Assembly (NCBI GenBank): GCA_963774265.1
Contig: CAVZDU010000008.1
Location: forward strand, 32,001 to 96,000
Source: an uncultured Chloroflexia bacterium
GTDB lineage: Bacteria > Chloroflexota > Anaerolineae > CG2-30-64-16
DNA length: 64,000 nt
Direction of reading: 5' to 3'
This document shows positions 1 through 64,000 of this stretch, in pieces (positions within the stretch are counted from its first letter, which is position 1; the number at the start of each line of letters is the position of its first letter). The translations under genes were made by a program, and so were the position numbers. The notes below the pieces were generated by a model. The model searched no databases. It saw nothing but the letters and a program-made list of their open reading frames with translations, and was not told the origin of the DNA.

Positions 1-771
1 GGGGCAGCGGTGGCATGGATCGGACCGAACCGGCTGTTGAACATGTTCACCACCGGACGCGGGCTGACACGTCTGCTCGAAGCTCAGAACGGCCAAAGCC
101 TTGTGCTTCTCCTGGCGCTGCAAAACATGGTCCTTGTCGTTTTCAACCTGATCCCTGCGTTTCCGATGGACGGCGGTCGGTTGCTCCGGTCACTTTTGGC
201 CGGCTTCGTATCGTTTCGCACCGCCACTCGGCTGGCATCCTGGGTTGGCCAGGGGCTGGCAGTGGTGCTGATTGGCCTGTCGTTCATTCCGCCGGGCAAC
301 TTCTTCCTCACCCTGATCGGAGGATTCGTGTTCATCGGTGCATGGCAGGAACGGAGCCAGGTGATGATGTCTGAGACTTTGTATGGACTCACCGTGCGCA
401 ATGCAATGCAGCCTCTGGGTTATCGACTCGCGCGAGGTGATAGGCTCGGCGATATCATTGAACGCATTGCCGCGTCGCCGCAGGCTGCGTTTGCCGTTGT
501 AGAGGACGGGCGACTCGCAGGGCTGATCACCCGCGGCGCGCTCCTAGCCGCAGCGAAAAAGTCGGGGAACGCGGCCATCGTGGGAGCGCATTTGCCGGCA
601 ACAACGCATAAAGTGGCCCCTGATGTGCCATTGCTTGAGGCGCAGGAGCAGCTCCAGGTAAATCATGCGGCCGTCGTGATCGAGAATGGGGTTGCGGTCG
701 GCCTCATCAGCCGCAGCGATATCGGAAGGCTCGCAGAGACCTTTGAGATCGCGCGGCGCAATCCGCTCTAA
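1..771 (+). CDS. Site-2 (M50) membrane metalloprotease with C-terminal CBS pair, 5'-truncated by window edge
   Basis: NLIPAFPMDGGR motif typical of M50; hydrophobic helices; CBS-like segments (VVEDGRLAGLIT, VIENGVAVGLISRSDI). Confidence 0.85.
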   Translation, partial: GAAVAWIGPNRLLNMFTTGRGLTRLLEAQNGQSLVLLLALQNMVLVVFNLIPAFPMDGGRLLRSLLAGFVSFRTATRLASWVGQGLAVVLIGLSFIPPGNFFLTLIGGFVFIGAWQERSQVMMSETLYGLTVRNAMQPLGYRLARGDRLGDIIERIAASPQAAFAVVEDGRLAGLITRGALLAAAKKSGNAAIVGAHLPATTHKVAPDVPLLEAQEQLQVNHAAVVIENGVAVGLISRSDIGRLAETFEIARRNPL

Positions 772-782
772 GAGGACCAGTA

Positions 783-2507
783 GTGCGTCTTCTGCAACAA
801 ACGCGCGAGCTTATTCGCATGTTGCTGGCCTGGGTCACAGGCCGACCCTATCAACCCCGCACGGATCCACCGGTCGACGGCAGACCTGCGGCGGCTGATA
901 TGTGCGGCAACCGAGGTCGCTTTGTGATCGTGCAGATCGATGGGCTGGCACACGAATATCTGCTGCGAAGCGTGGCCGCAGGACACACCCCCCACATCAA
1001 ACACCTCATCGCTCAGGGCTACAAGTTGCAACGTTGGCGTTGCGGCGTACCCTCCTCCACCCCCGCCAGCCAGTCAGGTCTCATGTTCGGCAACAACTGG
1101 GACATTCCAGCGTTCAGATGGTATGAGAAGGAGACCGGCCTCGCGCCGCACTGCAAGTCTCCGATCTTTGCCGCTCGCATCCAAGCTGCAGTCAGGGAAG
1201 ACCGGACAGGCATCCTGGCAGGCGGCTCTTCTTACGGCAACCTGATTGATGGCGACGCCCGCCTGGCGCTGTTCACCCTCTCCGCCATGGGGGGGCAACG
1301 TTTCTTAGAACAACTCCGCGGGCTGGGCTGGGCGCTCCTTTTCGGGTTGATTCCCTGGCGCATCGTGCACATTCTGGTCTTGATCGTGTGGGAGTTGGCG
1401 CGCGACGTTGGACGCACCGTCCGGCTTTGGATCATCAGCGGCTTTCGTCATCGGCTCACCTTGATCAAGCCGGCGCTTCAGGTGCTCACCAACGTTGTTT
1501 TCGGCGAGGTCCAGACCTTTGGCGTGCTGTTGGACATCTTCCGAGGCATGCCTTCGGTTTATGTAAACTTCTATGGTTATGACGAGGTAGCGCACGGCGA
1601 TGGTCCACTTGGCAAGGAGGCGGTGCGCGCGCTACGACGAATCGACAGCTACATCGGAGAGATTGACCGCATCCGGCGCATATATCGTCCGGAGACTGAT
1701 CTGTATATTCTCTCAGATCACGGCATGAGCCCGGCGCTGCCAATTCAGAAAATCGACACAAAGAAGTCACTTGGAAAACTCGTGTCCGAGTCGGTAGCAG
1801 CTACGGTGGCAGCGGACGAGTCCCTTTCGCGGTCGCGTTGGGGGCGTCCAAACGCGGATATATCCGGCGACAGCTACCGGTGGCTGCTGGATGAGCTCGA
1901 CGGCATTGAGGCACACCTATCCCCCCGCGGACAGCGGCTTGCCCGCGCACTGCGTAAGCGGCTGGTGGACCGCCTGCCTCCAGACCCCGACTCTGAATAT
2001 GACTTGGGCAGAGGGGCCGATGTGGTCGTCCGGGTCTCAGGCAACGTAGCACACATCTATTTCAACGTCACGCGCGAGCGGATGGATGTGAGCGAAATCG
2101 CCCTGCTGTATGCCGGGCTGCTTGACGCGCTCAATGATCACCCGGGCATCGGGTTAGTGCTCGCGGTAGAGAACGGACGCCCGGTCGTCGTTTCCTCTCG
2201 CGGTACGTCTGAGTTGACCGCTGAACGCCTCCCCCCTGCTCTGGCTGAGCCGGACCAGTGCACCGCCGACCTGGTGCGACTGCTCAGCTTCCCCCACGCT
2301 GGCGATCTCGTTGTGATCGGTGCGTGGAACGCTCATGGCCGAGTAGTGACCTTCGAAGACCAGAACGCCACGCATGGTGGCGTCGGTGGCCCCCAGGACT
2401 ACCCTTTTTTCCTGACGCCACCGGGCTCCACGCTCGATGTCACCCATGTCACCAATTCCAATCAGATCTACTCCTATTTCATCACCACGTACCACTCTGA
2501 AGCTTGA
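783..2507 (+). CDS. Alkaline phosphatase-superfamily (type I phosphodiesterase/nucleotide pyrophosphatase-like) membrane-associated protein
   Basis: IVQIDGL, STPASQ nucleophile region, YDEVAH, LSDHGM, HGG metal-binding motifs; internal hydrophobic segment. Confidence 0.8.
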   Translation: MRLLQQTRELIRMLLAWVTGRPYQPRTDPPVDGRPAAADMCGNRGRFVIVQIDGLAHEYLLRSVAAGHTPHIKHLIAQGYKLQRWRCGVPSSTPASQSGLMFGNNWDIPAFRWYEKETGLAPHCKSPIFAARIQAAVREDRTGILAGGSSYGNLIDGDARLALFTLSAMGGQRFLEQLRGLGWALLFGLIPWRIVHILVLIVWELARDVGRTVRLWIISGFRHRLTLIKPALQVLTNVVFGEVQTFGVLLDIFRGMPSVYVNFYGYDEVAHGDGPLGKEAVRALRRIDSYIGEIDRIRRIYRPETDLYILSDHGMSPALPIQKIDTKKSLGKLVSESVAATVAADESLSRSRWGRPNADISGDSYRWLLDELDGIEAHLSPRGQRLARALRKRLVDRLPPDPDSEYDLGRGADVVVRVSGNVAHIYFNVTRERMDVSEIALLYAGLLDALNDHPGIGLVLAVENGRPVVVSSRGTSELTAERLPPALAEPDQCTADLVRLLSFPHAGDLVVIGAWNAHGRVVTFEDQNATHGGVGGPQDYPFFLTPPGSTLDVTHVTNSNQIYSYFITTYHSEA

Positions 2508-2570
2508 CAGATATCGAGATATGCATAAAATTAGTTTTATATAAATAGAACTAATTACACGAGGTGCCCC

Positions 2571-3158
2571 ATGTCCGATGAATCTGTCATGCCCGAGCTT
2601 CTGGAGTTCTTCAAGGCGCTGGCTGAACCGAAACGGCTGCGTATCGTTGGGCTTCTCGCACAGAAAGCCTATACGGGGGAGCAACTGGCCGCGATGCTGG
2701 GATTGAGCGAGGGAACGGTCTCGCACCATGTGTCATACCTGGTCCACGCAGGGCTGGTCTCTGCTGAGGCTCGGAGTTACTACAACACGTATTCGCTGAG
2801 ATTGGACGCGATCCATGCAATCGCCGAGCGGCTACTGAGCCGCGACGAGTTGCCTAAGCTCGCTGCCGATGTAGATGTGGACGCGTACGATCGCAAGGTT
2901 CTGGAGACGTTCACGGATGCAGAGGGTCGCATCAAGCAGTTTCCCGCCCAGCGGAAGAAGTTCGATGTACTGTTAAGGTATGTGCTGAAGGCGTTCGAGC
3001 CTGGGGTGCGGTACACCGAGAAACAGGTGAACGAGATCCTGTCGTTCCATAATGAAGATGTGGCCTATCTGCGACGAAGCCTGGTCGAGTGCAGGTATAT
3101 GGCACGCGAGGGTGGAGGCGGCGCGTATTGGCGGATTGATCAGCAGATGGAGAGCTAG
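2571..3158 (+). CDS. ArsR/SmtB-family HTH regulator with C-terminal DUF2087-like domain
   Basis: FFKALAEPKRLRIVGLL...TVSHH HTH; C-terminal FPAQRKK...YTEKQVNE...LRRSLV; GAGG RBS. Confidence 0.85.
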   Translation: MSDESVMPELLEFFKALAEPKRLRIVGLLAQKAYTGEQLAAMLGLSEGTVSHHVSYLVHAGLVSAEARSYYNTYSLRLDAIHAIAERLLSRDELPKLAADVDVDAYDRKVLETFTDAEGRIKQFPAQRKKFDVLLRYVLKAFEPGVRYTEKQVNEILSFHNEDVAYLRRSLVECRYMAREGGGGAYWRIDQQMES

Positions 3159-3574
3159 CCGGTGCGCTCAGACCGTAGCCGCCAGAAAGCCTGGGTGAGC
3201 CAGGCCGCAACCATAAGCAGGACCAGGCCTGCGGTATCAAATACGATGAACCGGACTATGCTTGCTCGTGCGAGAAGATGATCCGGGGGAAGCGTCAGAA
3301 GAACGAGACTCTCGCCGAGCAAACCAATGGATTGCATGGCGAGAGCCTCATATAGTGCAACCCGGAATCGCACGGGGTGCCACAAGGCAACGGCGTAGGG
3401 CACGTTCCACATCAGGAATAGCACCCCCATCCCTCGAATCATTGCCTCCCCCGTCGCGCCACTCAATTCAAAACCGGCAGCGTATGCAACTGGCGAGGTC
3501 AAGAAGACCAAGGCACATTGAACGTTCCAGATGAACACTGCAGCAATCAGAAGCCGGCCCAGCCACAACCTCAT
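3155..3574 (-). CDS. Hypothetical 4-TM membrane protein
   Basis: Four hydrophobic segments; start moved to ATG at 3574 behind GAGGGGG RBS. Confidence 0.65.
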   Translation of the reverse strand: MRLWLGRLLIAAVFIWNVQCALVFLTSPVAYAAGFELSGATGEAMIRGMGVLFLMWNVPYAVALWHPVRFRVALYEALAMQSIGLLGESLVLLTLPPDHLLARASIVRFIVFDTAGLVLLMVAAWLTQAFWRLRSERTG

Positions 3575-3691
3575 GAATCCCCCCTCAACCCCGCACGATG
3601 ATGCTACCGGAGCCCGGATTATGACACAATAGAAGCCGCCAGCAAAGAGGTTGCGCATGCCAGGATTGATGACCCAATATCATTTGACCTC

Positions 3692-3720
3692 TTGACAATA
3701 ACACAGGTGTTTGTTATTGT
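3692..3720 (+). promoter_or_regulatory. Sigma70-type promoter TTGACA-N17-TATTGT overlapped by 9-bp inverted repeat ACAATAACA-N8-TGTTATTGT
   Basis: TTGACA 3692-3697, TATTGT 3715-3720; arms 3695-3703 and 3712-3720. Confidence 0.65.
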
Positions 3721-3778
3721 GTACTCGACAGGACTATACGAAGCGCGACGCAGTATCACTCCTCCCGGAGGCCAAAAT

Positions 3779-4783
3779 ATGTCCGTCGAGCAACCTTTCC
3801 TCTTCGATCCGAGAGCCGAGGAAGAATCGGAATCCCTCGAGGTTGAGGAGGCGCCTTATCCCACGACTCCCGATCGCGTGCTTGCGCCGGCGGCGGTTGC
3901 TCCCGTCGACCTGACTGCGTCTTCCACTTTGGCCCATGCATCCCAGGCTTTCCGCGGACACATGCTGCGCCAAGGCTTCTCCGAGAACACGATCAAGGCG
4001 TTTCAGGCCGATCTGCGGCTGTTTACCCGCCACATAGGTGAAGCTCAAGCCATTGGTAAAATCGCTCAGTCGGATCTGGAGGAATTCATGACCTGGCTGC
4101 GGACCGAGCGCGACGTACCCTGCAGCCCCAAATCATATGCGCGGCGGCTGACAACGCTCAAGGTGTTCTTCGGCTGGCTAGCCGCGGCAGAGGTGCTGGA
4201 TAGAGACCCCGCCGCGCCCCTGATCCACGTCCATCCGACGACACCGTTGCCCGAGATTCTCTCCGACGAACAGATCAACGATCTGCTGCGCGCGACGCGC
4301 GACCTGCTTTGGGCTGCGAAGCCCGACGCACGGCCCTTCTTGCTGATAACCATCTTGCTTCAAACGGGAATCAAGAAGGGCGAATGCATGGAGATTACGC
4401 TGGAGCACATCGACCTGTCGAGCACACAGGCCCCAGTGCTCTTCGTTCGTTACGAAGACCCGCGCAAGGCATTGAAGGAGCGCAGCCTGGGGCTTGGACC
4501 GACTTTTGCTCCGGCATATCGCCAGTACCTGCGCGAGTACCAACCTGAAGAGCGTCTATTTGCGTGTACGGCGCGAAATCTGGAGTACGTGTTGGAAGAA
4601 GCCGCCACGCTGGCTGAGATCCCGGGGGGCTGCTCATTCGAGCAACTGCGCTGGACCTGCGTGGTGCGGGACTACCGGAACGGGATGCCAGCAGCTCAGC
4701 TCCGCCAGAAGATGGGACTGTCGATGATCACGTGGCGTGAGACGCTGCCGAAGATTCAAAAGCTGGCGCGACCCGCATTGTAA
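3779..4783 (+). CDS. XerC/XerD-like tyrosine recombinase-fold protein with degenerate catalytic residues
   Basis: Core-binding domain (SENTIKAFQADL, SYARRLTTLKVFFGWL, LPEILS); box I QTGIKKGE, box II SFEQLRWT...KMGLS; no Tyr at the nucleophile position; ATG 3779 behind GGAGG. Confidence 0.8.
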   Translation: MSVEQPFLFDPRAEEESESLEVEEAPYPTTPDRVLAPAAVAPVDLTASSTLAHASQAFRGHMLRQGFSENTIKAFQADLRLFTRHIGEAQAIGKIAQSDLEEFMTWLRTERDVPCSPKSYARRLTTLKVFFGWLAAAEVLDRDPAAPLIHVHPTTPLPEILSDEQINDLLRATRDLLWAAKPDARPFLLITILLQTGIKKGECMEITLEHIDLSSTQAPVLFVRYEDPRKALKERSLGLGPTFAPAYRQYLREYQPEERLFACTARNLEYVLEEAATLAEIPGGCSFEQLRWTCVVRDYRNGMPAAQLRQKMGLSMITWRETLPKIQKLARPAL

Positions 4784-4801
4784 GGCTCCCCAAGTCCCGA
4801 A

Positions 4802-6186
4802 TCAGCCTGAACCGGTGAGCGGAATCAATTGCAGAATTAGGGCGATGTATTGCTCGTGGATGTCAAGATACGAGCCACTCCAACCCCCAACCGCATAGAT
4901 CTTGTTGTTCAGGGGTGCGGCGGCCAAATTCCGCCATTCACCGGGCATCGGAGTACCCAGGCGCGACCACGCATCGAGTCGCGTGTCATACTGCTCGTTG
5001 TAAGCCTCTGAGCCGTCCCAACCGCCGCCAAGTGCAAACACCTGGGCGCCCACGCCCACCACCGCCAACCCTGCGCGCGCGGCTGTCTCAAAGGCGCCTT
5101 TGCAGCCCAGGCGCGCGACCCCACATCTTCGCTGCGAGGGTCATAAGCCAGCACATCCGTGAGATTTGACCGGCTATCCTGCCCGCCAACCACGTAGAAC
5201 ACGTCCTTGAGCACAGCTGCACCTAAGAACGCGCGTGGCCCTGGCAGAGACGGTCCCTCCGTCCAGGTCTGAGCCGCTGGATCAAAAATCAACGTCTCGG
5301 CACGGAGATGCTGGTCACTCCAACCCCCGAAAAGATACAGCTTGCCGCTCCAAACCACCAAAGCGTAAGCCGTCAGCGGTCGAGGCAATTTAGGACCGAC
5401 CTCCCACCTATCGGTTACTGGGTCGTAAATCTCGAGGACATCGCTCACCCCACCACCGGACGATGTGCCGCCAGGAACGTAGATGCGCCCGTTCAGAAAG
5501 CCTGCTGCGACATTGGCGACAGGAGTAGGCTTTGTGGCAAGAGGCAGCCACCCGTTGGTGCTGGGATCGAACACCGTCAGATCCCCTGTGACACCATCAA
5601 CAGTTTCACCTCCCATCGCGTAAAGGCGCTTCCCGTCGCTGGCGAGCGCCAGGCGGCTGCGCGGCTGAGGCAAGGGCGCGCCCGCGCTCCAACGTTGCGC
5701 AGCAATCCGCTCGGGCGCGGCCAACTGCAGACGGCCCAGGTCGCTAAAAGCGGTAAGCGACGCCGCGTCGCTGCGGGCGCGTCGCCATGAGGGCGCCACT
5801 ACGCCGAACACTGCCAACAATAGCGCCATGAACCCAATCGCGTACTGCCATCGCGCAACAGGGCGACGCACAGGTGCATGCGGCATCAATTCAGGCAGAG
5901 GGATCGGCGGCAGCTCTGGTTCGGCTTCATCCTGGGGAACGACAGGGACCGGTGCGAACACCTCCCCAGGTACCGTCACCCAGCCGCGACGGACTGCCTC
6001 CATGGTCGCTTCAGTGCGAGACTGGACTCCGAGCTTCTCGAAAATATTGCGAAGGTGGACTTTGACCGTGTTCGGGCTGATGACCAGATCGCGCGCGATC
6101 TGCTGATTGGTCGCGCCGGTCGACACCAGCTTAAGCACTTCGAGCTCGCGCTCGCTAAGGTTGCCGAGGTCTTCTGAGATGGTCAT
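4802..6186 (-). CDS. LuxR-type HTH + TM helix + Kelch-repeat beta-propeller protein (frameshift near 5070)
   Basis: LSERELEVLKL...ISPNTVKVHLRNIFEKLGV; TM YAIGFMALLLAVFGVV; about six Kelch GG..Y..W repeats across ORFs 4909-6237 and 4802-5068. Confidence 0.85.
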
Positions 6187-6245
6187 ACAAAGATAACACC
6201 TGGCTGCACCACGGTATGCCGTTGCAGCCAGGTGCAAGGTGAACG

Positions 6246-8799
6246 TTACGCCCAGGTCATCAGGTGCGTGGCGAACGGATTCGGCAGATTGGAATGTTGG
6301 GGCCGAGCGCGCACACCATACGCGAACCGCCCGCTATCGGGCACGTCGAAGGTTGTCTCGTACCGATAGACTCCGTCCGCTCGGCCGACCAAACGCATTG
6401 GCAGCGCCACGGCCTCGATAGCTCGCCCATTACTCTCGCGCACGCAAACCAGCTCCACCGCGATGTCCTCCGGCTGAAGCACGCCGGTTCGCAGCGATGC
6501 CTGGACCACTAGCGGTGCGCCGATGGTCATCTCCCCGCGCTCGGGGCCTACGGCGCTGACAGACACCTGTCCCCAATCGCCCTTCACGCGACTCTCCCAC
6601 GTCGCCAGAGCACGCGCGCCCGCATAGCCATTATCGCCCACCCGACGACCCAGCGCATCGGCCGGAACATAGAACTTAGAGATGTATTCCTTCAGCATCC
6701 GGTCGAAGCTGTAGTCGGGCCCCACCGTCATCATGGACGCGCGCATGATTCTGAGCCACTCCTCGGGGATCCCGCCCTCACTTCGCCGGTAGTAGGTGGG
6801 CACGATCTGGTTTTCCAAAATCGCATAGAGCGATAACGCGTCCGCCTCGTCTTGGGCAGCCTCGTTGGGATACTCGCGCTCTGCGCCGATCGCCCAACCG
6901 TTGGTTCCGTCGTATGCTTCTCGCCACCAACCGTCGAGCACGCTGAAGTTCGGCGCGCCGTTCAGGCCTGCCTTTTCCCCGCTGGTTCCGCTGGCCTCCA
7001 TTGGACGTCGTGGGTTGTTAAGCCAGATATCCACACCTGCGACCAGGTGACGGCCGATGTTGGCATCGTAATCCTCAACAAATATGATCTTACCCGCGAA
7101 GCCCGGCTGCCGGCTGTACTGGTAAACAGACTGAATAAATGCTTTGCCCGGCTCATCCGCGGGATGCGCCTTGCCGGCGAACACGATCTGCACCGGATGC
7201 TCGGGGTCATTAAGGATCCGCTTGAGCCGCTCCTGGTTGCGGAAGATCAAGGTTGCCCGCTTATAAGTCGCGAAGCGGCGTGCAAAGCCGATGGTCAGCG
7301 CATGCGGGTCAAGACCGGAGGCTGCGGAGTTGACGTCTGCGGGCGGCGAGCCCGTACGCAGCAATTGGGCGGCGGTGCGTTCGCGCACCAACTCCAGCAT
7401 CTCCACTTTGGCAGCCTGGTGCTGGGCCCACAACGCCTCATCCGGAATATCCACAACGCCCGCCCAGGTCGAGCGCTGATCGATAGCATCGCGCCAATCG
7501 GGAGCCAAGTGCCGATCCAGCAAGGCTGCAAGTCCGGAATGTAGCCAGGTATCAGTATGGACGCCATTAGTGACATAGTCGATCGGCACTTCGGCTTCGG
7601 ACATGCCAGGCCATAACGACTGCCACATGCGCCGCGACACCTCGCCGTGCAACTCGCTTACACCGTTTGCCAGGCCTGCGGTGCGAAGCGCAAGCACTGT
7701 CATGCTGAACTGAGGCCCCCAGGCGTAGTCCTGACGGCCGAGGCCGAGGAAGCGTTCCCGATCCAGGCCCATTTGGCTCCAATAGTGACCGAAGAAGCGA
7801 TCCATAAGATCGAAACCGAACGCATCATTGCCCGCAGGCACGGGTGTATGCGTCGTAAACAGTGCATTGGAACGCGGCAGACCACAAGGCCGCCTCGAAC
7901 GGCAGCTGTTGGTTCTGGACCAACTCACGGATACGCTCTAGTTGAAGGAACGCGGCATGCCCCTCGTTCATGTGCCAGACCGTGGGATTCAGGCCCAACG
8001 CGCGAAGTGCACGGACCCCGCCGATGCCCAGCACGACTTCTTGCGAGATGCGAATCTGCACATCACCGCCGTATAAGCGTGCCGACAGCTCACGGTCGCC
8101 GGGCGCATTCTGCTCCACATCGGTGTCCATTAGGTAGATAGGCACGCGACCCACCTGGATACGCCATACCTTGGCATACACGGTACGGCCCGGCAGATCC
8201 ACATGGATGAGAACCTGCTCCCCTTTGCCGTTCACGGCAGGCTGTGCCGGCACCTCTGCAAAATCGAGCTTCTCGTAGATCGCTTCCTGACGGCCATCCG
8301 CATCGATGCGTTGCCGGAAGTAACCCTGCGGGTAGAGGAACCCCACAGCTACGAACGGCAGGCCAAGATCGCTGGCGGTCTTGCAGTGATCACCCGCCAG
8401 GATGCCCAGGCCGCCGGAGTAGATGGGCAGGCTTTCATGCAGGCCGAACTCCGCCGAAAAGTAGGCGATACACGGGTCCGCGGTCCCGGGGAGGTGACGA
8501 GCGTGCCAAGTCGTGCCAGGTTCGGGATGCATGTACGCATCGAACGCGGCCATCAGATTGCGATAGCGAGTGAGGTATTGGCCATCCGAGGCGGCCCAGT
8601 CCAACCGGCCCTGACTGACCAGCCGTAAAAACTTCACGGGATTATGGTTGACCCGCTTCCACAAATCCGGGTCGATATCTCGGTACAGCGCCTGCGCTTC
8701 GGGGGTCCAACTCCACCAGAGGTTATAGGCCAGCTCGCTCAGGCGAGCGATCTTCGAATCGGGGGCAGAGTAAACAGCAACATGCCCTAAGGTCTTCAC
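6246..8799 (-). CDS. glgP: Alpha-glucan (glycogen/maltodextrin) phosphorylase (frameshift near 7875)
   Basis: AYFSAEFGLHESLPIYSGGLGILAGDH, HMNEGH, FTTHTPVPAGND, GFARRFATYKRA, PLP-site EASGTSGEKA across two ORFs. Confidence 0.93.
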
Positions 8800-8984
8800 G
8801 AGTTCTCCTCCAATGTCAACTCATCTTCCTGACCAACCACGGTTAACGAGAAGATGAACGGGCTACGTCCGGTTATTTTAAGAGAGAAAGGCATCTCTGT
8901 CCAATTAGGTCGGAAAGCAGGCGAGTTGCGACGCGTGGTACAATGTCCATTGCGTGCCAACCTACCCTGTTAAAGGAGGGGTTT

Positions 8985-9710
8985 ATGCCTGGAGCCGAGC
9001 AATCCGGTCAACGCAGATATCGTTACCCTGAACAACCGCCGCAGGCGCAACGGCCGCGGCGTTACCTGCTGTTCTACAAACCCTATGATGTCTTGTCAGA
9101 ATTCGACGACGCTGAGGGGCGGATCACGTTGCGGAGTTTCGTGTCCATACCTGAGATGAGCGCGGCCGGCCGGCTCGATCAGGATAGCGAAGGACTGCTG
9201 CTGCTCACCGACGACGGCGAGTTGGCGCATCGCCTCACACACCCCGACTATCACCTTCCCAAGACCTACCTCGTGCAGGTGGAGGGCGTCCCTCTGAAGA
9301 GCGCCCTGGACGCATTGCGCCGCGGCGTGCTGGTCAAAGGTATCACTACTGAGGCGGCTGAGGTGGATCTTCTGGAGGATGCACCGGATCTACCGCCGCG
9401 CAGCACGCCAGTGCGCGAGAATCCCGCGGTCCCGATTGCATGGCTCCGCATCGTCATCCGGGAGGGTAAGAAGCGCCAGATACGGCACATGACGGCAGCC
9501 GTGGGGCATCCCACGTTACGCCTGGTGCGCGTGGCTATTGGCCCGCTGACCCTGCGAGGACTGGCCCCGGGTGAATGGCGCGACGTCACGCCGGAGGAAC
9601 TGGGGAAACTACACCGCAGCCTGCGCGCAGCCCAGAAGACGCCCCAAAGCACGCCCAAAGCATCCAGGAAAGGCCGGGAATTCGCGCGGCGGCCGGCGCG
9701 ACGGCGTTAG
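8985..9710 (+). CDS. RsuA/RluE-family rRNA pseudouridine synthase
   Basis: YKPYDV, GRLDQDSEGLLLLT, EGKKRQIRHM, LRLVRVAIG; AGGAGG RBS. Confidence 0.9.
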   Translation: MPGAEQSGQRRYRYPEQPPQAQRPRRYLLFYKPYDVLSEFDDAEGRITLRSFVSIPEMSAAGRLDQDSEGLLLLTDDGELAHRLTHPDYHLPKTYLVQVEGVPLKSALDALRRGVLVKGITTEAAEVDLLEDAPDLPPRSTPVRENPAVPIAWLRIVIREGKKRQIRHMTAAVGHPTLRLVRVAIGPLTLRGLAPGEWRDVTPEELGKLHRSLRAAQKTPQSTPKASRKGREFARRPARRR

Positions 9711-9782
9711 GGGCGCACTCCTGTGCGAACCTCAACAAATTCGCCGGCATCCGGTCGTGGCGCTTTCGCCGCGCCTCTGGTG

Positions 9783-10820
9783 CTATCTGACAACGGAGGA
9801 CAGCGTGACCGGCTCCTGTGCGCGTGATGAGCGATAAATCGCCTCGACGACCTCCAGGCTGCGGCGGCCTTCGAGGCCATCAATGAGCGGCCGGCCGCCT
9901 GAGCGGATAGCCTCAGCAAAGTCACGGAAAAGGGCGCCGTGTGCTGCCGCAGTGATGTCCATGGGCCTTGTTGCGCCACTGCTGGCCGCAGTGCGCTTCT
10001 CGCCATCCTCTTTAGGGTCGATGAAGTGCCATTCCAACCGGCCTTCTCCCTTGTGATAGACCACGCCGCCGTGCGTGCCGTAAAACTCCAAACGCTCACT
10101 GTAACCAGGGTAGGCGACTGTCGTAGCCTGGAGCAGGCCCATCGCGCCGTTGGGATATTCCAGCATCGCCACAGCGCCATCTTCCACTTCGATCTCATGA
10201 TTCAGCGTACGCGTCTGAGCGGTAAGCCGGGATGGCATGCCTGCAACCCAGACGAACAAGTCAATCGCATGGATGGCCTGGTTAATCAGAACACCGCCAC
10301 CCTCCTCGGCCCACGTACCGCGCCAGGGCTTGCTGCGGTAATAGGCGGCATCCCTATACCACACTGTGTTGGAGCTGGCCCATAGCAGCCGGCCCAGCCG
10401 GCCATTGCTCACCATATCCCTCAAGTCGGTTACCAACGCCTCAAAACGGCCCTGGAAGGTCACGCCCAGCAACACGCCGGCCCGGTCACACGCATCGATC
10501 ATTTCATCGCACTCAGCAACACTACGCGCCATCGGTTTCTCACATAGCACGTGCTTGCCCGCGGCTGCGGCATCCACTGTCATGGGGAGATGCAGATTGT
10601 GCGGAGAGGCGATAGCAACGACGTCAACATCTGGTCGAGCCAGCACCTCGTGATAGTCGGCGTACCAATCGGCTCCGTGCTCAGCGGCGAACGCCTGCCC
10701 GCGCTGTGGATTGCGCGTGGCGACGGCCGTCAACTTAGCGTCAGGGATTTCTCGGATAGCCGCGGCGTGCACCGGTGCAATATTGCCGACGCCGATGATG
10801 GCGAAGTTAAGTCTTTTCAC
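9783..10820 (-). CDS. Gfo/Idh/MocA-family NAD(P)-dependent oxidoreductase
   Basis: IIGVGNIA Rossmann motif, HVLCEKP, GGGVLINQAIHAID. Confidence 0.92.
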   Translation of the reverse strand: MKRLNFAIIGVGNIAPVHAAAIREIPDAKLTAVATRNPQRGQAFAAEHGADWYADYHEVLARPDVDVVAIASPHNLHLPMTVDAAAAGKHVLCEKPMARSVAECDEMIDACDRAGVLLGVTFQGRFEALVTDLRDMVSNGRLGRLLWASSNTVWYRDAAYYRSKPWRGTWAEEGGGVLINQAIHAIDLFVWVAGMPSRLTAQTRTLNHEIEVEDGAVAMLEYPNGAMGLLQATTVAYPGYSERLEFYGTHGGVVYHKGEGRLEWHFIDPKEDGEKRTAASSGATRPMDITAAAHGALFRDFAEAIRSGGRPLIDGLEGRRSLEVVEAIYRSSRAQEPVTLSSVVR

Positions 10821-10849
10821 CCTTGTTTCTCCTCATCAACTGTTCGCTG

Positions 10850-12103
10850 TCAGCCCCAGGCGCGTTGGATCTTCGTCGCAGCCATGGCGATATCGTCGAT
10901 GTCCGTCTCATCGCCCAGCAACGCGTACTGGTAGAACCAGATGGTATTCTGGGAGGCCCACTCGGCCCGGGGGCACCCGGGCAGTTCGGGAAGGCCGTCT
11001 CCAGCAACACTGAGGCCGCGCACAGCGGCCTCGCCGCTTTCGGCCATGGCGCGGCGTATGCCAGGGACACGGTTCAGGGGCACATACCCTGGCGCGATCG
11101 GGTCGATGCCTTCACCGCACAAGGCCTCCACAAAGTGGTCACGAGAGCGCCCACCAAACGCCGCCGAATCATACCGCACGATGAATACATGGCGGGATTG
11201 CCGCGTGATGCGCGGATCTGCCTGCAGCGGATTAAGTCCGGGCACCTGGGACAGCCGCTCGACGAGGTAACGTGCATTGGCCTCGCGGCGCTCGGTCTGC
11301 TCATCCAGTCGCTCCAGTTGCGCCAGCAGTACGGCCGATTGCCATTCGGTAATGCGCAGGTTCCAGCCGACGATCTCGTGGTGGTACCACAGCCCTCCCC
11401 GCACCCGCCCCACGTTGTGGAGGGACCAGCAGGCCTCAGCCAACGCCTCGTCGTTTGTGACGATCATCCCCCCCTCACCCGCAGTGATATTCTTGCTGGA
11501 CTGGAAGCTGAACGCGCCGATATCACCAATCGCACCAACTCGGTGACCCCGCCACTCCGACCCCCATGCCTGGCAGGCATCCTCCAGGATCCGCAAGCCA
11601 TGGCGAGCTGCAATGGCGCGGAGGGCATCCATGTCCGTGGGCCGACCGCCCATGTGCACAGGCACGATCACTTTGGTGCGTGGGGTGATCGCTCTCTCCA
11701 CCTCCACAGGATCGAGGTTGTAGCTGGAAAGATCGATGTCGGCGAAGATTGGAACAGCCCCCAGGGCGATCGCAGCGTTGGCTGTGGCGACGAATGTGTA
11801 TGGCGTGGTGATAACCTCATCGCCCTGACGCACCCCAAGGGCCTTCAGCGCCAGCTCAAGCGCCAGGGTTCCATTCGGAACGCATGTCCCGAATTTGGCC
11901 CCCTGGTAAGCTGCAAAACGCGCCTGGAACTCCGCCGTCTTGCTGCCCTTCAGTGCGCCCCATTCTCCTGAATGAAGCACCTCCAGGAGCAAGTGCTCTT
12001 CGCGCTCGTCGAAGACCGGCCATTGCGGGAAGGCGGTGCGGCGGACCGGGACGCCGCCGTCGATAGCAAGTCTTGAATCTGCGGTGCTCCGTTGCACGGT
12101 CAT
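10850..12103 (-). CDS. DegT/DnrJ/EryC1/StrS PLP-dependent sugar/aminocyclitol aminotransferase
   Basis: NGTLALEL, TFVAT, VPVHMGG, LEDACQAWG, FSFQSSKNITAGEGG. Confidence 0.93.
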   Translation of the reverse strand: MTVQRSTADSRLAIDGGVPVRRTAFPQWPVFDEREEHLLLEVLHSGEWGALKGSKTAEFQARFAAYQGAKFGTCVPNGTLALELALKALGVRQGDEVITTPYTFVATANAAIALGAVPIFADIDLSSYNLDPVEVERAITPRTKVIVPVHMGGRPTDMDALRAIAARHGLRILEDACQAWGSEWRGHRVGAIGDIGAFSFQSSKNITAGEGGMIVTNDEALAEACWSLHNVGRVRGGLWYHHEIVGWNLRITEWQSAVLLAQLERLDEQTERREANARYLVERLSQVPGLNPLQADPRITRQSRHVFIVRYDSAAFGGRSRDHFVEALCGEGIDPIAPGYVPLNRVPGIRRAMAESGEAAVRGLSVAGDGLPELPGCPRAEWASQNTIWFYQYALLGDETDIDDIAMAATKIQRAWG

Positions 12104-12118
12104 CCTCTCCTATCCTGC

Positions 12119-13291
12119 CTAACCAACGCGTACCAAGCCGCCTCGTTCGTAGCGGCCATATCGCTCGGCAGCCTCACCCAACGCCCTCAGGTTGGCGTAC
12201 GGCGTGCCCAGATTGATGCTGCCGGCCGTCGTCAACACCAACCCGCCTCCCTCGCCCACCAGCTCGATGCTGCGCCGGGCGGCGTGTGCAATCTGTTCCG
12301 GAGCGCCGTCCTTCAACAGCAGCGGAGGGATACAGCCGTAGATGATGGCGCCCGGCAGCTTGTGACGTATCACCGCAGGATCGGTCTCAGGGTCTGGGTT
12401 GATTCCGTTGACGCCCAGGTCGTGAAAAAAGTCCAGAAGGTGACCCACTCGTGCATCGTTATGTAAAAATCGGTCGTCTTCTGGATCCGGCGCGAGCTCG
12501 CCGTAGATCTTCTCATAGACCGGCATAAAGAAACGCCGAAAGTACCCCGGCGATACCAGGCCGCCAACATCATCAAACACACCCACCCCGGTCATCGGCG
12601 CACCTGTGAGTGCACGTATGGTGCGAGAGTAGCGGACCGTCACCTCAGCGATCGTGGCGAGCAGGCTCCTCACCAGATCGGGGTGGTCGTGCATGGCGAG
12701 CATCATATCGTTGATGCCGAAAAGGAAACCAAGGATGGTTCCCGGCCCGTGGACCGATGTCGAGTCATGGAGTATCCGCCATCGGTAGGGCCGGTTCAGC
12801 GCGCGGTACGAGCCGATGTACCACGGAACCAGGCCGACCTGCGACAGGTCGGCCTTCTCCATCGCCGATATCAGTTGCTTGATGTCTTCCGGCCCATGGA
12901 TGATGTGGTTCAACCAAGGCGTCGACTCCGCTGGATACTCTATTGTCATTCCGTACACGGAGCCATGCAGCAGCGAGGAAGAGTCCACCTTCGCCTTCAG
13001 ATGTAGTCCGATCTCATCCAGAAGGATGGCCGCACAGGCATCCCGGACCCGGTGCTGATAACCGAAATCCTGGATGTACCGGCGATACTCGGCGCCCATC
13101 CGCTCGATGATCCAGTCTTCCCCCAACTCCACAAGAATGGGCACGCGTGAGCGCGCCGGAGAGAACGCAGGTCGGACGGGACGGGCATCCCCGAGAGCCG
13201 GATTTGACTCCCCGTACAGACAGCGGTCGTTCTCCGCCCAAAATGCACGCCACCAAGCGAAATCTCCGCTCTGTGTTTTACCAGGCGCCAC
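12119..13291 (-). CDS. Uroporphyrinogen decarboxylase/MtaA-CmuA-like TIM-barrel protein
   Basis: HGPGT...FGINDMM, VFDD...VSP..FRRFFMP, FLHND, IIYGCIPP, GGGLVLTT pattern of the URO-D superfamily. Confidence 0.75.
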   Translation of the reverse strand: MAPGKTQSGDFAWWRAFWAENDRCLYGESNPALGDARPVRPAFSPARSRVPILVELGEDWIIERMGAEYRRYIQDFGYQHRVRDACAAILLDEIGLHLKAKVDSSSLLHGSVYGMTIEYPAESTPWLNHIIHGPEDIKQLISAMEKADLSQVGLVPWYIGSYRALNRPYRWRILHDSTSVHGPGTILGFLFGINDMMLAMHDHPDLVRSLLATIAEVTVRYSRTIRALTGAPMTGVGVFDDVGGLVSPGYFRRFFMPVYEKIYGELAPDPEDDRFLHNDARVGHLLDFFHDLGVNGINPDPETDPAVIRHKLPGAIIYGCIPPLLLKDGAPEQIAHAARRSIELVGEGGGLVLTTAGSINLGTPYANLRALGEAAERYGRYERGGLVRVG

Positions 13292-13293
13292 GA

Positions 13294-13641
13294 TCAGTCC
13301 TCCGCTAACATCCGGGTCACGTAGACGTACTCGATACGCTCCCCCGATGCCACCAATACATCATGATCGGTGGCGGGCGGGATATCCACCACGCACGGCG
13401 CCTCGATTTCGATCCGCTCGTCGCCGCGAACCAGGGTGCCCCGGCCTTTCAGGACGACAAAGGCCTGATGCCAGGTCGGGTGACAGCCCAGTCCATTGCG
13501 CCCTGGCCCCTCGACGATATCGTAGCCCACTACAACACCGGGCACGATGCCACGCGGCACGACATCCCGACAAGTCTGGTTCTGCGATCCTGGATCACTG
13601 TAAGTAGGTATTTCGGCAAACGTCTTGTGATAGGTAGTCAT
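13294..13641 (-). CDS. Cupin-domain protein
   Basis: HPTWHQAFVVLKGRGTL...DIPPATDH cupin motifs. Confidence 0.8.
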   Translation of the reverse strand: MTTYHKTFAEIPTYSDPGSQNQTCRDVVPRGIVPGVVVGYDIVEGPGRNGLGCHPTWHQAFVVLKGRGTLVRGDERIEIEAPCVVDIPPATDHDVLVASGERIEYVYVTRMLAED

Positions 13642-13650
13642 TGACGCTCC

Positions 13651-14427
13651 TTATCGGCTCAATGCGGGAAACAGGTGTCGGGCATTCTCACCCATGACCA
13701 GGCGCAACTCCGCATCGGAGAGACCGGCATCCTCCATCGCGCCGACCATATGTGAAACGGCAAACAGGTTGGCATCGGTGCCGAATAACACCCGTTCCGG
13801 GCCTACGGCGTCGATGGCAGCTCGAACCTTTTCCGGGTCAGTCCAACTACTGCACAACTCCAGGTACAGGTTTGGGGCCTCTCTTCCCACGCGCGCGCCT
13901 TCCCACCAGGCATCACCACCCATGTGGCCCAGGATGAATGACACCTCGGGAAAGGCCTTCGCGGCCGGCAGCACGTTCCAGGGAGACTCGATCGCGGACC
14001 CGAAGGTGTGAACAAGGATGGGCACGCGGTACTTGGCCACCTCCGCAGCGAGCTCCATGCCTTCCGGTGTATCGAAGCGATGCCTGGACAGGCTCTGGTG
14101 CACCTTAACACCGATGAATTGACCGCCGAAAGGCGAACCGGCCCCAAGGTAGCGCGCCAACTCACCCGCGGCCCGCTCTGGATAGTTCAGGTTCACCGAA
14201 ACATAACCCCAAAGTTGGGGAAGACCGCGTATCTCATCGGCCAGGGCACGGTTGCCCTCGGTCGCGTCGTACACGATGGCCAGGCTGTGCGACGCAATGG
14301 TGGCCTCAATCCCGTGCGTCTGCATCTCCGCAGCCAACTCGGCAGCAGTTGCCTGTTTGATCGGGTAAGACCACCTGCCGAGGTGGGCGTGGACGTCGAC
14401 CATGCGCAATGATCGGAGGTCGTTCAT
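13651..14427 (-). CDS. Amidohydrolase_2-family metal-dependent hydrolase
   Basis: VDVHAHLG, GVKVH, ILVHT, ILGHMGG, LFGTD; start ATG 14427 overlaps upstream stop (ATGA). Confidence 0.88.
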   Translation of the reverse strand: MNDLRSLRMVDVHAHLGRWSYPIKQATAAELAAEMQTHGIEATIASHSLAIVYDATEGNRALADEIRGLPQLWGYVSVNLNYPERAAGELARYLGAGSPFGGQFIGVKVHQSLSRHRFDTPEGMELAAEVAKYRVPILVHTFGSAIESPWNVLPAAKAFPEVSFILGHMGGDAWWEGARVGREAPNLYLELCSSWTDPEKVRAAIDAVGPERVLFGTDANLFAVSHMVGAMEDAGLSDAELRLVMGENARHLFPALSR

Positions 14428-15158
14428 GGCTTTCTCCCCAGCAGTCGGCGCAAATTGCCGCCCAGAATCGCCTGCCTGCTCTCGGGCGTTATGTCCGCCG
14501 ATATGACCCGCTTCAGTGCGGCGCCCAGGGCGGATAGCGGCGCACCGGAGCCGAAGATCAAACGCCCTGGGCCCATCTCGGATATCAGCATCTCGAGAGC
14601 TCCTGGCCCGTGCAACTGTCGCGTCGACACATAGAATCCTGCTCCTTCCTCCATTACTGCCAGGAGATCGGCCATCTGATAGTAGTGGGCGCCCAGGATG
14701 ACCGGAACGCGTACTCCGGCGGTGGCACGCGCCACCGCGCTGGGCTGACCGTAGATGAACAACACTGCGCCAGCATCCTCCAACGCACCGAGCACGCGGC
14801 GAAACGGCGCCAGATCGAGGGTCCAGCCCTGGTGCTCGGGGAACAGCCTCCACAGCTTCACGCCGGCCTCGGTCAGGCGCCGGATCTCGTCACGGTACCC
14901 CGCGAATCGTCGCAGGTCGATCGTGCCGACCGGGACGAGTCGCGGTTCGCTCGCACACCACCCCAAAGTCTCGCTGTTGCCGGCCAGGTCATCGTAGAAG
15001 ATGCCCCTGGCCGAGACAACGCAGCTCTCCGCTACGCCGTGCAGCTCCATCATCTCAAGAAGTCGTCGGATGGAGATGTCCGCTCGCCGGATAGGCCAGC
15101 TCCCCGCCAGCGTGTCAAGGTCCAGAATGTCTTCCATCACTACAGTCCTCTTATGCAA
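14424..15158 (-). CDS. Amidohydrolase-fold protein lacking metal ligands
   Basis: Same barrel layout (RLFPEHQG, RLIFGSGAP, ILGGNLRRLL) but HxH replaced by DT and the catalytic Asp by Gly. Confidence 0.7.
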   Translation of the reverse strand: MHKRTVVMEDILDLDTLAGSWPIRRADISIRRLLEMMELHGVAESCVVSARGIFYDDLAGNSETLGWCASEPRLVPVGTIDLRRFAGYRDEIRRLTEAGVKLWRLFPEHQGWTLDLAPFRRVLGALEDAGAVLFIYGQPSAVARATAGVRVPVILGAHYYQMADLLAVMEEGAGFYVSTRQLHGPGALEMLISEMGPGRLIFGSGAPLSALGAALKRVISADITPESRQAILGGNLRRLLGRKP

Positions 15159-15170
15159 CCGACTTGAATT

Positions 15171-16479
15171 TCACGCCAGGTGATCCCGACGGACATCGGC
15201 CATGGCACCCTGGATCGCCTCCAGTGCCCTGCTCATATCCTGCTCGGTGTGCGCGGCGGAGAAGCCATGATGCGCCGACACGTGGAAATAGACCCCGCGA
15301 CGAATGCACCCCGCGATGAAAGTGTACAACATGTCCATGTCCTGCTGCGCGGCCTGGCGGTAGTTGCGAACGTGCTCCGTCACGCCGAAGTAGAGGCCAA
15401 ACCGTGGGCCGACATGCTGCAACTTCACCGGCACGCCACTCCGGGCGATAATCTCCCGAAAACCGCGGTAGAAGATCTCCCCAATCGCATCCATCCGTTC
15501 GTAGAAGCCGGGCTCGTTGTAGATCGCCAGTGCAGCGCGCGCGGCCAGCACTGTGGTGAGATGTGCCAGGTAGGTGCCGCTATGCTCGCTCTGCCCCACC
15601 GGCCGCAGGTTGAGCATCACATCCCGCTTTCCTGCAATCGCGCTGATCGGCATGCCGCCGCCAAAGGCCTTGCCCAAAACGCACAGGTCAGGTGTCACGC
15701 CAAGATAAGCTTGCCGCGCCACCGGGGGCCATTCGAAACGCGGTCAACACCTCATCGAAGAACAGCACCACTCCGTGACGACTGCACAACTCCCGGCACA
15801 ATTGCACGAAGCCCGGGTCAGGTGTGATACAGCCCGAGTCGTAGTTGATCGGCTCCATGACCAGCGTCGCAATCTCGCTGCCATGATGGGCAAAGGCAGC
15901 CTCGAGGGAAGACGGGTCGTTGAAGGGTATGACGATGATCAGTGAGTCCAGCGCAGCCGGCATTCCTGCCGATTGACGGTACGGTCGGGGCGCGGCGGCC
16001 GGTCCAGCGCGATCGAGCGGCGGGGCCGAACTGTAGTAGAGATAGTCTACGTAGCCGTGAAAATGGCCTTCGAATTTCAGCACAACCTCGCGGCTGGTGG
16101 CAGCGCGCGCCAGGCGCAGGGCGTGCATCATCGTCTCGGTGCCCGAGCCTGCGAAACGGACCATCTCCGCACACGGGATCATCTCGCATACCTGCTGCGC
16201 GAGTGCAGAATGGTGTTCCGTCTCGTATGCGCAGATGACCCCCATTTCCAGCGCTTGTGTTACGGCCTCTTTGATCGCGGGATGGTTATGCCCCAGCAGT
16301 GACGCGCCGTGGGACGTACACATGTCGACGTACTCGCGGCCCTCCTGGTCATAGACATGGGGTCCATCTCCACGCGACACGTAGAACGGGTGCCCGATCG
16401 CCGCGTTGACGCGGGCCGAGGCCGATACGCCCCCGGGAATATAGCGTTGCGCGAAAGTGTATAGGTCCTGAGTGTTCAC
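15171..16479 (-). CDS. Class-III aminotransferase, glutamate-1-semialdehyde aminomutase-like (frameshift near 15715)
   Basis: IPGGVS, LLGHNHP, SGTET, KFEGHFHG, FDEVLTAFR, LGKAFGGGMPI. Confidence 0.88.
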
Positions 16480-16510
16480 AAACTAGTTCCTCACCTATGT
16501 GACCATGTGC

Positions 16511-16544
16511 AAAAGAAACGGTGCCGGCTCCAGCGCCGGCACCG
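16511..16544 (-). terminator. Intrinsic terminator-like hairpin inside the operon
   Basis: Minus strand CGGTGCCGGC-GCTGGA-GCCGGCACCG followed by TTTCTTTT. Confidence 0.65.
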
Positions 16545-16601
16545 CCCGTCCTGTTGAAGCTCACGACAGACAGGAAATCCTGTTTGCCAGGCAGAGCAGT
16601 T

Positions 16602-17447
16602 TCATCCTTTCACTGCACCCAGTGTGACGCCGCGCTGGATCTGCTTCCGGAAGAGGAAGTATACCAGCAACACAGGCATGAAGCTGAACACCGAGGCCGC
16701 GGAGATTGGCCCGAAGTCGACGGTGAAGGCGTTCTGGAAGAACCCCAGGCCCAACTCCATATTGTACATCTCGGTTCGTCGAGTGACGAGCAAGGGCCAG
16801 ATGAAGGCGGCCCAGGCCTGCATGAAGGCCAGAATGGCCAACGCCCCAATGGCGGATTTGGAAAGAGGCAAAACCATCGTACTGAAGACGCGCCAGTCGG
16901 AGGCTCCGTCCATCCGCGCAGCTTCAAGAAGTTCGTCCGGAATGCCATGCCCGATGTTCTGGCGCATGAAGAAGATGCCGAAGCTCATGATCAGGTAGGG
17001 CGCCACCATGCCCTGGTAGGTGTTAAGCCACTTCAGCTTAACCATGGTCATGAACAGGGGCAGGATGTAAACTTCGAGCGGCACCATGGCGGTGAGCAGG
17101 ATGATCCCGAAGAGCAGGTTGCGCCCTGGGAATTTGTACTTGCTGAACACATAGCCGGCCAGGGTCGATGTCAGAATGATGCCGATCGTGGAGACCGTCG
17201 ACATGACGATGCTGTTGAAGAAGAAACGCACGAAGGGCGCAGCTGTGCGCAGTTTGGCGTAGTTTTCGAGCGTAGGGTTGATGGGAATCATGTTGGGAGG
17301 CCAGGCGATGACTTCAGTCGCCGGCTTGAATGATGTGGAGATCATCCAAAGGAAAGGAAGCACCATGATCACGCTGAGCAGGATCAAGATGGTCCAGACC
17401 AGGATCCGGCCCGGCACGCCAAGCTGTAAGATGCGCGTCTGATCCAT
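16602..17447 (-). CDS. Carbohydrate ABC transporter permease (CUT1, MalG-like)
   Basis: IPDELLEAARMDGAS EAA loop; 6 TM segments. Confidence 0.93.
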   Translation of the reverse strand: MDQTRILQLGVPGRILVWTILILLSVIMVLPFLWMISTSFKPATEVIAWPPNMIPINPTLENYAKLRTAAPFVRFFFNSIVMSTVSTIGIILTSTLAGYVFSKYKFPGRNLLFGIILLTAMVPLEVYILPLFMTMVKLKWLNTYQGMVAPYLIMSFGIFFMRQNIGHGIPDELLEAARMDGASDWRVFSTMVLPLSKSAIGALAILAFMQAWAAFIWPLLVTRRTEMYNMELGLGFFQNAFTVDFGPISAASVFSFMPVLLVYFLFRKQIQRGVTLGAVKG

Positions 17448-17459
17448 AGGTTGTCTCCT

Positions 17460-18419
17460 CTACTCGCTGCGAACCAGGCGGAACTGAGCGACGGTCAACA
17501 CCAGGATGATCAGGAACAGGACGAGGGCCTCTGCCGATGCATAGCCGATGCGCTGGAAATTGAAAGCGTTCAGGTACATGTCATAGACCAGCACCCGTAG
17601 GGTGATGCCGCCCGTGCCTTGCGCGGCCTGGGTCATGACGTAGACCGGCGTGAATACGTTGAAAGCGTTAATGGTCGAAATAACCAGCACGAACAAGCTG
17701 ATGGGCATCAGCAGCGGCCAGGTGATGTTCTTAAACGACTGCCAGAAACTGGCTCCGTCGAGCGCCGCGGCCTCGTAGTACTCTAGGGAGATGGCCCGGA
17801 TGCCCACCAGAAAGATGACCATGTTGTAGCCAATCACCTTCCAGATGCCCAGGACGATGATCGCCCACTTGGCCGTCTCAGGATGAAGCAACCAGCCCAC
17901 CGGCGCGACGCCGAAAAGCGAGAGAAAGTAGTTCAACAGGCCCACAGACGGGTCGTAAATCCACTTCCAGGCAATCGAAACCGGGACCCAGGGCGTGATC
18001 ACCGGGATGAAGTAGATTAGCTCAAAAAAAGAGGACCCTCTTGGCAGCGCACCTGCGAGGAGCACGGCCAGGGCCAGGCCGATCGCCACGCCGATGATCA
18101 CGGTCACGAAGGCGTACTGCGTGGTGTAGCCGATGGCGCCGAGGAAACTCGGATCTGTGGCCATCTCCTGAAAATTGGACAGGCCAACGAAGTTACTGGG
18201 CAGGTTGGGCATCTTGAGGTCTGTCAGGCTCAGCCAGAAGCTCTGCAGAATCGGGATGATGCGGATGACCACATAGATTGCCAACACCGGCAACAAGGCC
18301 AGATAGGCAAATATCCAGCGGTCCAGTTCATATTGGGGAACATGGAACAAGCGTCGAGCGAGGCTCTGCTTGCCGTCCGGCACAGGCGTACTTTGCTGAC
18401 GAAGACTGTTCATAGTCAC
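17460..18419 (-). CDS. Carbohydrate ABC transporter permease (CUT1, MalF-like)
   Basis: EYYEAAALDGAS..Q.F..ITWP EAA loop; GYASA. Confidence 0.93.
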   Translation of the reverse strand: MTMNSLRQQSTPVPDGKQSLARRLFHVPQYELDRWIFAYLALLPVLAIYVVIRIIPILQSFWLSLTDLKMPNLPSNFVGLSNFQEMATDPSFLGAIGYTTQYAFVTVIIGVAIGLALAVLLAGALPRGSSFFELIYFIPVITPWVPVSIAWKWIYDPSVGLLNYFLSLFGVAPVGWLLHPETAKWAIIVLGIWKVIGYNMVIFLVGIRAISLEYYEAAALDGASFWQSFKNITWPLLMPISLFVLVISTINAFNVFTPVYVMTQAAQGTGGITLRVLVYDMYLNAFNFQRIGYASAEALVLFLIILVLTVAQFRLVRSE

Positions 18420-18569
18420 TCCCTGTCAAGCGAGCCGGTGGAAGGTGCCTGGATGTGCGACCTGCGCGAGTCAGGTGTTGTGAGCCCCGACGTGGTGCGC
18501 CGGACCGGCGGAGCGGACAAAGGTGAGGAAGTTGTCCTGCCCCGCCGGGGTCGTCGACGACGTGTAAGG

Positions 18570-19958
18570 CTACTCGCCGCCTTTACCGTCACGCTTCAGG
18601 ATAGCATTGCCTTCAGCCGCAGCATCATCCAGCACTTTCTTGATGCCTTCCCGGTTGTTGGCAAGGCTGGCATCCAGGTATGCATTGACCAGCCGTTCTG
18701 AGTACTTGGTCTGGATCTCGTCAAACACACCCAGAGGCGGGTACTTGTAATATTCGTACGCCGGATCGTTGACCATGAAAGCCTTGAAAGCGGGTTTCTT
18801 CGCCAGGATCTCAGAGAAGTCAACGTCCTGGCGCGAGGGTAGCCAGCCGACCTCATCCAGCACCATCTTCTGGTATTCGGGCTGAATCATGAAGAGGGCA
18901 AAGGTCCAGGCGAGATCAGGATCCTTCGCACTCTTGTTGACCCAGAAGCCCATGGGATTGCGCAAGGTGCCCCAACGGGCATCCTTAGGCATAGGCATGG
19001 TGCCATACTTCAGATCTGGGGCCTTCTTGGCGATATCGCCAATGACCCAGGTCTCGCGCTGGAACATGCAGGATTGGCCGAGCTCGAATCCCTGGGCATC
19101 GTGTTGTATGTCGATGCTATCGGTCTTCCAATTGTAGAGCATGTCAATATAGGTCTGCAGGTTCTTCTGGCCACCCTCGCTATTGAGGGTAACCTTGTAC
19201 TTGTTGTCGCCCGCAGGCTGCCAGGAATCCAGGCCACGCGGATAGCCCATGATCCAGAATTTCTCACCCACGCCGCTGCCCTGACCCGAAAGGCGCAAGC
19301 TGAAGCCGGCGCGCGTCACCTTACCGGACGCATCATACTTGGTCATCTTCTTTGCGGCGTCGATGAAGGCATCCCATTCCATCGGCTTGTCGCTCGCAGG
19401 TTCCGCCAGACCGGCTTCTTTGAAGCAGTCTTTGTTGTAGAAAATCGCCGCGCGGCCCTCAAAGAAGGGTACCACGTAGCGGGTGCCGTTCACCGTAAAG
19501 TAGCCGGTAACCCAGTCGTCCCAATAGCCCTTGGTCTGATCGGCCACCCATTGAGGCAACGCAGGCATGAGGCCCGCCTCAATGAACTTGAAGTTGGCAT
19601 AGAGCGAGCCTTCGTAAACATCGGGTCCCGTGTCGGTCGGCACTGAACTGGCCAGCTTCTGCTCATGATCGCGCAGCGCGCTGGTGAGGATATTGACCTT
19701 CACCTTGGGATACTTGGCCTGGAAGTCAGCGGCCACCTTGTCATAGACCGGCTTAAACTCGGGATAACCGCTCCAGAAAGTAAGCTCGCCGGAGAACTCT
19801 TTAGCAGGGGCGGCAGCTGGGGCAGCAGTGGCGCCGGCAGGTGCAGCAGCGGCGGGTGCGGCGGTCGGTGCAGCGGCAGGCGCCGCGCACGACATCAGAA
19901 AAGACGCCACGATGAGCAGCGACACGAAAAGGGGCAAACGCGGAATTCTGCTGGTCAC
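18570..19958 (-). CDS. ABC solute-binding lipoprotein (family 1)
   Basis: Lipobox FLMSC, Ala/Pro linker, ELTFWS, IFYNKDCFKEAGL, LPSR. Confidence 0.92.
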   Translation of the reverse strand: MTSRIPRLPLFVSLLIVASFLMSCAAPAAAPTAAPAAAAPAGATAAPAAAPAKEFSGELTFWSGYPEFKPVYDKVAADFQAKYPKVKVNILTSALRDHEQKLASSVPTDTGPDVYEGSLYANFKFIEAGLMPALPQWVADQTKGYWDDWVTGYFTVNGTRYVVPFFEGRAAIFYNKDCFKEAGLAEPASDKPMEWDAFIDAAKKMTKYDASGKVTRAGFSLRLSGQGSGVGEKFWIMGYPRGLDSWQPAGDNKYKVTLNSEGGQKNLQTYIDMLYNWKTDSIDIQHDAQGFELGQSCMFQRETWVIGDIAKKAPDLKYGTMPMPKDARWGTLRNPMGFWVNKSAKDPDLAWTFALFMIQPEYQKMVLDEVGWLPSRQDVDFSEILAKKPAFKAFMVNDPAYEYYKYPPLGVFDEIQTKYSERLVNAYLDASLANNREGIKKVLDDAAAEGNAILKRDGKGGE

Positions 19959-20106
19959 TTCGGATCCTCCTACATTGAGATGTCACATGATCACAGATCA
20001 ACAGGGGCAACGGTCGGGGTTTACTGGCAGTCGGTCTCCCTTCGTACGAAGTCCGCTAGATGCCAAGCGGACCGGCACCAAAGAACATGGCTTACCATGC
20101 GGGGAG

Positions 20107-20136
20107 AATATACCATGTCACGGACATTTGTGTCAA
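20107..20136 (-). promoter_or_regulatory. Putative promoter of the minus-strand ABC/catabolic operon
   Basis: Minus strand TTGACA-N18-TATATT with TG preceding the -10. Confidence 0.5.
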
Positions 20137-20301
20137 CACACCCGCCGATAGCGCCAGAGTGAGATGGGGTGCCTTGCCGCTTGAGAGTCAACTCGCAGCC
20201 GGCCGCTTAATCCGTGGTACAATGGCACGCGAGAAGCGAAAAGTCGGTGACGTCGTGAGGGTAACCCATCGTGCCCGCACAAATCGAAACGGAAGCGGTA
20301 C

Positions 20302-21783
20302 ATGACGGAATACAGCATCGCGCGATTGCAGGAGCACATGTCGAGCGGCAATATGACCGCACGCACCATCACGGAGAGTTACCTGCGGCGGATTGCAGAG
20401 ATCGACCAGGCCGGCCCCAGGCTAAACGCTGTGATTGAAGTCAACCCCGAGGCGCTCGATATCGCGGACAGGCTGGACCGCGAGCGCATCGAATTTGGCC
20501 CGCGGGGGCCGCTGCATGGCGTCCCCGTCCTCCTGAAAGATAACATCGACACCGCAGACCGCATGCAGACCACTGCGGGTTCCCTGGCGCTGGCAGGCCA
20601 CATTGCCGATCAGGATGCGACGATCGCTGCCAAACTTCGTGCAGCAGGTGCAGTGATCCTGGGTAAGACCAACCTCAGCGAATGGGCCAATTTCCGTTCC
20701 AATCATTCAACCAGCGGCTGGAGCAGCCGGGGTGGCCAGACGCGCAACCCGTATGCGCTTGATCGCAATCCGTGCGGTTCGTCCTCCGGCTCCGCCGTTG
20801 CGGTCGCTGCGAACCTGTGCGCCGCAGCCGTGGGCACCGAGACCGACGGCTCCATTATCTGCCCTAGCCAGACGTGCGGCATCGTCGGTATCAAGCCGAC
20901 GCTGGGGCAGATCAGCCGCGCGGGGATCATCCCCATCGCACACAGCCAGGACACGGCCGGCCCGATGGCACGCACCGTGGCCGACGCCGCGCTGCTGCTG
21001 GCAGTCCTCACTGGTCCTGACCCGCGCGATCCGATCACATCCCAGAGCGAAGCTCCTCTCCGCCTGCAGCTCGATCCGGACGGTCTGCACGGCGCGCGAA
21101 TTGGCATTGCTCGCAGCTCCTTCGGCTTCAACCCTCGCGTCGACGCGATCATGGAAGACTGTATCAAGGTGCTGAGGGCGTTGGGCGCGCAGGTCATTGA
21201 TCCCGTCGAAGTCGCACACGCCAAGGAGATCAGCGACACAGAAACCGAAGTGCTGCTATATGAGTTTCGAGCGGACCTGGACGCCTACCTGGCAGCGCAG
21301 GGGCCCACCGCACACGTCAGATCACTCGCCGGCGTCATCGCGTTCAATGAGGCGCACGCAGATCGCGTCATGCCCTACTTTGGACAGGAACTCATGCACA
21401 TGGCCGGCGAGAAAGGCCCTCTGACTGAAGAGAAGTATCTGCGGGCACTCGCCACGAATCACCGGCTGGCGCGCACGGAGGGCTTGGACGCCACCCTGGC
21501 GCAGAACAGTCTCGACGCAATCCTGGAGCCGTCGGGAGGCCCCGCCTGGCTCACCGACTACATCGCGGGTGACCACCACACCGGCGGCAACTCGTCACCT
21601 GCTGCAGTTGCGGGCTATCCCAGTATCACCGTCCCGGCCGGCTACGCGCACGGATTGCCCATCGGCCTCACCTTCACCGGTGCAGCATGGAGTGAGCCGG
21701 CGCTGATCCAGTATACATACGCGTTCGAGCAGGCAACTCACGTTCGCCAGCCGCCGCAGTTCCTGCCCAGCCTACGTTTATGA
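20302..21783 (+). CDS. Amidase-signature family amidase
   Basis: LLKDNI (Lys), CGSSSGS, GTETDGSI (Ser-cisSer-Lys triad). Confidence 0.93.
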   Translation: MTEYSIARLQEHMSSGNMTARTITESYLRRIAEIDQAGPRLNAVIEVNPEALDIADRLDRERIEFGPRGPLHGVPVLLKDNIDTADRMQTTAGSLALAGHIADQDATIAAKLRAAGAVILGKTNLSEWANFRSNHSTSGWSSRGGQTRNPYALDRNPCGSSSGSAVAVAANLCAAAVGTETDGSIICPSQTCGIVGIKPTLGQISRAGIIPIAHSQDTAGPMARTVADAALLLAVLTGPDPRDPITSQSEAPLRLQLDPDGLHGARIGIARSSFGFNPRVDAIMEDCIKVLRALGAQVIDPVEVAHAKEISDTETEVLLYEFRADLDAYLAAQGPTAHVRSLAGVIAFNEAHADRVMPYFGQELMHMAGEKGPLTEEKYLRALATNHRLARTEGLDATLAQNSLDAILEPSGGPAWLTDYIAGDHHTGGNSSPAAVAGYPSITVPAGYAHGLPIGLTFTGAAWSEPALIQYTYAFEQATHVRQPPQFLPSLRL

Positions 21784-21829
21784 CCGAAAGAGCGTACGAC
21801 GCACCACTCAGCTTGCAGGAGGCTATACC

Positions 21830-23821
21830 GTGAGCAAAGACAATCCATCCCTGGAGATCGACTTTCTCCGTCCATCCGAAGACACAACTCGCGACGGGCT
21901 GGAAACCTTTAGGCCAGAAGAAGTGCAAACCCCAGCATTCCCGGACATAACCCGCATTCAGACCATGCAGCGTGTCGAAGATCTTGTCGAGGCAGGCGTC
22001 GCGCCGAGCGATGTACTTCGCGCAGAAGGACCGACGGACGATGCCGACCTTGAGGTTGTGATCGGCGAGGCCAACTTTCTCCCCGCCTGGTTCCTCCAAA
22101 TAGGTGCAGAGTCGGCGGCGGCGGTGTGCAAAATCGAAGCCTCAGGGGTCAACCACCAGGGCGCCAGCGGTGCATGGAGCGGCACTGGCTTTCTGGTCAC
22201 CCCTAACGTCCTCCTGACCAACCACCACGTTCTAAACTCAATCGAGGTGGCACGCGGCGCCACGTGCATCTTCAACTACCAATACGACCGCGACGGAAAG
22301 TTGGGCGCCACCAAGAGCTACCACCTCGACCCCGACCGGCTGTTCATCACCAGCGCCACGCTCGGTGGGCTTGATTTCACCTTCGTATGGGTGAAGGACG
22401 AGCCGGGCGCCGAGTTCGGTCACATCGAACTGGACCGCAACGCATTCACGATCCGCGACTTCGAGTACGTGAACGTCATTCAACATCCGGCGGGCCGGCC
22501 CAAGAGCGTTGTGTTACAGGACAACCGCGTCCGCAAGCAGGACGAAAGCCTTGTCCACTACACATCAGACACCGAGCCGGGATCGTCGGGCAGTTGCGTG
22601 TTCAACAACCTCTGGACACCCGTCGCGCTGCACCACGCTTCGCGACCTGCACCGCCTGACGAGGTACAGGCAGGGTATCAGTACCTCAATGAGGGGATCA
22701 AATTCACGGCCATTGCCACCTACCTGGAGCAGGAGGCCCAGAAGGGACAGGCGGATAGCACCATGGCCCGCGAAGTGCTGGGCGCCATTGTGGGCAGCGA
22801 CGCTAAGCTTGGCTTCTTCGGCTCGTTGGGCCGCGCAACCCCGGCTCCTGCCGCCGATCCGCTTGAAGCGATCGTTGCCAGCTATCAAGGCGAGCTCCAG
22901 GATATTGACGTGGCCTTCTGGAACATCGAGTGGTTCAGTCGCCGCCCGGAAAAACTGCCCGATGTGGCCCAGGTGATCAAGAACATGAACCTTGATATCT
23001 GGGCCTTCGAGGAAGCCTCGCCAGCCGTCACTCAGGCGTTGGTGGACTATCTCCGCGATAAGTACAACATGGACTTCGGCATGGGAGCCTCGGATCCGAA
23101 CGCATCCGATGCTGTGCAGAGTACGACTGTGATCTGGAACAAGAACACGGTCACCGGGGAAGCCGGGCAATGGCCTGCGGAGATCAACAAATGGTTCGGC
23201 GTGCATAGCACTCAGTTTGACAAGCTTGGGCTGGAGGCAGTGGAGGGCAAGATCTTCCCGCGGCAGCCAGGCCTGTTCCACTTCACTGCGGTGACGCCAC
23301 CCGGCGCAGCCCCGTTCGACTTCTACCTGGTCCCCCTCCACTTGAAGGCGATGGACGAGGGGAGCAAGCGCAGGCGCATGGCTGCCGCCATTCTGGGCGC
23401 GGCCGTTCAAGAGATGATCACGAAATACAACAACGACGCCGACTGGGTTCTGGGAGGTGATTTCAATGCGCAGCTGGCATCGCAGGATTTCGCCAGCCTG
23501 TTCAAACACGACATGGTGGCGGTCAGTGCGCAGGATGAAGGCCAGGGTGCGTTCTCATATCTGAAACGCCCCAAGTCGCTCATCGATCACATCTTCCTCT
23601 CGGCCAATCTGGCGCAGACCTATGGTTCGGGAGACTTCTTCATCGTTGCGGCTGAGAAGACCTTGCCGAAGTATCTCAAGCGTCTGAGCGATCACCGGCC
23701 CGTGCTGGTGCGACTGAGCCTCAGGCCGGTTGCTGCAGCGGCCCCGGAGGCTGGCGAAGAGCTACCACCGGAGCTGGCGTCCCTGCTGGCGCGAATTGAC
23801 GAAGCGCGAGCGGGAGCATGA
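21830..23821 (+). CDS. Trypsin-like (V8/glutamyl-type) serine protease fused to endonuclease/exonuclease/phosphatase (EEP) domain
   Basis: Protease triad LTNHHV / LDFT / DTEPGSSGS, plus VALHH; EEP motifs FWNIE, FEE, LHLKA, GGDFNA, IDHIF, SDHRPV. Confidence 0.88.
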   Translation: MSKDNPSLEIDFLRPSEDTTRDGLETFRPEEVQTPAFPDITRIQTMQRVEDLVEAGVAPSDVLRAEGPTDDADLEVVIGEANFLPAWFLQIGAESAAAVCKIEASGVNHQGASGAWSGTGFLVTPNVLLTNHHVLNSIEVARGATCIFNYQYDRDGKLGATKSYHLDPDRLFITSATLGGLDFTFVWVKDEPGAEFGHIELDRNAFTIRDFEYVNVIQHPAGRPKSVVLQDNRVRKQDESLVHYTSDTEPGSSGSCVFNNLWTPVALHHASRPAPPDEVQAGYQYLNEGIKFTAIATYLEQEAQKGQADSTMAREVLGAIVGSDAKLGFFGSLGRATPAPAADPLEAIVASYQGELQDIDVAFWNIEWFSRRPEKLPDVAQVIKNMNLDIWAFEEASPAVTQALVDYLRDKYNMDFGMGASDPNASDAVQSTTVIWNKNTVTGEAGQWPAEINKWFGVHSTQFDKLGLEAVEGKIFPRQPGLFHFTAVTPPGAAPFDFYLVPLHLKAMDEGSKRRRMAAAILGAAVQEMITKYNNDADWVLGGDFNAQLASQDFASLFKHDMVAVSAQDEGQGAFSYLKRPKSLIDHIFLSANLAQTYGSGDFFIVAAEKTLPKYLKRLSDHRPVLVRLSLRPVAAAAPEAGEELPPELASLLARIDEARAGA

Positions 23822-23878
23822 GATGACTGGATTGACGTTCTGACATCCACTCGCATCCTCGTGGGTGTCCAGATCTTC

Positions 23879-23915
23879 AGGAGTGCGGCGAACTCCGCTC
23901 TTGCGCCGCACTCCT
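23879..23915 (+). terminator. Hairpin downstream of the protease-EEP gene (terminator or REP-like)
   Basis: AGGAGTGCGGCG...CGCCGCACTCCT 12-bp stem followed by TGATTT. Confidence 0.55.
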
Positions 23916-24106
23916 TGATTTCCACCCCCACTAAAGCCTCCATCAGACACTTTCCAGATCGTACTCACCCCGTCGTGCAAAAGATGACCCCATGCAGTCA
24001 AATCCTACTTGGCTGGAGACGCACCGCTGACTTTCACAGCCCTGCCCTTCATAATGGGATGTGAGGTCGATAGCGCCAAGTGCTAATAATTTTAAGGTCA
24101 AGGGTA

Positions 24107-24176
24107 TTGACAAATGTGAGCCCAAGTGATAGTATGTGCATGCAATTAAGTTACTTATCATTCACATATGTGAATG
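24107..24176 (+). promoter_or_regulatory. Promoter of the BMC locus with palindromic operator
   Basis: TTGACA (24107)-N17-TAGTAT (24130) with extended TG; perfect 18-bp palindrome CATTCACATATGTGAATG at 24159-24176. Confidence 0.7.
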
Positions 24177-24338
24177 CCCTATTCCGACGGACCTTTGTAC
24201 CATCCCTGAATTGCAGCAGGTCAGTCAAGCTGGATCGCGAACGGGTGATCTCCCCTTGATTGCCTCGCATTCACCCCACGGCGTAGTTCCGTGGACAGTT
24301 GTCCCTCATTCACTGTCAGGATCGGAGATACTGACGCC

Positions 24339-26424
24339 ATGCGACAGGCTATCGTCTCAGAACCCCTCATCGATGCGAGGCTCGGGCTACCGCCCGCGCG
24401 CCTCACAGACATGCTCTACAAGATGCACCTCACGCGTATTTTCGAGGAATCAGCCTTCGAGCAGTACGCGCTCGGCAAGGTGCACGGCACGATGCATCTC
24501 TGCGCCGGGCAGGAAGCCGTGGCGATCGGTGCGATTGGCGCCCTTCGCCCGGATGACCTGATCATCTCGACTCACCGCGGCCACGGCCACGCCATCGCCA
24601 AGGGGCAGGACATCAACACGATGATGGCCGAGCTGCTGGCTAAGGAGACCGGTGTCTGCCGGGGTCGCGGCGGCTCGATGCACATGGCCGATGTGACTCT
24701 GGGCAGCCTGGGCGCAAACGGCGTCGTGGCCGGCGGCCTGCCGCTGTCGGTGGGCGCCGGGTTGACCCTCAAGCTGCAGGGCGGCGACCAGGTGTGCATC
24801 TGCTTCTTCGGCGATGGCGCATCGAACGAAGGCGCCTTCCACGAGAGCATCAACATGGCCGCTGTCTGGAAGCTGCCGGTCATCTACCTCTGCGAAAACA
24901 ACCAGTACGGTATGTCCAGTCGGTCAAGCACGTCATGGCGGCTGCCGATATCGCCGACCGCGCGTTGGCCTACGGCATCCCCGGCGAGACGGTCGATGGC
25001 ATGGACCCGCTGGCCGTCTACGAGGCCGTGAAGCGGGCGACAGCGCACGCCCGCTCGGGCAATGGCCCGGTGCTCATCAACGCCGTCACCTATCGCTACT
25101 ACGGCCACTCGAAGAGCGACAAGCAGCGTCTACCGCACCAAGGAAGAGGTCGAGACGTGGCGGGCCAGGGATCCGCTCGTTACGTTCCGCGATCGTCTGA
25201 TCGCTGACGGCGTTCTGACCGGCGCCGATGCCGCTGCCTTGGTCGAACAGGCTCAGAAGACGATCGACGACGCCATCGCCTGGGGCGATGCCAGCCCGGA
25301 GCCGTCGGTGGAGCACCTGACGGACGATGTGTACGCCGATGAGCCGGACGTGCTGGCTGCGCCGGAGCACGTGCTGCCGGCATGGATCAAGCAAACCTTC
25401 GGCCCCGCCACACGCCATCAATCCTGACCCCGGCGCCCGTGAGATCAGCTACTCTGAAGCGCTGCGCGAGGCGATGCGCGCAGGCGCTGAAAGCCGATCG
25501 ATCGTGTCTACCTGATCGGCGAGGACATCGGCGTTTACGGCGGTGCATTCGGCGTGACGCAGGGGCTCGATCGAGGAGTTCGGGCAGGAGCGCGTGCGCG
25601 ACACCCCCATCTCGGAGAACGCCATCGCGGGCGCGGCGGTGGGCACCGCGGTGACCGGGATGCGCCCCATCGCCGAGATGCAGTTCATGGATTTCCTGAC
25701 CCTGGCATGGAGCAGTTGGTGCTCCAGGGCGCCAAGATCCGCTACATGTTCGGCGGCAAGGCCAGCGTGCCGATGGTGCTCCGCCTGCCGGCCGGGTCGG
25801 GCACCGGCGCGGCGGCTCAACACTCCGAGAGCCTGGAGTCGTGGCTGGTGAATGTGCCGGGTCTGAAGGTGGTGGCGCCCAGCACACCGTACGACGCCAA
25901 AGGCTTGCTGCTGGCTGCCATCGCCGACAACAACCCGGTGATGTTCGTCGAGAACAAGCTGCTCTACAAGGCCAAGGGTCCCGTGCCGGAGGAACCCTAC
26001 ATCGTCCCGCTTGGCAAAGCTGCAATTCGGCGTCAGGGAAGCCATGTCACCGTGGTGGCGACGTCGATCATGGTCGTGCGTGCGCTGGAGGCGGCGCAGA
26101 AGCTGGCCCCGGAGGGCATCGAACTGGAGGTGATCGACCTCCGCACGCTCAAACCGTACGATGGCGAGACGATCATCGCTTCGGTGAAGCACACCGGACG
26201 GCTGCTGATGGTCCACGAGGCGCCGCTGATCGGCGGTTTCGGCGGCGAGATCGTCGCCATGATCGCCCAGAGCCCGGCGTTCGCCTACCTGGAAGCGCCC
26301 AATCGTGCGCCTGGGCGGCGCCGATGTGCCCATTCCCTACAACCCAAAGCTCGAACGTGCCGCGGTGCCGCAGGTCGAGGACATCGTCGAGGCGGCGCGG
26401 CAGCTTGCCCGCACCGAGATTTAG
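24339..26424 (+). CDS. TPP-dependent acetoin/2-oxoacid dehydrogenase E1, alpha and beta apparently fused (multiple frameshifts)
   Basis: Alpha: [23 protein letters not shown]...ENNQY, YRYYGHS; beta: [35 protein letters not shown]; alpha sequence runs into beta with no stop plus RBS/ATG. Confidence 0.85.
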
Positions 26425-26437
26425 CAGGGGAATCCAT

Positions 26438-27873
26438 ATGCCGACCGCTGTGATCATGCCCAAGTTTGAGATGGCCCAGGAGACCGGCAAGGTGGCCACT
26501 GGCTGAAGGCCGAGGGTGACGTCGTCAAGAGAGGGGACGCCATCCTTGAGGTCGAGACCGACAAGGTCACCCTGGAGGTCGAGGCTTTAGCCGACGGGAT
26601 TCTGATGGGCATTACCGCCCGGACCGGTGACGTTGTGCCGATTGGCCAGACCATTGCCTATCTCGTGAAACCCGGCGAGTCGTTTTCCGGCGCAGGTCCG
26701 ACCCCTGCCAGTCGGGCGGTTGTCGATGCAGCGCAGCCGGCGCTATCGCGACCGTCCCACCCACAGGACGCCTCCGGCTCTGGGGATATTGCGCACGCTG
26801 TCTCGGCCTCGCCTCTCGCCGTTCGCCTGGCCGAAAACCTCGGTGTCGACCTGGCGCACGTGAAAGGCACGGGGCTGCGCGGACAGGTCACGCGAGAGGA
26901 TGTGGAGGCCTACGCTGCGTCGCAGCCGTCTCCATCCACGACCGACGATGGTAAAGTGCGCGCCGTGCCAGCCGCTCGACGTCTGGCGCGCGAGCTGGGG
27001 GTGGACCTGCGCAGGGTGGTTGGCACCGGGCCAGAGGGTCGCATCCAGCCGGACGACGTACGCGCGCACCTCCAAGCCACTGCCGTCGAAGGCGCGTCTA
27101 CCGCAGGGACCGCTGAGCCCGTTAGTGTTCAACTCGAGCCTCCCGTGGCATCCGCGATGCTTCCTGGCAGTCCCGCCATCCGCCGTCTGGTGCCGCTGAC
27201 CAACATCCGCCGCACCATCGCGGAACGCATGACGGCCAGCGTGCGTGAAGCGCCCCAGTTCACGGTCAGCCTGGACGCGGACATGACCCGCTCCCTGGCT
27301 ATCGTAGAGGATCTGCGCAATAGCGATGCGGGACCTGCCGGCCAGCCACGCATCACCCTGACCACACTGCTGATCAAGGCCAGCGCCTGGGCGCTGTGCC
27401 AGCACCCAGGCGTCAACGCCGCGTACCAGGATGGACAGGTCGCCGAGTGGGATGAGGTGAACATTGGCGTGGCCACTGCCATCGAGGCGGGATTGATCGT
27501 GCCGGTGATTCACCAGGCCGATCTGCTGGGGATGCGAGGAGTCGCTGCCCGGCTGGCCGATCTGACGAGTCGGGCACGCGAAAACCGGCTCAAGATCGAA
27601 GATCTGCAGGGCGGCACCTTCACCGTGTCCAATCTGGGCATGTTCGGCATCGATCGATTTACGGCCATCCTCAACCCGCCGCAGGCTGCGATTCTGGCCG
27701 TGGGGCGAGTCGCCAAGCGGGCGGTCGTGACCGCTGATGATCGCGTCGAGGTTCGGCCGGTGACCACGCTCACCCTGACCGCGGATCACCGGGTATTGGA
27801 CGGCGTCACAGCCGCGAAGTTTCTGGCGACGATCCAACGGGTGCTGGAGCATCCGGGCTTGTTGATGGAATAA
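26438..27873 (+). CDS. Dihydrolipoamide acyltransferase E2 (one lipoyl domain, two subunit-binding domains; frameshift near 26500)
   Basis: MPKFEM...EVETDKV lipoyl site; ASPLAVRLA and AVPAARRLA PSBDs; [17 protein letters not shown]. Confidence 0.9.
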
Positions 27874-27894
27874 CAAAAGGTAAGGAGCGAGTGA

Positions 27895-28980
27895 ATGTCC
27901 TCAGTACCAATGCTCCAGATTGCGATGGACTACATCACGCTACCCCCCGCGCTGGCGATGGCGATGAAGGTGGCTCCTGAGGTCGACATTATCGAGATCG
28001 GCACGCCGCTGTGTAAGGCGGTGGGCCTGGATGGCATCCGTGCCATGCGTGATCTGGTGGGTCCGGACAAGCTGATCCTGGCGGACTTCAAGAGCCCGGA
28101 TGTCGGCGGGCTGGAGGCCAAAATGGCCTTCGATGCCGGCGCCGACATGATGACTGTGATCGGCGGTGCCGCGCTGGCAACGGTGGAGTCGGCTCTCGCC
28201 GCGGCCAAGACAGCGCATAAAGAGATGCTCATGGAACTAACCGGGGTGCGCGACATTCTGGCCCGAGCCAAGGAGTGGCGGCAGATCGGCGTGGAGCGCA
28301 TGGTGTACCACCGTGGCTGGGACGAGCAGGCCAGCGACCGACAGTGGGTGGAGGAAGACCGCACGGTTATCCGCCAGCTTATCGACATGGGCTTCAAGAT
28401 CACCGTGACGGGCGGCCTCTCGAAACAATTGCTGCCTTTCTTCCAACCGCTGGCTGTGTCTGTGGTGATCTGCGGCCGCGGCATCCGCGAGACGCCTGAC
28501 CCTCGGCAGTCGGCCCATGAATTTCGGATGGAGATGCAACGGTTGTGGGGAACGGGCGGTGTTGTGCCCGCCTTTCCCGGAGGCAAGGTAGCGGCAAACA
28601 CCGCGGTGGAGAATGCGGCAAAAGCGCTCCGCTGGGGCGTAAGTGAGATGGGGCTAACCCTCACGGTCGATGGTCGCGATTGCCCAGGGTGTGACTCACC
28701 ACAACGCTTCTGCTGGGGAAGCCGCGTGGAGGTGGCCGCGCCGGCTGGCGTGAACGCTGGCGATATTGTGGCAAGGATCGCTCAGAATTTCGGACACACG
28801 CCCGCCGTGGCGCGCGGTGGTGACGGGAGTTTCATCCTTGATCCTGCGCAGCTGCCGAATACCACGCCGAACGAGGTGCTCGATTTGCTCCGGGCGGCAG
28901 GCAACGCGTTGCGTGCGCTCGGATGCGCGGTGGACGTGGCTGCCGGTGTTTCGGTAGCGGAAAACATCCTGCGCAATTAG
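27895..28980 (+). CDS. 3-keto-L-gulonate-6-P decarboxylase / hexulose-6-P synthase (OMPDC superfamily) with about 140-aa C-terminal extension
   Basis: LQIAMD, IEIGTP, ADFK..D, ELTG, YHRGWD, MGFKITVTGG, GR.IR, ..LWG follow UlaD/SgbH; extra domain after residue ~220. Confidence 0.82.
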   Translation: MSSVPMLQIAMDYITLPPALAMAMKVAPEVDIIEIGTPLCKAVGLDGIRAMRDLVGPDKLILADFKSPDVGGLEAKMAFDAGADMMTVIGGAALATVESALAAAKTAHKEMLMELTGVRDILARAKEWRQIGVERMVYHRGWDEQASDRQWVEEDRTVIRQLIDMGFKITVTGGLSKQLLPFFQPLAVSVVICGRGIRETPDPRQSAHEFRMEMQRLWGTGGVVPAFPGGKVAANTAVENAAKALRWGVSEMGLTLTVDGRDCPGCDSPQRFCWGSRVEVAAPAGVNAGDIVARIAQNFGHTPAVARGGDGSFILDPAQLPNTTPNEVLDLLRAAGNALRALGCAVDVAAGVSVAENILRN

Positions 28981-29012
28981 CCGCAGACGGAAGGCGCAAA
29001 CACTAAGGAGGA

Positions 29013-29336
29013 ATGATGGCACAAACCCACGTGCAGATGACCGCCCTCGGCATGGTCGAGACGCGGGGACTGGTGGCCTCGGTCGAGGCTGCGGATGCGA
29101 TGAGCAAGGTGGCATACGTCCGGCTGGTGGCGCAGGAGGAGATCGGCGGTGGATACGTCACGATCATGGTCCGAGGTGAGGTCGGCGCGGTGCAGGCGGC
29201 AGTGGATGCCGGCGTGGCGGCGGCAAAGCGGGCCGGCGAACTGGTGACCGCGCATGTGATCGCCCGGCCGCACGCCCTGGTGGAGAAACTGCTGCCCGGT
29301 GGCCCGACCCGCGTCGTGCGGGCGCTGGCCGATTGA
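29013..29336 (+). CDS. BMC shell hexamer protein (BMC-H)
   Basis: [22 protein letters not shown]...[17 protein letters not shown]...HVIARPH. Confidence 0.95.
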
Positions 29337-29347
29337 GAGGCTGACAC

Positions 29348-29977
29348 ATGGACCTCAGGACCTATGTTCTCATCGACTCCATGCAGCCCCAGTATGCGGC
29401 GCTGACAGGCATCCTGCTGCAGGGTGATACGCCCGTCGAGGGCATGGCGGAAATCTTCATGGAGCTGGCCCCGGCGAGCGACGTATACGAAGTGCTCGAC
29501 GCCGCGCTGAAGACAACCGAAGTCCGGCCAGGCCTGCTGCGGGTCGAGCGTGAGTACGGCACACTGGAGATCCACGGGTTCTTCCAGGAGAACGTAAAGA
29601 CCGCCGGCAGGGAAGCGCTTGTGAAGTTCGGTCTCACCGAGGCCGACCGCTGGAAGCCGGAGGTTGTCTCAGTCAAGACCGTGACCAACGTCGATCCCTA
29701 CGAGGCGCAGCTCGTCAACCAGACCAGCCGGGGCGGTCTTCTGCTCAAGGGTCAGACCTTGTGCGTGATCGAGGTGGTGCCGGCGGCCTACGTGATGCTC
29801 GCCGCCAACGAGGCGGAAAAGGCGGCCAACATCACTCTGGTGCACTACCAGCCCTCGGGCAGATTCGGCCGCCTGTACATCTCAGGCACCGAATCGGAAG
29901 TGCGCGTCGCTCGCGACGCAGCGGTCACTGCGGTCAACAGCCTGCCCGGTGCCACCCGCGGCAGAGGGGGCGCATAA
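29348..29977 (+). CDS. BMC tandem-domain shell protein, permuted double-stacking type (BMC-T, CsoS1D/CcmP-like)
   Basis: LRTYVLIDSMQPQ, EREYGTLEIH, AANEAEKAANI, GRFGRLYISG resemble permuted BMC-T proteins. Confidence 0.88.
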   Translation: MDLRTYVLIDSMQPQYAALTGILLQGDTPVEGMAEIFMELAPASDVYEVLDAALKTTEVRPGLLRVEREYGTLEIHGFFQENVKTAGREALVKFGLTEADRWKPEVVSVKTVTNVDPYEAQLVNQTSRGGLLLKGQTLCVIEVVPAAYVMLAANEAEKAANITLVHYQPSGRFGRLYISGTESEVRVARDAAVTAVNSLPGATRGRGGA

Positions 29978-29978
29978 C

Positions 29979-30302
29979 GTGAAGACCTTCATTTCCGCCA
30001 CGGACATCGAGGCGCTGGCCGCACAGGGTGTGCGCGAGCTGATGGTCGACGAGGATACGGTGCTGACGGCTGTCGCCCGGGAGGCAGCCGCGCAACTCGG
30101 GGTAAAGTTGGTAGCGCCTGGAGCGACAAGCTCTGCCCGACCGCCCGCGCAACCGGCGGCCGTCTTCGGGAAACCGAAGGGGTGCCAGCACGGGCCCCTG
30201 GGTGGGGAACGCAATTCAGCACCCACCCCGAGCGCGAAGGCTGCCAACCCGGTCGTCGACCAACTGATCGGTGCTGTAAAACAGCTCTATGGGCGGAATT
30301 GA
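29979..30302 (+). CDS. Small BMC-associated protein: EutQ-N-like domain, low-complexity linker, C-terminal amphipathic helix
   Basis: KTFISATDIE...TVLTAVAREAA; Pro/Ala linker; NPVVDQLIGAVKQLY; GTG start 2 nt after BMC-T stop. Confidence 0.65.
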   Translation: MKTFISATDIEALAAQGVRELMVDEDTVLTAVAREAAAQLGVKLVAPGATSSARPPAQPAAVFGKPKGCQHGPLGGERNSAPTPSAKAANPVVDQLIGAVKQLYGRN

Positions 30303-30321
30303 GGCTGAGGAGACGCACAAC

Positions 30322-30613
30322 ATGATTATCGCCAAAGTGATGGGCGCGGCCGTCGCCTCAGTCAAGATGGACGCGCTCCAGGCGACCAAATTGCTGGTCG
30401 TAAGCCCGACAGATGCGCAGGGCAACCCAAACGGCGCCCCATTTCTGGCAGTCGACTTGGTCGGCGCGGGCGAGGGTGAACTGGTGATGGTCAGCCAGGG
30501 CATCCTCCGCACGAATGGCAGTGGCCAACGACCGTTCGCCGGTTGATGCCGCGATCATCGGTATCCTGGACTCCCTGCGCTACAACGGGGAACTGGCCTT
30601 CAGGAAGGAGTAG
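30322..30613 (+). CDS. BMC vertex pentamer (BMC-P, EutN/CcmL family; frameshifted near 30500-30535)
   Basis: MIIAKVMG...KLLVV...[18 protein letters not shown]; C-terminal [12 protein letters not shown] in a shifted frame. Confidence 0.9.
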
Positions 30614-30617
30614 AACT

Positions 30618-30944
30618 ATGACGCAGCCAAACGATCTCCAGACAACGAACGACGACATGGACCCGGGGATGCGAGCCCTCGGAATGATCGAAACGAAGGG
30701 GCTGGTGGCCTGCATCGAGGCGGCCGATGCGATGGTGAAGGCCGCCAACGTGAAACTGTTGGACCGCCGGGCCATCGGCGGCGGTTACATGACGGTGATG
30801 GTGCGCGGCGATGTGGGCGCAGTGCGGACCGCGTTGGAGGCGGGCAGCCAGGCCGCGCGGCGGCTCGGCCAGGTCGTCTCGGTACGCATCCTGCCCAGCC
30901 CGCACCTGGATCTGGAACATATCCTCCCTGAGATTGTGGAGTAG
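30618..30944 (+). CDS. BMC shell hexamer protein (BMC-H) with short N-terminal extension
   Basis: [26 protein letters not shown]...[17 protein letters not shown]...LPSPH. Confidence 0.95.
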
Positions 30945-30947
30945 CGA

Positions 30948-31800
30948 GTGAGCGCGCCACGTATAACGCCAGCCAGGTTGCGGACCAAAAAGAGCCGCGG
31001 ACAGAAGATCACGATGCTGACGGCCTACGACTGCCCCATGGCCTCGTTTATCGACCAGGCCGGGGTGGACATCGTGCTGGTCAGCGATGCGGTGGGCACG
31101 GTGGGCAACGGCCGGCCCGAGGCGGTCTCGGTGACGGTGGACGAGATGATCTACCACACTCGCGCGGTGCGCAACGGCGCCAAGCGCTGCATGGTCGTCA
31201 CGACCCTGCCGTTTGGCTTCCTACAACACCACCGAAGATGCCCTGCGGACGGCGACCCGGCTGATGAAGGAGGGCGGCGCGGACGGCGTGCATCTGGAAG
31301 GCACCCGCCGCGAAGGCGCACCTGGTCGGCGAAATCACGGCTGCGGGCATCCCGGTGATGGGGCACGTCGGCGTGACCAAGCAGAAGATCGTCGGCACCG
31401 GCCGGATCAAGCTGCCCGGGCAGGACGCTGCGTCGGCGCGAAGAGATCATCGGCGACGCGTTGGAGATGGCCCGGCAGGGCGCGTTCTGCGTTGGTGCTG
31501 GAGTGTCTGCCGACTGCGCTGGGACGGATCATCACCAGAGCCTGGACATCCCGACGATCGGCATCGGTTCGGGCGCGGACTGCGACGGCCAGGCGTTGGT
31601 GACGCAGGACATGCTGGGGCTGTACAAGGAAATGTCGCCGCGCTTCCTGAAGGTGTATGCCGATCTGGCGACCACGATGGTGGACGCGCTCGGGCAGTTC
31701 CGCCAGGAAGTCGAAGGGCGGCGTCTTCCCGGCGCCCGAGCACACGTACCCGATCGACGACGGTGAGCTGCGGAAGCTACTGGCGCAGTTGCGGTCCTGA
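30948..31800 (+). CDS. PanB-like (ketopantoate hydroxymethyltransferase family) paralog, several frameshifts
   Basis: KITMLTAYD, VTVDEMIYHTRAV, PVMGHVG, LVLEC, IPTIGIGSGADCDGQALV, PRFLKVY. Confidence 0.85.
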
Positions 31801-31905
31801 GAGACTTATTGGAGCACGATATCCCCCTACTTTTCGAGAGGATGCGTCGCAATCCTTTCGACGTTAAAACGGATACGCACAACAGGAAAGAGGGAGGTAC
31901 AACTC

Positions 31906-32655
31906 ATGGCTGAGTCTCTGAAGGGAAAGGTGGCGGTCATCACGGGCGTCGGCTCCGGGTTCGCGAAGGCCACGGCGGAGCTGTTCGCCACGGCTGACCA
32001 GGTGGGCCTCGTCCTGATCGACCTCAACGAGAAGGCCCTCAAGGCCACCGCCGACGCCTGCGAGGCGGCCGGCTCGAAGGTCGTTGCCTTTGCGGGCGAC
32101 GTGACCAAGCCGGAGACCTTCGAGCGCGCGCTCAAGGAGACGCTCGACACCTTCGGCAAGGTCGATTTCCTCATCAATTACGCGGGCGGCGCGCTCAAGG
32201 TGGCGCCCATCGAGGAGATGGACGATGCCATCAACCGCCGCATCATCGACCTGAACCTCACCAGCACGATCATGAGCTGCCGGACCTTCACGCCGCAGTT
32301 CAAGAAGCAGGGCTACGGCAAGATCATCAACGTGTCCAGCGCGTGCGACCGCCGCTCGTGGCCGGGGTGGTCGGTCTACTCCGCCGCCAAGGCCGGCGTC
32401 AACGCCTTCACGAAGTGCCTCTACACCGAGCTGCGGCCCCACGGCATCGCCGTCACGCTCCTCGTGCCGGGCGGATCCAACACCGGCTTCCAGGCGGCGG
32501 CAGCAGGCGTCAACAAGTTCGAGTGGGACGAGTATCTGGCCGTGCGCCCCGAGCACTTCGCCGACATGGTGTACCAGACCTGCGCGCTCTCGAAGGGCGG
32601 ATGCGTCTCCGAGATGCTGGTTTACGGGCTGGCGCAGGACGTCAGCGGTTTCTGA
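31906..32655 (+). CDS. Short-chain dehydrogenase/reductase
   Basis: VAVITGVGSGFA, IINVSS, YSAAKAG. Confidence 0.93.
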   Translation: MAESLKGKVAVITGVGSGFAKATAELFATADQVGLVLIDLNEKALKATADACEAAGSKVVAFAGDVTKPETFERALKETLDTFGKVDFLINYAGGALKVAPIEEMDDAINRRIIDLNLTSTIMSCRTFTPQFKKQGYGKIINVSSACDRRSWPGWSVYSAAKAGVNAFTKCLYTELRPHGIAVTLLVPGGSNTGFQAAAAGVNKFEWDEYLAVRPEHFADMVYQTCALSKGGCVSEMLVYGLAQDVSGF

Positions 32656-32802
32656 TACGCATAGGGAATTGGCAAAGCCTGAACAAGGTCGTTGGTCAGG
32701 ACAAAACCCACGTTCCGGATGCAGGAGGTGATCCATCTGTAGTCAACTGATTCCCGACATTCGCCCAACCAAACCCATAGAGCAAAAAGGAGAAGACTCA
32801 AA

Positions 32803-34949
32803 ATGAAGAAGCTGTTCGCTCTAGTGGCTCTGCTGGTGCTCGCCAGCCTGGTCCTGTCCGCCTGCCGCGACCCCCGCGCCCGCTCCGGCGGCTGCGCCCA
32901 CCCAGGTGCCCGCAGCTGCACCGACCGTGGCGCCGGCGGAACCCACCAAGGCCCGCCGAGCCCGCTGCACCGGCGGCGACCGAGTACAAGCCGGCGACCT
33001 ACTACGCCGAAGAAGATTGCGTTCTTCGTATCGGACCTGATCGAACGTGTTCCACCAGGGGCAGGCGACCGAGGCGAAGAAGTACGCCAAGGATAAGTAC
33101 GGCGCCGAGGTGTTCATCTTCGACGGCAAGTCGGACTCGGCGACGATGACGGCGAACGTGGACCAGATCATGGCCCAGGGCATGGACGCCGCGACCCTGC
33201 ACGTCTGGGACGATCCGGCGGCACTGCCGGCGGTGAAGGAAATGCTCGCCAAGGGCATCATCCTGACGTCGTTCTTCAGCCCGATGGGCGATACGGGCAT
33301 TCCGGTCGCGCGCAGCGACGAGAAGGGTGTCTCGTTCGCGATGGGCGCCGAGATGGCGAAGCAGTGGAAGGCAGCGCACCCGGACAAGCCGATCGTGATG
33401 GTGGAGTTGGGCTGGCCGAACCACACCGAGGTGAAGTCGGGCCGGACGGATCCGTTCGTGGCAGGGTGTGCTGTCGGTGGACCCGACGGCGACGGACCTG
33501 GGCTGCCTGGATGCGAGCAAGGGCGCCGATGCGGCGAAGCAGATCATCACGGACCTGGTGACGCAGCATCCGGAAGTGAACCTGATCTACTCGGAAGCGT
33601 CGAACCTGACGGTCGGGACGATGGCCGGCCTGACGCAGGCGGGCCGCGGCAAGATGGACGATGGCAAGCCGCTGACGGAGATCGTGGCCAGCGTCGACTT
33701 CGACCCGGTCGAGTACGAGCAGGTGTACGACCCGAACAGCTCGCTGAAGTTCTCCATGGGTCTGCCGCCGATCGAGACCGGCCACGGCCGCATCGACCTG
33801 ATCATGGACGTGGCGCAGGGCAAGATCCCGATGACCTCGAACCCGGCCAAGGAGCAGTTCTACAAGGCTTACGACGTCAACTTCTACACGATGCCGCAGG
33901 CCGATGCTGCGACCTGGCTGAACACCCAGTTCGGCACCAACATCACTCCGCCCGTAGCTGCGGCTGCGCCCGCGGCGAGCGAGTACAAGCCGGCGACCGA
34001 CACGCCGAAGAAGATTGCGTTCTTCGTATCGGACCTGATCGAACGTGTTCCACCAGGGGCAGGCGACCGAGGCGAAGAAGTACGCCAAGGAGAAGTACGG
34101 CGCCGAGGTGTTCATCTTCGACGGCAAGTCGGACTCGGCGACGATGACGGCGAACGTGGACCAGATCATGGCCCAGGGCATGGACGCCGCGACCCTGCAC
34201 GTCTGGGACGATCCGGCGGCACTGCCGGCGGTGAAGGAAATGCTCGCCAAGGGCATCATCCTGACGTCGTTCTTCAGCCCGATGGGCGATACGGGCATTC
34301 CGGTCGCGCGCAGCGACGAGAAGGGTGTCTCGTTTGCGATGGGCGCCGAGATGGCGAAGAAGTGGAAGGCAGCGCACCCGGACAAGCCGATCGTGATGGT
34401 GGAGCTGGGCTGGCCGAACCACACCGAGGTGAAGTCGGGCCGCACGGATCCGTTCGTGGCAGGGTGTGCTGTCGGTGGACCCGACGGCGACGGACCTGGG
34501 CTGCCTGGATGGGAGCAAGGGCGCAGATGCGGCGAAGCAGATCATCACGGACCTGGTGACGCAGCATCCGGAAGTGAACCTGATCTACTCGGAAGCGTCG
34601 AACCTGACGGTCGGGACGATGGCCGGGTTGACGCAAGCGGGCCGCGGCAAGTATGGACGATGGCAAGCCGCTGACGGAGATCGTGGCCAGCGTCGACTTC
34701 GACCCGGTCGAGTACGAGCAGGTGTACGACCCGAACAGCTCGCTGAAGTTCTCCATGGGTCTGCCGCCGATCGAGACCGGCCACGGCCGCATCGACCTGA
34801 TCATGGACGTCGCGCAGGGCAAGATCCCGATGACCTCGAACCCGGCCAAGGAGCAGTTCTACAAGGCTTACAACGTCAACTTCTATACGATGCCGCAAGC
34901 CGACGCTGCGACCTGGCTCAACACCCAGTTCGGCACCAATATCAAATAG
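32803..34949 (+). CDS. Sugar ABC (CUT2, RbsB-like) binding lipoprotein with two tandem binding domains, frameshifted
   Basis: Lipobox LVLSAC; KKIAFFVSD...FDGKSD.. periplasmic-binding-protein type I fold present twice. Confidence 0.85.
32982..34943 (+). repeat. Tandem direct repeat, about 963-bp units (32982-33944 and 33981-34943), period 999 bp
   Basis: Near-identical sequence with scattered, mostly third-position differences. Confidence 0.95.
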
Positions 34950-34962
34950 CTCACTTTGGACA

Positions 34963-35036
34963 GGACCTTCGAGGTCAGCGAGGCCTCGAAGGTCCGGGTG
35001 TGATCTCCAGGGAGGGGGGGTGAAAGCCTCCCTCCC
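34963..35036. repeat. Two intergenic hairpins (REP-like / mRNA-stabilising) after the binding-protein gene
   Basis: GGACCTTCGAGG-N9-CCTCGAAGGTCC (34963-34995); GGGAGGGGGGG-TGAAAG-CCTCCCTCCC. Confidence 0.7.
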
Positions 35037-35074
35037 ATCAGCAGGAGCATGCCTCAGGGGAGGAGGTCGGCTGC

Positions 35075-36625
35075 ATGGAACTGACAGAAAACGTTCTCGA
35101 AATCAGGGATCTGGTTAAAGAGTTCCCGAGCGTGCGGGCAGTCAACAACGTCAGTTTCGACATCAAGCGCAACACCGTCCACTGCCTCGTCGGCGAGAAC
35201 GGCGCCGGGAAGAGCACGCTGATCAAGATCCTCACCGGCGCATACCAACGCACCAGCGGCAAAATCCTGCTGAACGGCCAGGAGTATGCGGCGGCGAGCA
35301 CGAAAGAAGCCAAGGAAAAGGGCATCAGCACGCTTTTCCAGGAGCTGAACGTGGTCGATCAGCTCACGATTGAAGAAAACCTTACGTTGGGCATGGAGGA
35401 TACGCGGTTCGGTTTCCTCCGCAAGACGGACAAGATCAACAAGATCGTGAGCGTGATGAACAGCCTGGAGCCGTCTATCGACCCCAAGCAAATGGTCTCC
35501 GACCTGAGCGTGGCCAGGAAGCAAATCGTGGAGATCGCGAAGGCAGTTGCGACCGAGTCGGACATCATCATCATGGACGAGCCGACTGCGGCCCTGTCCG
35601 AAGCTGAAATCGCCAGGCTTTTCAAGATCATTCGGGGCTTGCGCGAGCGTAACGTCACCGTCATCTACATCTCCCACCGGCTCGACGAAATCTTCGAGCT
35701 TGGCGACTACGTCACCGTGATGCGCGACGGCCGCCACATCGACACCAAGCCCATTTCGCAAGTGAAAGACCGGTCGGAACTAATCAAGATGATGATCGGC
35801 CACACGGTCTTCGAGCAGTACACGCCCCGAGACCGTGACTGCGATGATATCATCCTCGAAGTGCGCAACCTATCCAACCACAAGCTCCAGGACATCTCCT
35901 TCTCCGTCCCCAGGGGCGAAATCGCGGGGTTCTACGGTCTGGTCGGTGCGGGCAAAACAGAGCTGGCGCGGGCCATCTACGGCGCGGACCCGTATACAGG
36001 CGACATCATCTTCAAAGGCAAGAAACTGCGCGGCTCGACCGATCGGGTCATTGAGGCAGGCATCGCGCTGGTCCCCGAAGAACGGCGCTCGCAGGGCCTG
36101 TTCACGTTGCTCACAATCAGGGGCAACGTGCCGGTTATGAATATGAAGAAGGTCTCCCGCGGTGGCTTCGTCAACGGAGCCCAGGAGCGGGCGGTCACGC
36201 TCGAATATATCGACAAGCTACGGATCGCAACCAGCAGCACCGAGAAGGAGGCCGCGCAGCTATCGGGCGGCAACCAACAGAAGGTCGTGCTCTCGAAGTG
36301 CCTGTTTGCCGACGCGGATCTCCTGATGCTTGACGAGCCCACACGCGGCATCGACGTTGGCGCGAAGAGCGAGATCTATACCCTCATCCGCCAGCTTGCC
36401 GCCGAGGGCAAGTCAATCCTGATCTTTTCTTCCGAGCTCCCCGAGGTGATGAACATCTGCGACACGATCTACCTCCTCTACGACGGGAGTGTGAAGGAGA
36501 CGGTTCGCAACGGCTGTGACGTCGATAGCGAACTGATCATGCACGCCGTGAGCGGAGTCGCCTCCGGCGGCGGGATCGACGGCAACGGCACCCAGGGCGC
36601 CAGCAAGGCGACGGAGGCAGAATGA
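35075..36625 (+). CDS. Sugar ABC ATP-binding protein (RbsA-like, two NBDs)
   Basis: GENGAGKST, IIMDEPT, ISHRL, LSGGNQQK, LDEPTRGIDVGAK. Confidence 0.95.
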   Translation: MELTENVLEIRDLVKEFPSVRAVNNVSFDIKRNTVHCLVGENGAGKSTLIKILTGAYQRTSGKILLNGQEYAAASTKEAKEKGISTLFQELNVVDQLTIEENLTLGMEDTRFGFLRKTDKINKIVSVMNSLEPSIDPKQMVSDLSVARKQIVEIAKAVATESDIIIMDEPTAALSEAEIARLFKIIRGLRERNVTVIYISHRLDEIFELGDYVTVMRDGRHIDTKPISQVKDRSELIKMMIGHTVFEQYTPRDRDCDDIILEVRNLSNHKLQDISFSVPRGEIAGFYGLVGAGKTELARAIYGADPYTGDIIFKGKKLRGSTDRVIEAGIALVPEERRSQGLFTLLTIRGNVPVMNMKKVSRGGFVNGAQERAVTLEYIDKLRIATSSTEKEAAQLSGGNQQKVVLSKCLFADADLLMLDEPTRGIDVGAKSEIYTLIRQLAAEGKSILIFSSELPEVMNICDTIYLLYDGSVKETVRNGCDVDSELIMHAVSGVASGGGIDGNGTQGASKATEAE

Positions 36626-37659
36626 GCGTCCAGACAACCGCGCCGGCACAGAAGAAGCGCGCGACAAGCCGCATGAGCAACGAGACGTATATCACCCTGT
36701 TCATGGTCGGCGTTCTCCTCGTCGTCTTCCTTGTCGCCTGCATCTTCGTGCCGAACTTCTATAAGCCTCAGAATATTATCAATATTCTGACCAACAGCTG
36801 GTACATCGTGATCCTCGGCATCGGCGTGAGCTTCCTGTTGATCACGGGGAACTTCGACATGTCGGTTGGAGGGGTGATTGCGCTCACAGGCGTCCTCTCC
36901 GTGTATTTCTGTCAGGGAGTGAACGTCTCGCGAAATGAGCTGGCCAACGGCCTTGGCTTCCCATACCCCGTCGCAATTGGAGCCGCACTTCTCTGCGCCA
37001 TGGCCGTCGGCGGGGTGAACGCGTTCTTTGTTGCGAAGCTTAAAGTGCCGTCGATCATCGTCACACTGGGGACTATGATGCTGGCGCGCGGCGTTGCCCA
37101 GGTCATCACCCAGGGCGCGCAGCGCAACACCAGCCTGCCGAAGGTCTTCGGTGTCATCGGCAACGCGGCAATCCCCGGCACCTCTCTCAAGGTTTCGGTA
37201 GTGATCATGGTCGTGCTCCTGATCGTTGCCTTTCTCTTTGAGCGCAGGACCGTATTTGGGCGGCGAACATACCAGATTGGCGCCAACCAGGAGGCGGCCC
37301 GACTGTCAGGGATCAAGGTCTCCCGCCACCTCACGATGCTCTTCATTCTCAGCGCACTGCTGGCCGGCATCACCGGGATCCTCCTTGCTTCGGAGTACAA
37401 GGCCGGCCTCTCGAACCGCGCCATGGGATACGAATTCGACGCGTTGGTGGTTGCGCTGCTGGGCGGCGTGAGCATCGCGGGCGGCTTCGGGTCAGTGCTG
37501 GGCATGTTCGTGGGTGCGATCCTTCTCTCCGTGATGACCTCGGCGGCGACTGGCCTGCTGCTCTCACCCGACTTACAGTATACGCTCAAGGCCGTGGTGA
37601 CCTTCATCGCGATTCTTGCGCAACGCTGGGCCGTTGACCGGCGCAGCCGCCAGGGCTAA
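36622..37659 (+). CDS. Sugar ABC permease (RbsC-like)
   Basis: FDMSVG, VPSIIVTLG, IGANQEAARLSGI, LLGGVS..GG.G. Confidence 0.93.
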   Translation: MSVQTTAPAQKKRATSRMSNETYITLFMVGVLLVVFLVACIFVPNFYKPQNIINILTNSWYIVILGIGVSFLLITGNFDMSVGGVIALTGVLSVYFCQGVNVSRNELANGLGFPYPVAIGAALLCAMAVGGVNAFFVAKLKVPSIIVTLGTMMLARGVAQVITQGAQRNTSLPKVFGVIGNAAIPGTSLKVSVVIMVVLLIVAFLFERRTVFGRRTYQIGANQEAARLSGIKVSRHLTMLFILSALLAGITGILLASEYKAGLSNRAMGYEFDALVVALLGGVSIAGGFGSVLGMFVGAILLSVMTSAATGLLLSPDLQYTLKAVVTFIAILAQRWAVDRRSRQG

Positions 37660-37670
37660 AGGAGACGATC

Positions 37671-38714
37671 GTGACAACCACTCAAGCATCCATGCGGAAG
37701 ACCACCAGTCAGAGTGACCGCTCTGATGCCTTGCGGGCGGCCGTCAAGAAGTACTACATCTACGTGGTCTTGCTGGTGATCGTGATCGCCTTCAGCCTCG
37801 CCAAGGTTAACGAGGTCGGATTGTTCGGGAGGGGGGCCTTCCTCAGCCCGGACAGTGTGATTAACATGTTTCGCATCTCGGCGCCGATCCTGACGCTGAG
37901 CGGTGCGTTCACGCTGCTGATGATCTCAGGGTACATCGACCTGTCGGTGGGCAGCGCGATGAGTCTCGCCGCGGTTGTGTTCAGCTTTATGATCTTGAAT
38001 GGGTTCGCCTTCCTCCCGGCGTTCCTGATCACGCTGGTCGTGGGGATAGGGATGGGCCTGCTCAACGGCTTTAACGTCATGAAGCTCCGCATCACGCCCG
38101 TGATCGCCACCCTGGTCACACTGAACCTATTCAAGGGTATCGCCCTGCTCATCGTGCCCGACGGCACATCCGCGATCAAGAGCACAGCCACACAGAAAAT
38201 GCCCGCGATGATCAACTACTACGCCCGGCAACCTGTGATTCTCGGCTTGCCTCTGGCCTTCTTCGTTGCGGTCGCTGTCATCATCGGTTTGGTGATCGTG
38301 CAGCGGAAGACGATCCTGGGCAAGTACGCCGCGGCGATCGGTGGCAACCGGATTGCGGCCGAGTTGTCCGGCATCAACCCGGTTAAGTATGTTTGGCTGC
38401 TGTACGTGATCGTCGGGTTCTTCGCAGCCGCGGCCGGAGTCGCGCGGGCGAGCTACATGTCGCTGGGAGATCCACTATCCGGCGATGGCATGGAACTCGA
38501 CTGCATCATCGCCGTACTGCTTGGCGGGACCGCGTTTTCGGGTGGCGAGGGATCGGTTGCCAAGACCATGATCGCGGCCCTGATTCTCATGTGCGTGACA
38601 ACCGGCCTGATGACTGTTATACCAGCCTATTGGCAAGTCTTGGCGAAAGGCAGCGTGCTGCTGTTCGCCGTTGTGTTGAATCACGTGCTAGTGCGGCGTC
38701 GCGCGCTCGCGTAG
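37671..38714 (+). CDS. Sugar ABC permease (RbsC-like)
   Basis: IDLSVG, IATL, IGGNRIAAELSGI, VLLGGT..SGG.G. Confidence 0.93.
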   Translation: MTTTQASMRKTTSQSDRSDALRAAVKKYYIYVVLLVIVIAFSLAKVNEVGLFGRGAFLSPDSVINMFRISAPILTLSGAFTLLMISGYIDLSVGSAMSLAAVVFSFMILNGFAFLPAFLITLVVGIGMGLLNGFNVMKLRITPVIATLVTLNLFKGIALLIVPDGTSAIKSTATQKMPAMINYYARQPVILGLPLAFFVAVAVIIGLVIVQRKTILGKYAAAIGGNRIAAELSGINPVKYVWLLYVIVGFFAAAAGVARASYMSLGDPLSGDGMELDCIIAVLLGGTAFSGGEGSVAKTMIAALILMCVTTGLMTVIPAYWQVLAKGSVLLFAVVLNHVLVRRRALA

Positions 38715-38733
38715 CAGTCGAGGGAGGTGGGCC

Positions 38734-40010
38734 GTGGTCGATCCCCGGGAACGGTACGCGCTGCGGTCGTTGGCTGCGCGCTGGATGGCGCACGCGACGA
38801 ACCCGATCATGCCAGAACGGCGGCGGCAGTGGCGGGCCATCAAGGATCTCCGAATGGAGAAGCCTATGATCCTCGTCGAGACGTGCATGCTGCCCGACTA
38901 CATCGGCAAGGACGAGCTCGTCTGCGAGGACCCGTACCTGCGCAACATCGAGAAATCGCTCTACGAGATCGTTCGCCACGCGGACGAGATCGGCGATGAC
39001 ATCGTCGTAGACCCGTACTTCCGCATCCCCTGGGCGGTTGAGGTCGGCGACTTACGGCATCCCCATCGTGGCCTTCCATGCAACGAGCTGCGACGGGAGC
39101 GACCTCGGCTACTCTTTCGAATTTGGCGTGCAATCCGAGGCCGATGCCGCGAAGCTGCACCTGCGAGAGCGTCATCTGGATCGCGCATTGAGCCATCAGC
39201 GGCAAGAGCTGCTTCTCGACATCTTCGGGGACATCCTGCCGGTGCGCCTGGGCGGCTACGATCCCTTCTATGTGGAGCCCGGTTACCGGCCATGGCTCGG
39301 CAACCTGTTCGGCGGGCTGACCATGGACCTCTTCAAGCTCATCGGGAACAACAACCTGCTCTACTGGGTCTACGACAAGCCCGAGCTCATCGACCGGATC
39401 ATGAAGCTGATCCACGACGACCGCGTCGACGCACTTCAAGTTCCTTGAGCACGAGGGCCTGCTTTACCGGAATACGGATACCTGGATGCCCTGCCCCGGC
39501 AGCTACGGGTTCGTCTCCGACCTGCCGGAGCCGACTGAGAACGACCAAGACGTGCAGATGAAGGACTGTTGGGTCTGGGTGGAGTCGCAGGAGAGCGCGC
39601 CCATCTCCCCGAAGATGTTCAACGAGTTCTTCCTGCCCTACATCGCCGACGTCACGCGACCGTTCGGCCTGGCATACTGGGGGTGCTGCGAAGGCCTACA
39701 CGACCGGTTCCCGTACATCGAGAAGGCGATCCCCAACCTGCGCGCGGTCAGCGTCTCGGGCTGGAGCGACCCGTGGCGCATGGCAGAGATGCTGGGCAAG
39801 AAATACGTCTTCTCGCGCAAACCGACCCCGGCCTACATCAGCGGCGCAAATCCCGACTGGGACCTGGTGGAGAAGGATGTCCGTGACACCCTCGCCGCCG
39901 CGAGAGACTGCAACCTGGAGCTGTGTTTCCGGGATATTTACACGATCGCCGGCGACCGGCCGCGCCTCGCGCGGTGGGTTGAGATGACGCGTGCGATGAT
40001 GAACGGCTGA
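38734..40010 (+). CDS. URO-D/MtaA-like TIM-barrel protein of unknown function (frameshifted)
   Basis: LIG..NLLYWVYDKPE, SQES..ISPKMFNEFFLPY, YWGCCEGLHDR, FSRKP; spread over three ORFs. Confidence 0.7.
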
Positions 40011-40145
40011 GGAAATTCTGATTCAGCCGAGGATCTCGCGAAAGTCAATAGCGTGCTGGCAGCTCGCGCCGAGGCGCTTGCCAGAGACTGGTCGTGGGAC
40101 CCGTGACCGGAGGATGCTGGTGCAGACCCAAACCCCGGAGATGCA

Positions 40146-41033
40146 ATGATACCTGTTGGCCTCTACGAGAAGGCGCTTCCGGCCGAGTGGTCCTGGGAAA
40201 GACGCCTGGCGGCCACGGCCGAAGCCGGCTACGATTTCGCCGAAATTTCGATCGACGAGACCGAAGAACGGCTAACCCGTCTGGATTGGGCGGGTGGCCG
40301 AGCGCGCCGCGCTGCGCTGCGCCATTGCTACTTCCGGCGTGCGCATCCTGACGATGTGCCTCAGCGGGCACTCGCAAGTATCCACTGGGCAGCCACGCGC
40401 CGGAAATACGCCGTCGCGGGCTGGAGATCTTCCGCAAGGCGATTGACTTCGCCGTGGATATCGGGCTGGGGATCGTGCAGGTGCCGGGGTACGATGTCTT
40501 CGACGAGCCGACTGACGCGGATACCGCGGCCTACCTACCTGGATGGGCTGCACCAGGGAACCGAATGGGCCAGCCAGGCCTGCCTGATGCTGGGCCTGGA
40601 GAACGTTGACGTCTCCATTAGCGAGTCCATCACCGCCACGATGCGTTTGGTCACCGCGATCAACTCGCCCTGGTTCCAGTTGTACCCGGACATGGCCAAC
40701 GTGGCCGCCGCCGGCTTCTATCCGCCGGACGAGCTCAGGCTGGCCAAAGATCACATCGTGGCCGTGCACGTCAAAGACGGCGTTCTGAAAACGATTCGCG
40801 GCGTGCCGTTGGCGCGGGCATCGTGCCCTTCGCCGAAACATTCGAGGCGCTCCGGGAGTGCAGGTTTCGCGGCCCGCTGGTGGTGGAAATGTGGAGCCAC
40901 ATGGATCGCACCGGCGACCCGTTCGGCTCAGTCCGCGCCTGCGCGCGAGTTTGTCAGGCCCTATCAAGAGGTGTTGGATGCTTCTCGAAGAACTGCGAGA
41001 GATCGTCTGGAAATGCAACCTGGAGCTGCCTAA
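40146..41033 (+). CDS. L-ribulose-5-phosphate 3-epimerase (UlaE/SgbU-like), frameshifted
   Basis: VGLYEKALP..SW..R, FAEISIDET..RL.RLDW, MCLSGH, GYDV, LYPD, VHVKD, VVEMW. Confidence 0.88.
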   Translation: MIPVGLYEKALPAEWSWERRLAATAEAGYDFAEISIDETEERLTRLDWAGGRARRAALRHCYFRRAHPDDVPQRALASIHWAATRRKYAVAGWRSSARRLTSPWISGWGSCRCRGTMSSTSRLTRIPRPTYLDGLHQGTEWASQACLMLGLENVDVSISESITATMRLVTAINSPWFQLYPDMANVAAAGFYPPDELRLAKDHIVAVHVKDGVLKTIRGVPLARASCPSPKHSRRSGSAGFAARWWWKCGATWIAPATRSAQSAPAREFVRPYQEVLDASRRTARDRLEMQPGAA

Positions 41034-41623
41034 GAACGACCTCGTCAAGATGACGAGCGGCAACATCAGCGGCCGCGATCCGGAGACCGGCCTGGTCGTC
41101 ATCAAGCCGAGCGGCTACAGCTACGAAGAGATGACAGCCCGGCGACATGGTCATCGTCGACATGGACGGCAAGGTCGTCGACGGCCACCTGACGCCCTCG
41201 GTGGACACCGAGACGCATCTTTACGTTTATGCCCACCGGCCAGACGTCTTGGGCATCGGCCACACGCATTCGCCCTACGCGAGCAGCTTCGCAGCGTTGG
41301 GCAGAGCCAATCCCGCCCTGCCTGACGGCTTCGGCGATGTTGGGCGGCGAGATTCCGCTGGGCAAATACGTGCCCATCGGCGGCGCGGCCATCGGCGCGG
41401 AGATCGTCGCCAAGATCGGCAACGCACGGGCGATCATCATGCAGAACCACGGGGTTTTCACCATCGGCAACTCGCCCAAGCAGGCCACCAAGATGGCCGT
41501 CGAGGTCGAGGAGATCGCCAAGATCACCCACCTGGCGCTGCTGATGGGCCAGCCGTCGTCCTGACGCCGGAGCAATTGGGCCAGATGGACGATCTGTACA
41601 CGAATCTCTACGGGCAAAAGTAA
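40978..41623 (+). CDS. Class II aldolase-fold L-ribulose-5-phosphate 4-epimerase (AraD/UlaF-like), frameshifted
   Basis: LREIVWKCNLEL, SGNISGRD, VIKPSG, PSVDTETH, GHTHS, NHGVF, YGQK. Confidence 0.88.
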
Positions 41624-41639
41624 GGGGAGGGCTGATTCT

Positions 41640-42683
41640 TTGGCCGAGCTGACTTCCAAGGAACGCGTTATTTGCGCATTGCGACGGCAGGAACCGGACC
41701 GGGTGCCGCACTTCGAGTGGCTCGTGGACCGGAAAGTGCGGGACGCTTTCCTGCCTGGCTGCCAGGATCACAACGAGTTTGCGGTTCGCATGGGGCATGA
41801 TGCCGTCCTGGTGGACCCCAATTTCGCCAAGGAGCCGCTGAGCGACGGCCGGTATCGCAGCGAGTGGGGCTACATCGGGCAGAAGACCCAGGAGGAGCAC
41901 GGCATCGAGGTCGAGTCGCCCATCGCGAGCCTGGCCGACTTCGAGCGCTATACCCCGCCCGACCCCCTGGCGCCGGGCAGATACGCATCCATCGAAAAAA
42001 CGTTGGCGCAATACGGCGATCGATACGCAGTCATCGTCCACCTCAACGACGTGTTTTCGCTCCCGCGTTACCTCATGGGCATGGAGAACCTGCTCATGGC
42101 CATCGCAGCCGAGCCTGAGCTCGTGCAGGCGCTGGTGGACATGTCGGTCGATATCAACCTGGTGATGGCGAAGGAGCTCGTCGCACGGGGCGTGAAGATC
42201 GTCTACACGGGCGATGATTATGCATCCAGCAAAGGCCCGCTCATGTCGCCGCGGCACTTCCGCAAGCTCTTTTATCCCGGCCTGTGCCGGGTGATCGGCG
42301 GATTCAAGGAGCTGGGCCTGCTGGTCATCAAGCACACCGACGGCAACCTGTGGCCGATCCTGGACATGATTGTGGATTCTGGCATCGACTGCCTCGACCC
42401 CATCGACCCAAAGGGCGGCATGAGCCTCGCCGAGGTCAAAGCGAAGTACGGCCACCGGATCGCGATCAAGGGCAACGTGGATTGCGCGGACCTGCTGACC
42501 TTCGGCTCCGTTGAGGAGACAGTCGCAGCAACCAAACAGGCGCTGCGTGAAGGGATGCCGGGCGGCGGCTTCATCCTGTCGTCCAGCAACAGCATCCATT
42601 CAGGTGTCAAGCCGGAGAATTATGCGGCCATGATGCGAACAGTGCGCGAGTTTGGGAGCTACCCGCCGCTCGGAGATTTGTAG
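41640..42683 (+). CDS. Uroporphyrinogen decarboxylase/MtaA-CmuA family protein
   Basis: MTSKERV-like start, EPDRVP, LMGMENLL, GDDYA...LMSP, KHTDGN, IKGNVD, GGGFILSSSNSI. Confidence 0.85.
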   Translation: MAELTSKERVICALRRQEPDRVPHFEWLVDRKVRDAFLPGCQDHNEFAVRMGHDAVLVDPNFAKEPLSDGRYRSEWGYIGQKTQEEHGIEVESPIASLADFERYTPPDPLAPGRYASIEKTLAQYGDRYAVIVHLNDVFSLPRYLMGMENLLMAIAAEPELVQALVDMSVDINLVMAKELVARGVKIVYTGDDYASSKGPLMSPRHFRKLFYPGLCRVIGGFKELGLLVIKHTDGNLWPILDMIVDSGIDCLDPIDPKGGMSLAEVKAKYGHRIAIKGNVDCADLLTFGSVEETVAATKQALREGMPGGGFILSSSNSIHSGVKPENYAAMMRTVREFGSYPPLGDL

Positions 42684-42815
42684 ATATGTTGCCCGGCACG
42701 AGCATCCTGAGTGGCGTGGCAGAGGCGTTCCCGCTTGTGAGGTCGAAGGAGGCTCGGCTCTGGCCAAATTGTTGCTCCGCAATCGGCCATTAACCATCCA
42801 TGGTAAGGTGCGACG

Positions 42816-44370
42816 ATGGACTATCTCGTTGGGATTGACCTGGGCTCAACCACGCTCAAGGCGGTCATCTACGATACGCGCGGCAATGTCATTGCCAGCG
42901 GTTGCCGCCCGACCGAGCGCTTCCACCCCGATCCGGCGCATCCGGAGTGGACCGTCTGGCAGCCGGAGCAGATCTGGGGCGGCAGCGCTGCTGCGCTGAA
43001 GGAGGCCATCGCCGCAATCGACGATCCGCGCAACATCAAAGCCGTCGCTGTGACCGGCATGGGCATGGACGGCCTGCCGATCGACGAAAAGGGCAACTGG
43101 CTCTACCCGCTGATCAGTTGGCACTGCCCGCGCACCCAGCCGCAGTTCGAGTGGTGGATCCAGCACATCGGCGCCGAGAAGACCTTCGCCATCGGCGGCA
43201 ACACGCTCTGGCGCTTCTCGACCGCGCTGCGGCTGCTGTGGATGGCCGAGCACGAGCCGGAGATCCTGAGGCGCACCCACAAGTGGCTGCTGATCGAGGA
43301 TTTCGTCAACTTCATGCTGTGCGGCGTGGCCGCGACCGACTACACCATGGCCTCGTGCACGCTGCTGTTCGACCAGCGCAAGCTGAGCTGGTCGGACGAG
43401 ATGCTGGCACTGTCGGGCATCGACCGGCGGCTGTTGTGCGACGCGTTCCCCAGCGGCACGGTGCTGGGCGAGGTCACCCCCGCAGCGGCCGCGGCGACCG
43501 GGCTTGGCGGTCGGCACGCCGGTGGTGCTGGGCGGACACGACTACCTGTGCGGCGCGCTGCCGGTCGGCGCCATCAAACCGGGCGTCATCCTGGACGTGA
43601 GCGGCACCTGGGAGATCGTGCTGGCCTCCATCCCAACGCCGGTGCTGACCCCCGAAGCGCAGCGGACCGGCGTGACGGTCGAGGCACACGTGGCGCGCGA
43701 CCTCTACGCCATCTGGGGCGGCGCGGTCTCGTCCGACATGCTGGAGTGGTATCGCAAGGAGTACGGCTTCGAGGCGAAGCATCAAGGCCGAGACAGTGCA
43801 GCGGCGTGGATTGGGACTTTCTGATGGCGGAGGCGGCGCAGGTCGCCGGTCGGCGCGCGCGGCGTCATGTTCCTGCCGCACATGTCGGGCGCCGGATGCC
43901 CGGTGGTCGACAGCCGGTCGCTGGCGGGCTTCGTCGGCCTGAGCAACTTCGCCACCAAAGGCGACATGCTGCGGGCGATCATCGAGGGGCTGGACTACCA
44001 GTTCCTGGACATCGTCAAGACCATGCAGAATGACCTGGGCGTGCCGTTCGACAAGCTGGTGGTCGTCGGCGGGGCCGTGCGCAACAAGTTCTGGATGCAG
44101 AACAAGGCGGACATGGTCGGGCAGACCATCGAGGTGCCCGGCGGTCGAGGACGCAACGCCGTTGGGCGCGGCCATGCTGGGCGGGCATCGGCGTGGGCCT
44201 TTACCGGGACGAGCAAGACGCGTTCGAGCATGTCTGGAAGCCGGGCGCGACCTACGAGCCGGACCCGCAGGTGACCGCCCGGTACGCCGAGTCTGTTCCC
44301 GATCTACAAGCAGCTCTACGCCGCGCTGGCGCCGATCAGCCATCAGCTCTACGACCAATTCCCGGGTTAG
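42816..44370 (+). CDS. FGGY-family carbohydrate kinase, frameshifted
   Basis: VGIDLGSTTLKA, TGMG, ISWHCPRT, GGHD, SGTW, FLPH, RAIIEG, VVGGA. Confidence 0.9.
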
Positions 44371-44387
44371 GCACCGGAGGTGTCGCT

Positions 44388-45924
44388 ATGGCCAAGTATC
44401 TCATGGGGATTGACAACGGCCTCACCGTGTCCAAGGCCGCGATCTTCGACCTGGAGGGCCACGAGGTCGCGGTCGCCAGCCGCAAGATCGAGGTGCAATA
44501 TCCCAAGCCCGGCTAGACCGAACGGGATATGGACATCGTCTGGCAGAAGACAGCCGAGGCGATCCGCGAGGTTATGGATGCGTCAGGCATCGATCCCTCG
44601 CGAGATCCTGGCCATCGGCAACTCAGGCCACGGCAATGGTCTGTACGTTGCTGGACCGTGACGGCAAGGCATTTCGCCCCAGCATCGCCTCCATGGATAG
44701 TCGCGCGCGCCGACATCATGGACGAGTGGAACCGACCGGGGGCGTGCACGACCAGGCCTTTCCGTTCGTCCTGCAATCCTGTTGGGCCGGCACAGCCGCG
44801 CGTCCTGCTGGCCTGGCTCAAGCGTCACGAGCCGGAGAGCTATCGCAAGATCGGCAAAGTTATGATGTGCACGGATTACATCAAGTACTGCCTGACCGGC
44901 GTGCACACCACCGACTTCTCGATCATCAGCGGCAGCAGCCTGTTCGACTCGCCCAATCGAGGCTATTCGCCGCGACCTGCTGGAGATCTACGGCATCCCC
45001 GAGATACTGCCTGCGCTGCCGCGGCCGGTCTGGAGCCACGAGATCGCCGGCCGGGTGACGCCGGAAGCCGCGCGGCTCACCGGGCTGGCCGTGGGCACGC
45101 CGGTCGCCGGCGGCCTGTTCGACATCGATGCCGCTGCGCATCGGCTCCGGGGTCATCGACGACGGCGTCCTCTGCATCGTCGCGGGCACCTGGAGCATCA
45201 ACGAGGTCGTCACCGACGATCCCATCATCGACAAACGTCTCTTTCTGATGCTCTCTGTTCGCGGTGCCGGGCATGTGGTTGACCCTGGAGGGCAGCGCGA
45301 CGTCGGCCACCAACCTGGAATGGTTCGTGAACAACTTCTGCTGCGAGGAAAAGCAGGAGGCCCAGGCCCGCGGCATCTCGGTGTACGATGTGTGCAACGA
45401 AAAGGTCGCGTCGCTGGCGCCGGGCAGCACCGACGTCATCTTCCACCCCTTCCTGTTCGGCTCCGATGTGCAAGCAACTGCGCGCGCGGGCTTCTATGGA
45501 CTGGGCGCGTGGCACACCAAGAACGCATGTGTTGCGAGCGTTGTACGAAGGGGTCGTCTACGGCCACATGAACCACATCGAAAAGCTGCGGGCGGCCGGC
45601 GCCCAGATCGAGAAGGCGCGCATGACGGGCGGCGGCTCGCACAGCCACGTGTGGACGCAGATGTTTTCCGACGCACTGCAACTGCCGATCGAGGTGCCCG
45701 AGGGCGCCGAGGTAGCCGCGCGAGGCGTCGCGATGGCGGCCGGCGTCGGGGTCGGGGTCTACAACGACTACACCGATGCCGTAGCCAGGGTCGTGCAGGT
45801 CGAACGCAAGCATCAGCCTGATCCCCAGGCCGCGCCCGCGTACCGAGTTCGCTATGGCGAATACGTGAACATACTGGAAGCCATGAAGGAACCGTGGAAT
45901 CGGCTGGCGAAGTTAAGCGCGTAA
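44388..45924 (+). CDS. FGGY-family kinase, L-xylulose/3-keto-L-gulonate kinase (LyxK)-like; in-frame TAG at 44514 and frameshifts
   Basis: MGIDNGLTVSKA, TERDMD..W, SGHGNGLY, GGLFD, AGTWSINE, FHPFLFGS, LYEGV, TGGG. Confidence 0.85.
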
Positions 45925-46070
45925 CAAGTTCAAGAGTCCAGGCGGCTCACTTTGCACGAATTTGCACATAGGAATTGCGCAGGGTCGCTAACGGGGTACA
46001 TATACGGCCCAGGCAAAGTTCGGTGAGTTGACTAACGGGACGGGATAGCCGGTATCCCCAGGGGTGTTGG

Positions 46071-47051
46071 ATGGAAGACGATCGAGTGGATCTCCTGGCA
46101 CAGGTAGCGCTGTGGTACTATGAGGACGGGCTGGATCAGGCCGCGATTGCTGAGCGCATCAACAAATCGCGATCGATGGTTTCGCGCTTGTTGGAGCAGG
46201 CTCGCGAGGCGGGACTCGTTGAGGTGAAGGTGCATTATCCGCTGCGGACCGATACCGAGTTGGAGCGACGGATGTGCATCGAATTTGGCCTGGCAAGCGC
46301 GCATGTGCTGGCCGAGCCTCCGGATGACTACGACGTGCTCCTCAAGCGTCTCGGCGAACTGGGAGCGCGCTGCCTGCAACAGGCATTGCGCCCCGGGGTG
46401 ATCATCGGAGTCAGCTGGGGAACTGCGGTGCACGCCGTGGTGGGCGCAATGCCGAGCACCCCGGTGCCCGATGCAATGGTGGTCCAGCTCATCGGCGCTG
46501 TAGGGCACGGTGATCCGCTCGTGGACGGCGCTGAATTGGGCCGCTGGCTCGCACAAAAACTGCATGCTTCGTTCCGGTTCCTTTCCGCACCGCTGCTGGT
46601 GGAAGATGAAGCGTTGGCTGCGGCGCTGCGCCGGGAACGGACCATTGAAGAGACGCTGGCCATAGCCGCTAGGGCTGATGTAGCGGTCATCGGCATCGGC
46701 ACGCCACAGCCAGAGCTCTCCAGCCTGCTGCGTGCCGGCTACCTTACCCGGGCCGAGCTTAATTCTCTCTTGGAAAACGGAGTGGTGGGTGATGTGGTCG
46801 CCCACCAGTTCGATGAGAACGGCCACTGGCTGGATATTTCGGCTAACCGACGCGCGATTAGCCTGGATGCCGAATCACTACGGCGCATCCCGCGCATCAT
46901 CGCCGTGTCCGGCGGGATAGGCAAGGCCCGCGCCATCCTGGCCGGATTGCGGGGTCGCTACTGCACCTGCCTGGTCACGGACGCCCACGCAGCTCGACAG
47001 GTCCTGGAACTGCACCGGCAAGCAAACGCGGTGCGCTCAATATCGCGCTGA
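46071..47051 (+). CDS. SorC/DeoR-type sugar-binding transcriptional regulator
   Basis: VALWYYEDGLDQAAIAERI..SRSMVSRLL HTH; GVSWGT, IGIG, K..AI..GL.G..LVTD. Confidence 0.93.
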   Translation: MEDDRVDLLAQVALWYYEDGLDQAAIAERINKSRSMVSRLLEQAREAGLVEVKVHYPLRTDTELERRMCIEFGLASAHVLAEPPDDYDVLLKRLGELGARCLQQALRPGVIIGVSWGTAVHAVVGAMPSTPVPDAMVVQLIGAVGHGDPLVDGAELGRWLAQKLHASFRFLSAPLLVEDEALAAALRRERTIEETLAIAARADVAVIGIGTPQPELSSLLRAGYLTRAELNSLLENGVVGDVVAHQFDENGHWLDISANRRAISLDAESLRRIPRIIAVSGGIGKARAILAGLRGRYCTCLVTDAHAARQVLELHRQANAVRSISR

Positions 47052-47155
47052 TCGCTGCCGGTTCCAACGATTGAATACATGAGGAATCGGCAGCACGTCT
47101 GGGCAACCGGATTGAAACGGTCGAAGCCCTGCAACCCGAAGAAAGGTGGCCACCC

Positions 47156-48034
47156 ATGTTCGAGGTCGAACACGTCTTGAGTGTGCAAAACGAGATTGGC
47201 GAGAGCCCACGCTGGGATGCCGACGAACAGGCGTTATACTGGCTGGACATCTGGGACAGCCCAGCCGTCTTCCGCCACAATCCGGCGACGAAGGAATTTA
47301 CCCGTTGGACACCGGGATTGCCTGTGACGGGCCAGGCGAGGCGATCACGCGGCGGCTTCGTGTTCGCCACGCGCAAGGGACTGTACTTCTGGGACGAGCG
47401 CACGGGGCAGAGTCAATTCATCCATGACCCGGAAGCGGACAACGGGCCCGTCCGCTTCAACGACGGTTCGGCCGACCGGATGGGCAGGTTTTGGGCGGGC
47501 TCCACCTATGCCGACGACCAATTCCGACCGGAAGGTTCGCTCTATCGCATGGACATCGATAGTGCCGTAAACAAGATGGCAGGGGGACTGGCCTGCTCGA
47601 ACGGATTGGGCTGGAGTCCGGACAACAGGACGATGTATGTCACCGCGCAGTTCGCATATGAGCTGCTGGCATTTGACTTCGACCCGAAGACAGGCGCGAT
47701 CACAAACAGACGATCCTTCGCCAAGGTGCCGGAGACAGATGGCCTACCGGACGGGCTGACTGTCGACGCTGAAGGGTGCGTGTGGAGCGCACAGTGGGGT
47801 GGCTGGCGTATCACCCGGTACGATCCGGACGGCAAGATCGAGCGAGTGGTCAAGCTGCCCGTACCGAACCCCACGAGCTGCGTGTTCGGCGGGCCCAATT
47901 TGCGGGACCTGTACGTGACCACGGCGTGGCTGCTGCTCAGCGACGCTGAGCGCCAAGCGGCGCCGGGGTCGGGCGACTTATTCGTAGTTCACACGGATAT
48001 CCAGGGGCTGACGGAGCCCAAATTCGCGGGTTGA
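47156..48034 (+). CDS. SMP-30/gluconolactonase family lactonase
   Basis: GESPRWD, RFNDG, SNGLGWSPD, PDGLTVDAEG, TSCVFGG. Confidence 0.93.
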   Translation: MFEVEHVLSVQNEIGESPRWDADEQALYWLDIWDSPAVFRHNPATKEFTRWTPGLPVTGQARRSRGGFVFATRKGLYFWDERTGQSQFIHDPEADNGPVRFNDGSADRMGRFWAGSTYADDQFRPEGSLYRMDIDSAVNKMAGGLACSNGLGWSPDNRTMYVTAQFAYELLAFDFDPKTGAITNRRSFAKVPETDGLPDGLTVDAEGCVWSAQWGGWRITRYDPDGKIERVVKLPVPNPTSCVFGGPNLRDLYVTTAWLLLSDAERQAAPGSGDLFVVHTDIQGLTEPKFAG

Positions 48035-48083
48035 AAACAAGCCAGACGACCCAACAACCAACCCAAATGGAGCAACATTGACA

Positions 48084-48833
48084 ATGGTTGACACCTTCAA
48101 GACTCGTTTGCGCAACGAGACACTGATCGGACCGATCCTCTCGTTACCGTGTTCCGACGTGGCGGATCTGCTCTCACGAGTCGGTTTCGACTACCTCTGG
48201 ATCGATCTGGAACACTCTCCGATGGACGTGACCGATGCGCAGACCCTAATCCAGGCTGCGGGCGGACGCTGTCCTTCCGTGATACGAGTGCCGGAGGTGA
48301 GCGAAGCGTGGATTAAGAAAGCCCTGGACACCGGTTGCGACGGGATCGTCATCCCCCAGATTCGCTCGGCCGCGGAAGCGCGCGCCGCGGTGGCCTGGTG
48401 CCAGTACCCACCGCTGGGCCGGCGCGGAGCGGCCATGACTCGTGCCCATGGATTCGGTCTCAGCTTCACCGAATATGTTGCGACGGCCAACCAGGACCTG
48501 GCGATCATACTCCAGATCGAGCACATCGACGCGGTGAGCCACATCGATGAGATCCTGCAGACCCCCGGTGTCGCGGCGCTCTTCATAGGCCCGTTTGATC
48601 TATCGGGCAGCATGGGGTTACTGGGACAGATAGCTCACACGGAGGTTCAGGCTGCAATCAGCCAGGTGATCGCAGCAGGACAGGCCGCGGACATGCCCCT
48701 TGGGATCTTTGTGGTCGATGGCGCGTCCGCATCGGCCGCCATCGCCCGCGGCTTTCACATGATCGCACTTGGCACTGACTCATCCTTTCTGCTGACCTCG
48801 GCGCGTGCCGCGCTCGCGGCCGCGAAAGGCTGA
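48084..48833 (+). CDS. HpcH/HpaI (GarL/RhmA-like) pyruvate-forming aldolase
   Basis: FDYLWIDLEHS, IKKALDTG, YPPLGRRG, QIEH, FIGPFDLS. Confidence 0.92.
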   Translation: MVDTFKTRLRNETLIGPILSLPCSDVADLLSRVGFDYLWIDLEHSPMDVTDAQTLIQAAGGRCPSVIRVPEVSEAWIKKALDTGCDGIVIPQIRSAAEARAAVAWCQYPPLGRRGAAMTRAHGFGLSFTEYVATANQDLAIILQIEHIDAVSHIDEILQTPGVAALFIGPFDLSGSMGLLGQIAHTEVQAAISQVIAAGQAADMPLGIFVVDGASASAAIARGFHMIALGTDSSFLLTSARAALAAAKG

Positions 48834-48839
48834 GAGATC

Positions 48840-49820
48840 ATGACCGCTCCACGCGTCTTTGTCACCCGCATTATCCCCGACCAAGGGCTCCGGCTCATCC
48901 AGGACTTCTGCAATGTCGATCTGTGGACCGATGAGCTGCCGCCCTCGCGCGATGTGCTCATGAAGCATGTCCAAGGGATGGACGGCCTGCTCAGCCTGCT
49001 CACGGATCGCATCGACGGCGAGGTGATGGACGCAGCCGGGTCGCAGCTCAAGGTGATTTCGAACCACGCAGTTGGGTTTGACAACATCGACTTGCCGGCC
49101 GCGACCCAGCGGGGCATTCCCGTGGGAAACACGCCGGGTATCCTGACCGATGCAACAGCGGATTTTGCTTTTGCGCTGCTCATGGCCGCCGCCCGGCGCG
49201 TGGTGGAGGGCGAGCGCTACGTACGCGAGGGCAGGTGGAAGACCTGGGGACCTTCTCTCCTGCTGGGACCTGATGTCCACGGTGCAACGCTCGGTCTGAT
49301 CGGGTTCGGCCGGATCGGGCAGGCGATGGCCAGGCGTGGCCGCGGCTTTGACATGCGCGTGCTCTACTATGATCCTTCTGCGTCGCCGGTGGAACCCGGG
49401 CTCAACGCAACTGCCGCGGACCTGGAGACGGTTCTGAGCGAAAGCGACTTCGTCTCGCTGCACACACCCCTGACATCGGAAACACGCGGACTGATGAATC
49501 GGGAGCGGCTCGCGCTAATGAAACCGAGTGCCGTCCTCATCAATACCGCGCGAGGCCCGATCGTCGATGCCGCGGCACTTCACGAAGCGTTAACCGAACG
49601 CCGCATTTTTGCTGCCGCGCTGGACGTGACTGATCCCGAGCCCATCCCCGTCGAAAGCCCGCTTCTGGCGCTGGACAATCTGATCGTAGTCCCGCATATC
49701 GCCAGCGCAAGCGTCGCTACGCGGCAAAAGATGTCCCTGATGGCCGCGAAAAACCTGATCGCAGGGCTGGTGGGCGAACCGCTGCCGAACTGCGTGAACC
49801 CCGAAGTGTATAGACGCTGA
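48840..49820 (+). CDS. D-2-hydroxyacid dehydrogenase (glyoxylate/hydroxypyruvate reductase-like)
   Basis: AVGFDNID, NTPG.LT..TAD, IGFGRIG, INTARG, LDVTDPEP, PHIAS. Confidence 0.93.
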   Translation: MTAPRVFVTRIIPDQGLRLIQDFCNVDLWTDELPPSRDVLMKHVQGMDGLLSLLTDRIDGEVMDAAGSQLKVISNHAVGFDNIDLPAATQRGIPVGNTPGILTDATADFAFALLMAAARRVVEGERYVREGRWKTWGPSLLLGPDVHGATLGLIGFGRIGQAMARRGRGFDMRVLYYDPSASPVEPGLNATAADLETVLSESDFVSLHTPLTSETRGLMNRERLALMKPSAVLINTARGPIVDAAALHEALTERRIFAAALDVTDPEPIPVESPLLALDNLIVVPHIASASVATRQKMSLMAAKNLIAGLVGEPLPNCVNPEVYRR

Positions 49821-49845
49821 TTAGGCTTGCGGTGTTTTTGCACAT

Positions 49846-49874
49846 TTGACACGCTTTGTATCGTATGTTAGAGT
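49846..49874 (+). promoter_or_regulatory. Promoter of ilv-leu operon
   Basis: TTGACA-N17-TAGAGT with extended TG. Confidence 0.7.
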
Positions 49875-49900
49875 GTCGCCACTTACGTAAGGAAAAGCGA

Positions 49901-49987
49901 ATGACACCCGTTTCTGACCTGGTCCTGGTTCTTATTGGCAAGCTCCTTGTTATCAAGGAGCTAGACCCGCTTGGGAGGACCCGCTAG
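49901..49987 (+). CDS. Branched-chain amino-acid leader peptide MTPVSDLVLVLIGKLLVIKELDPLGRTR
   Basis: 28 codons, 13 of them Leu/Val/Ile; AAGGA RBS; lies directly before a terminator and ilvB. Confidence 0.85.
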   Translation: MTPVSDLVLVLIGKLLVIKELDPLGRTR

Positions 49988-50023
49988 GCCGGATCAGGGC
50001 CAAAGTAGAACCTGAAACCCCGC

Positions 50024-50057
50024 AAAGGGCCTCCCAGACTGGGAGGCCCTTTCTTTG
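50024..50057 (+). terminator. Attenuator terminator
   Basis: AAAGGGCCTCCCAG-A-CTGGGAGGCCCTTT followed by CTTTGT; antiterminator partner TGGGAGGACCC lies inside the leader ORF. Confidence 0.85.
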
Positions 50058-50097
50058 TGCGGTTGAGCCGCTGCTGGCAATCACTCTGGCAATGAAG

Positions 50098-50137
50098 CCC
50101 CTTCCGAGCATCGTCCGCGGACGATGCTCGGAAGGGG
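50098..50137. repeat. Perfect 40-bp palindrome in the ilvB leader
   Basis: CCCCTTCCGAGCATCGTCCG|CGGACGATGCTCGGAAGGGG followed by TTTCTATT. Confidence 0.9.
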
Positions 50138-50172
50138 TTTCTATTCCGAGCACGTTTCGGTGGAGGTATCAT

Positions 50173-51882
50173 ATGCAACGAACTGGCGCCCAGATCATCT
50201 GGGAAAGTCTCATGCATGAGGGCGTAAGCGTAGTATTCGGCTATCCGGGCGGCTCTATCATGCCCGCCTACGATGCATTGCTCGACTACCCTGTTCACCA
50301 TGTCCTCGTACGCCACGAAGAAAACGCCGCATTTGCGGCGGATGGCTTCGCCCGAGCGTCCGGCAGGGTTGGTGTCTGCATGGCCACTTCTGGCCCAGGC
50401 GCTACCAACCTGGTCACCGGACTGGCCGGCGCAATGATGGACTCTATCCCTTTGGTTGCCATCACGGGCCAGGCCAACTCCCCCTTCGTCGGCACTGACG
50501 CATTCCAGGAAACAGACGTCACCGGCGTCACCCTGCCTATCACCAAACACAACTACTTGATCAAGGACGTCGCGGATCTGCCGCAGGCCATGAAGGAGGC
50601 GTTTCACATCGCCCGATCTGGCCGCCCCGGTCCCGTGCTAATTGACGTCTGCAAGGATGTTCAGTTCAAGTCGACCGAGTTCGACTATGATGCCGTCAAG
50701 CTGAGGCTGCCGGGTTATCATCCCACGAGGCGAGGACAGGCCGAGCAAATCCGAAAAGCCGCAGCCTTAATCAACGCCTCGAGACGCCCTGTCATCCTGG
50801 CGGGCCACGGCATCATCCTCGCAGAAGCCCACCACCAACTCCTCGTCCTCGCTGAAAAAGGCCATATCCCTGTCTCGACCACATTGCTCGGCATCGGCTG
50901 CATGCCTGAATCGCATCCTCTCAACCTGCGGATGATGGGCATGCATGGCGAAGCCTTCGTCAACCAGGCGATCGCAAATGCGGACCTGCTCATCGCGTTA
51001 GGCATGCGCTTCGACGACCGTGTGACCGGCAACCTTGCCACGTACGCACAAGGCGCGAAGATAATTCACGTGGATATCGATCCTGCGGAGATTGGTAAGA
51101 ATGTCACGACCGACGTTGGCATCGTCGGCGATGTGAAACAGGTGCTGCAGCAACTGCTGCCCCTGATCGAACTGCGCGATCGGAGTGCCTGGTTCTCTCA
51201 GATCGACATTTGGCGTCACGACACGGCTGCGCGAGACATTCTGTCGAACGGTCACGACCGCGCGCCGCACGTCCCCTTTGTCATCGATGCCATCTATCGG
51301 GCCACCAAGGACAATCTGACAACCATCGTGTCTGATGTGGGTCAACATCAGATGTGGACGGCGCAGTACTATCGGCATGACCAGCCTAACCGCTTCCTGA
51401 CGTCCGGCGGCCTGGGATCCATGGGCTACGGCCTGCCCGCGGCCATCGGTGCAAAGTTCGCCCGGCCAGATGAGGAAGTGTGGGCGGTGGTCGGCGATGG
51501 CGGCTTTCAGATGAGCATCCCCGAACTGGCAACCCTCACTCAAGAGGGGTTGGGAATCAAGATCGCAGTGATGCGCAACGGCTACCTGGGCATGGTGCGC
51601 CAGTGGCAGGAACTGATTCACGGCAAACGCTACTCCGAGGTCGCGATCACAGCGCCTGACTTCCTCAAGCTCGCCGATGCTTACGGCATCGTCGGGATGC
51701 GCGCGACGAAGCGGTCTGAGGTCGAGGAGGTCATTGCGGAAGCGCGCTCCTATGCGGGGCCCGTGCTGATGGATTTCGTTGTGGATGAAGAAGTAAACGT
51801 CTATCCGATGGTGGCGCCCGGCAAGGCGCTGAATGACATGCTCCGCCGACCCGTCGACGAGCGGATCTCGGCAGGAAGGTAA
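50173..51882 (+). CDS. ilvB: Acetolactate synthase large subunit
   Basis: VFGYPGG, RHEE, TSGPGATN, DVGQHQMW, GDGGF..N TPP motif; GGAGG RBS. Confidence 0.96.
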   Translation: MQRTGAQIIWESLMHEGVSVVFGYPGGSIMPAYDALLDYPVHHVLVRHEENAAFAADGFARASGRVGVCMATSGPGATNLVTGLAGAMMDSIPLVAITGQANSPFVGTDAFQETDVTGVTLPITKHNYLIKDVADLPQAMKEAFHIARSGRPGPVLIDVCKDVQFKSTEFDYDAVKLRLPGYHPTRRGQAEQIRKAAALINASRRPVILAGHGIILAEAHHQLLVLAEKGHIPVSTTLLGIGCMPESHPLNLRMMGMHGEAFVNQAIANADLLIALGMRFDDRVTGNLATYAQGAKIIHVDIDPAEIGKNVTTDVGIVGDVKQVLQQLLPLIELRDRSAWFSQIDIWRHDTAARDILSNGHDRAPHVPFVIDAIYRATKDNLTTIVSDVGQHQMWTAQYYRHDQPNRFLTSGGLGSMGYGLPAAIGAKFARPDEEVWAVVGDGGFQMSIPELATLTQEGLGIKIAVMRNGYLGMVRQWQELIHGKRYSEVAITAPDFLKLADAYGIVGMRATKRSEVEEVIAEARSYAGPVLMDFVVDEEVNVYPMVAPGKALNDMLRRPVDERISAGR

Positions 51883-51887
51883 GTCCC

Positions 51888-52514
51888 ATGCCTTACATCG
51901 ATCGTAGCTCAACCGGTCAGCACGCGCCGCATGTCCTGATGGCGCTTGTCGAAAATAAGCCCGGAGTTCTGACACGGGTGGCCAGTCTTTTCCGCCGGCG
52001 TGGCTTCAACATCGAGAGTCTCACGGTGGGACACACCGATTCCCCCGAAATCTCACGCATGACGATCGTGGTGGATGCCGACAAAACCGACGCGGCGATG
52101 GTCCAGCACAATCTGTTCAAACTGGTTAACGTGATAGATGTGCAGGACGTCACACGGCAGCCCGCCGTCATGCGCGACCTGGCGCTGATCAAAGTGCAGG
52201 TCGGCCAACAGAGCCGTTTCGAGATCGTCCAACTTGCCGACATCTACCGCGCGAAAGTGGTCGATGTCTGCGCCGATTCCATGATTCTCGAAGTCACCGG
52301 CCCGGAATCCAAGATCGACTCCCTCACAGAGATGCTCAAGCCTTATGGTATCCTCGAAATGGTCCGCACCGGCCTGGTCTGCATGGTGCGAGGCTCCGGC
52401 CATTTCTCGGGCATGCCGCCGGAGACAGGTGACGAGGATGAGCTAGATCTGGAGGACCCGGGAAACGGATATCACGAAGAAGAAACCCCAATCTCGCGAA
52501 CGCTAGGAATGTAA
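51888..52514 (+). CDS. ilvN: Acetolactate synthase small subunit
   Basis: [31 protein letters not shown] domain. Confidence 0.95.
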
Positions 52515-52528
52515 CAGAGGAGATCATT

Positions 52529-53551
52529 GTGGCCAACATCTATTACGACAAAGACGCAGACATGAGCCGGCTGGCGGGCAAGAAAGTCGCCATCATCGGC
52601 TTCGGCAGCCAGGGGCATGCGCACGCGTTGAACCTGCATGACTCAGGGGTGGATGTAGTCGTGGGCCTGTATCCCGGCAGCAAATCCTGGGCCAAGGTGG
52701 AGGCTGCCGGCCTCACCCCGATGACCGTGGCGGAGGCGACCAGGGTGGGAGATGTGGTGATGATTCTGACCCCGGACGTGGGCCAGGGAAAACTCTACCG
52801 CGACGAAATCGCACCCAACCTGTCCACGGGCAAGACACTGATGTTCGCTCACGGCTTCAGCATCCGCTTCGGCCAGGTCGTCCCACCCAAGGATGTGGAC
52901 GTGAGCATGATTGCACCGAAAGGACCGGGGCACCGCGTGCGCGAGACCTACGTCGCAGGGCAAGGCGTACCGGTATTGTTGGCTGTCTACCAGGACGCGA
53001 GCGGCAACGCCAAGGCGAACGCGCTGGCGTATGCGAGCGCGCTGGGCGCGGGCCGTTCTGGCATCCTCGAGACCTCCTTTGCGGAAGAGACAGAGACCGA
53101 TCTGTTCGGCGAGCAGGCGGTGCTGTGTGGCGGCGTCTCCAATCTGATGAAAGCTGGCTTCGAAACCTTGGTCGAGGCCGGTTACCAGCCTGAAATCGCG
53201 TATTTCGAATGCATCCATGAGATGAAACTCATTGTGGACCTGATCTACCAGGGCGGTCTGTCCTACATGCGCTATTCCGTTAGTGACACCGCAGAACACG
53301 GTGACTACCGCTCAGGGCCCCGCATAGTGGACGAAAGAACGCGCGCCGAGATGAAGAAGATCCTTTCGGAGATTCAGAGCGGCGGGTACGCGGAAGAGTG
53401 GATGGATGAAAACGCAGCCGGCCGCCCGGTCTTCAACAAAACCCGCGCCGATGAAATGGACAGCCAGGTCGAACAGGTCGGTCGCGAACTGCGCCGTATG
53501 ATGCCTTGGCTGAACCCGAAGGAAGTGAAGCCCGGAGAGGGCGGAGCATAG
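52529..53551 (+). CDS. ilvC: Ketol-acid reductoisomerase
   Basis: [37 protein letters not shown]. Confidence 0.97.
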
Positions 53552-53656
53552 ATCGAAGTCGCTGCGAATGGCACAAGTGCTACGGACCCAATAAGGTCGC
53601 GTCCTTTCGCTCAATCCGCAGAGTTTGTGCCATTTATCGCCAGGACGGGGGTTCAT

Positions 53657-55249
53657 ATGGATGACATTGTTCGGTTTTTCGACACGACTTTACGCGACGG
53701 GGAGCAATCGCCGGGCGCGACGCTCAATATCGACGAAAAGCTGGAGATCGCGCGGTACCTGTCCCGTATGGGTGTAAACGTCATCGAGGCAGGTTTCCCT
53801 ATTGCGTCACCGGGTGACTTCGAGGCAGTCCGCCGCATCGCGGTCGAGATTGGCAGCGGTGATGACGCACCCATCATTGCTGGACTTGCACGCGCGGCAC
53901 GCGCGGATATCGACCGGGCATGGGAAGCCGTCAAGCCAGCACGCAAGCCGCGCATCCACACTTTCCTCGCAACGTCTGACATCCACCTCCAGCACAAGCT
54001 ACGCATAAACCGCGAAGAATGCATCAGGCGTGTGGGCGAAATGGTGACCTATGCCGCCAGTTTGTGTCCCGATATTGAATTCTCGCCTGAAGACGCCGGC
54101 CGTTCGGACCCGGAGTTCCTTTACCAGGTGCTCGAGGCGGCCATCAAGGCCGGCGCTGGGACGTTAAATATCCCGGATACTGTGGGCTACACGACACCAG
54201 CCGAATTCGGTGCACTTATTGCAGGCATTCGCGAAAACGTGCCGGGCGCCAAGGACGTGATCATTTCCGCCCATTGCCACAACGACCTGGGATTGGCCAC
54301 GGCAAACACGCTGGCTGCGGTACAAAACGGCGCACGCCAGGTCGAGGTGACGGTCAATGGCATCGGCGAGCGAGCCGGCAACACGTCCCTCGAGGAAGTG
54401 GTCATGGCTCTTCACACCCGGCCCACGGTGTACAACCTTCACACCACCATTGATACTACCCAGATCGCACGGATCAGCCGCCTGGTGAGCGCGTACACGG
54501 GCATCCCCGTGCAGCCAAACAAAGCCATCGTCGGCGCGAACGCTTTTGCGCACGAGGCCGGCATCCATCAGGATGGCATGCTTAAGAATCCCCTGACCTA
54601 TGAAATCATGCGGCCGGAGACGATCGGAATCAACGAGAGCCGGCTGGTCCTGGGCAAACACAGCGGGCGGCATGCGTTCCAATCCAAGATCGTGGAACTG
54701 GGCTACGTGCTCACCGCCGAGCAACTCAACCAGGTCTTCGAACGCTTCAAGGATCTGTGCGACAAGAAGAAAATCGTGTCGGATCCCGATATCGAGGCGA
54801 TCGTCAACGACGAGGTGTACCAGCCCCAGGAATTGTGGCGCTTGCAACACGTGCAGATCTCCTGCGGCAGCGGCATGCGCCCGACTGCGACGGTGGGATT
54901 GCGCGGGCCAGATGGCATGACGCGCGAGGATGCGGCGCTAGGCGCTGGGCCGGTGGACGCGGTCTACAAAGCTATCAATCGCATCACTCAGGTCCCCAAC
55001 GTGCTGACTGAGTTCAGCATCAAGGCGGTGACCGAGGGGATTGACGCGGTAGGGGAAGTGACCATCCGCATCGAGCCGACAGCGACCAGGACCGGGAACG
55101 GCAACGGCGACGATACGCCCGGGCCGCGCGGACGCACATACAGCGGCCACGGTGCAGACACCGATATCCTCGTAGCCAGCGCAAAGGCATACGTGAGCGC
55201 GCTAAACAAAATGCTGACCGTGATGAAAGCAGGAGCTCAGCTCTTATGA
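53657..55249 (+). CDS. leuA: 2-isopropylmalate synthase
   Basis: [37 protein letters not shown]. Confidence 0.95.
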
Positions 55250-56652
55250 TGAGGACGCTACTAGAGAAGATCTGGGATGAGCACGTTGTTGCACAAGAAG
55301 CCGGCAGCCCCGCGGTGTTATACGTGGACCTGCACCTTGTGCATGAGGTGACTTCGCCCCAGGCGTTTCAGACGCTGCGCGAACGAGGCTTAGGCGTGCG
55401 CCGGCCGGATAAGACGATCGGCACGCTCGACCACAGCATCCCCACGCACCACCCCTCAATCCCAATGACCGATGCACAGGCTGCGCGCCAGTTGGCGCAG
55501 ATGGAAGCAAATTGTCGCGAGTTCGGGATCTCCCTTTACACCCCTGCATCGGGTAAGCAGGGTATCGTCCATGTCATTGGCCCCGAACAAGGTCTGACGC
55601 AGCCGGGCATGACCATTGTCTGCGGCGACAGCCATACTGCCACCCATCGGCGCGTTTGGCGCACTGGCCTTTGGCGTCGGCACCAGCGAGGTCGGTCACG
55701 TTCTGGCCACGCAGTGTCTCCTGCAGCATAAGCCCAAAAACTATCAGGTGCGCGTCGACGGCCGGCTGCGCTCCGGCGTTTCATCCAAGGACGTCATCCT
55801 CGCGCTCATCAGCCAAATAGGCGTGGGCGGCGGCACGGGGCATGTCTTCGAATATGGCGGGGAGGGCATCAGAGCGCTGTCGATGGAAGAGCGCATGACC
55901 GTGTGCAATATGAGCATTGAGGGCGGCGCGCGCGGGCCGGGCTAATTGCGCCCGACGACACGACCTTCGAGTACTTGGCAGGGAGGCTCCATGCCCCACA
56001 CGGCCCGGCATGGGATGCAGCAGTGGCAGCGTTGGCGCGCCCTTCCTACCGACCAAGATGCGGCCTACGACAAGAGCATCACGCTGAACGCGTCCGACCT
56101 TGTACCGATGGTCACCTACGGCACAAACCCGGGCATGGGCGCACCCATCACCGGCCGAGTACCCGACCCGGGCGCAGCTGCCGATGGCGCGCAGCGTCGC
56201 GGCCTGGAGAAGGCCCTGGCATATATGGGACTCACACCCGGGCAGCCCTTACTCGGCCAGTCGGTGGAAGTCGTGTTCATCGGGAGCTGCACAAATGGCC
56301 GGCTGACCGACCTACGCCAGGCAGCAAGCATTTTCGCGCGGGCGTAAAGTGGCCGAAGGCGTGCGCGTCCTCGTCGTACCTGGCTCCCAACAAGTGAAGG
56401 CCCAGGCAGAGGCTGAACGGCTGGACGAAGTGTTCCTGGCGGCAGGATGTGAGTGGCGCGAGGCGGGGTGCAGTATGTGCATTGCGATGAATGGTGATCA
56501 GCTCGCCGCCCGGTCAATACGCTGTGAGCACCAGCAATCGTAACTTCGAGGGCCGGCAAGGTCCGGGTGGTCGCACTTTCCTGGCCAGCCCACTGACAGC
56601 AGCTGCGAGCGCAGTGACCGGCGCGCTGACCGATCCCAGGACGATGGTGTAG
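55246..56652 (+). CDS. leuC: 3-isopropylmalate dehydratase large subunit (frameshifted)
   Basis: [46 protein letters not shown]. Confidence 0.93.
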
Positions 56653-56653
56653 C

Positions 56654-57254
56654 ATGGACCCATTCAAAACCTTCACAACGCAGGTGGTCCCCCTTCCTGC
56701 AGAAAACGTCGACACCGACCAGATCATTCCTGCACGTTTTCTCAAGACCACAGACAAGGCTGGGCTGGGCGACAGCCTGTTTTGTGACTGGCGCTATGAT
56801 GCCGCGGGCCAGCCAAAGCCCGATTTCATACTGAACCGCCCGGAAATGAAGGGCCGGAGGATGCTGCTGGCCGGAGACAACTTCGGCTGCGGTAGTTCAG
56901 CGCGAGCACGCGCCATGGGCACTGCTGGGTTATGGCTTCAAGGCCGTGATCAGCACGTCATTCGCCGATATCTTCCGGAACAATGCACTCAAGAACGGTC
57001 TGCTGCCAATCGTTGTGGACGGCGACACCCATCGCCGGCTATTCGAGATGCTGGGCGCTGATCCTGACGCACAGGTGACCGTGGACCTGGCGACGCAGAC
57101 CGTCGCGCTGCCCAACAAGTTGTCCGTGACATTCCAGATCGACCCCTTCTCGCGCACCTGCCTGCTGCAAGGCGTCGATGAGTTGGGCTATTTGCTGGGC
57201 CACTCGCCCGCCATCGCTGCTTACGAAGCCGCGCAGGCCGCGCTCGGAAACTGA
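56654..57254 (+). CDS. leuD: 3-isopropylmalate dehydratase small subunit (frameshift near 56900)
   Basis: [29 protein letters not shown]. Confidence 0.94.
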
Positions 57255-57261
57255 GGTTCTT

Positions 57262-58836
57262 ATGTATGCCGCAGTCTTCATCTACGACACCACACTGCGC
57301 GACGGTGCTCAGGCTGAAGGTATTTCCTTTTCGCTAGAAGACAAGATCAAAATCGCCCAGCGATTGGACGCAATCGGTGTGCCATTCATCGAGGGTGGCT
57401 GGCCGGGATCGAACGCCAAGGACATCGAGTTTTTCCGGCGCATTCAGTCAGTTCCGCTCAGACAGGCGCAAGTCGCGGCGTTCGGCGCAACGCGTCGCGC
57501 CGGTATGACCTGCGAAGCCGACCCCCAGGTGGCCCTGCTTCTGGCTGCCGAGACGCCTGTGTTGACGATTGTGGGTAAGAGTTGGGACCTGCATGTGCAT
57601 CATGTGCTGGAGACCACGCTCACCGAAAACCTCGCCATGATCGCTGATACTGTGCACTATCTCAAAACACGTGGTCGCCAGGTCTTCTATGATGCCGAAC
57701 ACTTCTTCGACGGGTACAAGGCCAATCCCGCCTATGCCTTAGAGTGTGTGACCGCCGCCCAAGGCGCCGGGGCAGACGCAGTGGTCTTGTGCGACACCAA
57801 CGGCGGAACGATGTCTTGGGAGATCGAGGAGATTGTGCGCAAGACGCGGTCTCACCTGGCGCATCAACCGGGCGCGGCCGCGCTGGGCATCCACACCCAT
57901 GATGACGCAGGGATGGCGGTAGCCAACACGCTGGCCGCAGTCCGCGCCGGTTGCACGCAAGTGCAAGGTACGCTCAACGGCATCGGCGAGCGCGTGGGCA
58001 ATTGCAACCTGTGCACGGTGATCCCCAATCTCCAGCTGAAAATGGGTGTGCGCTGCCTGGCAGACGACCAGTTGCGCCGCCTGACGGAATTATCGCGCTT
58101 TGCATCAGAAACGGCCAACCTGGCAGCCAACCCCCGGGTGCCCTATGTTGGCGCAAGCGCGTTCGCCCACAAGGGCGGCATCCATGTGGCCGCGGTCATG
58201 AAAATGGAACACAGTTACCAGCATATCGATCCGAACCTGGTGGGCAACGAGCGCAGGGTGCTGGTGAGTGAGCTATCGGGCCGCGGCAATCTGATCTACA
58301 AGGCTCAGGAGTTCGGCGTCGACGCGAGCAAGGAGGAAGTCCAGCAGGTTCTGGCGCAGGTCAAGGAACAAGAAAGCCGTGGGTTCTATTACGAGGGTGC
58401 GGAGGCGTCGGTTGCACTCATGCTCCACCGGCTAAGACCCGGCTATCGCCGCCCATTCGAGCTCATTGACTTCATGGCCGTGGTGGAACACCGCCAAGGT
58501 CGCGGCCTCTTCGCGGAGGCCAGCGTCAAGGTCAAAGTGGGTGACGAAGTGATGCACACCGCAGCCGAAGGAAACGGTCCGGTCAACGCGCTGGATCAGG
58601 CGCTGCGCAAGGCGCTCATCCCCCATTACCCCCGGCTTGCCGAAGTACACCTGGCCGACTTTAAGGTCCGTATCCTCGATGGCGAATCTGCAACCGCAGC
58701 TACGACTCGTGTTATTATTACGACTCAAAATGGCCATCGCGACTGGAGCACGGTGGGCAGTTCCCCGAACATTATCGAGTCCTCCTGGCAGGCCCTGGTC
58801 GATAGCATGGAATACGCACTGCTACCTGAAACATAG
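57262..58836 (+). CDS. cimA: Citramalate synthase
   Basis: [47 protein letters not shown]. Confidence 0.9.
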
Positions 58837-58847
58837 CAAGGAGTTAT

Positions 58848-59942
58848 ATGCAGGCTAATATCACGGTTTTGGGCGGAGACGGTATCGGCCCCGATGTAGC
58901 TGCGGAAGGGGTGAAGGTGTTGCGGACCTCCGCGGCGAAGTATGGCCACGAGTTCCACTTCACCGACTGCCTGATGGGGGGTGTCGCCATCGATCAAACG
59001 GGCGCGGCCTTGCCCGATGAGACGCTGGCCCAGTGCAAGGCAAGTGACGCGGTGCTTCTAGGCGCCGTGGGCGGTCCCAAGTGGAGCGACCCTCGCGCGC
59101 CGGTCCGGCCCGAACAGGGGTTGCTAGCGATACGCGCCGGGCTGGGGCTATTCGCCAATGTGCGTCCGGTTAAGGTCTACCCCGCGCTGGTTGACGCATC
59201 GACACTCAAACGCGAAGTGGTTGAAGACGTGGACCTGGTCATATTGCGCGAGCTGACCGGAGGCCTCTACTTCGGCAAGCCGCAGGGCGTATTCGGTGAG
59301 GCGCCCAATCGCTCGGGCGTGGACACGATGTCCTACACTGAGGGTGAGATCAGCCGGCTGATGCGCGTAGCGTTCGACCTGGCGCGCGGCCGTCGCAAGA
59401 AGGTTTCTTCAGCCGATAAGGCTAACGTGCTCGCATCTTCACGTCTCTGGCGCACGGTAGCCCATGAAGTCCATGCTGAGTACCCCGATGTTGAGTTGGA
59501 GGACGTGCTCGTCGATGCCTGCGCGATGTACCTTGTGCGTAAGCCGCGGCAGTACGACGTCATCGCCACTGAAAACACCTTCGGTGATATCCTGTCGGAC
59601 GAGGCTTCTATGCTGGCAGGCAGCATGGGCATGCTGCCATCCGCTTCCCTTGCTGAGTCTACGGAAAGCACTGGTCGCCGGCTTGGCCTTTACGAACCCA
59701 TCCACGGCAGCGCACCGGACATCGCCGGCAAGGGGATTGCGAACCCCCTGGCGACGATCCTGAGTTGCGCCATGCTCCTCCGTTGGTCGCTGGGACTGCT
59801 CGCCGAAGCTGATTCGGTCGAGCGAGCCGTCGATGCGGTCTTGGCTGATGGCTACCGCTGCCGCGATATCATGACCCCCGATGGCAAGTGCTTATCTACG
59901 ACAGACATGGGCCATGCGGTGGCCGAGCGAATAGGACGTTGA
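58848..59942 (+). CDS. leuB: 3-isopropylmalate dehydrogenase
   Basis: [44 protein letters not shown]. Confidence 0.96.
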
Positions 59943-59963
59943 TTTAACTCTACAGAGGTTACT

Positions 59964-61634
59964 ATGCGTTCAGATATGGTTAAGAAAGGGTTCGAACGGG
60001 CGCCGCATCGTGCTCTGCTTCGCGCCACCGGTGTCATCCGCAGCGAGGCGGACTTCGACAAGCCGTTCATAGCTATCGCCAACTCCTATACCGACATCAT
60101 TCCTGGTCACGTTCATCTCAGAGAATTCGGCGAGGTGGTGCGCCAGGCGGTGTGGGACGCGGGTGGCGTGCCCTTCATGTTTCACACCATTGGCGTTGAT
60201 GATGGCATCGCGATGGGGCATATGGGGATGAAGTATTCGTTGGCCAGCCGGGAACTCATCGCAGACGCGGTAGAGACGGTGGTGGCGGCACACTGGTTTG
60301 ACGGCATGATCTGTATCCCGAACTGCGATAAGATTGTGCCGGGGATGCTGATGGCCGCGATGCGTCTCAACATCCCGACTATCTTCGTCAGTGGCGGTCC
60401 GATGAAGGCCGGTGTAACCCCTTCGGGCAAAGTGGTGGACCTGATCTCGGTCTTCGAGGGGGTGGGCGCTTACAAGACCGGCAAGATCGGCGATCAGGAG
60501 CTCAGCGATCTTGAGCAGTTCGCTTGCCCGACGTGCGGCTCTTGCTCCGGGATGTTCACGGCCAACTCGATGAACTGCCTGTGCGAGGCGCTCGGCATGG
60601 CTCTGCCCGGCAACGGCACAATCCTGGCCGTGGATCCCCGCCGCGAAGCGCTTGCCCGCGCAGCCGGCCGGCAGATGATGAACCTGATCGATATTGACCT
60701 CAAGCCACGCGATATCGTGACGGCGGAGGCCATTGACAACGCGTTTGCACTGGACATGGCCATGGGCGGCTCGACCAACACCGTCCTGCACACCCTGGCG
60801 CTGGCGCACGAGGCCGGCTTGAACTACCCGCTGGCACGATTGAACGAGGTGGCCGAACGGGTGCCGAACATCTGCAAGGTGTCGCCATCCTCGCCCTACC
60901 ATCTGGAGGATGTGGACAAAGCGGGCGGCGTCTCGGCCATCTTGTGGGAGCTATCCAAGCGGCCGGGCGTGCTGCACGCGGATGCAATCACGGTGACGGG
61001 CAAGACCTTGCTCGAGAACGTGCGCGGCGCGGAGAGCCTCGACAAGGCATGCGTCCGCCCACTGGAAAACCCCTACAGCGAACGCGGCGGGCTGGCGATT
61101 CTCTTCGGCAACCTCGCGCCCGACGGCGCGGTGATCAAGTCTGCGGGCGTGCTGCCGGAGATGCTGCGGCATCGCGGCCCGGCGGTGGTCTTCGACTCAC
61201 ATGACGAGGCGAACGCGGGCATCCTGAGCGGCAAAGTGAAATCCGGCGACGTGGTCATCATCCGCTATGAGGGACCGATGGGCGGTCCCGGCATGCAGGA
61301 AATGCTGGCGCCCACGTCGAACATCATGGGAATGGGCCTGGGCACATCGGTCGCGCTAATCACCGACGGCCGATTTAGTGGTGGCACACGCGGCGCGTGC
61401 ATCGGTCACGTCTCCCCGGAAGCGGCGACGGGCGGCCCTATCGCGCTCGTACGAGATGGCGACATCATCGATATCAATATCCCGGACCGCTCGTTGTGCG
61501 TCGAAGTCATGGACGAGGAGCTCTCCCGGCGCAAGGCCGAGTGGCAGGCGCCCCAGCGCGAATTAAGCGGTTGGCTTAAGCGCTATGCCGCCATGGTCAC
61601 GTCCGGGAGCGAGGGGGCCGTCCTCAGAATCTGA
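59964..61634 (+). CDS. ilvD: Dihydroxy-acid dehydratase
   Basis: [42 protein letters not shown]. Confidence 0.97.
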
Positions 61635-61643
61635 CACAGCTTA

Positions 61644-61727
61644 GCCGCAGAGGCCACAGAGAGTCCAGAGGTGACAGGGTTAAGTGCGCATCACCTACTC
61701 CCTGTGTCCTCTGTGCGCTCTGTGGCA
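61644..61727. repeat. Imperfect inverted repeat of CACAGAG/CTCTGTG units between convergent genes (REP-like / bidirectional terminator)
   Basis: GCCGCAGAGGCCACAGAGAGTCCAGAG...CTGTGTCCTCTGTGCGCTCTGTGGC. Confidence 0.7.
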
Positions 61728-61734
61728 AATGCTG

Positions 61735-62925
61735 TTACAACACGGACGCGATCGCCTGGCACACCACCGGTAGGTTCGAGCGCGTCAGCCCTGCCATATT
61801 GATCCGCCCCGAATCCACAATATAGATCGAGTGCTCGTTGCGCAGGCGGTGCACCTGTTCTTTCGTCAGCCCGGTAAAAGAAAACATGCCGTTTTGGTCC
61901 GCAAGGCACGAAAAATCTCGATCCACACCGCGTGAATGCAATCCAGCGACGAACTGCCGGCGCATCTCCTGGATGCGACTCCGCACCGCGTCAAGCTCCA
62001 TCTCCCACTCCGCGCGCAGTTCCGGAGATTTGAGAATTGTGGAAACGATCCTGGCGCCATGCGCGGGAGGGTTCGAGTAGTTCGTGCGGATGACGATTTT
62101 GATCTGACTCAGCGTGGCTTCGGCGACTGCGGGTGTCTGCGCGATGACTGTCAGCGCACCCACCCGCTCGTTGTATAACCCGAAATTTTTCGAATAAGAA
62201 CTGGCGATCATCATTTCCGGCAGCCGCTCAATAAGGAGGCGTACGCCCGTCGCATCGTCATTCAGTCCGCGGCCAAACCCCTGGTATGCAAAGTCGATCA
62301 GCGGGAGCGCGCCCCGCCTCTCCAGAAGGGCGGCAACCTGGATCCATTGGTCAGGCGTCAGGTCAGCCCCGGTTGGATTATGACAACTGCCATGCAACAG
62401 AACCATGTCACCCGCTTGCACTCGCCGGAGGCCATCGATCATCGCGGTGAAGTCCACACAGTTGTTGGGGACATCGAAATATGGATACGTCTCCACCGAC
62501 AGTCCGGCGGCTTTCATGAGGCCGGGGTGGTTGGGCCAGGTCGGCTGGCTGATCCACACCTTTGCATCCGGCTTTGCCTTCTTGATTAAATCTGCAGCCA
62601 CGCGCAACGCGCCGGTGCCGCCAGGGGCATGGGCAGTGATTGCCCGTCCGTCGGCGATGACTGCTCGATCTGACCCGAAGAGCAGTCCCTGCACCGCGCC
62701 CGTGTACTCCGGTGCGCCCGTGATTCCCAGATAGCTCTTCGAAATCTCCGTCTCGAGAATATCTGCCTCGGCGCGCTTGACAGCGCGAAAAACCGGCGTG
62801 TTGCCCGTTTCATCACGGTACACGCCCGCAGCCAGGTTGATCTTGACGGGGCTAGGGTCACGCTTGAACGCCTCCTCAAGACCGAGGATAGGATCAGGGG
62901 GCGCGATTTCGAGATTGTTAAGCAT
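61735..62925 (-). CDS. aspC: Aspartate/aromatic amino-acid aminotransferase (AspC/TyrB type)
   Basis: PPDPILGL, PGGTGAL, CHNPTG, DFAYQGFG, SYSKNFGLYNERVG, GRIN. Confidence 0.92.
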   Translation of the reverse strand: MLNNLEIAPPDPILGLEEAFKRDPSPVKINLAAGVYRDETGNTPVFRAVKRAEADILETEISKSYLGITGAPEYTGAVQGLLFGSDRAVIADGRAITAHAPGGTGALRVAADLIKKAKPDAKVWISQPTWPNHPGLMKAAGLSVETYPYFDVPNNCVDFTAMIDGLRRVQAGDMVLLHGSCHNPTGADLTPDQWIQVAALLERRGALPLIDFAYQGFGRGLNDDATGVRLLIERLPEMMIASSYSKNFGLYNERVGALTVIAQTPAVAEATLSQIKIVIRTNYSNPPAHGARIVSTILKSPELRAEWEMELDAVRSRIQEMRRQFVAGLHSRGVDRDFSCLADQNGMFSFTGLTKEQVHRLRNEHSIYIVDSGRINMAGLTRSNLPVVCQAIASVL

Positions 62926-63033
62926 CAGGAACTCTCCTCAGAGATTTGGTGTCAGGATAGAGCATGAATTGCTGTATCGTTTATAGGTGGCATCATTGCG
63001 AAGAACAATATTATAGCGCAAGAACCACTAATG

Positions 63034-63068
63034 AAAAAAAGCCCTCGAACTCGTGCGTTCGAGGGCTT
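63034..63068 (-). terminator. Rho-independent terminator of the TusE/DsrE genes
   Basis: Minus strand AAGCCCTCGAAC-GCACGA-GTTCGAGGGC followed by T7. Confidence 0.88.
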
Positions 63069-63090
63069 ACCGGGGGACGGCCGAAATCGA

Positions 63091-63591
63091 TCAGATGAAG
63101 AGGAACTGCGCGCCTTCGGTCATGTCCATGAAGTCGCCCGCGGTCACGATATCGATGACGCCGTCGACAAAGTCTTCCTTCTTCAGGCCCATCATGTCCA
63201 CGCTCATCTTGCACGCATAGAGCTTAGCCCCGCCGTCCACCAGCATCTGGAGGTACTCGTTTACCGGCGGTGCGCCGACGGCGGCCATCTTCTTCTTCAT
63301 GAACCATGTGGTGAACCTGGTCATACCGGGTAGAATGCTCACGATGTTCGGGATGCCCAGGTTGCCGGTCGGCAGCCCCATCATCTTCATCTTCAAGCTG
63401 GTGTTGCCCACTGGCGCCAGCTCAAGCCGCCAGTGCCGCGTCTTGGTGATCATATCCATGCCCCAGAAGGTGAAGAAGATGGTCACGTCGATGCCATTGC
63501 CCAACGCGGCCCACCCCATTATCAGCGCGGGGTATGCCATATCGAGATCGCCCTTAGAACAGATGAAGGCGACCTTTCGCTCGTCAGCCAT
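63091..63591 (-). CDS. DsrE/DsrF/DrsH-like (DsrE2-type) sulfur carrier protein
   Basis: SKGDLDMAYP, IFFTFWG, LYACKMSVDMMG. Confidence 0.88.
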   Translation of the reverse strand: MADERKVAFICSKGDLDMAYPALIMGWAALGNGIDVTIFFTFWGMDMITKTRHWRLELAPVGNTSLKMKMMGLPTGNLGIPNIVSILPGMTRFTTWFMKKKMAAVGAPPVNEYLQMLVDGGAKLYACKMSVDMMGLKKEDFVDGVIDIVTAGDFMDMTEGAQFLFI

Positions 63592-63615
63592 GAGAATTCT
63601 CCTTATCATGCGGGA

Positions 63616-63645
63616 AACCTAAAGGTTTTGGAAGCCCTTTAGGTT
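63616..63645. repeat. REP-like hairpin
   Basis: AACCTAAAGG-TTTTGGAAGC-CCTTTAGGTT. Confidence 0.65.
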
Positions 63646-63652
63646 GGGTCCA

Positions 63653-63973
63653 TCAAACGCAGCCTTCGGGTTTGCCGAGGCCAGCGATGCGGGCGACCTT
63701 CTTGGCCGGCCCCTTGGGGAACAGGCCGAACAGTTCCTTAGTCTGGACGCCGGTGCCGGTGGTAATCTGGCGCAGCGTAGGAGACTTGCCACCCAGGCCC
63801 TTCGAGGCCTCACGACAGAAGTCGATGACCTTCCAATGATTAGCGGTCAGTTCCGCCAGGCCCTCGTCCTTGGCGATCTCGGCCGCAATGTCCTTGTTCC
63901 ACTCACTCGGGTCGGTCAGGAAGCCTTCATCGTTGACCTGGACGGTCTTGCCGGCAATAGTGCGGGTAGCCAT
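63653..63973 (-). CDS. TusE/DsrC-family sulfur relay protein (single C-terminal Cys)
   Basis: EGFLTDPSEW, ELT..HWKVI, LFPKGP.K...IAGLGKPEGCV. Confidence 0.9.
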   Translation of the reverse strand: MATRTIAGKTVQVNDEGFLTDPSEWNKDIAAEIAKDEGLAELTANHWKVIDFCREASKGLGGKSPTLRQITTGTGVQTKELFGLFPKGPAKKVARIAGLGKPEGCV

Positions 63974-64000
63974 GTTTTTCTTGCTCCTTTGGTCTAACTT

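Follow-up and report, generated by a model that had tools for sequence, protein, structure and literature searches.

A conserved seven-gene microcompartment module with a KGPDC-like enzyme and a PanB paralog in a probable sugar or sugar-acid operon of Anaerolineae

What chemistry might a bacterial microcompartment (BMC) serve when its shell genes lie between a KGPDC/HPS-family enzyme and a PanB paralog, apart from any aldehyde dehydrogenase (AldDH)? This question was raised by a locus at 24.3–49.8 kb of the window analysed here, a stretch of 64,000 nucleotides from an Anaerolineae (Chloroflexota) genome whose assembly is 84% complete in only 10 contigs. Pfam and NCBIfam scans identified a BMC cassette and a sugar operon, all on the + strand. 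We put a probability of about 0.6 on the reading that the window holds one copy, badly rendered in its assembly, of a conserved and self-sufficient Anaerolineae BMC locus, in which a seven-gene module sits within an operon serving a sugar, polyol or sugar acid, as suggested by an ABC transporter, SDR/MDR dehydrogenases, a lactonase and FGGY kinases.

The run begins with a fused, TPP-dependent E1 alpha/beta gene of the PDH/acetoin-dehydrogenase-like type (24291–26424). Its fragments matched the Pfam models E1_dh, Transket_pyr and Transketolase_C, and its 712-aa ortholog in the relative G014 matched the PDH E1 alpha and E1 beta models. An E2 acyltransferase with lipoyl, two E3-binding and catalytic domains follows (26438–27873). 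The cassette itself opens with the intact KGPDC/HPS-family gene (27895–28980), encoding a TIM barrel (residues 1–220) and a C-terminal domain (residues ~228–361). The shell genes are a hexamer-forming BMC-H (29013–29336; PF00936, 90 bits), with PduA, EutM and CsoS1 as its best solved relatives; a tandem-domain BMC-T of the CcmP/CsoS1D (double-stacking) type (29348–29977), with full-length matches to HO-5816, CcmP and CsoS1D and an NCBIfam CcmP score of 208 bits, below the 340-bit cut-off; the pentameric vertex protein BMC-P (30322–30610; PF03319 and a frame map against G014); and a second BMC-H (30618–30944; PF00936, 97.5 bits), 88% identical to its G014 ortholog. The complete shell kit in the original prediction was confirmed. 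The PanB paralog (30948–31800) closes the cassette. A gene of 107 aa between BMC-T and BMC-P (29979–30302), missing from the first reading, is the seventh cassette gene. Its product has weak matches to TIGR02536 and EutQ, a 45-residue domain like the EutQ N-terminus, a Pro/Ala linker, a KPxGCQH motif and a C-terminal amphipathic helix; it is conserved in a 37-sequence alignment and is a candidate scaffold.

Adjoining the cassette are an SDR oxidoreductase (31906–32655) and a CUT2-type sugar ABC transporter (32803–38714) with a disrupted binding protein, an ATPase and two permeases. Further downstream lie a 426-aa gene outside known families (38734–40010), a UlaE/SgbU-type L-ribulose-5-P 3-epimerase with an AraD-like class II aldolase/epimerase fragment (40146–41623), an intact URO-D/MtaA-CmuA-like gene (41640–42683), two FGGY sugar kinases (42807–45924), and four intact genes for a SorC regulator, an SMP-30-type lactonase, an HpcH/HpaI aldolase and a glyoxylate/hydroxypyruvate-reductase-like 2-hydroxyacid dehydrogenase (46071–49820). 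Two URO-D-like genes had been predicted; one was recognized by Pfam, whereas the 426-aa gene had no Pfam or NCBIfam match. Its product resembled URO-D-containing clusters in a language-model search, a lead rather than a finding, and is possibly a remote URO-D-like protein.

The gene order was conserved in other genomes, as 47 of 59 related loci had a long KGPDC gene followed by shell genes. The order was KGPDC/HPS with a 140-residue C-terminal domain, BMC-H, CcmP-type BMC-T, the small protein, BMC-P, BMC-H and PanB. Ten loci had a KGPDC gene of 220–250 aa directly followed by the SDR; one of the remaining two was cut by a contig end and the other was a 36%-identical outlier. The C-terminal domain was found in all 47 shell-bearing loci and in none of the ten shell-less ones, and PanB in all 41 shell loci that reach far enough (0/10 without shell). 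Since the domain, the shell and PanB were absent together from the ten loci, it is the KGPDC-like enzyme and PanB that are linked to the shell. When 53 KGPDC barrels were placed on a tree, the enzymes of shell-less loci formed two clusters nested among those of shell-bearing loci, and shell presence required 2 changes compared to 8.6 expected from shuffled labels. As judged by this comparison, the seven genes form a module whose gain or loss involves all of them at once. Its two enzymes are candidate cargo, and the extra KGPDC domain and the small protein may serve encapsulation. The SDR, conserved next to the cassette, had the same length in shell-bearing and shell-less loci.

The dehydrogenase behaved differently from the other two enzymes that had been proposed to flank the shell. 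The fused E1 is a single ORF of 693–712 aa in close relatives, but distant genomes have separate alpha and beta genes. E1 and E2 were also found in shell-less loci with identical termini and were often not adjacent to the cassette, so nothing marks them as cargo; they are probably a PDH-like part of the pathway in the same regulon, and they are not shell-specific. In three distant genomes, the genes downstream of the cassette always included E1, E2, two FGGY kinases and a URO-D-like gene; a lactonase and an MDR were present in two of these genomes, UlaE in one and SorC in one. The G014 counterpart of the URO-D/MtaA-CmuA-like gene had orthologs with 71–75% identity in three distant genomes, a formate-THF ligase adjoined the URO-D-like gene in one genome, and UlaE orthologs scored above the TIGR00542 cut-off.

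A BMC combining KGPDC/HPS, PanB and E1/E2 was not found described in the searchable literature, which for the 2021 catalog covers its main text (Sutter et al. 2021, PMC8217296). There is nevertheless an appreciable chance, if clearly below even, that the catalog already includes this type of locus under a name such as BUF2, with no function assigned. According to the main text, BUF types are BMCs lacking AldDh, and they share with the locus here a main locus encoding BMC-H and BMC-P, the lack of a pfam00171 AldDh, and BMC-T(dp) proteins; those of BUF2 and BUF3 fall in a clade of uncharacterized BMCs, where neighbouring clades hold members of EUT3 and SPU6 (PMC8217296). BUF2 is limited to one phylum (PMC8217296), and our locus is nearly confined to one. 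Some proteins of the carrier MAGs are in NCBI nr and so may have been in UniProt. However, for Anaerolineae the main text mentions SPU6 alone. It does not contain the terms ketopantoate, hexulose, oxoacid, thiamine, orotidine or pyruvate dehydrogenase, makes no mention of KGPDC/HPS, PanB or E1/E2, and assigns no function to BUF2 or BUF3 (PMC8217296); the name BUF2 was not found elsewhere in the literature searched.

The families of the co-directional run were as originally described, but its genes were not cleanly open. Counted against the intact orthologs of G014, the locus has at least 25 frame shifts or in-frame stops in ~22 kb, which is a lower bound: at least five in E1, one in E2 near 26498 that costs the lipoyl domain its first 20 residues, one in BMC-P near 30500, at least four in PanB, two in the 426-aa gene, and at least four in UlaE and in each FGGY gene. 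The binding-protein gene contains a near-identical tandem duplication of 998–999 nt (32951–33945 and 33950–34944). If the breaks are real, the locus is a decaying pseudogene cluster and no organelle is encoded in this genome. We regard this as doubtful, even though 0 of 16 inspected break sites lay in a homopolymer run of four or more and the ~38 kb of flanks, including an ilv/leu operon, are tiled by unbroken ORFs. Genes were broken throughout the genome (three of four PanB loci, an AldDH on contig C9, PduC and PduG), the assembly reaches 84% completeness in only 10 contigs, and 12.5% of the genome's 22-kb windows had even lower long-ORF coverage. In-frame segments of the broken genes were 62–94% identical to G014, a level similar to that of the intact genes, and in our own tally over the related loci, frame splits clustered in one series of few-contig assemblies (8/17 loci vs 2/42 others). 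Compared to relatives' contigs, single-nucleotide indels were located in E1 at 24916, 25129, 25413, 25499, 25570 and 25704, and in E2 at 26498/26499 in one relative's contig. Orthologous loci in other genomes were intact. The function of the locus may still have been lost altogether in the window's genome; the conserved module described above is encoded by the intact orthologs.

The 361-aa KGPDC-like enzyme is 42% identical to E. coli KGPDC (UlaD), with a TM score of 0.97. It keeps E33, D62, K64, D67, E112, H136, T169 and R192, but R139 is replaced by W; W139 was also found in shell-less relatives and is thus not tied to the shell. It scored 201 and 198 bits with the NCBIfam KGPDC models (cut-offs 250 and 294) and 167.5 bits with HxlA (cut-off 200), below all three. 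At another site, G014 encodes a canonical KGPDC that has R139 and is accompanied by its own UlaE and AraD, making the BMC-linked enzyme a paralog. E112 and T169 are the residues of KGPDC, where HPS has Asp and Ala. PDB titles describe E112D/R139V/T169A KGPDC mutants bound to D-ribulose-5-P. The C-terminal domain has an invariant CPGC...C motif and a predicted fold (pLDDT 85) like the small domain of class V aminotransferases (TMq ~0.7).

The ortholog of the PanB paralog matched TIGR00222 over its full length, with a score above the cut-off. Each genome has three or four PanB paralogs. Relative to three solved PanBs and to four non-BMC paralogs of G012 and G014, the BMC-linked one has T at the D84-equivalent, H at the K112-equivalent and TKQK for TPQ, with two lysines gained, and keeps the E181- and D45-equivalents. 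These replacements and the strict linkage to shell genes distinguish it from canonical PanB, ketopantoate hydroxymethyltransferase. Its 16-residue tail resembles an encapsulation peptide, but it is not specific, since tails were also present on non-BMC paralogs in the same genomes.

The most likely mechanism, though at clearly less than even odds, would have the shell retain a formaldehyde-level C1 unit that is handed from one of these two enzymes to the other, their place inside the shell being predicted from gene linkage. The KGPDC-like enzyme would remove C1 from a 3-keto-hexose-6-P-type substrate as formaldehyde rather than CO2, in an HPS-type retro-aldol reaction; the PanB paralog, as a hydroxymethyl transferase, would capture it on a 2-oxoacid inside the shell, and E1/E2 would oxidise the resulting 2-oxoacid outside. 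The enzyme shares its fold and Mg-enediolate chemistry with HxlA of the RuMP pathway, and HxlA handles formaldehyde, the one small molecule that it and the PanB family have in common. Unlike HxlA, it keeps E112 and T169, which counts against formaldehyde release, as does the regulon's lactonase, which is in keeping with a CO2-releasing route via an aldonic acid. The loci examined showed neither a 6-phospho-3-hexuloisomerase nor any other formaldehyde enzyme, and a THF-linked gene was present in only one of five extended loci (window, G014, G041, G042 and G043).

Alternatively, the enzyme could be a true 3-keto-aldonate-6-P decarboxylase releasing CO2, with the shell confining a labile beta-keto-acid or enediol sugar phosphate instead of an aldehyde and the PanB paralog feeding or following it as an enolising enzyme, such as a 2-keto/3-keto isomerase or an aldolase on a keto sugar acid. 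The conserved E112, H136 and T169, the higher KGPDC than HxlA scores, the lactonase, kinases, UlaE and AraD in the regulon, and the altered PanB active site argue for this. We consider it unlikely, given the sub-cut-off scores, the R139W replacement and the canonical KGPDC operon already present in G014; moreover, we know of no BMC that confines such a compound.

Is the usual core of AldDH and phosphotransacylase supplied from elsewhere? Profile searches of the genome found no AldDH, PduL, DeoC or RuBisCO-large in the window, as predicted, with all matches on other contigs. The absence did not extend to the rest of the genome: contig C6 carries a PDU-type locus with diol dehydratase, reactivase, PduO, PduS, Fe-ADH, a EutE/PduP-type AldDH and PduL. 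In contrast, the 97% complete genome G012 had three BMC-domain matches, all in the cassette locus, which is its only BMC locus, and a whole-genome profile search found neither PduL nor a EutE/PduP-type AldDH; its seven PF00171 genes are six classical ALDHs (447–582 bits) and ProA. PduL was found in none of five carrier genomes. A satellite role, in which the shell and enzymes extend another metabolosome (PDU here) and depend on its core, is very improbable despite the C6 locus and the BMC-domain genes on other contigs of G014, G041 and G043, as the locus encodes a BMC-H, BMC-T and BMC-P of its own, placing it within the catalog's main-locus definition, and G012 lacks any such partner. The comparison indicates that the module can be the sole BMC locus of a genome and would work without the usual core.

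As a self-sufficient locus, the module can be set beside known systems. Like SPU and PVM metabolosomes, whose enzymes carry terminal encapsulation extensions and of which SPU6 also occurs in Anaerolineae, it has a sugar-phosphate C–C lyase as signature enzyme; those systems pair an aldolase with AldDH and often PTAC, whereas the cassette is linked to neither AldDH nor PduL and has a PanB paralog as its second shell-linked enzyme. The operon resembles the ketogulonate route to L-xylulose-5-phosphate and, like the E. coli Ula and Sgb pathways (yiaK-S; UlaD/SgbH, UlaE/SgbU, UlaF/SgbE, LyxK), has a KGPDC fold, a UlaE-family epimerase, an AraD-like gene and FGGY kinases; it would end with L-xylulose-5-P being converted to L-ribulose-5-P and D-xylulose-5-P. 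It differs from them in W139, the scores below the family cut-offs, the added domain and the embedding in shell genes. The proposal of a different organelle chemistry for a rare sugar or sugar acid was partly supported, by the synteny, the complete shell and the coreless G012, but not for E1/E2 as shell-linked enzymes. With these two enzymes in place of the usual AldDH, the cassette points to a new kind of microcompartment chemistry.

Pfam and NCBIfam scans recovered every gene family named in the original prediction, on the + strand between 24.3 and 49.8 kb of the window. Pieces of E1 alpha and E1 beta, E2 and an OMPdecase-family protein (361 aa), the KGPDC-like enzyme, came first, followed by BMC-H, a tandem BMC protein (209 aa), BMC-P, a second BMC-H, PanB and SDR. 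Next were a Peripla_BP_4 binding protein, an ABC ATPase and two permeases, and further on a xylose-isomerase-like TIM barrel, a class II aldolase fragment, URO-D and two FGGY kinases. The last four genes encoded SorC, an SMP-30 lactonase, an HpcH/HpaI aldolase and a D-2-hydroxyacid dehydrogenase. The predicted borders were about right, with an amidase and a protease-nuclease fusion upstream and an ilv/leu operon downstream. Passages of the 2021 BMC catalog (PMC8217296, Sutter et al.) define contiguous genes with BMC-H and BMC-P as a main locus. Two BMC-H (PF00936), one BMC-T and one BMC-P (PF03319) were contiguous in the window, which makes this a main locus. The tandem BMC protein matched H. 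ochraceum BMC-T HO-5816, CcmP and CsoS1D over its full length and is of the double-stacking T(dp) kind.

Three observations concern the neighbourhood of these genes. The downstream branched-chain amino acid operon was intact (window 50092-61634: ilvB, ilvN, ilvC, leuA, a second LeuA/CimA-like gene, leuB and ilvD); its product, 2-oxoisovalerate, is the canonical PanB substrate, and its nearness to the locus is probably coincidental. A 426-aa protein, encoded at window 38734-40010 and in a further locus (L011:389-1669), had no Pfam, NCBIfam or PDB sequence match, and its language-model look-alikes included a 'trimethylamine corrinoid protein 2 family' cluster and a cluster with URO-D in 58% of members. 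The version of the locus in the relative genome G014 held about 10 kb of extra genes missing from the window (L012:9525-10553 and L012:7443-9428 among them), including a C45-family autoproteolytic acyltransferase/hydrolase, an aldo-keto reductase, a second ABC transporter and a second fused E1 alpha/beta (661 aa, 37% identical). An MDR gene also sat between PanB and SDR in G014, a position where the window had none.

Many of the Pfam matches were partial profiles spread over neighbouring ORFs, and therefore the intact proteins of G014, the closest good relative (95% complete), were aligned to the window. The locus had been described as it appeared in the window, and as an arrangement it proved real and conserved (47 of 59 related loci); the window's own copy, however, was damaged, with at least 25 frame changes or in-frame stops. 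At least five fell in E1, one in E2, one in BMC-P, at least four in PanB, two in the gene for the 426-aa protein, at least four in UlaE and at least four in each FGGY kinase, and the break in E2 near 26498 masked the lipoyl domain's first 20 residues. Reading frames stayed open in the KGPDC-like gene, both BMC-H, BMC-T, the small-protein gene, SDR, the ABC ATPase and permease genes, URO-D and the four genes at the end of the locus. The binding-protein gene contained an internal tandem duplication of 998-999 nt (window 32951-34944) with segments 98-100% identical, which reflects either misassembly or a duplication of very recent date.

None of the 16 inspected break sites lay in a homopolymer run of 4 or more, so that a homopolymer cause was rejected. 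This result also speaks for real decay in the window's strain, as do the 38 kb of flanks covered by intact ORFs. Several observations nevertheless make decay the less likely explanation. The whole genome was only 84% complete despite having 10 contigs, splits also occurred elsewhere in it (in three of four PanB loci, an AldDH on contig C9, PduC and PduG), and long-ORF coverage was even lower in 12.5% of the genome-wide 22-kb windows. In-frame pieces of the broken genes matched G014 as closely as intact genes did, and by our own tally split genes clustered in one few-contig assembly series (8/17 loci, vs 2/42 others). The breaks are thus probably errors of assembly. Contigs from two soil-metagenome runs of one study (0.09 and 0.06 of sampled words) had single-base indels relative to the window exactly at the mapped break sites 24916, 25129, 25413, 25499, 25570, 25704 and 26498/9. 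These contigs were mostly 90-95% alike and must therefore come from relatives of the window's strain, so they confirm the map of the breaks and are silent on the cause. Three further PanB-family loci were present in the window's genome (C10 8599-9370, C10 227714-228487 and C2 811581-812330), two of them split across frames. All findings on the cassette and its function rest on intact orthologs.

A pattern scan that covered a single genome for each GTDB species gave 59 loci, and ten G014 proteins were then aligned to each. By their titles nearly all were Anaerolineae or Chloroflexota MAGs, with one Bacteroidota label, one Thermoleophilia label and one outlier from Coriobacteriaceae that was 36% identical. 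A KGPDC-like gene of 350-372 aa was followed by BMC-H, BMC-T, BMC-P, BMC-H and PanB, normally then by SDR, in 47 loci; PanB was found in 41 of these, and in the remaining six the contig ended before its position. Ten loci (L064-L068, L071-L074 and L076) had neither shell genes nor PanB and carried a KGPDC-like gene of 220-250 aa that ended where E. coli KGPDC ends, with SDR directly after it. The two left over were the outlier and a locus cut by a contig end. Thus, shell genes and PanB go together with the 140-residue C-terminal part of the KGPDC-like protein, all three being there or all missing, and the predicted synteny of the shell with the KGPDC-like and PanB genes extends to other genomes. 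A gene for a protein of 107-144 aa lay between BMC-T and BMC-P in every locus. The length of SDR was unchanged with or without a shell, and the termini of E1 and E2 were identical in both situations.

In a maximum-likelihood tree of 53 barrel domains (rows L032, L069, L070, L075, L076, L077 and L078 were left out as frameshifted, truncated or outlier), the shell-less forms made up two clusters nested among the shell-bearing ones, one of them inside a starred 21-row clade. The shell state needed two changes on this tree, compared to 8.6 expected from shuffled labels. The C-terminal domain was present in 7 of 401 genomes evenly sampled from the class, the window's included, and in at least four families. 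A metagenome protein collection gave 862 matches at E <= 1e-10, with at least 116 full-length long forms, those carrying the C-terminal domain, among the best 120 of the 862.

The surrounding operon was less constant. Apart from the window's family, only a few others had E1/E2 adjoining the cassette, and in three other carrier genomes (G041, G042 and G043) a split E1 alpha/E1 beta plus E2 lay a few kb downstream. All three also had two FGGY kinases downstream and a URO-D-like protein that shared 71-75% identity with the G014 ortholog. Two of these genomes had a lactonase and an MDR there, while UlaE and SorC were each present in a single one. The downstream genes listed in the original prediction are therefore in part a conserved regulon. 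By family, its genes provide CUT2 uptake, SDR/MDR oxidation, lactone opening, FGGY phosphorylation and a KGPDC-fold C1-removing step. The same logic is found in the Ula and Sgb routes of E. coli, which end in D-xylulose-5-P. The UlaE-family epimerases of the regulon scored above the L-ribulose-5-P 3-epimerase cut-off, so that a reading of the UlaE-like and AraD-like genes as OtnI and OtnC of a tetronate pathway was unsupported for UlaE.

G042 had a second, shorter cluster (L089, contig C1, ~9.0-15.9 kb, minus strand) about 20 kb from its main cassette. It consisted of a UlaE-like gene, a KGPDC with the C-terminal domain (356 aa, 51% identical), BMC-H, BMC-T, BMC-H, E1 alpha, E1 beta and E2, and was without BMC-P, the small protein and PanB. 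In G043 (L090, contig C32, 2306-5639), one of five extended loci examined, the immediate neighbour of the conserved URO-D/MtaA-like gene encoded a formate-tetrahydrofolate ligase, which faintly hints at C1 handling and may link the locus to C1-folate metabolism.

In nearly all characterised catabolic BMCs a signature enzyme generates an aldehyde for an acylating aldehyde dehydrogenase, with recycling of CoA and NAD within the shell. The original prediction had found no AldDH, PduL or RuBisCO in the window, and this held, as the matches lay elsewhere in the genome. The search of the rest of that genome located both AldDH and PduL in a PDU-type locus on contig C6 (~71.8-88.3 kb, L079/L080), which encoded large, medium and small diol dehydratase subunits, a reactivase, a PduO-type adenosyltransferase, a PduS-like protein, an Fe-ADH, an EutE/PduP-type AldDH, PduL (the only match in the genome) and several shell genes of its own. 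Several genes of this PDU locus looked truncated or split. RuBisCO-large matched only on C7 and C3, with none among the locus ORFs scanned, and the locus is thus no carboxysome.

The PDU locus is not a required partner, because the cassette was the only BMC locus in the carrier genome G012 (97% complete, 10 contigs), where all three BMC-domain matches fell within it and PduL was not found. PduL/PTAC (PF06130) was found in none of the five carrier genomes tested. Seven G012 genes matched PF00171, six of them at 447-582 bits, as classical ALDHs do, and the weak seventh was ProA (593 bits on the proA model). In contrast, for the EutE/PduP-type enzyme of the window's genome the PF00171 score was 87.5 bits and the score on the EutE-type model 611 bits. 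An acylating AldDH of the EutE/PduP type was therefore found neither in the window nor, by score, among the seven G012 genes. The locus has neither the AldDH nor the PduL/PTAC of a canonical metabolosome (PDU/EUT/GRM/PVM/SPU); it is a BMC locus without AldDh, as is characteristic of BMCs of unknown function (BUF).

BUF denotes BMCs lacking AldDh in the passages of the 2021 catalog that treat them, with BUF2 and BUF3 as new types of unknown function (PMC8217296). There, BUF2 is confined to one phylum, the BMC-T(dp) proteins of BUF2/3 fall in an uncharacterized-BMC clade, which also contains EUT3 and SPU6 members in adjacent clades, and only SPU6 is named for Anaerolineae; the composition of BUF2 and BUF3 is given only in Supplementary Data 2 (PMC8217296). 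Passages of the catalog (PMC8217296) and of the BMC Caller paper state that loci without a dehydrogenase imply paradigms still to be worked out, and passages of a Shark Bay preprint mention microcompartments for Planctomycetes and Verrucomicrobia only. Full-text literature searches on BMCs with ketopantoate, PanB, gulonate, hexulose or hydroxymethyltransferase, and under Anaerolineae, dehydrogenase E1, decarboxylase or 'BUF2', yielded no description of this combination. Titles and abstract openings gave nothing relevant on a natural formaldehyde BMC, and literature listings gave nothing relevant on residue roles in KGPDC/HPS. As to the earlier view that this is not a described type, no publication was found with the enzyme combination, but the locus falls under the BUF umbrella. 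It is a bacterial microcompartment, a known kind, and may already be listed as an unexplained type; its enzyme pairing, candidate targeting domain and independence from an AldDH/PduL core make it a new functional variant.

The barrel of the KGPDC-like enzyme was 42% identical to E. coli UlaD in an end-to-end alignment (TM 0.97). E33, D62, K64, D67, E112, H136, T169 and R192 were kept, and R139 was replaced by tryptophan. The motif YHR[GE]WD was found in 40/40 long forms, with H139, R140, W142 and D143 (window numbering) invariant, and in four aligned short forms. The choice of this residue set draws in part on PDB titles, which name the mutants K64A, E112Q, H136A and E112D/R139V/T169A and thereby support these residues as studied positions; the triple mutant was reportedly made to mimic HPS. 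The enzyme scored 201 and 198 bits on the KGPDC NCBIfam models (cut-offs 250 and 294) and 167.5 bits on HxlA (TIGR03128, cut-off 200), and thus classified neither as UlaD/SgbH nor as 3-hexulose-6-phosphate synthase. No SIS-domain gene (6-phospho-3-hexuloisomerase) was seen among the ORFs scanned in the window, G014, G041, G042 and G043. A canonical KGPDC, with R139 and a score above the cut-off, was encoded in a separate G014 operon (L087, contig C73, 4376-9643) together with ABC permeases, an L-ribulose-5-P 3-epimerase (UlaE), a PfkB-family kinase and an L-ribulose-5-P 4-epimerase (AraD), and the BMC-linked enzyme is therefore a divergent paralog.

The terminal extension of the enzyme was present in 47/47 shell loci and 0/10 shell-less loci, as expected for encapsulated cargo. 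Its fold (residues 228-361) was predicted with a pLDDT of 85 and a pTM of 0.80 and resembled the C-terminal small domain of class V aminotransferases (TMq 0.66-0.72, E down to 3.6e-5), in agreement with a weak match to BhcA. Three cysteines were invariant in its motif DGRxCPGC...C, and a search of a protein atlas with this domain gave no usable match. The small protein had a 45-residue N-terminal domain that weakly matched TIGR02536 and the N-terminus of EutQ. A Pro/Ala linker and a KPxGCQH motif followed, and the C-terminal part was an amphipathic helix (VVDQLVxAVxxLxKRGG). A predicted complex between it and the C-terminal domain of the KGPDC-like enzyme scored 0.02.

The G014 ortholog of the PanB paralog scored 276 bits on the panB equivalog TIGR00222 (cut-off 207.55) and thus belongs to the family, but residues conserved in PanB were changed. 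Compared to three solved PanBs and four non-BMC paralogs of G012 and G014, the cassette PanBs read VVTT[LM]PF, HLEGT and TKQK vs D[LM]P[FY], KLEGG and TPQ elsewhere. T and H replaced the conserved D of 'ADLPF' and K of 'VKLEGG' in at least 90% of 26 aligned cassette PanBs; we take these to be the Mg ligand D84 of E. coli PanB and the substrate contact K112. A tail of 16 residues past the end of the solved structures (IDDAELxKLLxQLR) resembled an encapsulation helix. Its reading as a specific encapsulation peptide was weakened by tails on the non-BMC paralogs of G012 and G014, and it was therefore not counted as evidence.

A formaldehyde-level C1 unit is the sole small molecule known to be handled by both the HPS and the PanB families. 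HPS condenses formaldehyde with ribulose-5-P, a reaction that proceeds in the opposite direction in some archaea. PanB provides a 2-oxoacid with a hydroxymethyl group, which comes from methylene-THF or, in a slow reaction, from free formaldehyde. By analogy with this family chemistry, formaldehyde could be released by the KGPDC/HPS-like enzyme and by the PanB paralog. The shell would enclose the C1-removing KGPDC-like enzyme and the PanB paralog, with cargo perhaps recruited by the class V aminotransferase-derived domain and by the small protein as a dedicated scaffold. With the neutral tryptophan instead of R139, the enzyme would be suited to a substrate with CH2OH, not carboxylate, at C1, for which L-xylo-3-hexulose-6-P, made from a polyol or a rare hexose, is a candidate. 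Its cleavage would yield L-xylulose-5-P and formaldehyde, the latter being trapped on a 2-oxoacid by the PanB paralog, or the C1 unit fixed onto tetrahydrofolate, and the PDH-like E1/E2 might oxidise the product of the PanB paralog.

We give a probability of about 0.3 to this reading, a BMC that confines formaldehyde in a relay from an HPS-like lyase (W139) to PanB and runs without aldehyde dehydrogenase, CoA or NAD cycling inside. Against it, E112 and T169 are decarboxylase residues, the lactonase suggests an aldonic acid, the W139 enzyme is also found in shell-less lineages, and no hexuloisomerase was seen among the ORFs scanned in the extended loci. An organelle that releases CO2 or holds a labile intermediate is a slightly less likely alternative, and the remaining probability falls to something other than these two.

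Whatever its chemistry, the locus is a concrete, testable case, with two candidate cargo enzymes from well-understood families, an unusual candidate targeting domain and sister lineages that supply natural 'minus-shell' controls. At least 47 species-level genomes carry it, and metagenomes yielded at least 116 clusters of long-form proteins. If the formaldehyde reading is true, this would be the first natural organelle for the toxic C1 compound formaldehyde and a ready-made template for engineered formaldehyde-handling pathways.

Follow-up and report, generated by a model that had tools for sequence, protein, structure and literature searches.

Which reaction is confined by a BMC shell whose genes stand next to a 2-oxoacid dehydrogenase, an OMPdecase-family enzyme and a PanB-family enzyme? 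The locus in question is located in a DNA stretch of 64,000 nucleotides (the window), derived from an error-rich Chloroflexota (Anaerolineae) MAG. A preliminary description had named the three enzyme families and the shell genes, and Pfam analysis confirmed both the families and their positions (Table 1). The gene order is E1, E2, the OMPdecase-family enzyme, five shell or scaffold genes and the PanB-family gene. As had also been described, the locus lacks an aldehyde dehydrogenase. The window's contig has none either, and none was detected near the corresponding locus of genome G012. With a probability of roughly 0.55, we regard the locus as a BMC without aldehyde dehydrogenase which is inserted in a ula/sgb-like pathway, with the decarboxylase and the PanB-like enzyme as cargo and E1/E2 outside the core.

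Table 1. Features of the shell locus and the adjoining sugar operon (window positions)
Feature	Position	Strand	Basis
Fused E1 alpha-beta, TPP-dependent 2-oxoacid dehydrogenase component, 7 frameshifts	24339..26424	+	E1_dh, Transket_pyr, Transketolase_C (Pfam)
E2 acyltransferase	26435..27873 (start approximate)	+	2-oxoacid_dh (Pfam)
KGPDC-like OMPdecase-family enzyme	27895..28980	+	OMPdecase (Pfam), NCBIfam, alignment, structure model
BMC-H shell hexamer protein	29013..29336	+	PF00936 (90 bits); NCBIfam
BMC-T tandem-domain shell protein, CcmP-like	29348..29977	+	PF00936; NF053796
107-aa scaffold-like protein	29979..30302	+	alignments; GTG start, GAGGGGG ribosome-binding site
BMC-P (EutN) shell pentamer protein, frameshift near 30499	30289..30610	+	PF03319; frame map
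Second BMC-H shell protein	30618..30944	+	PF00936 (97.5 bits)
PanB-derived enzyme, remodelled active site, 6 frameshifts	30948..31800 (end approximate)	+	PF02548 (Pantoate_transf), frame map
Short-chain dehydrogenase (SDR), common to shell-less operons	31906..32655	+	domain/NCBIfam matches, operon comparison
Tandem (fused) periplasmic sugar-binding protein, frameshifted	33041..34957	+	domain matches; relatives
ABC transporter ATPase and two permeases, ribose type	35075..38714	+	domain matches
AP_endonuc_2 TIM-barrel protein	40107..40950 (end approximate)	+	L-ribulose-5-P 3-epimerase (UlaE/SgbU) models best
Class II aldolase-family gene, 2 frameshifts	40981..41555	+	domain match; G014 orthologue
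URO-D / MtaA-CmuA-like protein	41565..42683	+	domain matches
Two FGGY-family sugar kinases, frameshifted	42807..45900 (end approximate)	+	domain matches
SMP-30/gluconolactonase-family lactonase	47075..48034	+	domain match

Genes that travel with the shell

The locus was compared with 58 related Chloroflexota loci (L090 excluded). Shell genes were scored where the long decarboxylase has at least 1.5 kb of downstream sequence, the PanB-like gene where it has at least 3.3 kb. Downstream of the long OMPdecase, all 44 evaluable loci have shell genes and 40 of 41 carry the PanB-like gene, while the short decarboxylase of orthologous shell-less operons is followed by shell genes in 0/9 and by PanB in 0/9; the loci are kin, and the counts overstate their independence. 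The gene arrangement is far beyond chance. Shell genes, the 107-aa scaffold-like protein, the PanB-like gene and a 140-aa C-terminal domain of the decarboxylase travel together. The module has seven parts (two BMC-H, BMC-T, BMC-P, the scaffold-like protein, the PanB-derived enzyme and the C-terminal putative adaptor domain). It is an insertion in a ula/sgb-like operon, with the decarboxylase on one side and the SDR gene on the other. This BMC type has so far been seen in Anaerolineae (Chloroflexota).

Measured against the G014 proteins, identity in the shell-less operons is 73-84% for the SDR and 80-88% for the binding protein. These operons, which are orthologous to those with a shell, run without the module; the catalytic motifs of their decarboxylases are the same. 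PanB of the shell type was found in none of five shell-less genomes (best matches 44-46% identical in three, no match in two). G012 (97% complete) contains no BMC locus besides this one, which is therefore no satellite of a second locus.

The preliminary description had placed all three enzyme families as immediate neighbours of the shell. This is correct for the window, and for the OMPdecase and PanB enzymes it is conserved, but E1/E2 were found in only 14 of the 34 shell-bearing loci whose upstream sequence is long enough. They also occur in 5/9 shell-less loci and carry no shell-specific extension, and a close fused E1 orthologue was found elsewhere in just one of five shell-bearing genomes without E1/E2 at the locus. 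E1/E2 is therefore not a conserved shell neighbour. In the window's own lineage it adjoins the shell genes and may have a role inside the shell.

E1 alpha and beta form one fused gene, intact as a frame of 715 aa in G014 and 736 aa in G012. E2 comprises a lipoyl, two E3-binding and a catalytic domain; the lipoyl domain is split off by a frameshift near 26498, where short-read contigs show indels (26498/26499). Both components score best with pyruvate-dehydrogenase models. E1 reached 374 bits with TIGR03182 (cut-off 393.85) and 371 bits with PRK09212 (cut-off 321), and no acetoin-type NCBIfam model matched it, so that the AcoAB-type assignment proposed before is not borne out.

Among the shell proteins, the best NCBIfam match of BMC-H is CsoS1-like and that of BMC-T CcmP-like, both below cut-off (for BMC-T, NF053796 with 213 bits over positions 3-205 of 213, cut-off 340). 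The scaffold-like protein, conserved in 37 loci, has no Pfam match. It combines a conserved N-terminal domain of approximately 45 aa with a linker rich in Pro and Ala, a G-C-Q-H motif that is invariant and, at the C-terminus, an amphipathic helix which resembles an encapsulation peptide. Its family comprises 610 clusters; in one member the N-terminal domain and the C-terminal helix flank a transaldolase/FSA domain.

Candidate cargo and the sugar pathway

The catalytic barrel of the decarboxylase (residues 1-219) is closely related to E. coli KGPDC (phmmer 2e-49), and its model superimposes on that structure with a TM of 0.97 on the target and an rmsd of 1.2 Å (Foldseek). Across 44 decarboxylase sequences there is no variation at the equivalents of E33, D62, K64, D67, E112, H136 and T169, whereas the position of KGPDC Arg139 is Trp in all of them. 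UlaD-type models score 198-201 bits, HxlA (TIGR03128) 167.5 bits with a cut-off of 200. Every NCBIfam cut-off is missed, which counts against our explanation. The enzyme shares the OMPdecase suprafamily and the Mg-enediolate chemistry with HPS (HxlA) of the RuMP pathway, but it has E112 and T169 of the KGPDC type, and the pathway's second enzyme, 6-phospho-3-hexuloisomerase (PHI, HxlB), passes its cut-off in 0/4 genomes (best 58.8 bits vs 160). The enzyme is KGPDC-like and not HPS-like, contrary to what had been suggested. Given the Trp at Arg139 and the missed cut-offs, its true substrate may be other than 3-keto-L-gulonate-6-P. The 140-aa C-terminal domain contains an invariant C-P-G-C...C loop and is predicted to be folded (pTM 0.80); with a TM of 0.64-0.69, the model is similar to the small domain of class V aminotransferases. 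It might act as an adaptor for encapsulation of the decarboxylase.

The PanB-like protein is homologous to PanB (PDB 1oy0, 1m3u) over its full length (3.3e-62 to 1oy0) and passes the panB equivalog TIGR00222 (276 bits vs 207.55), which counts against our explanation, as does a C-terminal tail that is also found on paralogues and is not shell-specific. Its active site, however, is altered. LVGDS is changed to LVSDA, IGDMP to VVTT(M/L)P and (V/I)KLEGG to VH(L/M/V/F)E in 16 of 16 shell-locus copies, compared to 0/6 paralogues of the same genomes. The canonical Asp84 and Lys112 are thereby lost in all 16, with Thr for the Asp of IGDMP, His for the Lys of VKLEGG and Ala for the Ser of GDS; we take these sites to be metal- and carboxylate-binding residues. 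G004, G012 and G014 each possess three panB-family genes, the shell-locus copy being the third paralogue. Because the active-site residues are replaced in 16/16 copies, hydroxymethyl transfer, the activity previously ascribed to this protein, is not to be assumed.

Four families of the operon match the E. coli ula and yiaK-S (sgb) pathways, namely the KGPDC-like barrel (UlaD/SgbH), the UlaE-like AP_endonuc_2 protein (3-epimerase UlaE/SgbU), the class II aldolase-family protein (4-epimerase UlaF/SgbE) and the FGGY kinases (LyxK). Both epimerase candidates, UlaE-like and UlaF/AraD-like, are encoded downstream of the decarboxylase; the UlaE/SgbU matches are below cut-off, and the G014 orthologue of the second passes the L-ribulose-5-P 4-epimerase model NF005123 (253.3 bits vs 251). 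Unlike the E. coli pathways, the locus relies for uptake on an ABC system whose binding protein is of tandem type (one uninterrupted frame in five relatives, 718-772 aa), its decarboxylase has the Trp substitution and misses all equivalog cut-offs, and it contains the 140-aa domain, the shell genes and the PanB-like enzyme. Encapsulation of a ula/sgb-like pathway was not found in the literature searched.

In the proposed pathway, a substrate would be imported by the ABC system, oxidized by the SDR or an ADH and phosphorylated by an FGGY kinase. Decarboxylation of a 3-keto-aldonate-6-phosphate-type compound, followed by 3- and 4-epimerization, would then lead to D-xylulose-5-P. Co-occurrence and the extensions suggest that the encapsulated cargo consists of the PanB-like enzyme and the decarboxylase, the latter brought in by its adaptor domain. 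The shell would confine the Mg-enediolate decarboxylation step, and in the same shell the PanB-like enzyme might make or break a carbon-carbon bond in a metal-dependent reaction, acting on some small, reactive carbonyl compound. E1 alpha-beta and E2 would stay in the cytosol, outside the shell core, as a pyruvate-dehydrogenase-like accessory to the sugar pathway.

Alternative explanations and sequence quality

The PanB-like protein could instead be the signature enzyme as a class-II-type 2-oxoacid aldolase, cleaving a 4-hydroxy-2-oxoacid to pyruvate and an aldehyde in the shell; E1/E2 would convert pyruvate to acetyl-CoA, and the aldehyde would be reduced by the SDR or Zn-ADH or trapped by the enediolate of the decarboxylase. 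The fold superfamily of PanB also holds metal-dependent pyruvate aldolases, and the mechanism is drawn by analogy from this superfamily. The remodelled PanB site argues for a new substrate, E1/E2 is PDH-like, a Zn-ADH adjoins the decarboxylase in 14 loci, and one related scaffold protein occurs as a fusion with a transaldolase/FSA aldolase. However, most shell loci are without E1/E2, shell-less operons retain E1/E2 yet have no PanB, and no dehydratase forming a 2-keto-3-deoxy acid was identified, so that this explanation appears unlikely.

Quite unlikely is also the earlier proposal that a branched or keto sugar is cleaved in the shell, with E1 and/or PanB releasing formaldehyde or a C1/C2 aldehyde. 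An aldehyde dehydrogenase, absent from the locus, would not be needed because an HPS-type aldol reaction recaptures the aldehyde. A formaldehyde reaction is known for just two of the families present here, and the two conserved cargo candidates are members of these: formaldehyde is accepted by PanB, and KGPDC shows promiscuous HPS activity. To our knowledge, formaldehyde is the one ligand known for both families. The strict linkage of PanB and shell points to PanB chemistry as the purpose of the shell. According to PDB titles, KGPDC E112D/R139V/T169A variants were obtained with bound D-ribulose-5-P, and the Arg139 position is hydrophobic in 44/44 decarboxylases. On the other side stand the KGPDC-type E112 and T169, an HxlA score under both its cut-off and the UlaD-type scores, the missing hexuloisomerase, epimerases which suit a decarboxylase product, and an identical catalytic domain in 9 loci without shell or PanB. 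With E1/E2 not conserved alongside the shell and the canonical Asp and Lys lost from PanB, formaldehyde confinement is unsupported. What survives of it is the conserved cargo pair of a PanB-derived and a KGPDC/HPS-family enzyme.

A carboxysome-like logic, in which the shell retains CO2 from the decarboxylase for carboxylation by the PanB-like enzyme, would fit the CcmP-like and CsoS1-like best matches and a decarboxylase as conserved cargo. It is very improbable, as neither a carbonic anhydrase nor a known carboxylase is present among the locus genes scanned. We know of no carboxylase in the PanB family. CcmP-like proteins are, moreover, described in many catabolic BMC types in the main text and preprint of Sutter et al. 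(2021; PMC8217296).

Frame mapping of nine genes revealed 15 +/-1 frameshifts (E1 alpha-beta 7, PanB 6, E2 and BMC-P one each). The concentration of 13 of them in two genes might indicate a decaying locus with E1 and PanB as pseudogenes, which is hardly credible, since the frameshifts extend genome-wide, 1-base indels appear at 7/8 inferred E1/E2 sites in short-read contigs from two public soil runs, and identity between the shifts remains at 64-88% (amino acids). In this genome rpoB is split too, all panB copies are fragmented, and other contigs show 26 frame switches in 21 orthologue-checked genes (approximately 25 kb, up to 5 per kb). The frameshifts in the window are therefore assembly errors.

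Relation to described BMC classes

Like BMCs of the BUF class, the locus is without aldehyde dehydrogenase, and its BMC-T belongs to the double-stacking type. The main text and preprint of Sutter et al. (2021; PMC8217296) ascribe such proteins to BUF2 and BUF3 and describe BUF2 as restricted to a single phylum. E1/E2, OMPdecase and PanB are not named there, and the per-type descriptions in Supplementary Data 2 may list the locus type. With the SPU (sugar-phosphate utilization) BMCs, among them SPU6 of Anaerolineae, the locus has the host class, sugar-phosphate substrates and BMC-T in common. It differs in the absence of aldehyde dehydrogenase, in its cargo candidates, the decarboxylase and the PanB-like enzyme, and in that no DeoC/DERA or RpiB family member was found among the window genes scanned. 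A second BMC locus is present in G000, G004 and G014; the copy in G014 contains a DeoC-family aldolase and an aldehyde dehydrogenase.

Gene content of the locus

Scans with the Pfam and NCBIfam models confirmed the three enzyme families and the shell genes which the preliminary description had placed side by side (see table). BMC-H (PF00936), tandem BMC-T and BMC-P (PF03319) genes all occur in one locus, which identifies it as a bacterial microcompartment (BMC) locus. The acylating aldehyde dehydrogenase (PF00171) expected for a canonical metabolosome is missing from it. The absence extends to the whole contig of the window (C8 of the genome G000), where PF00171 gave no match at E ≤ 1e-10; the same result was obtained for the locus-bearing contig C3 of the related Chloroflexota genome G012. 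No phosphotransacylase (PduL/Pta) was found among the Pfam matches of the scanned ORFs. The 5' neighbours of the locus, an amidase and a peptidase, are unrelated to it.

Features of the microcompartment locus (window coordinates)
Feature	Position	Strand	Basis or remark
E1 component	24339-26424	+	Pfam/NCBIfam
E2	ends 27873	+	Pfam/NCBIfam
OMPdecase-family enzyme	27895-28980	+	Pfam/NCBIfam
BMC-H	from 29013	+	Pfam/NCBIfam
BMC-T, CcmP-like tandem	from 29348	+	Pfam/NCBIfam
107-aa protein	29979-30302	+	no Pfam family
BMC-P	from 30289	+	Pfam/NCBIfam
Second BMC-H	from 30618	+	Pfam/NCBIfam
PanB-family gene	30948 to ~31800	+	Pfam/NCBIfam
SDR	from 31906	+	Pfam/NCBIfam
Tandem sugar-binding protein	33041-34957, downstream (L012:12899-15052 in a related locus)		tandem duplication
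ABC ATPase and two permeases	downstream of binding protein		
426-aa protein	38716-40007 (L091:393-1670 in a related locus)		directly 3' of permeases; no Pfam/NCBIfam match
AP_endonuc_2 barrel	downstream		UlaE/SgbU-like
Class II aldolase-family gene	downstream		
URO-D / MtaA-CmuA-like gene	41565-42683		100.7 bits, under its cut-off
Two FGGY kinases	downstream		
SMP-30 lactonase	downstream		

The gene of the sugar-binding protein arose by tandem duplication; in five relatives it forms a single open frame of 718-772 aa with two binding-protein repeats. Two binding proteins fused in this way are uncommon among transporters of this class. The PDB relatives of the protein are weak (ribose-binding proteins at 1e-8) and point to no particular ligand. 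The 426-aa protein also occurs in the related genomes G014 and G001, and none was seen at the G012 locus. The URO-D/MtaA-like gene is also found in two related loci without shell genes (L077 and L088). Further downstream in the window (49918-51882), a biosynthetic acetolactate synthase large subunit, which passes TIGR00118 and is unrelated to the locus, carries an N-terminal extension of ~85 aa in its stop-to-stop frame.

Several genes of the locus are interrupted in the window. The α and β parts of E1 are encoded by one fused gene, which is intact in G014 (715 aa) and G012 (736 aa) but shows seven frame changes here. Six were counted in the PanB-family gene and one each in the genes for E2 and BMC-P, the latter being intact in G014, whereas the genes for the decarboxylase, SDR, ATPase and permeases have none. 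The interruptions could be taken as signs of pseudogenes, but this reading was rejected in view of frame switches throughout the genome (10 contigs, 84% complete). Its rpoB is split between frames and every one of its panB copies is fragmented. Outside the contig of the window, 21 genes checked against orthologues (~25 kb) contain 26 frame switches of ±1, which are unevenly spread, with 3-5 in some genes and none in others. In addition, two public soil runs yield short-read contigs with 1-base indels at 24916, 25129, 25413, 25499, 25570, 25704 and 26498/26499, coinciding with seven of the eight inferred E1/E2 frameshift sites. Most of these contigs are 90-95% alike and therefore stem from close relatives; one of the two runs may be the source sample. 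Since the depth over the PanB region is ~1 in both runs, with no indel entries, its frameshifts are judged by the genome-wide evidence alone. The frameshifts in the window are assembly errors and not local decay.

Shell-bearing and shell-less operons

Using the decarboxylase, 59 related loci were retrieved, one of them a distant match from Coriobacteriaceae. The relatives are MAGs labelled Anaerolineae, Anaerolineales, Caldilineaceae, Promineifilaceae, Thermoflexales or Chloroflexota, except for two that are listed under Bacteroidota and Thermoleophilia. When reference proteins were mapped onto 58 loci, the decarboxylase was found in a long form in 47 and in a short form, which ends right after the barrel, in 11. 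Both forms have identical catalytic motifs. BMC-H and BMC-T accompany the long form in all 44 loci with at least 1.5 kb of downstream sequence, and the PanB-like gene is present in 40 of the 41 long-form loci with at least 3.3 kb, the exception (L087) being fragmented. Short-form loci, in contrast, contain neither shell genes (0/9) nor PanB (0/9); there the SDR and then the same transporter come directly after the decarboxylase, and identities to G014 are 73-84% for the SDR and 80-88% for the binding protein. The shell-type PanB was not found in five shell-less genomes, which may be incomplete; their best PanB matches reach 44-46% identity in three, and two have none at 1e-20. This co-occurrence, compared with the shell-less operons, defines a single module that is inserted into a pre-existing operon and comprises the C-terminal domain of the long decarboxylase, the PanB-like gene, the shell genes and the 107-aa protein. 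The same operon occurs in nature with and without the module, and the contribution of the shell is directly testable.

The E1/E2 genes do not follow this distribution. The preliminary description had counted them to a C1-confining core, which was not borne out: of the 34 shell loci whose upstream sequence extends over at least 4 kb, 14 contain them (11 on the same strand, 3 divergent), as do 5 of 9 shell-less loci, and the orthologues of both groups align end to end without added termini. Five shell-bearing genomes without E1/E2 at the locus were searched for copies elsewhere. A fused orthologue with 71% identity occurs in one of them and a fused form with 52% in another; the remaining three contain split α and β genes only. 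By NCBIfam, E1 appears nearest to pyruvate dehydrogenase. Its α part scores 374 bits against the PDH model (cut-off 393.85), the β part passes PRK09212, no acetoin-type model is among its NCBIfam matches, and its nearest PDB relatives are E1 structures of PDH and BCKDH. E2 reaches 348 bits (cut-off 445); its catalytic domain is of the standard kind and is accompanied by one lipoyl and two E3-binding domains. E1/E2 is outside the module and peripheral to it.

Some further genes were observed in related loci. Two loci of the Promineifilaceae type contain, next to a divergent pair of E1 α-β and E2, a further and short paralogue of the decarboxylase in which Ala takes the position of T169 (L068:7137-7910 and L071:5542-6231, minus strand). 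A divergent regulator of the SorC/DeoR type with a Sugar-bind domain (DeoR-like, 231 bits) is located 5' of the decarboxylase in L046-L049, L063, L065, L068, L071, L072 and L075; its cluster spans 16 loci. A DeoC/LacD-family aldolase, found in five loci, adjoins this regulator in three (L046-L048). The combination of regulator, FGGY kinases and DeoC-family protein could suggest an Lsr/AI-2-like system, but the LsrR and AI-2 kinase models stay far below their cut-offs.

Decarboxylase, PanB-like enzyme and their proposed connection to the shell

The closest solved relative of the decarboxylase is KGPDC of E. coli (2e-49). In the AlphaFold model (mean pLDDT 85), the barrel superimposes on this enzyme with an rmsd of 1.2 Å at 42% identity. 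Seven of the eight KGPDC catalytic residues are kept, the equivalents of E33, D62, K64, D67, E112, H136 and T169 (E. coli numbering) being invariant in 44 orthologues, and the position of Arg139 is an invariant Trp. PDB titles show that KGPDC variants whose structures contain bound D-ribulose-5-P are substituted at E112, R139 and T169. Substitutions of this kind mimic HPS. In the enzyme described here, two of these three residues are of the KGPDC type and the third fits neither type. The HPS-like fixation of formaldehyde which had been proposed for this enzyme was not supported: besides the KGPDC-type residues at E112 and T169, the HPS model TIGR03128 (HxlA) stays under its cut-off (167.5 vs 200 bits), and no 6-phospho-3-hexuloisomerase (TIGR03127) is above the cut-off in the four genomes searched. 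The UlaD-type cut-offs are not reached either (NF009831, 198 vs 294 bits; NF009832, 201 vs 250 bits). The locus contains candidate partners of the KGPDC pathway, namely the UlaE/SgbU-like barrel, resembling a 3-epimerase, the gene of the class II aldolase family, for which the orthologue in G014 exceeds the cut-off of the L-ribulose-5-P 4-epimerase model NF005123 (253.3 vs 251), and the FGGY kinases; the 3-epimerase-like protein and the kinases score under their cut-offs. This context therefore fits a decarboxylase, and the evidence favours decarboxylase over HPS chemistry.

The PanB-like enzyme is homologous to M. tuberculosis PanB over its full length (3.3e-62), and the G014 orthologue passes the PanB equivalog model TIGR00222 (276 vs 207.55 bits). 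Its active site, however, is altered compared with the canonical enzymes. In all 16 shell-locus copies, GDS is replaced by SDA, IGDMP by VVTT(M/L)P and (V/I)KLEGG by VH.E, so that Asp is changed to Thr, Lys to His and Ser to Ala; TPQS is further changed to (T/I)KQK and HD to QD. G004, G012 and G014 together have six further paralogues, all of which retain the canonical residues, as do the structures 1oy0 and 3ez4. In canonical PanB, the Asp that is lost here coordinates Mg, and the substrate carboxylate is bound by the Lys and Ser. G004, G012 and G014 each have three panB-family genes, of which the shell-locus copy has the lowest score. Proteins of this kind are abundant in metagenomes: identities of more than 71% to the PanB-like enzyme were found for at least 120 clusters, and all 65 with a source name are called ordinary PanB. 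As the active site is altered, these names probably reflect a systematic misannotation.

The C-terminal domain of the long decarboxylase is predicted to be folded (pTM 0.80). In structure it is similar to the small domain at the C-terminus of class V aminotransferases (TM 0.64-0.69, query-normalised; E ~1e-4), and the PLP-binding domain of these enzymes is missing from it. Three invariant Cys are located in a low-confidence loop. We read the domain as an adaptor and not as a catalytic unit. A search of the ESM Atlas with it gave no usable match, and a complex prediction with the 107-aa protein and Zn scored 0.02, which counts neither way.

The N-terminal domain of the 107-aa protein is conserved and ~45 aa long. 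It is followed by two linkers, the first of them rich in Pro/Ala, with an invariant G-C-Q-H motif between them, and an amphipathic helix forms the C-terminus. A profile search revealed 610 clusters at E ≤ 0.001. In the metagenomic protein P0184 (333 aa), the N-domain and the terminal helix flank a transaldolase/fructose-6-P aldolase (FSA) domain, and in other members of the family the N-domain is repeated. This layout points to a modular connector between cargo and shell, and P0184 suggests that an aldolase may be the cargo of a related BMC variant. Both the family of small scaffolds and the folded adaptor domain may represent reusable targeting parts.

Probable cargo of the shell and relation to known microcompartments

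To our knowledge, the well-studied catabolic microcompartments are all built around an aldehyde dehydrogenase. The module described here lacks this enzyme and couples two families for which literature searches (microcompartments with ketopantoate or gulonate) yielded no shell report, the listed papers being by their entries unrelated. Passages of the 2021 BMC catalog (PMC8217296) and of its preprint list no type containing E1/E2, OMPdecase or PanB. The catalog includes BUF2 and BUF3, which like the studied locus lack an aldehyde dehydrogenase and have a BMC-T of this kind, and the studied locus may already be covered there, for example as BUF2. Passages of the 2024 paper on the SPU (sugar-phosphate utilisation) type make no mention of such enzymes either.

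A second BMC locus is present in G000 (contig C6, ~73000-87300, outside the window), G004 and G014. The G014 copy (L098) encodes a DeoC-family aldolase, BMC-H, BMC-P and an aldehyde dehydrogenase and is SPU-like because of its aldolase and dehydrogenase. The studied locus could be a satellite of the SPU-like locus, a reading which was rejected because G012 (97% complete) has no other BMC locus.

Of the preliminary interpretation, the KGPDC-like decarboxylase and the PanB-derived enzyme remain as the probable cargo pair; the roles given to E1/E2 and to HPS chemistry were not supported. A small reactive carbonyl, with formaldehyde as the prime candidate, might be confined and passed directly between the PanB-derived lyase/transferase and the KGPDC/HPS-family enediolate enzyme; we give this reading a probability of roughly 15%. 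Confinement of formaldehyde itself has a low probability, at most equal to this one. If true, this BMC would detoxify its aldehyde by C-C bond formation instead of an aldehyde dehydrogenase, and the shell-less sister operons would provide a natural built-in control.
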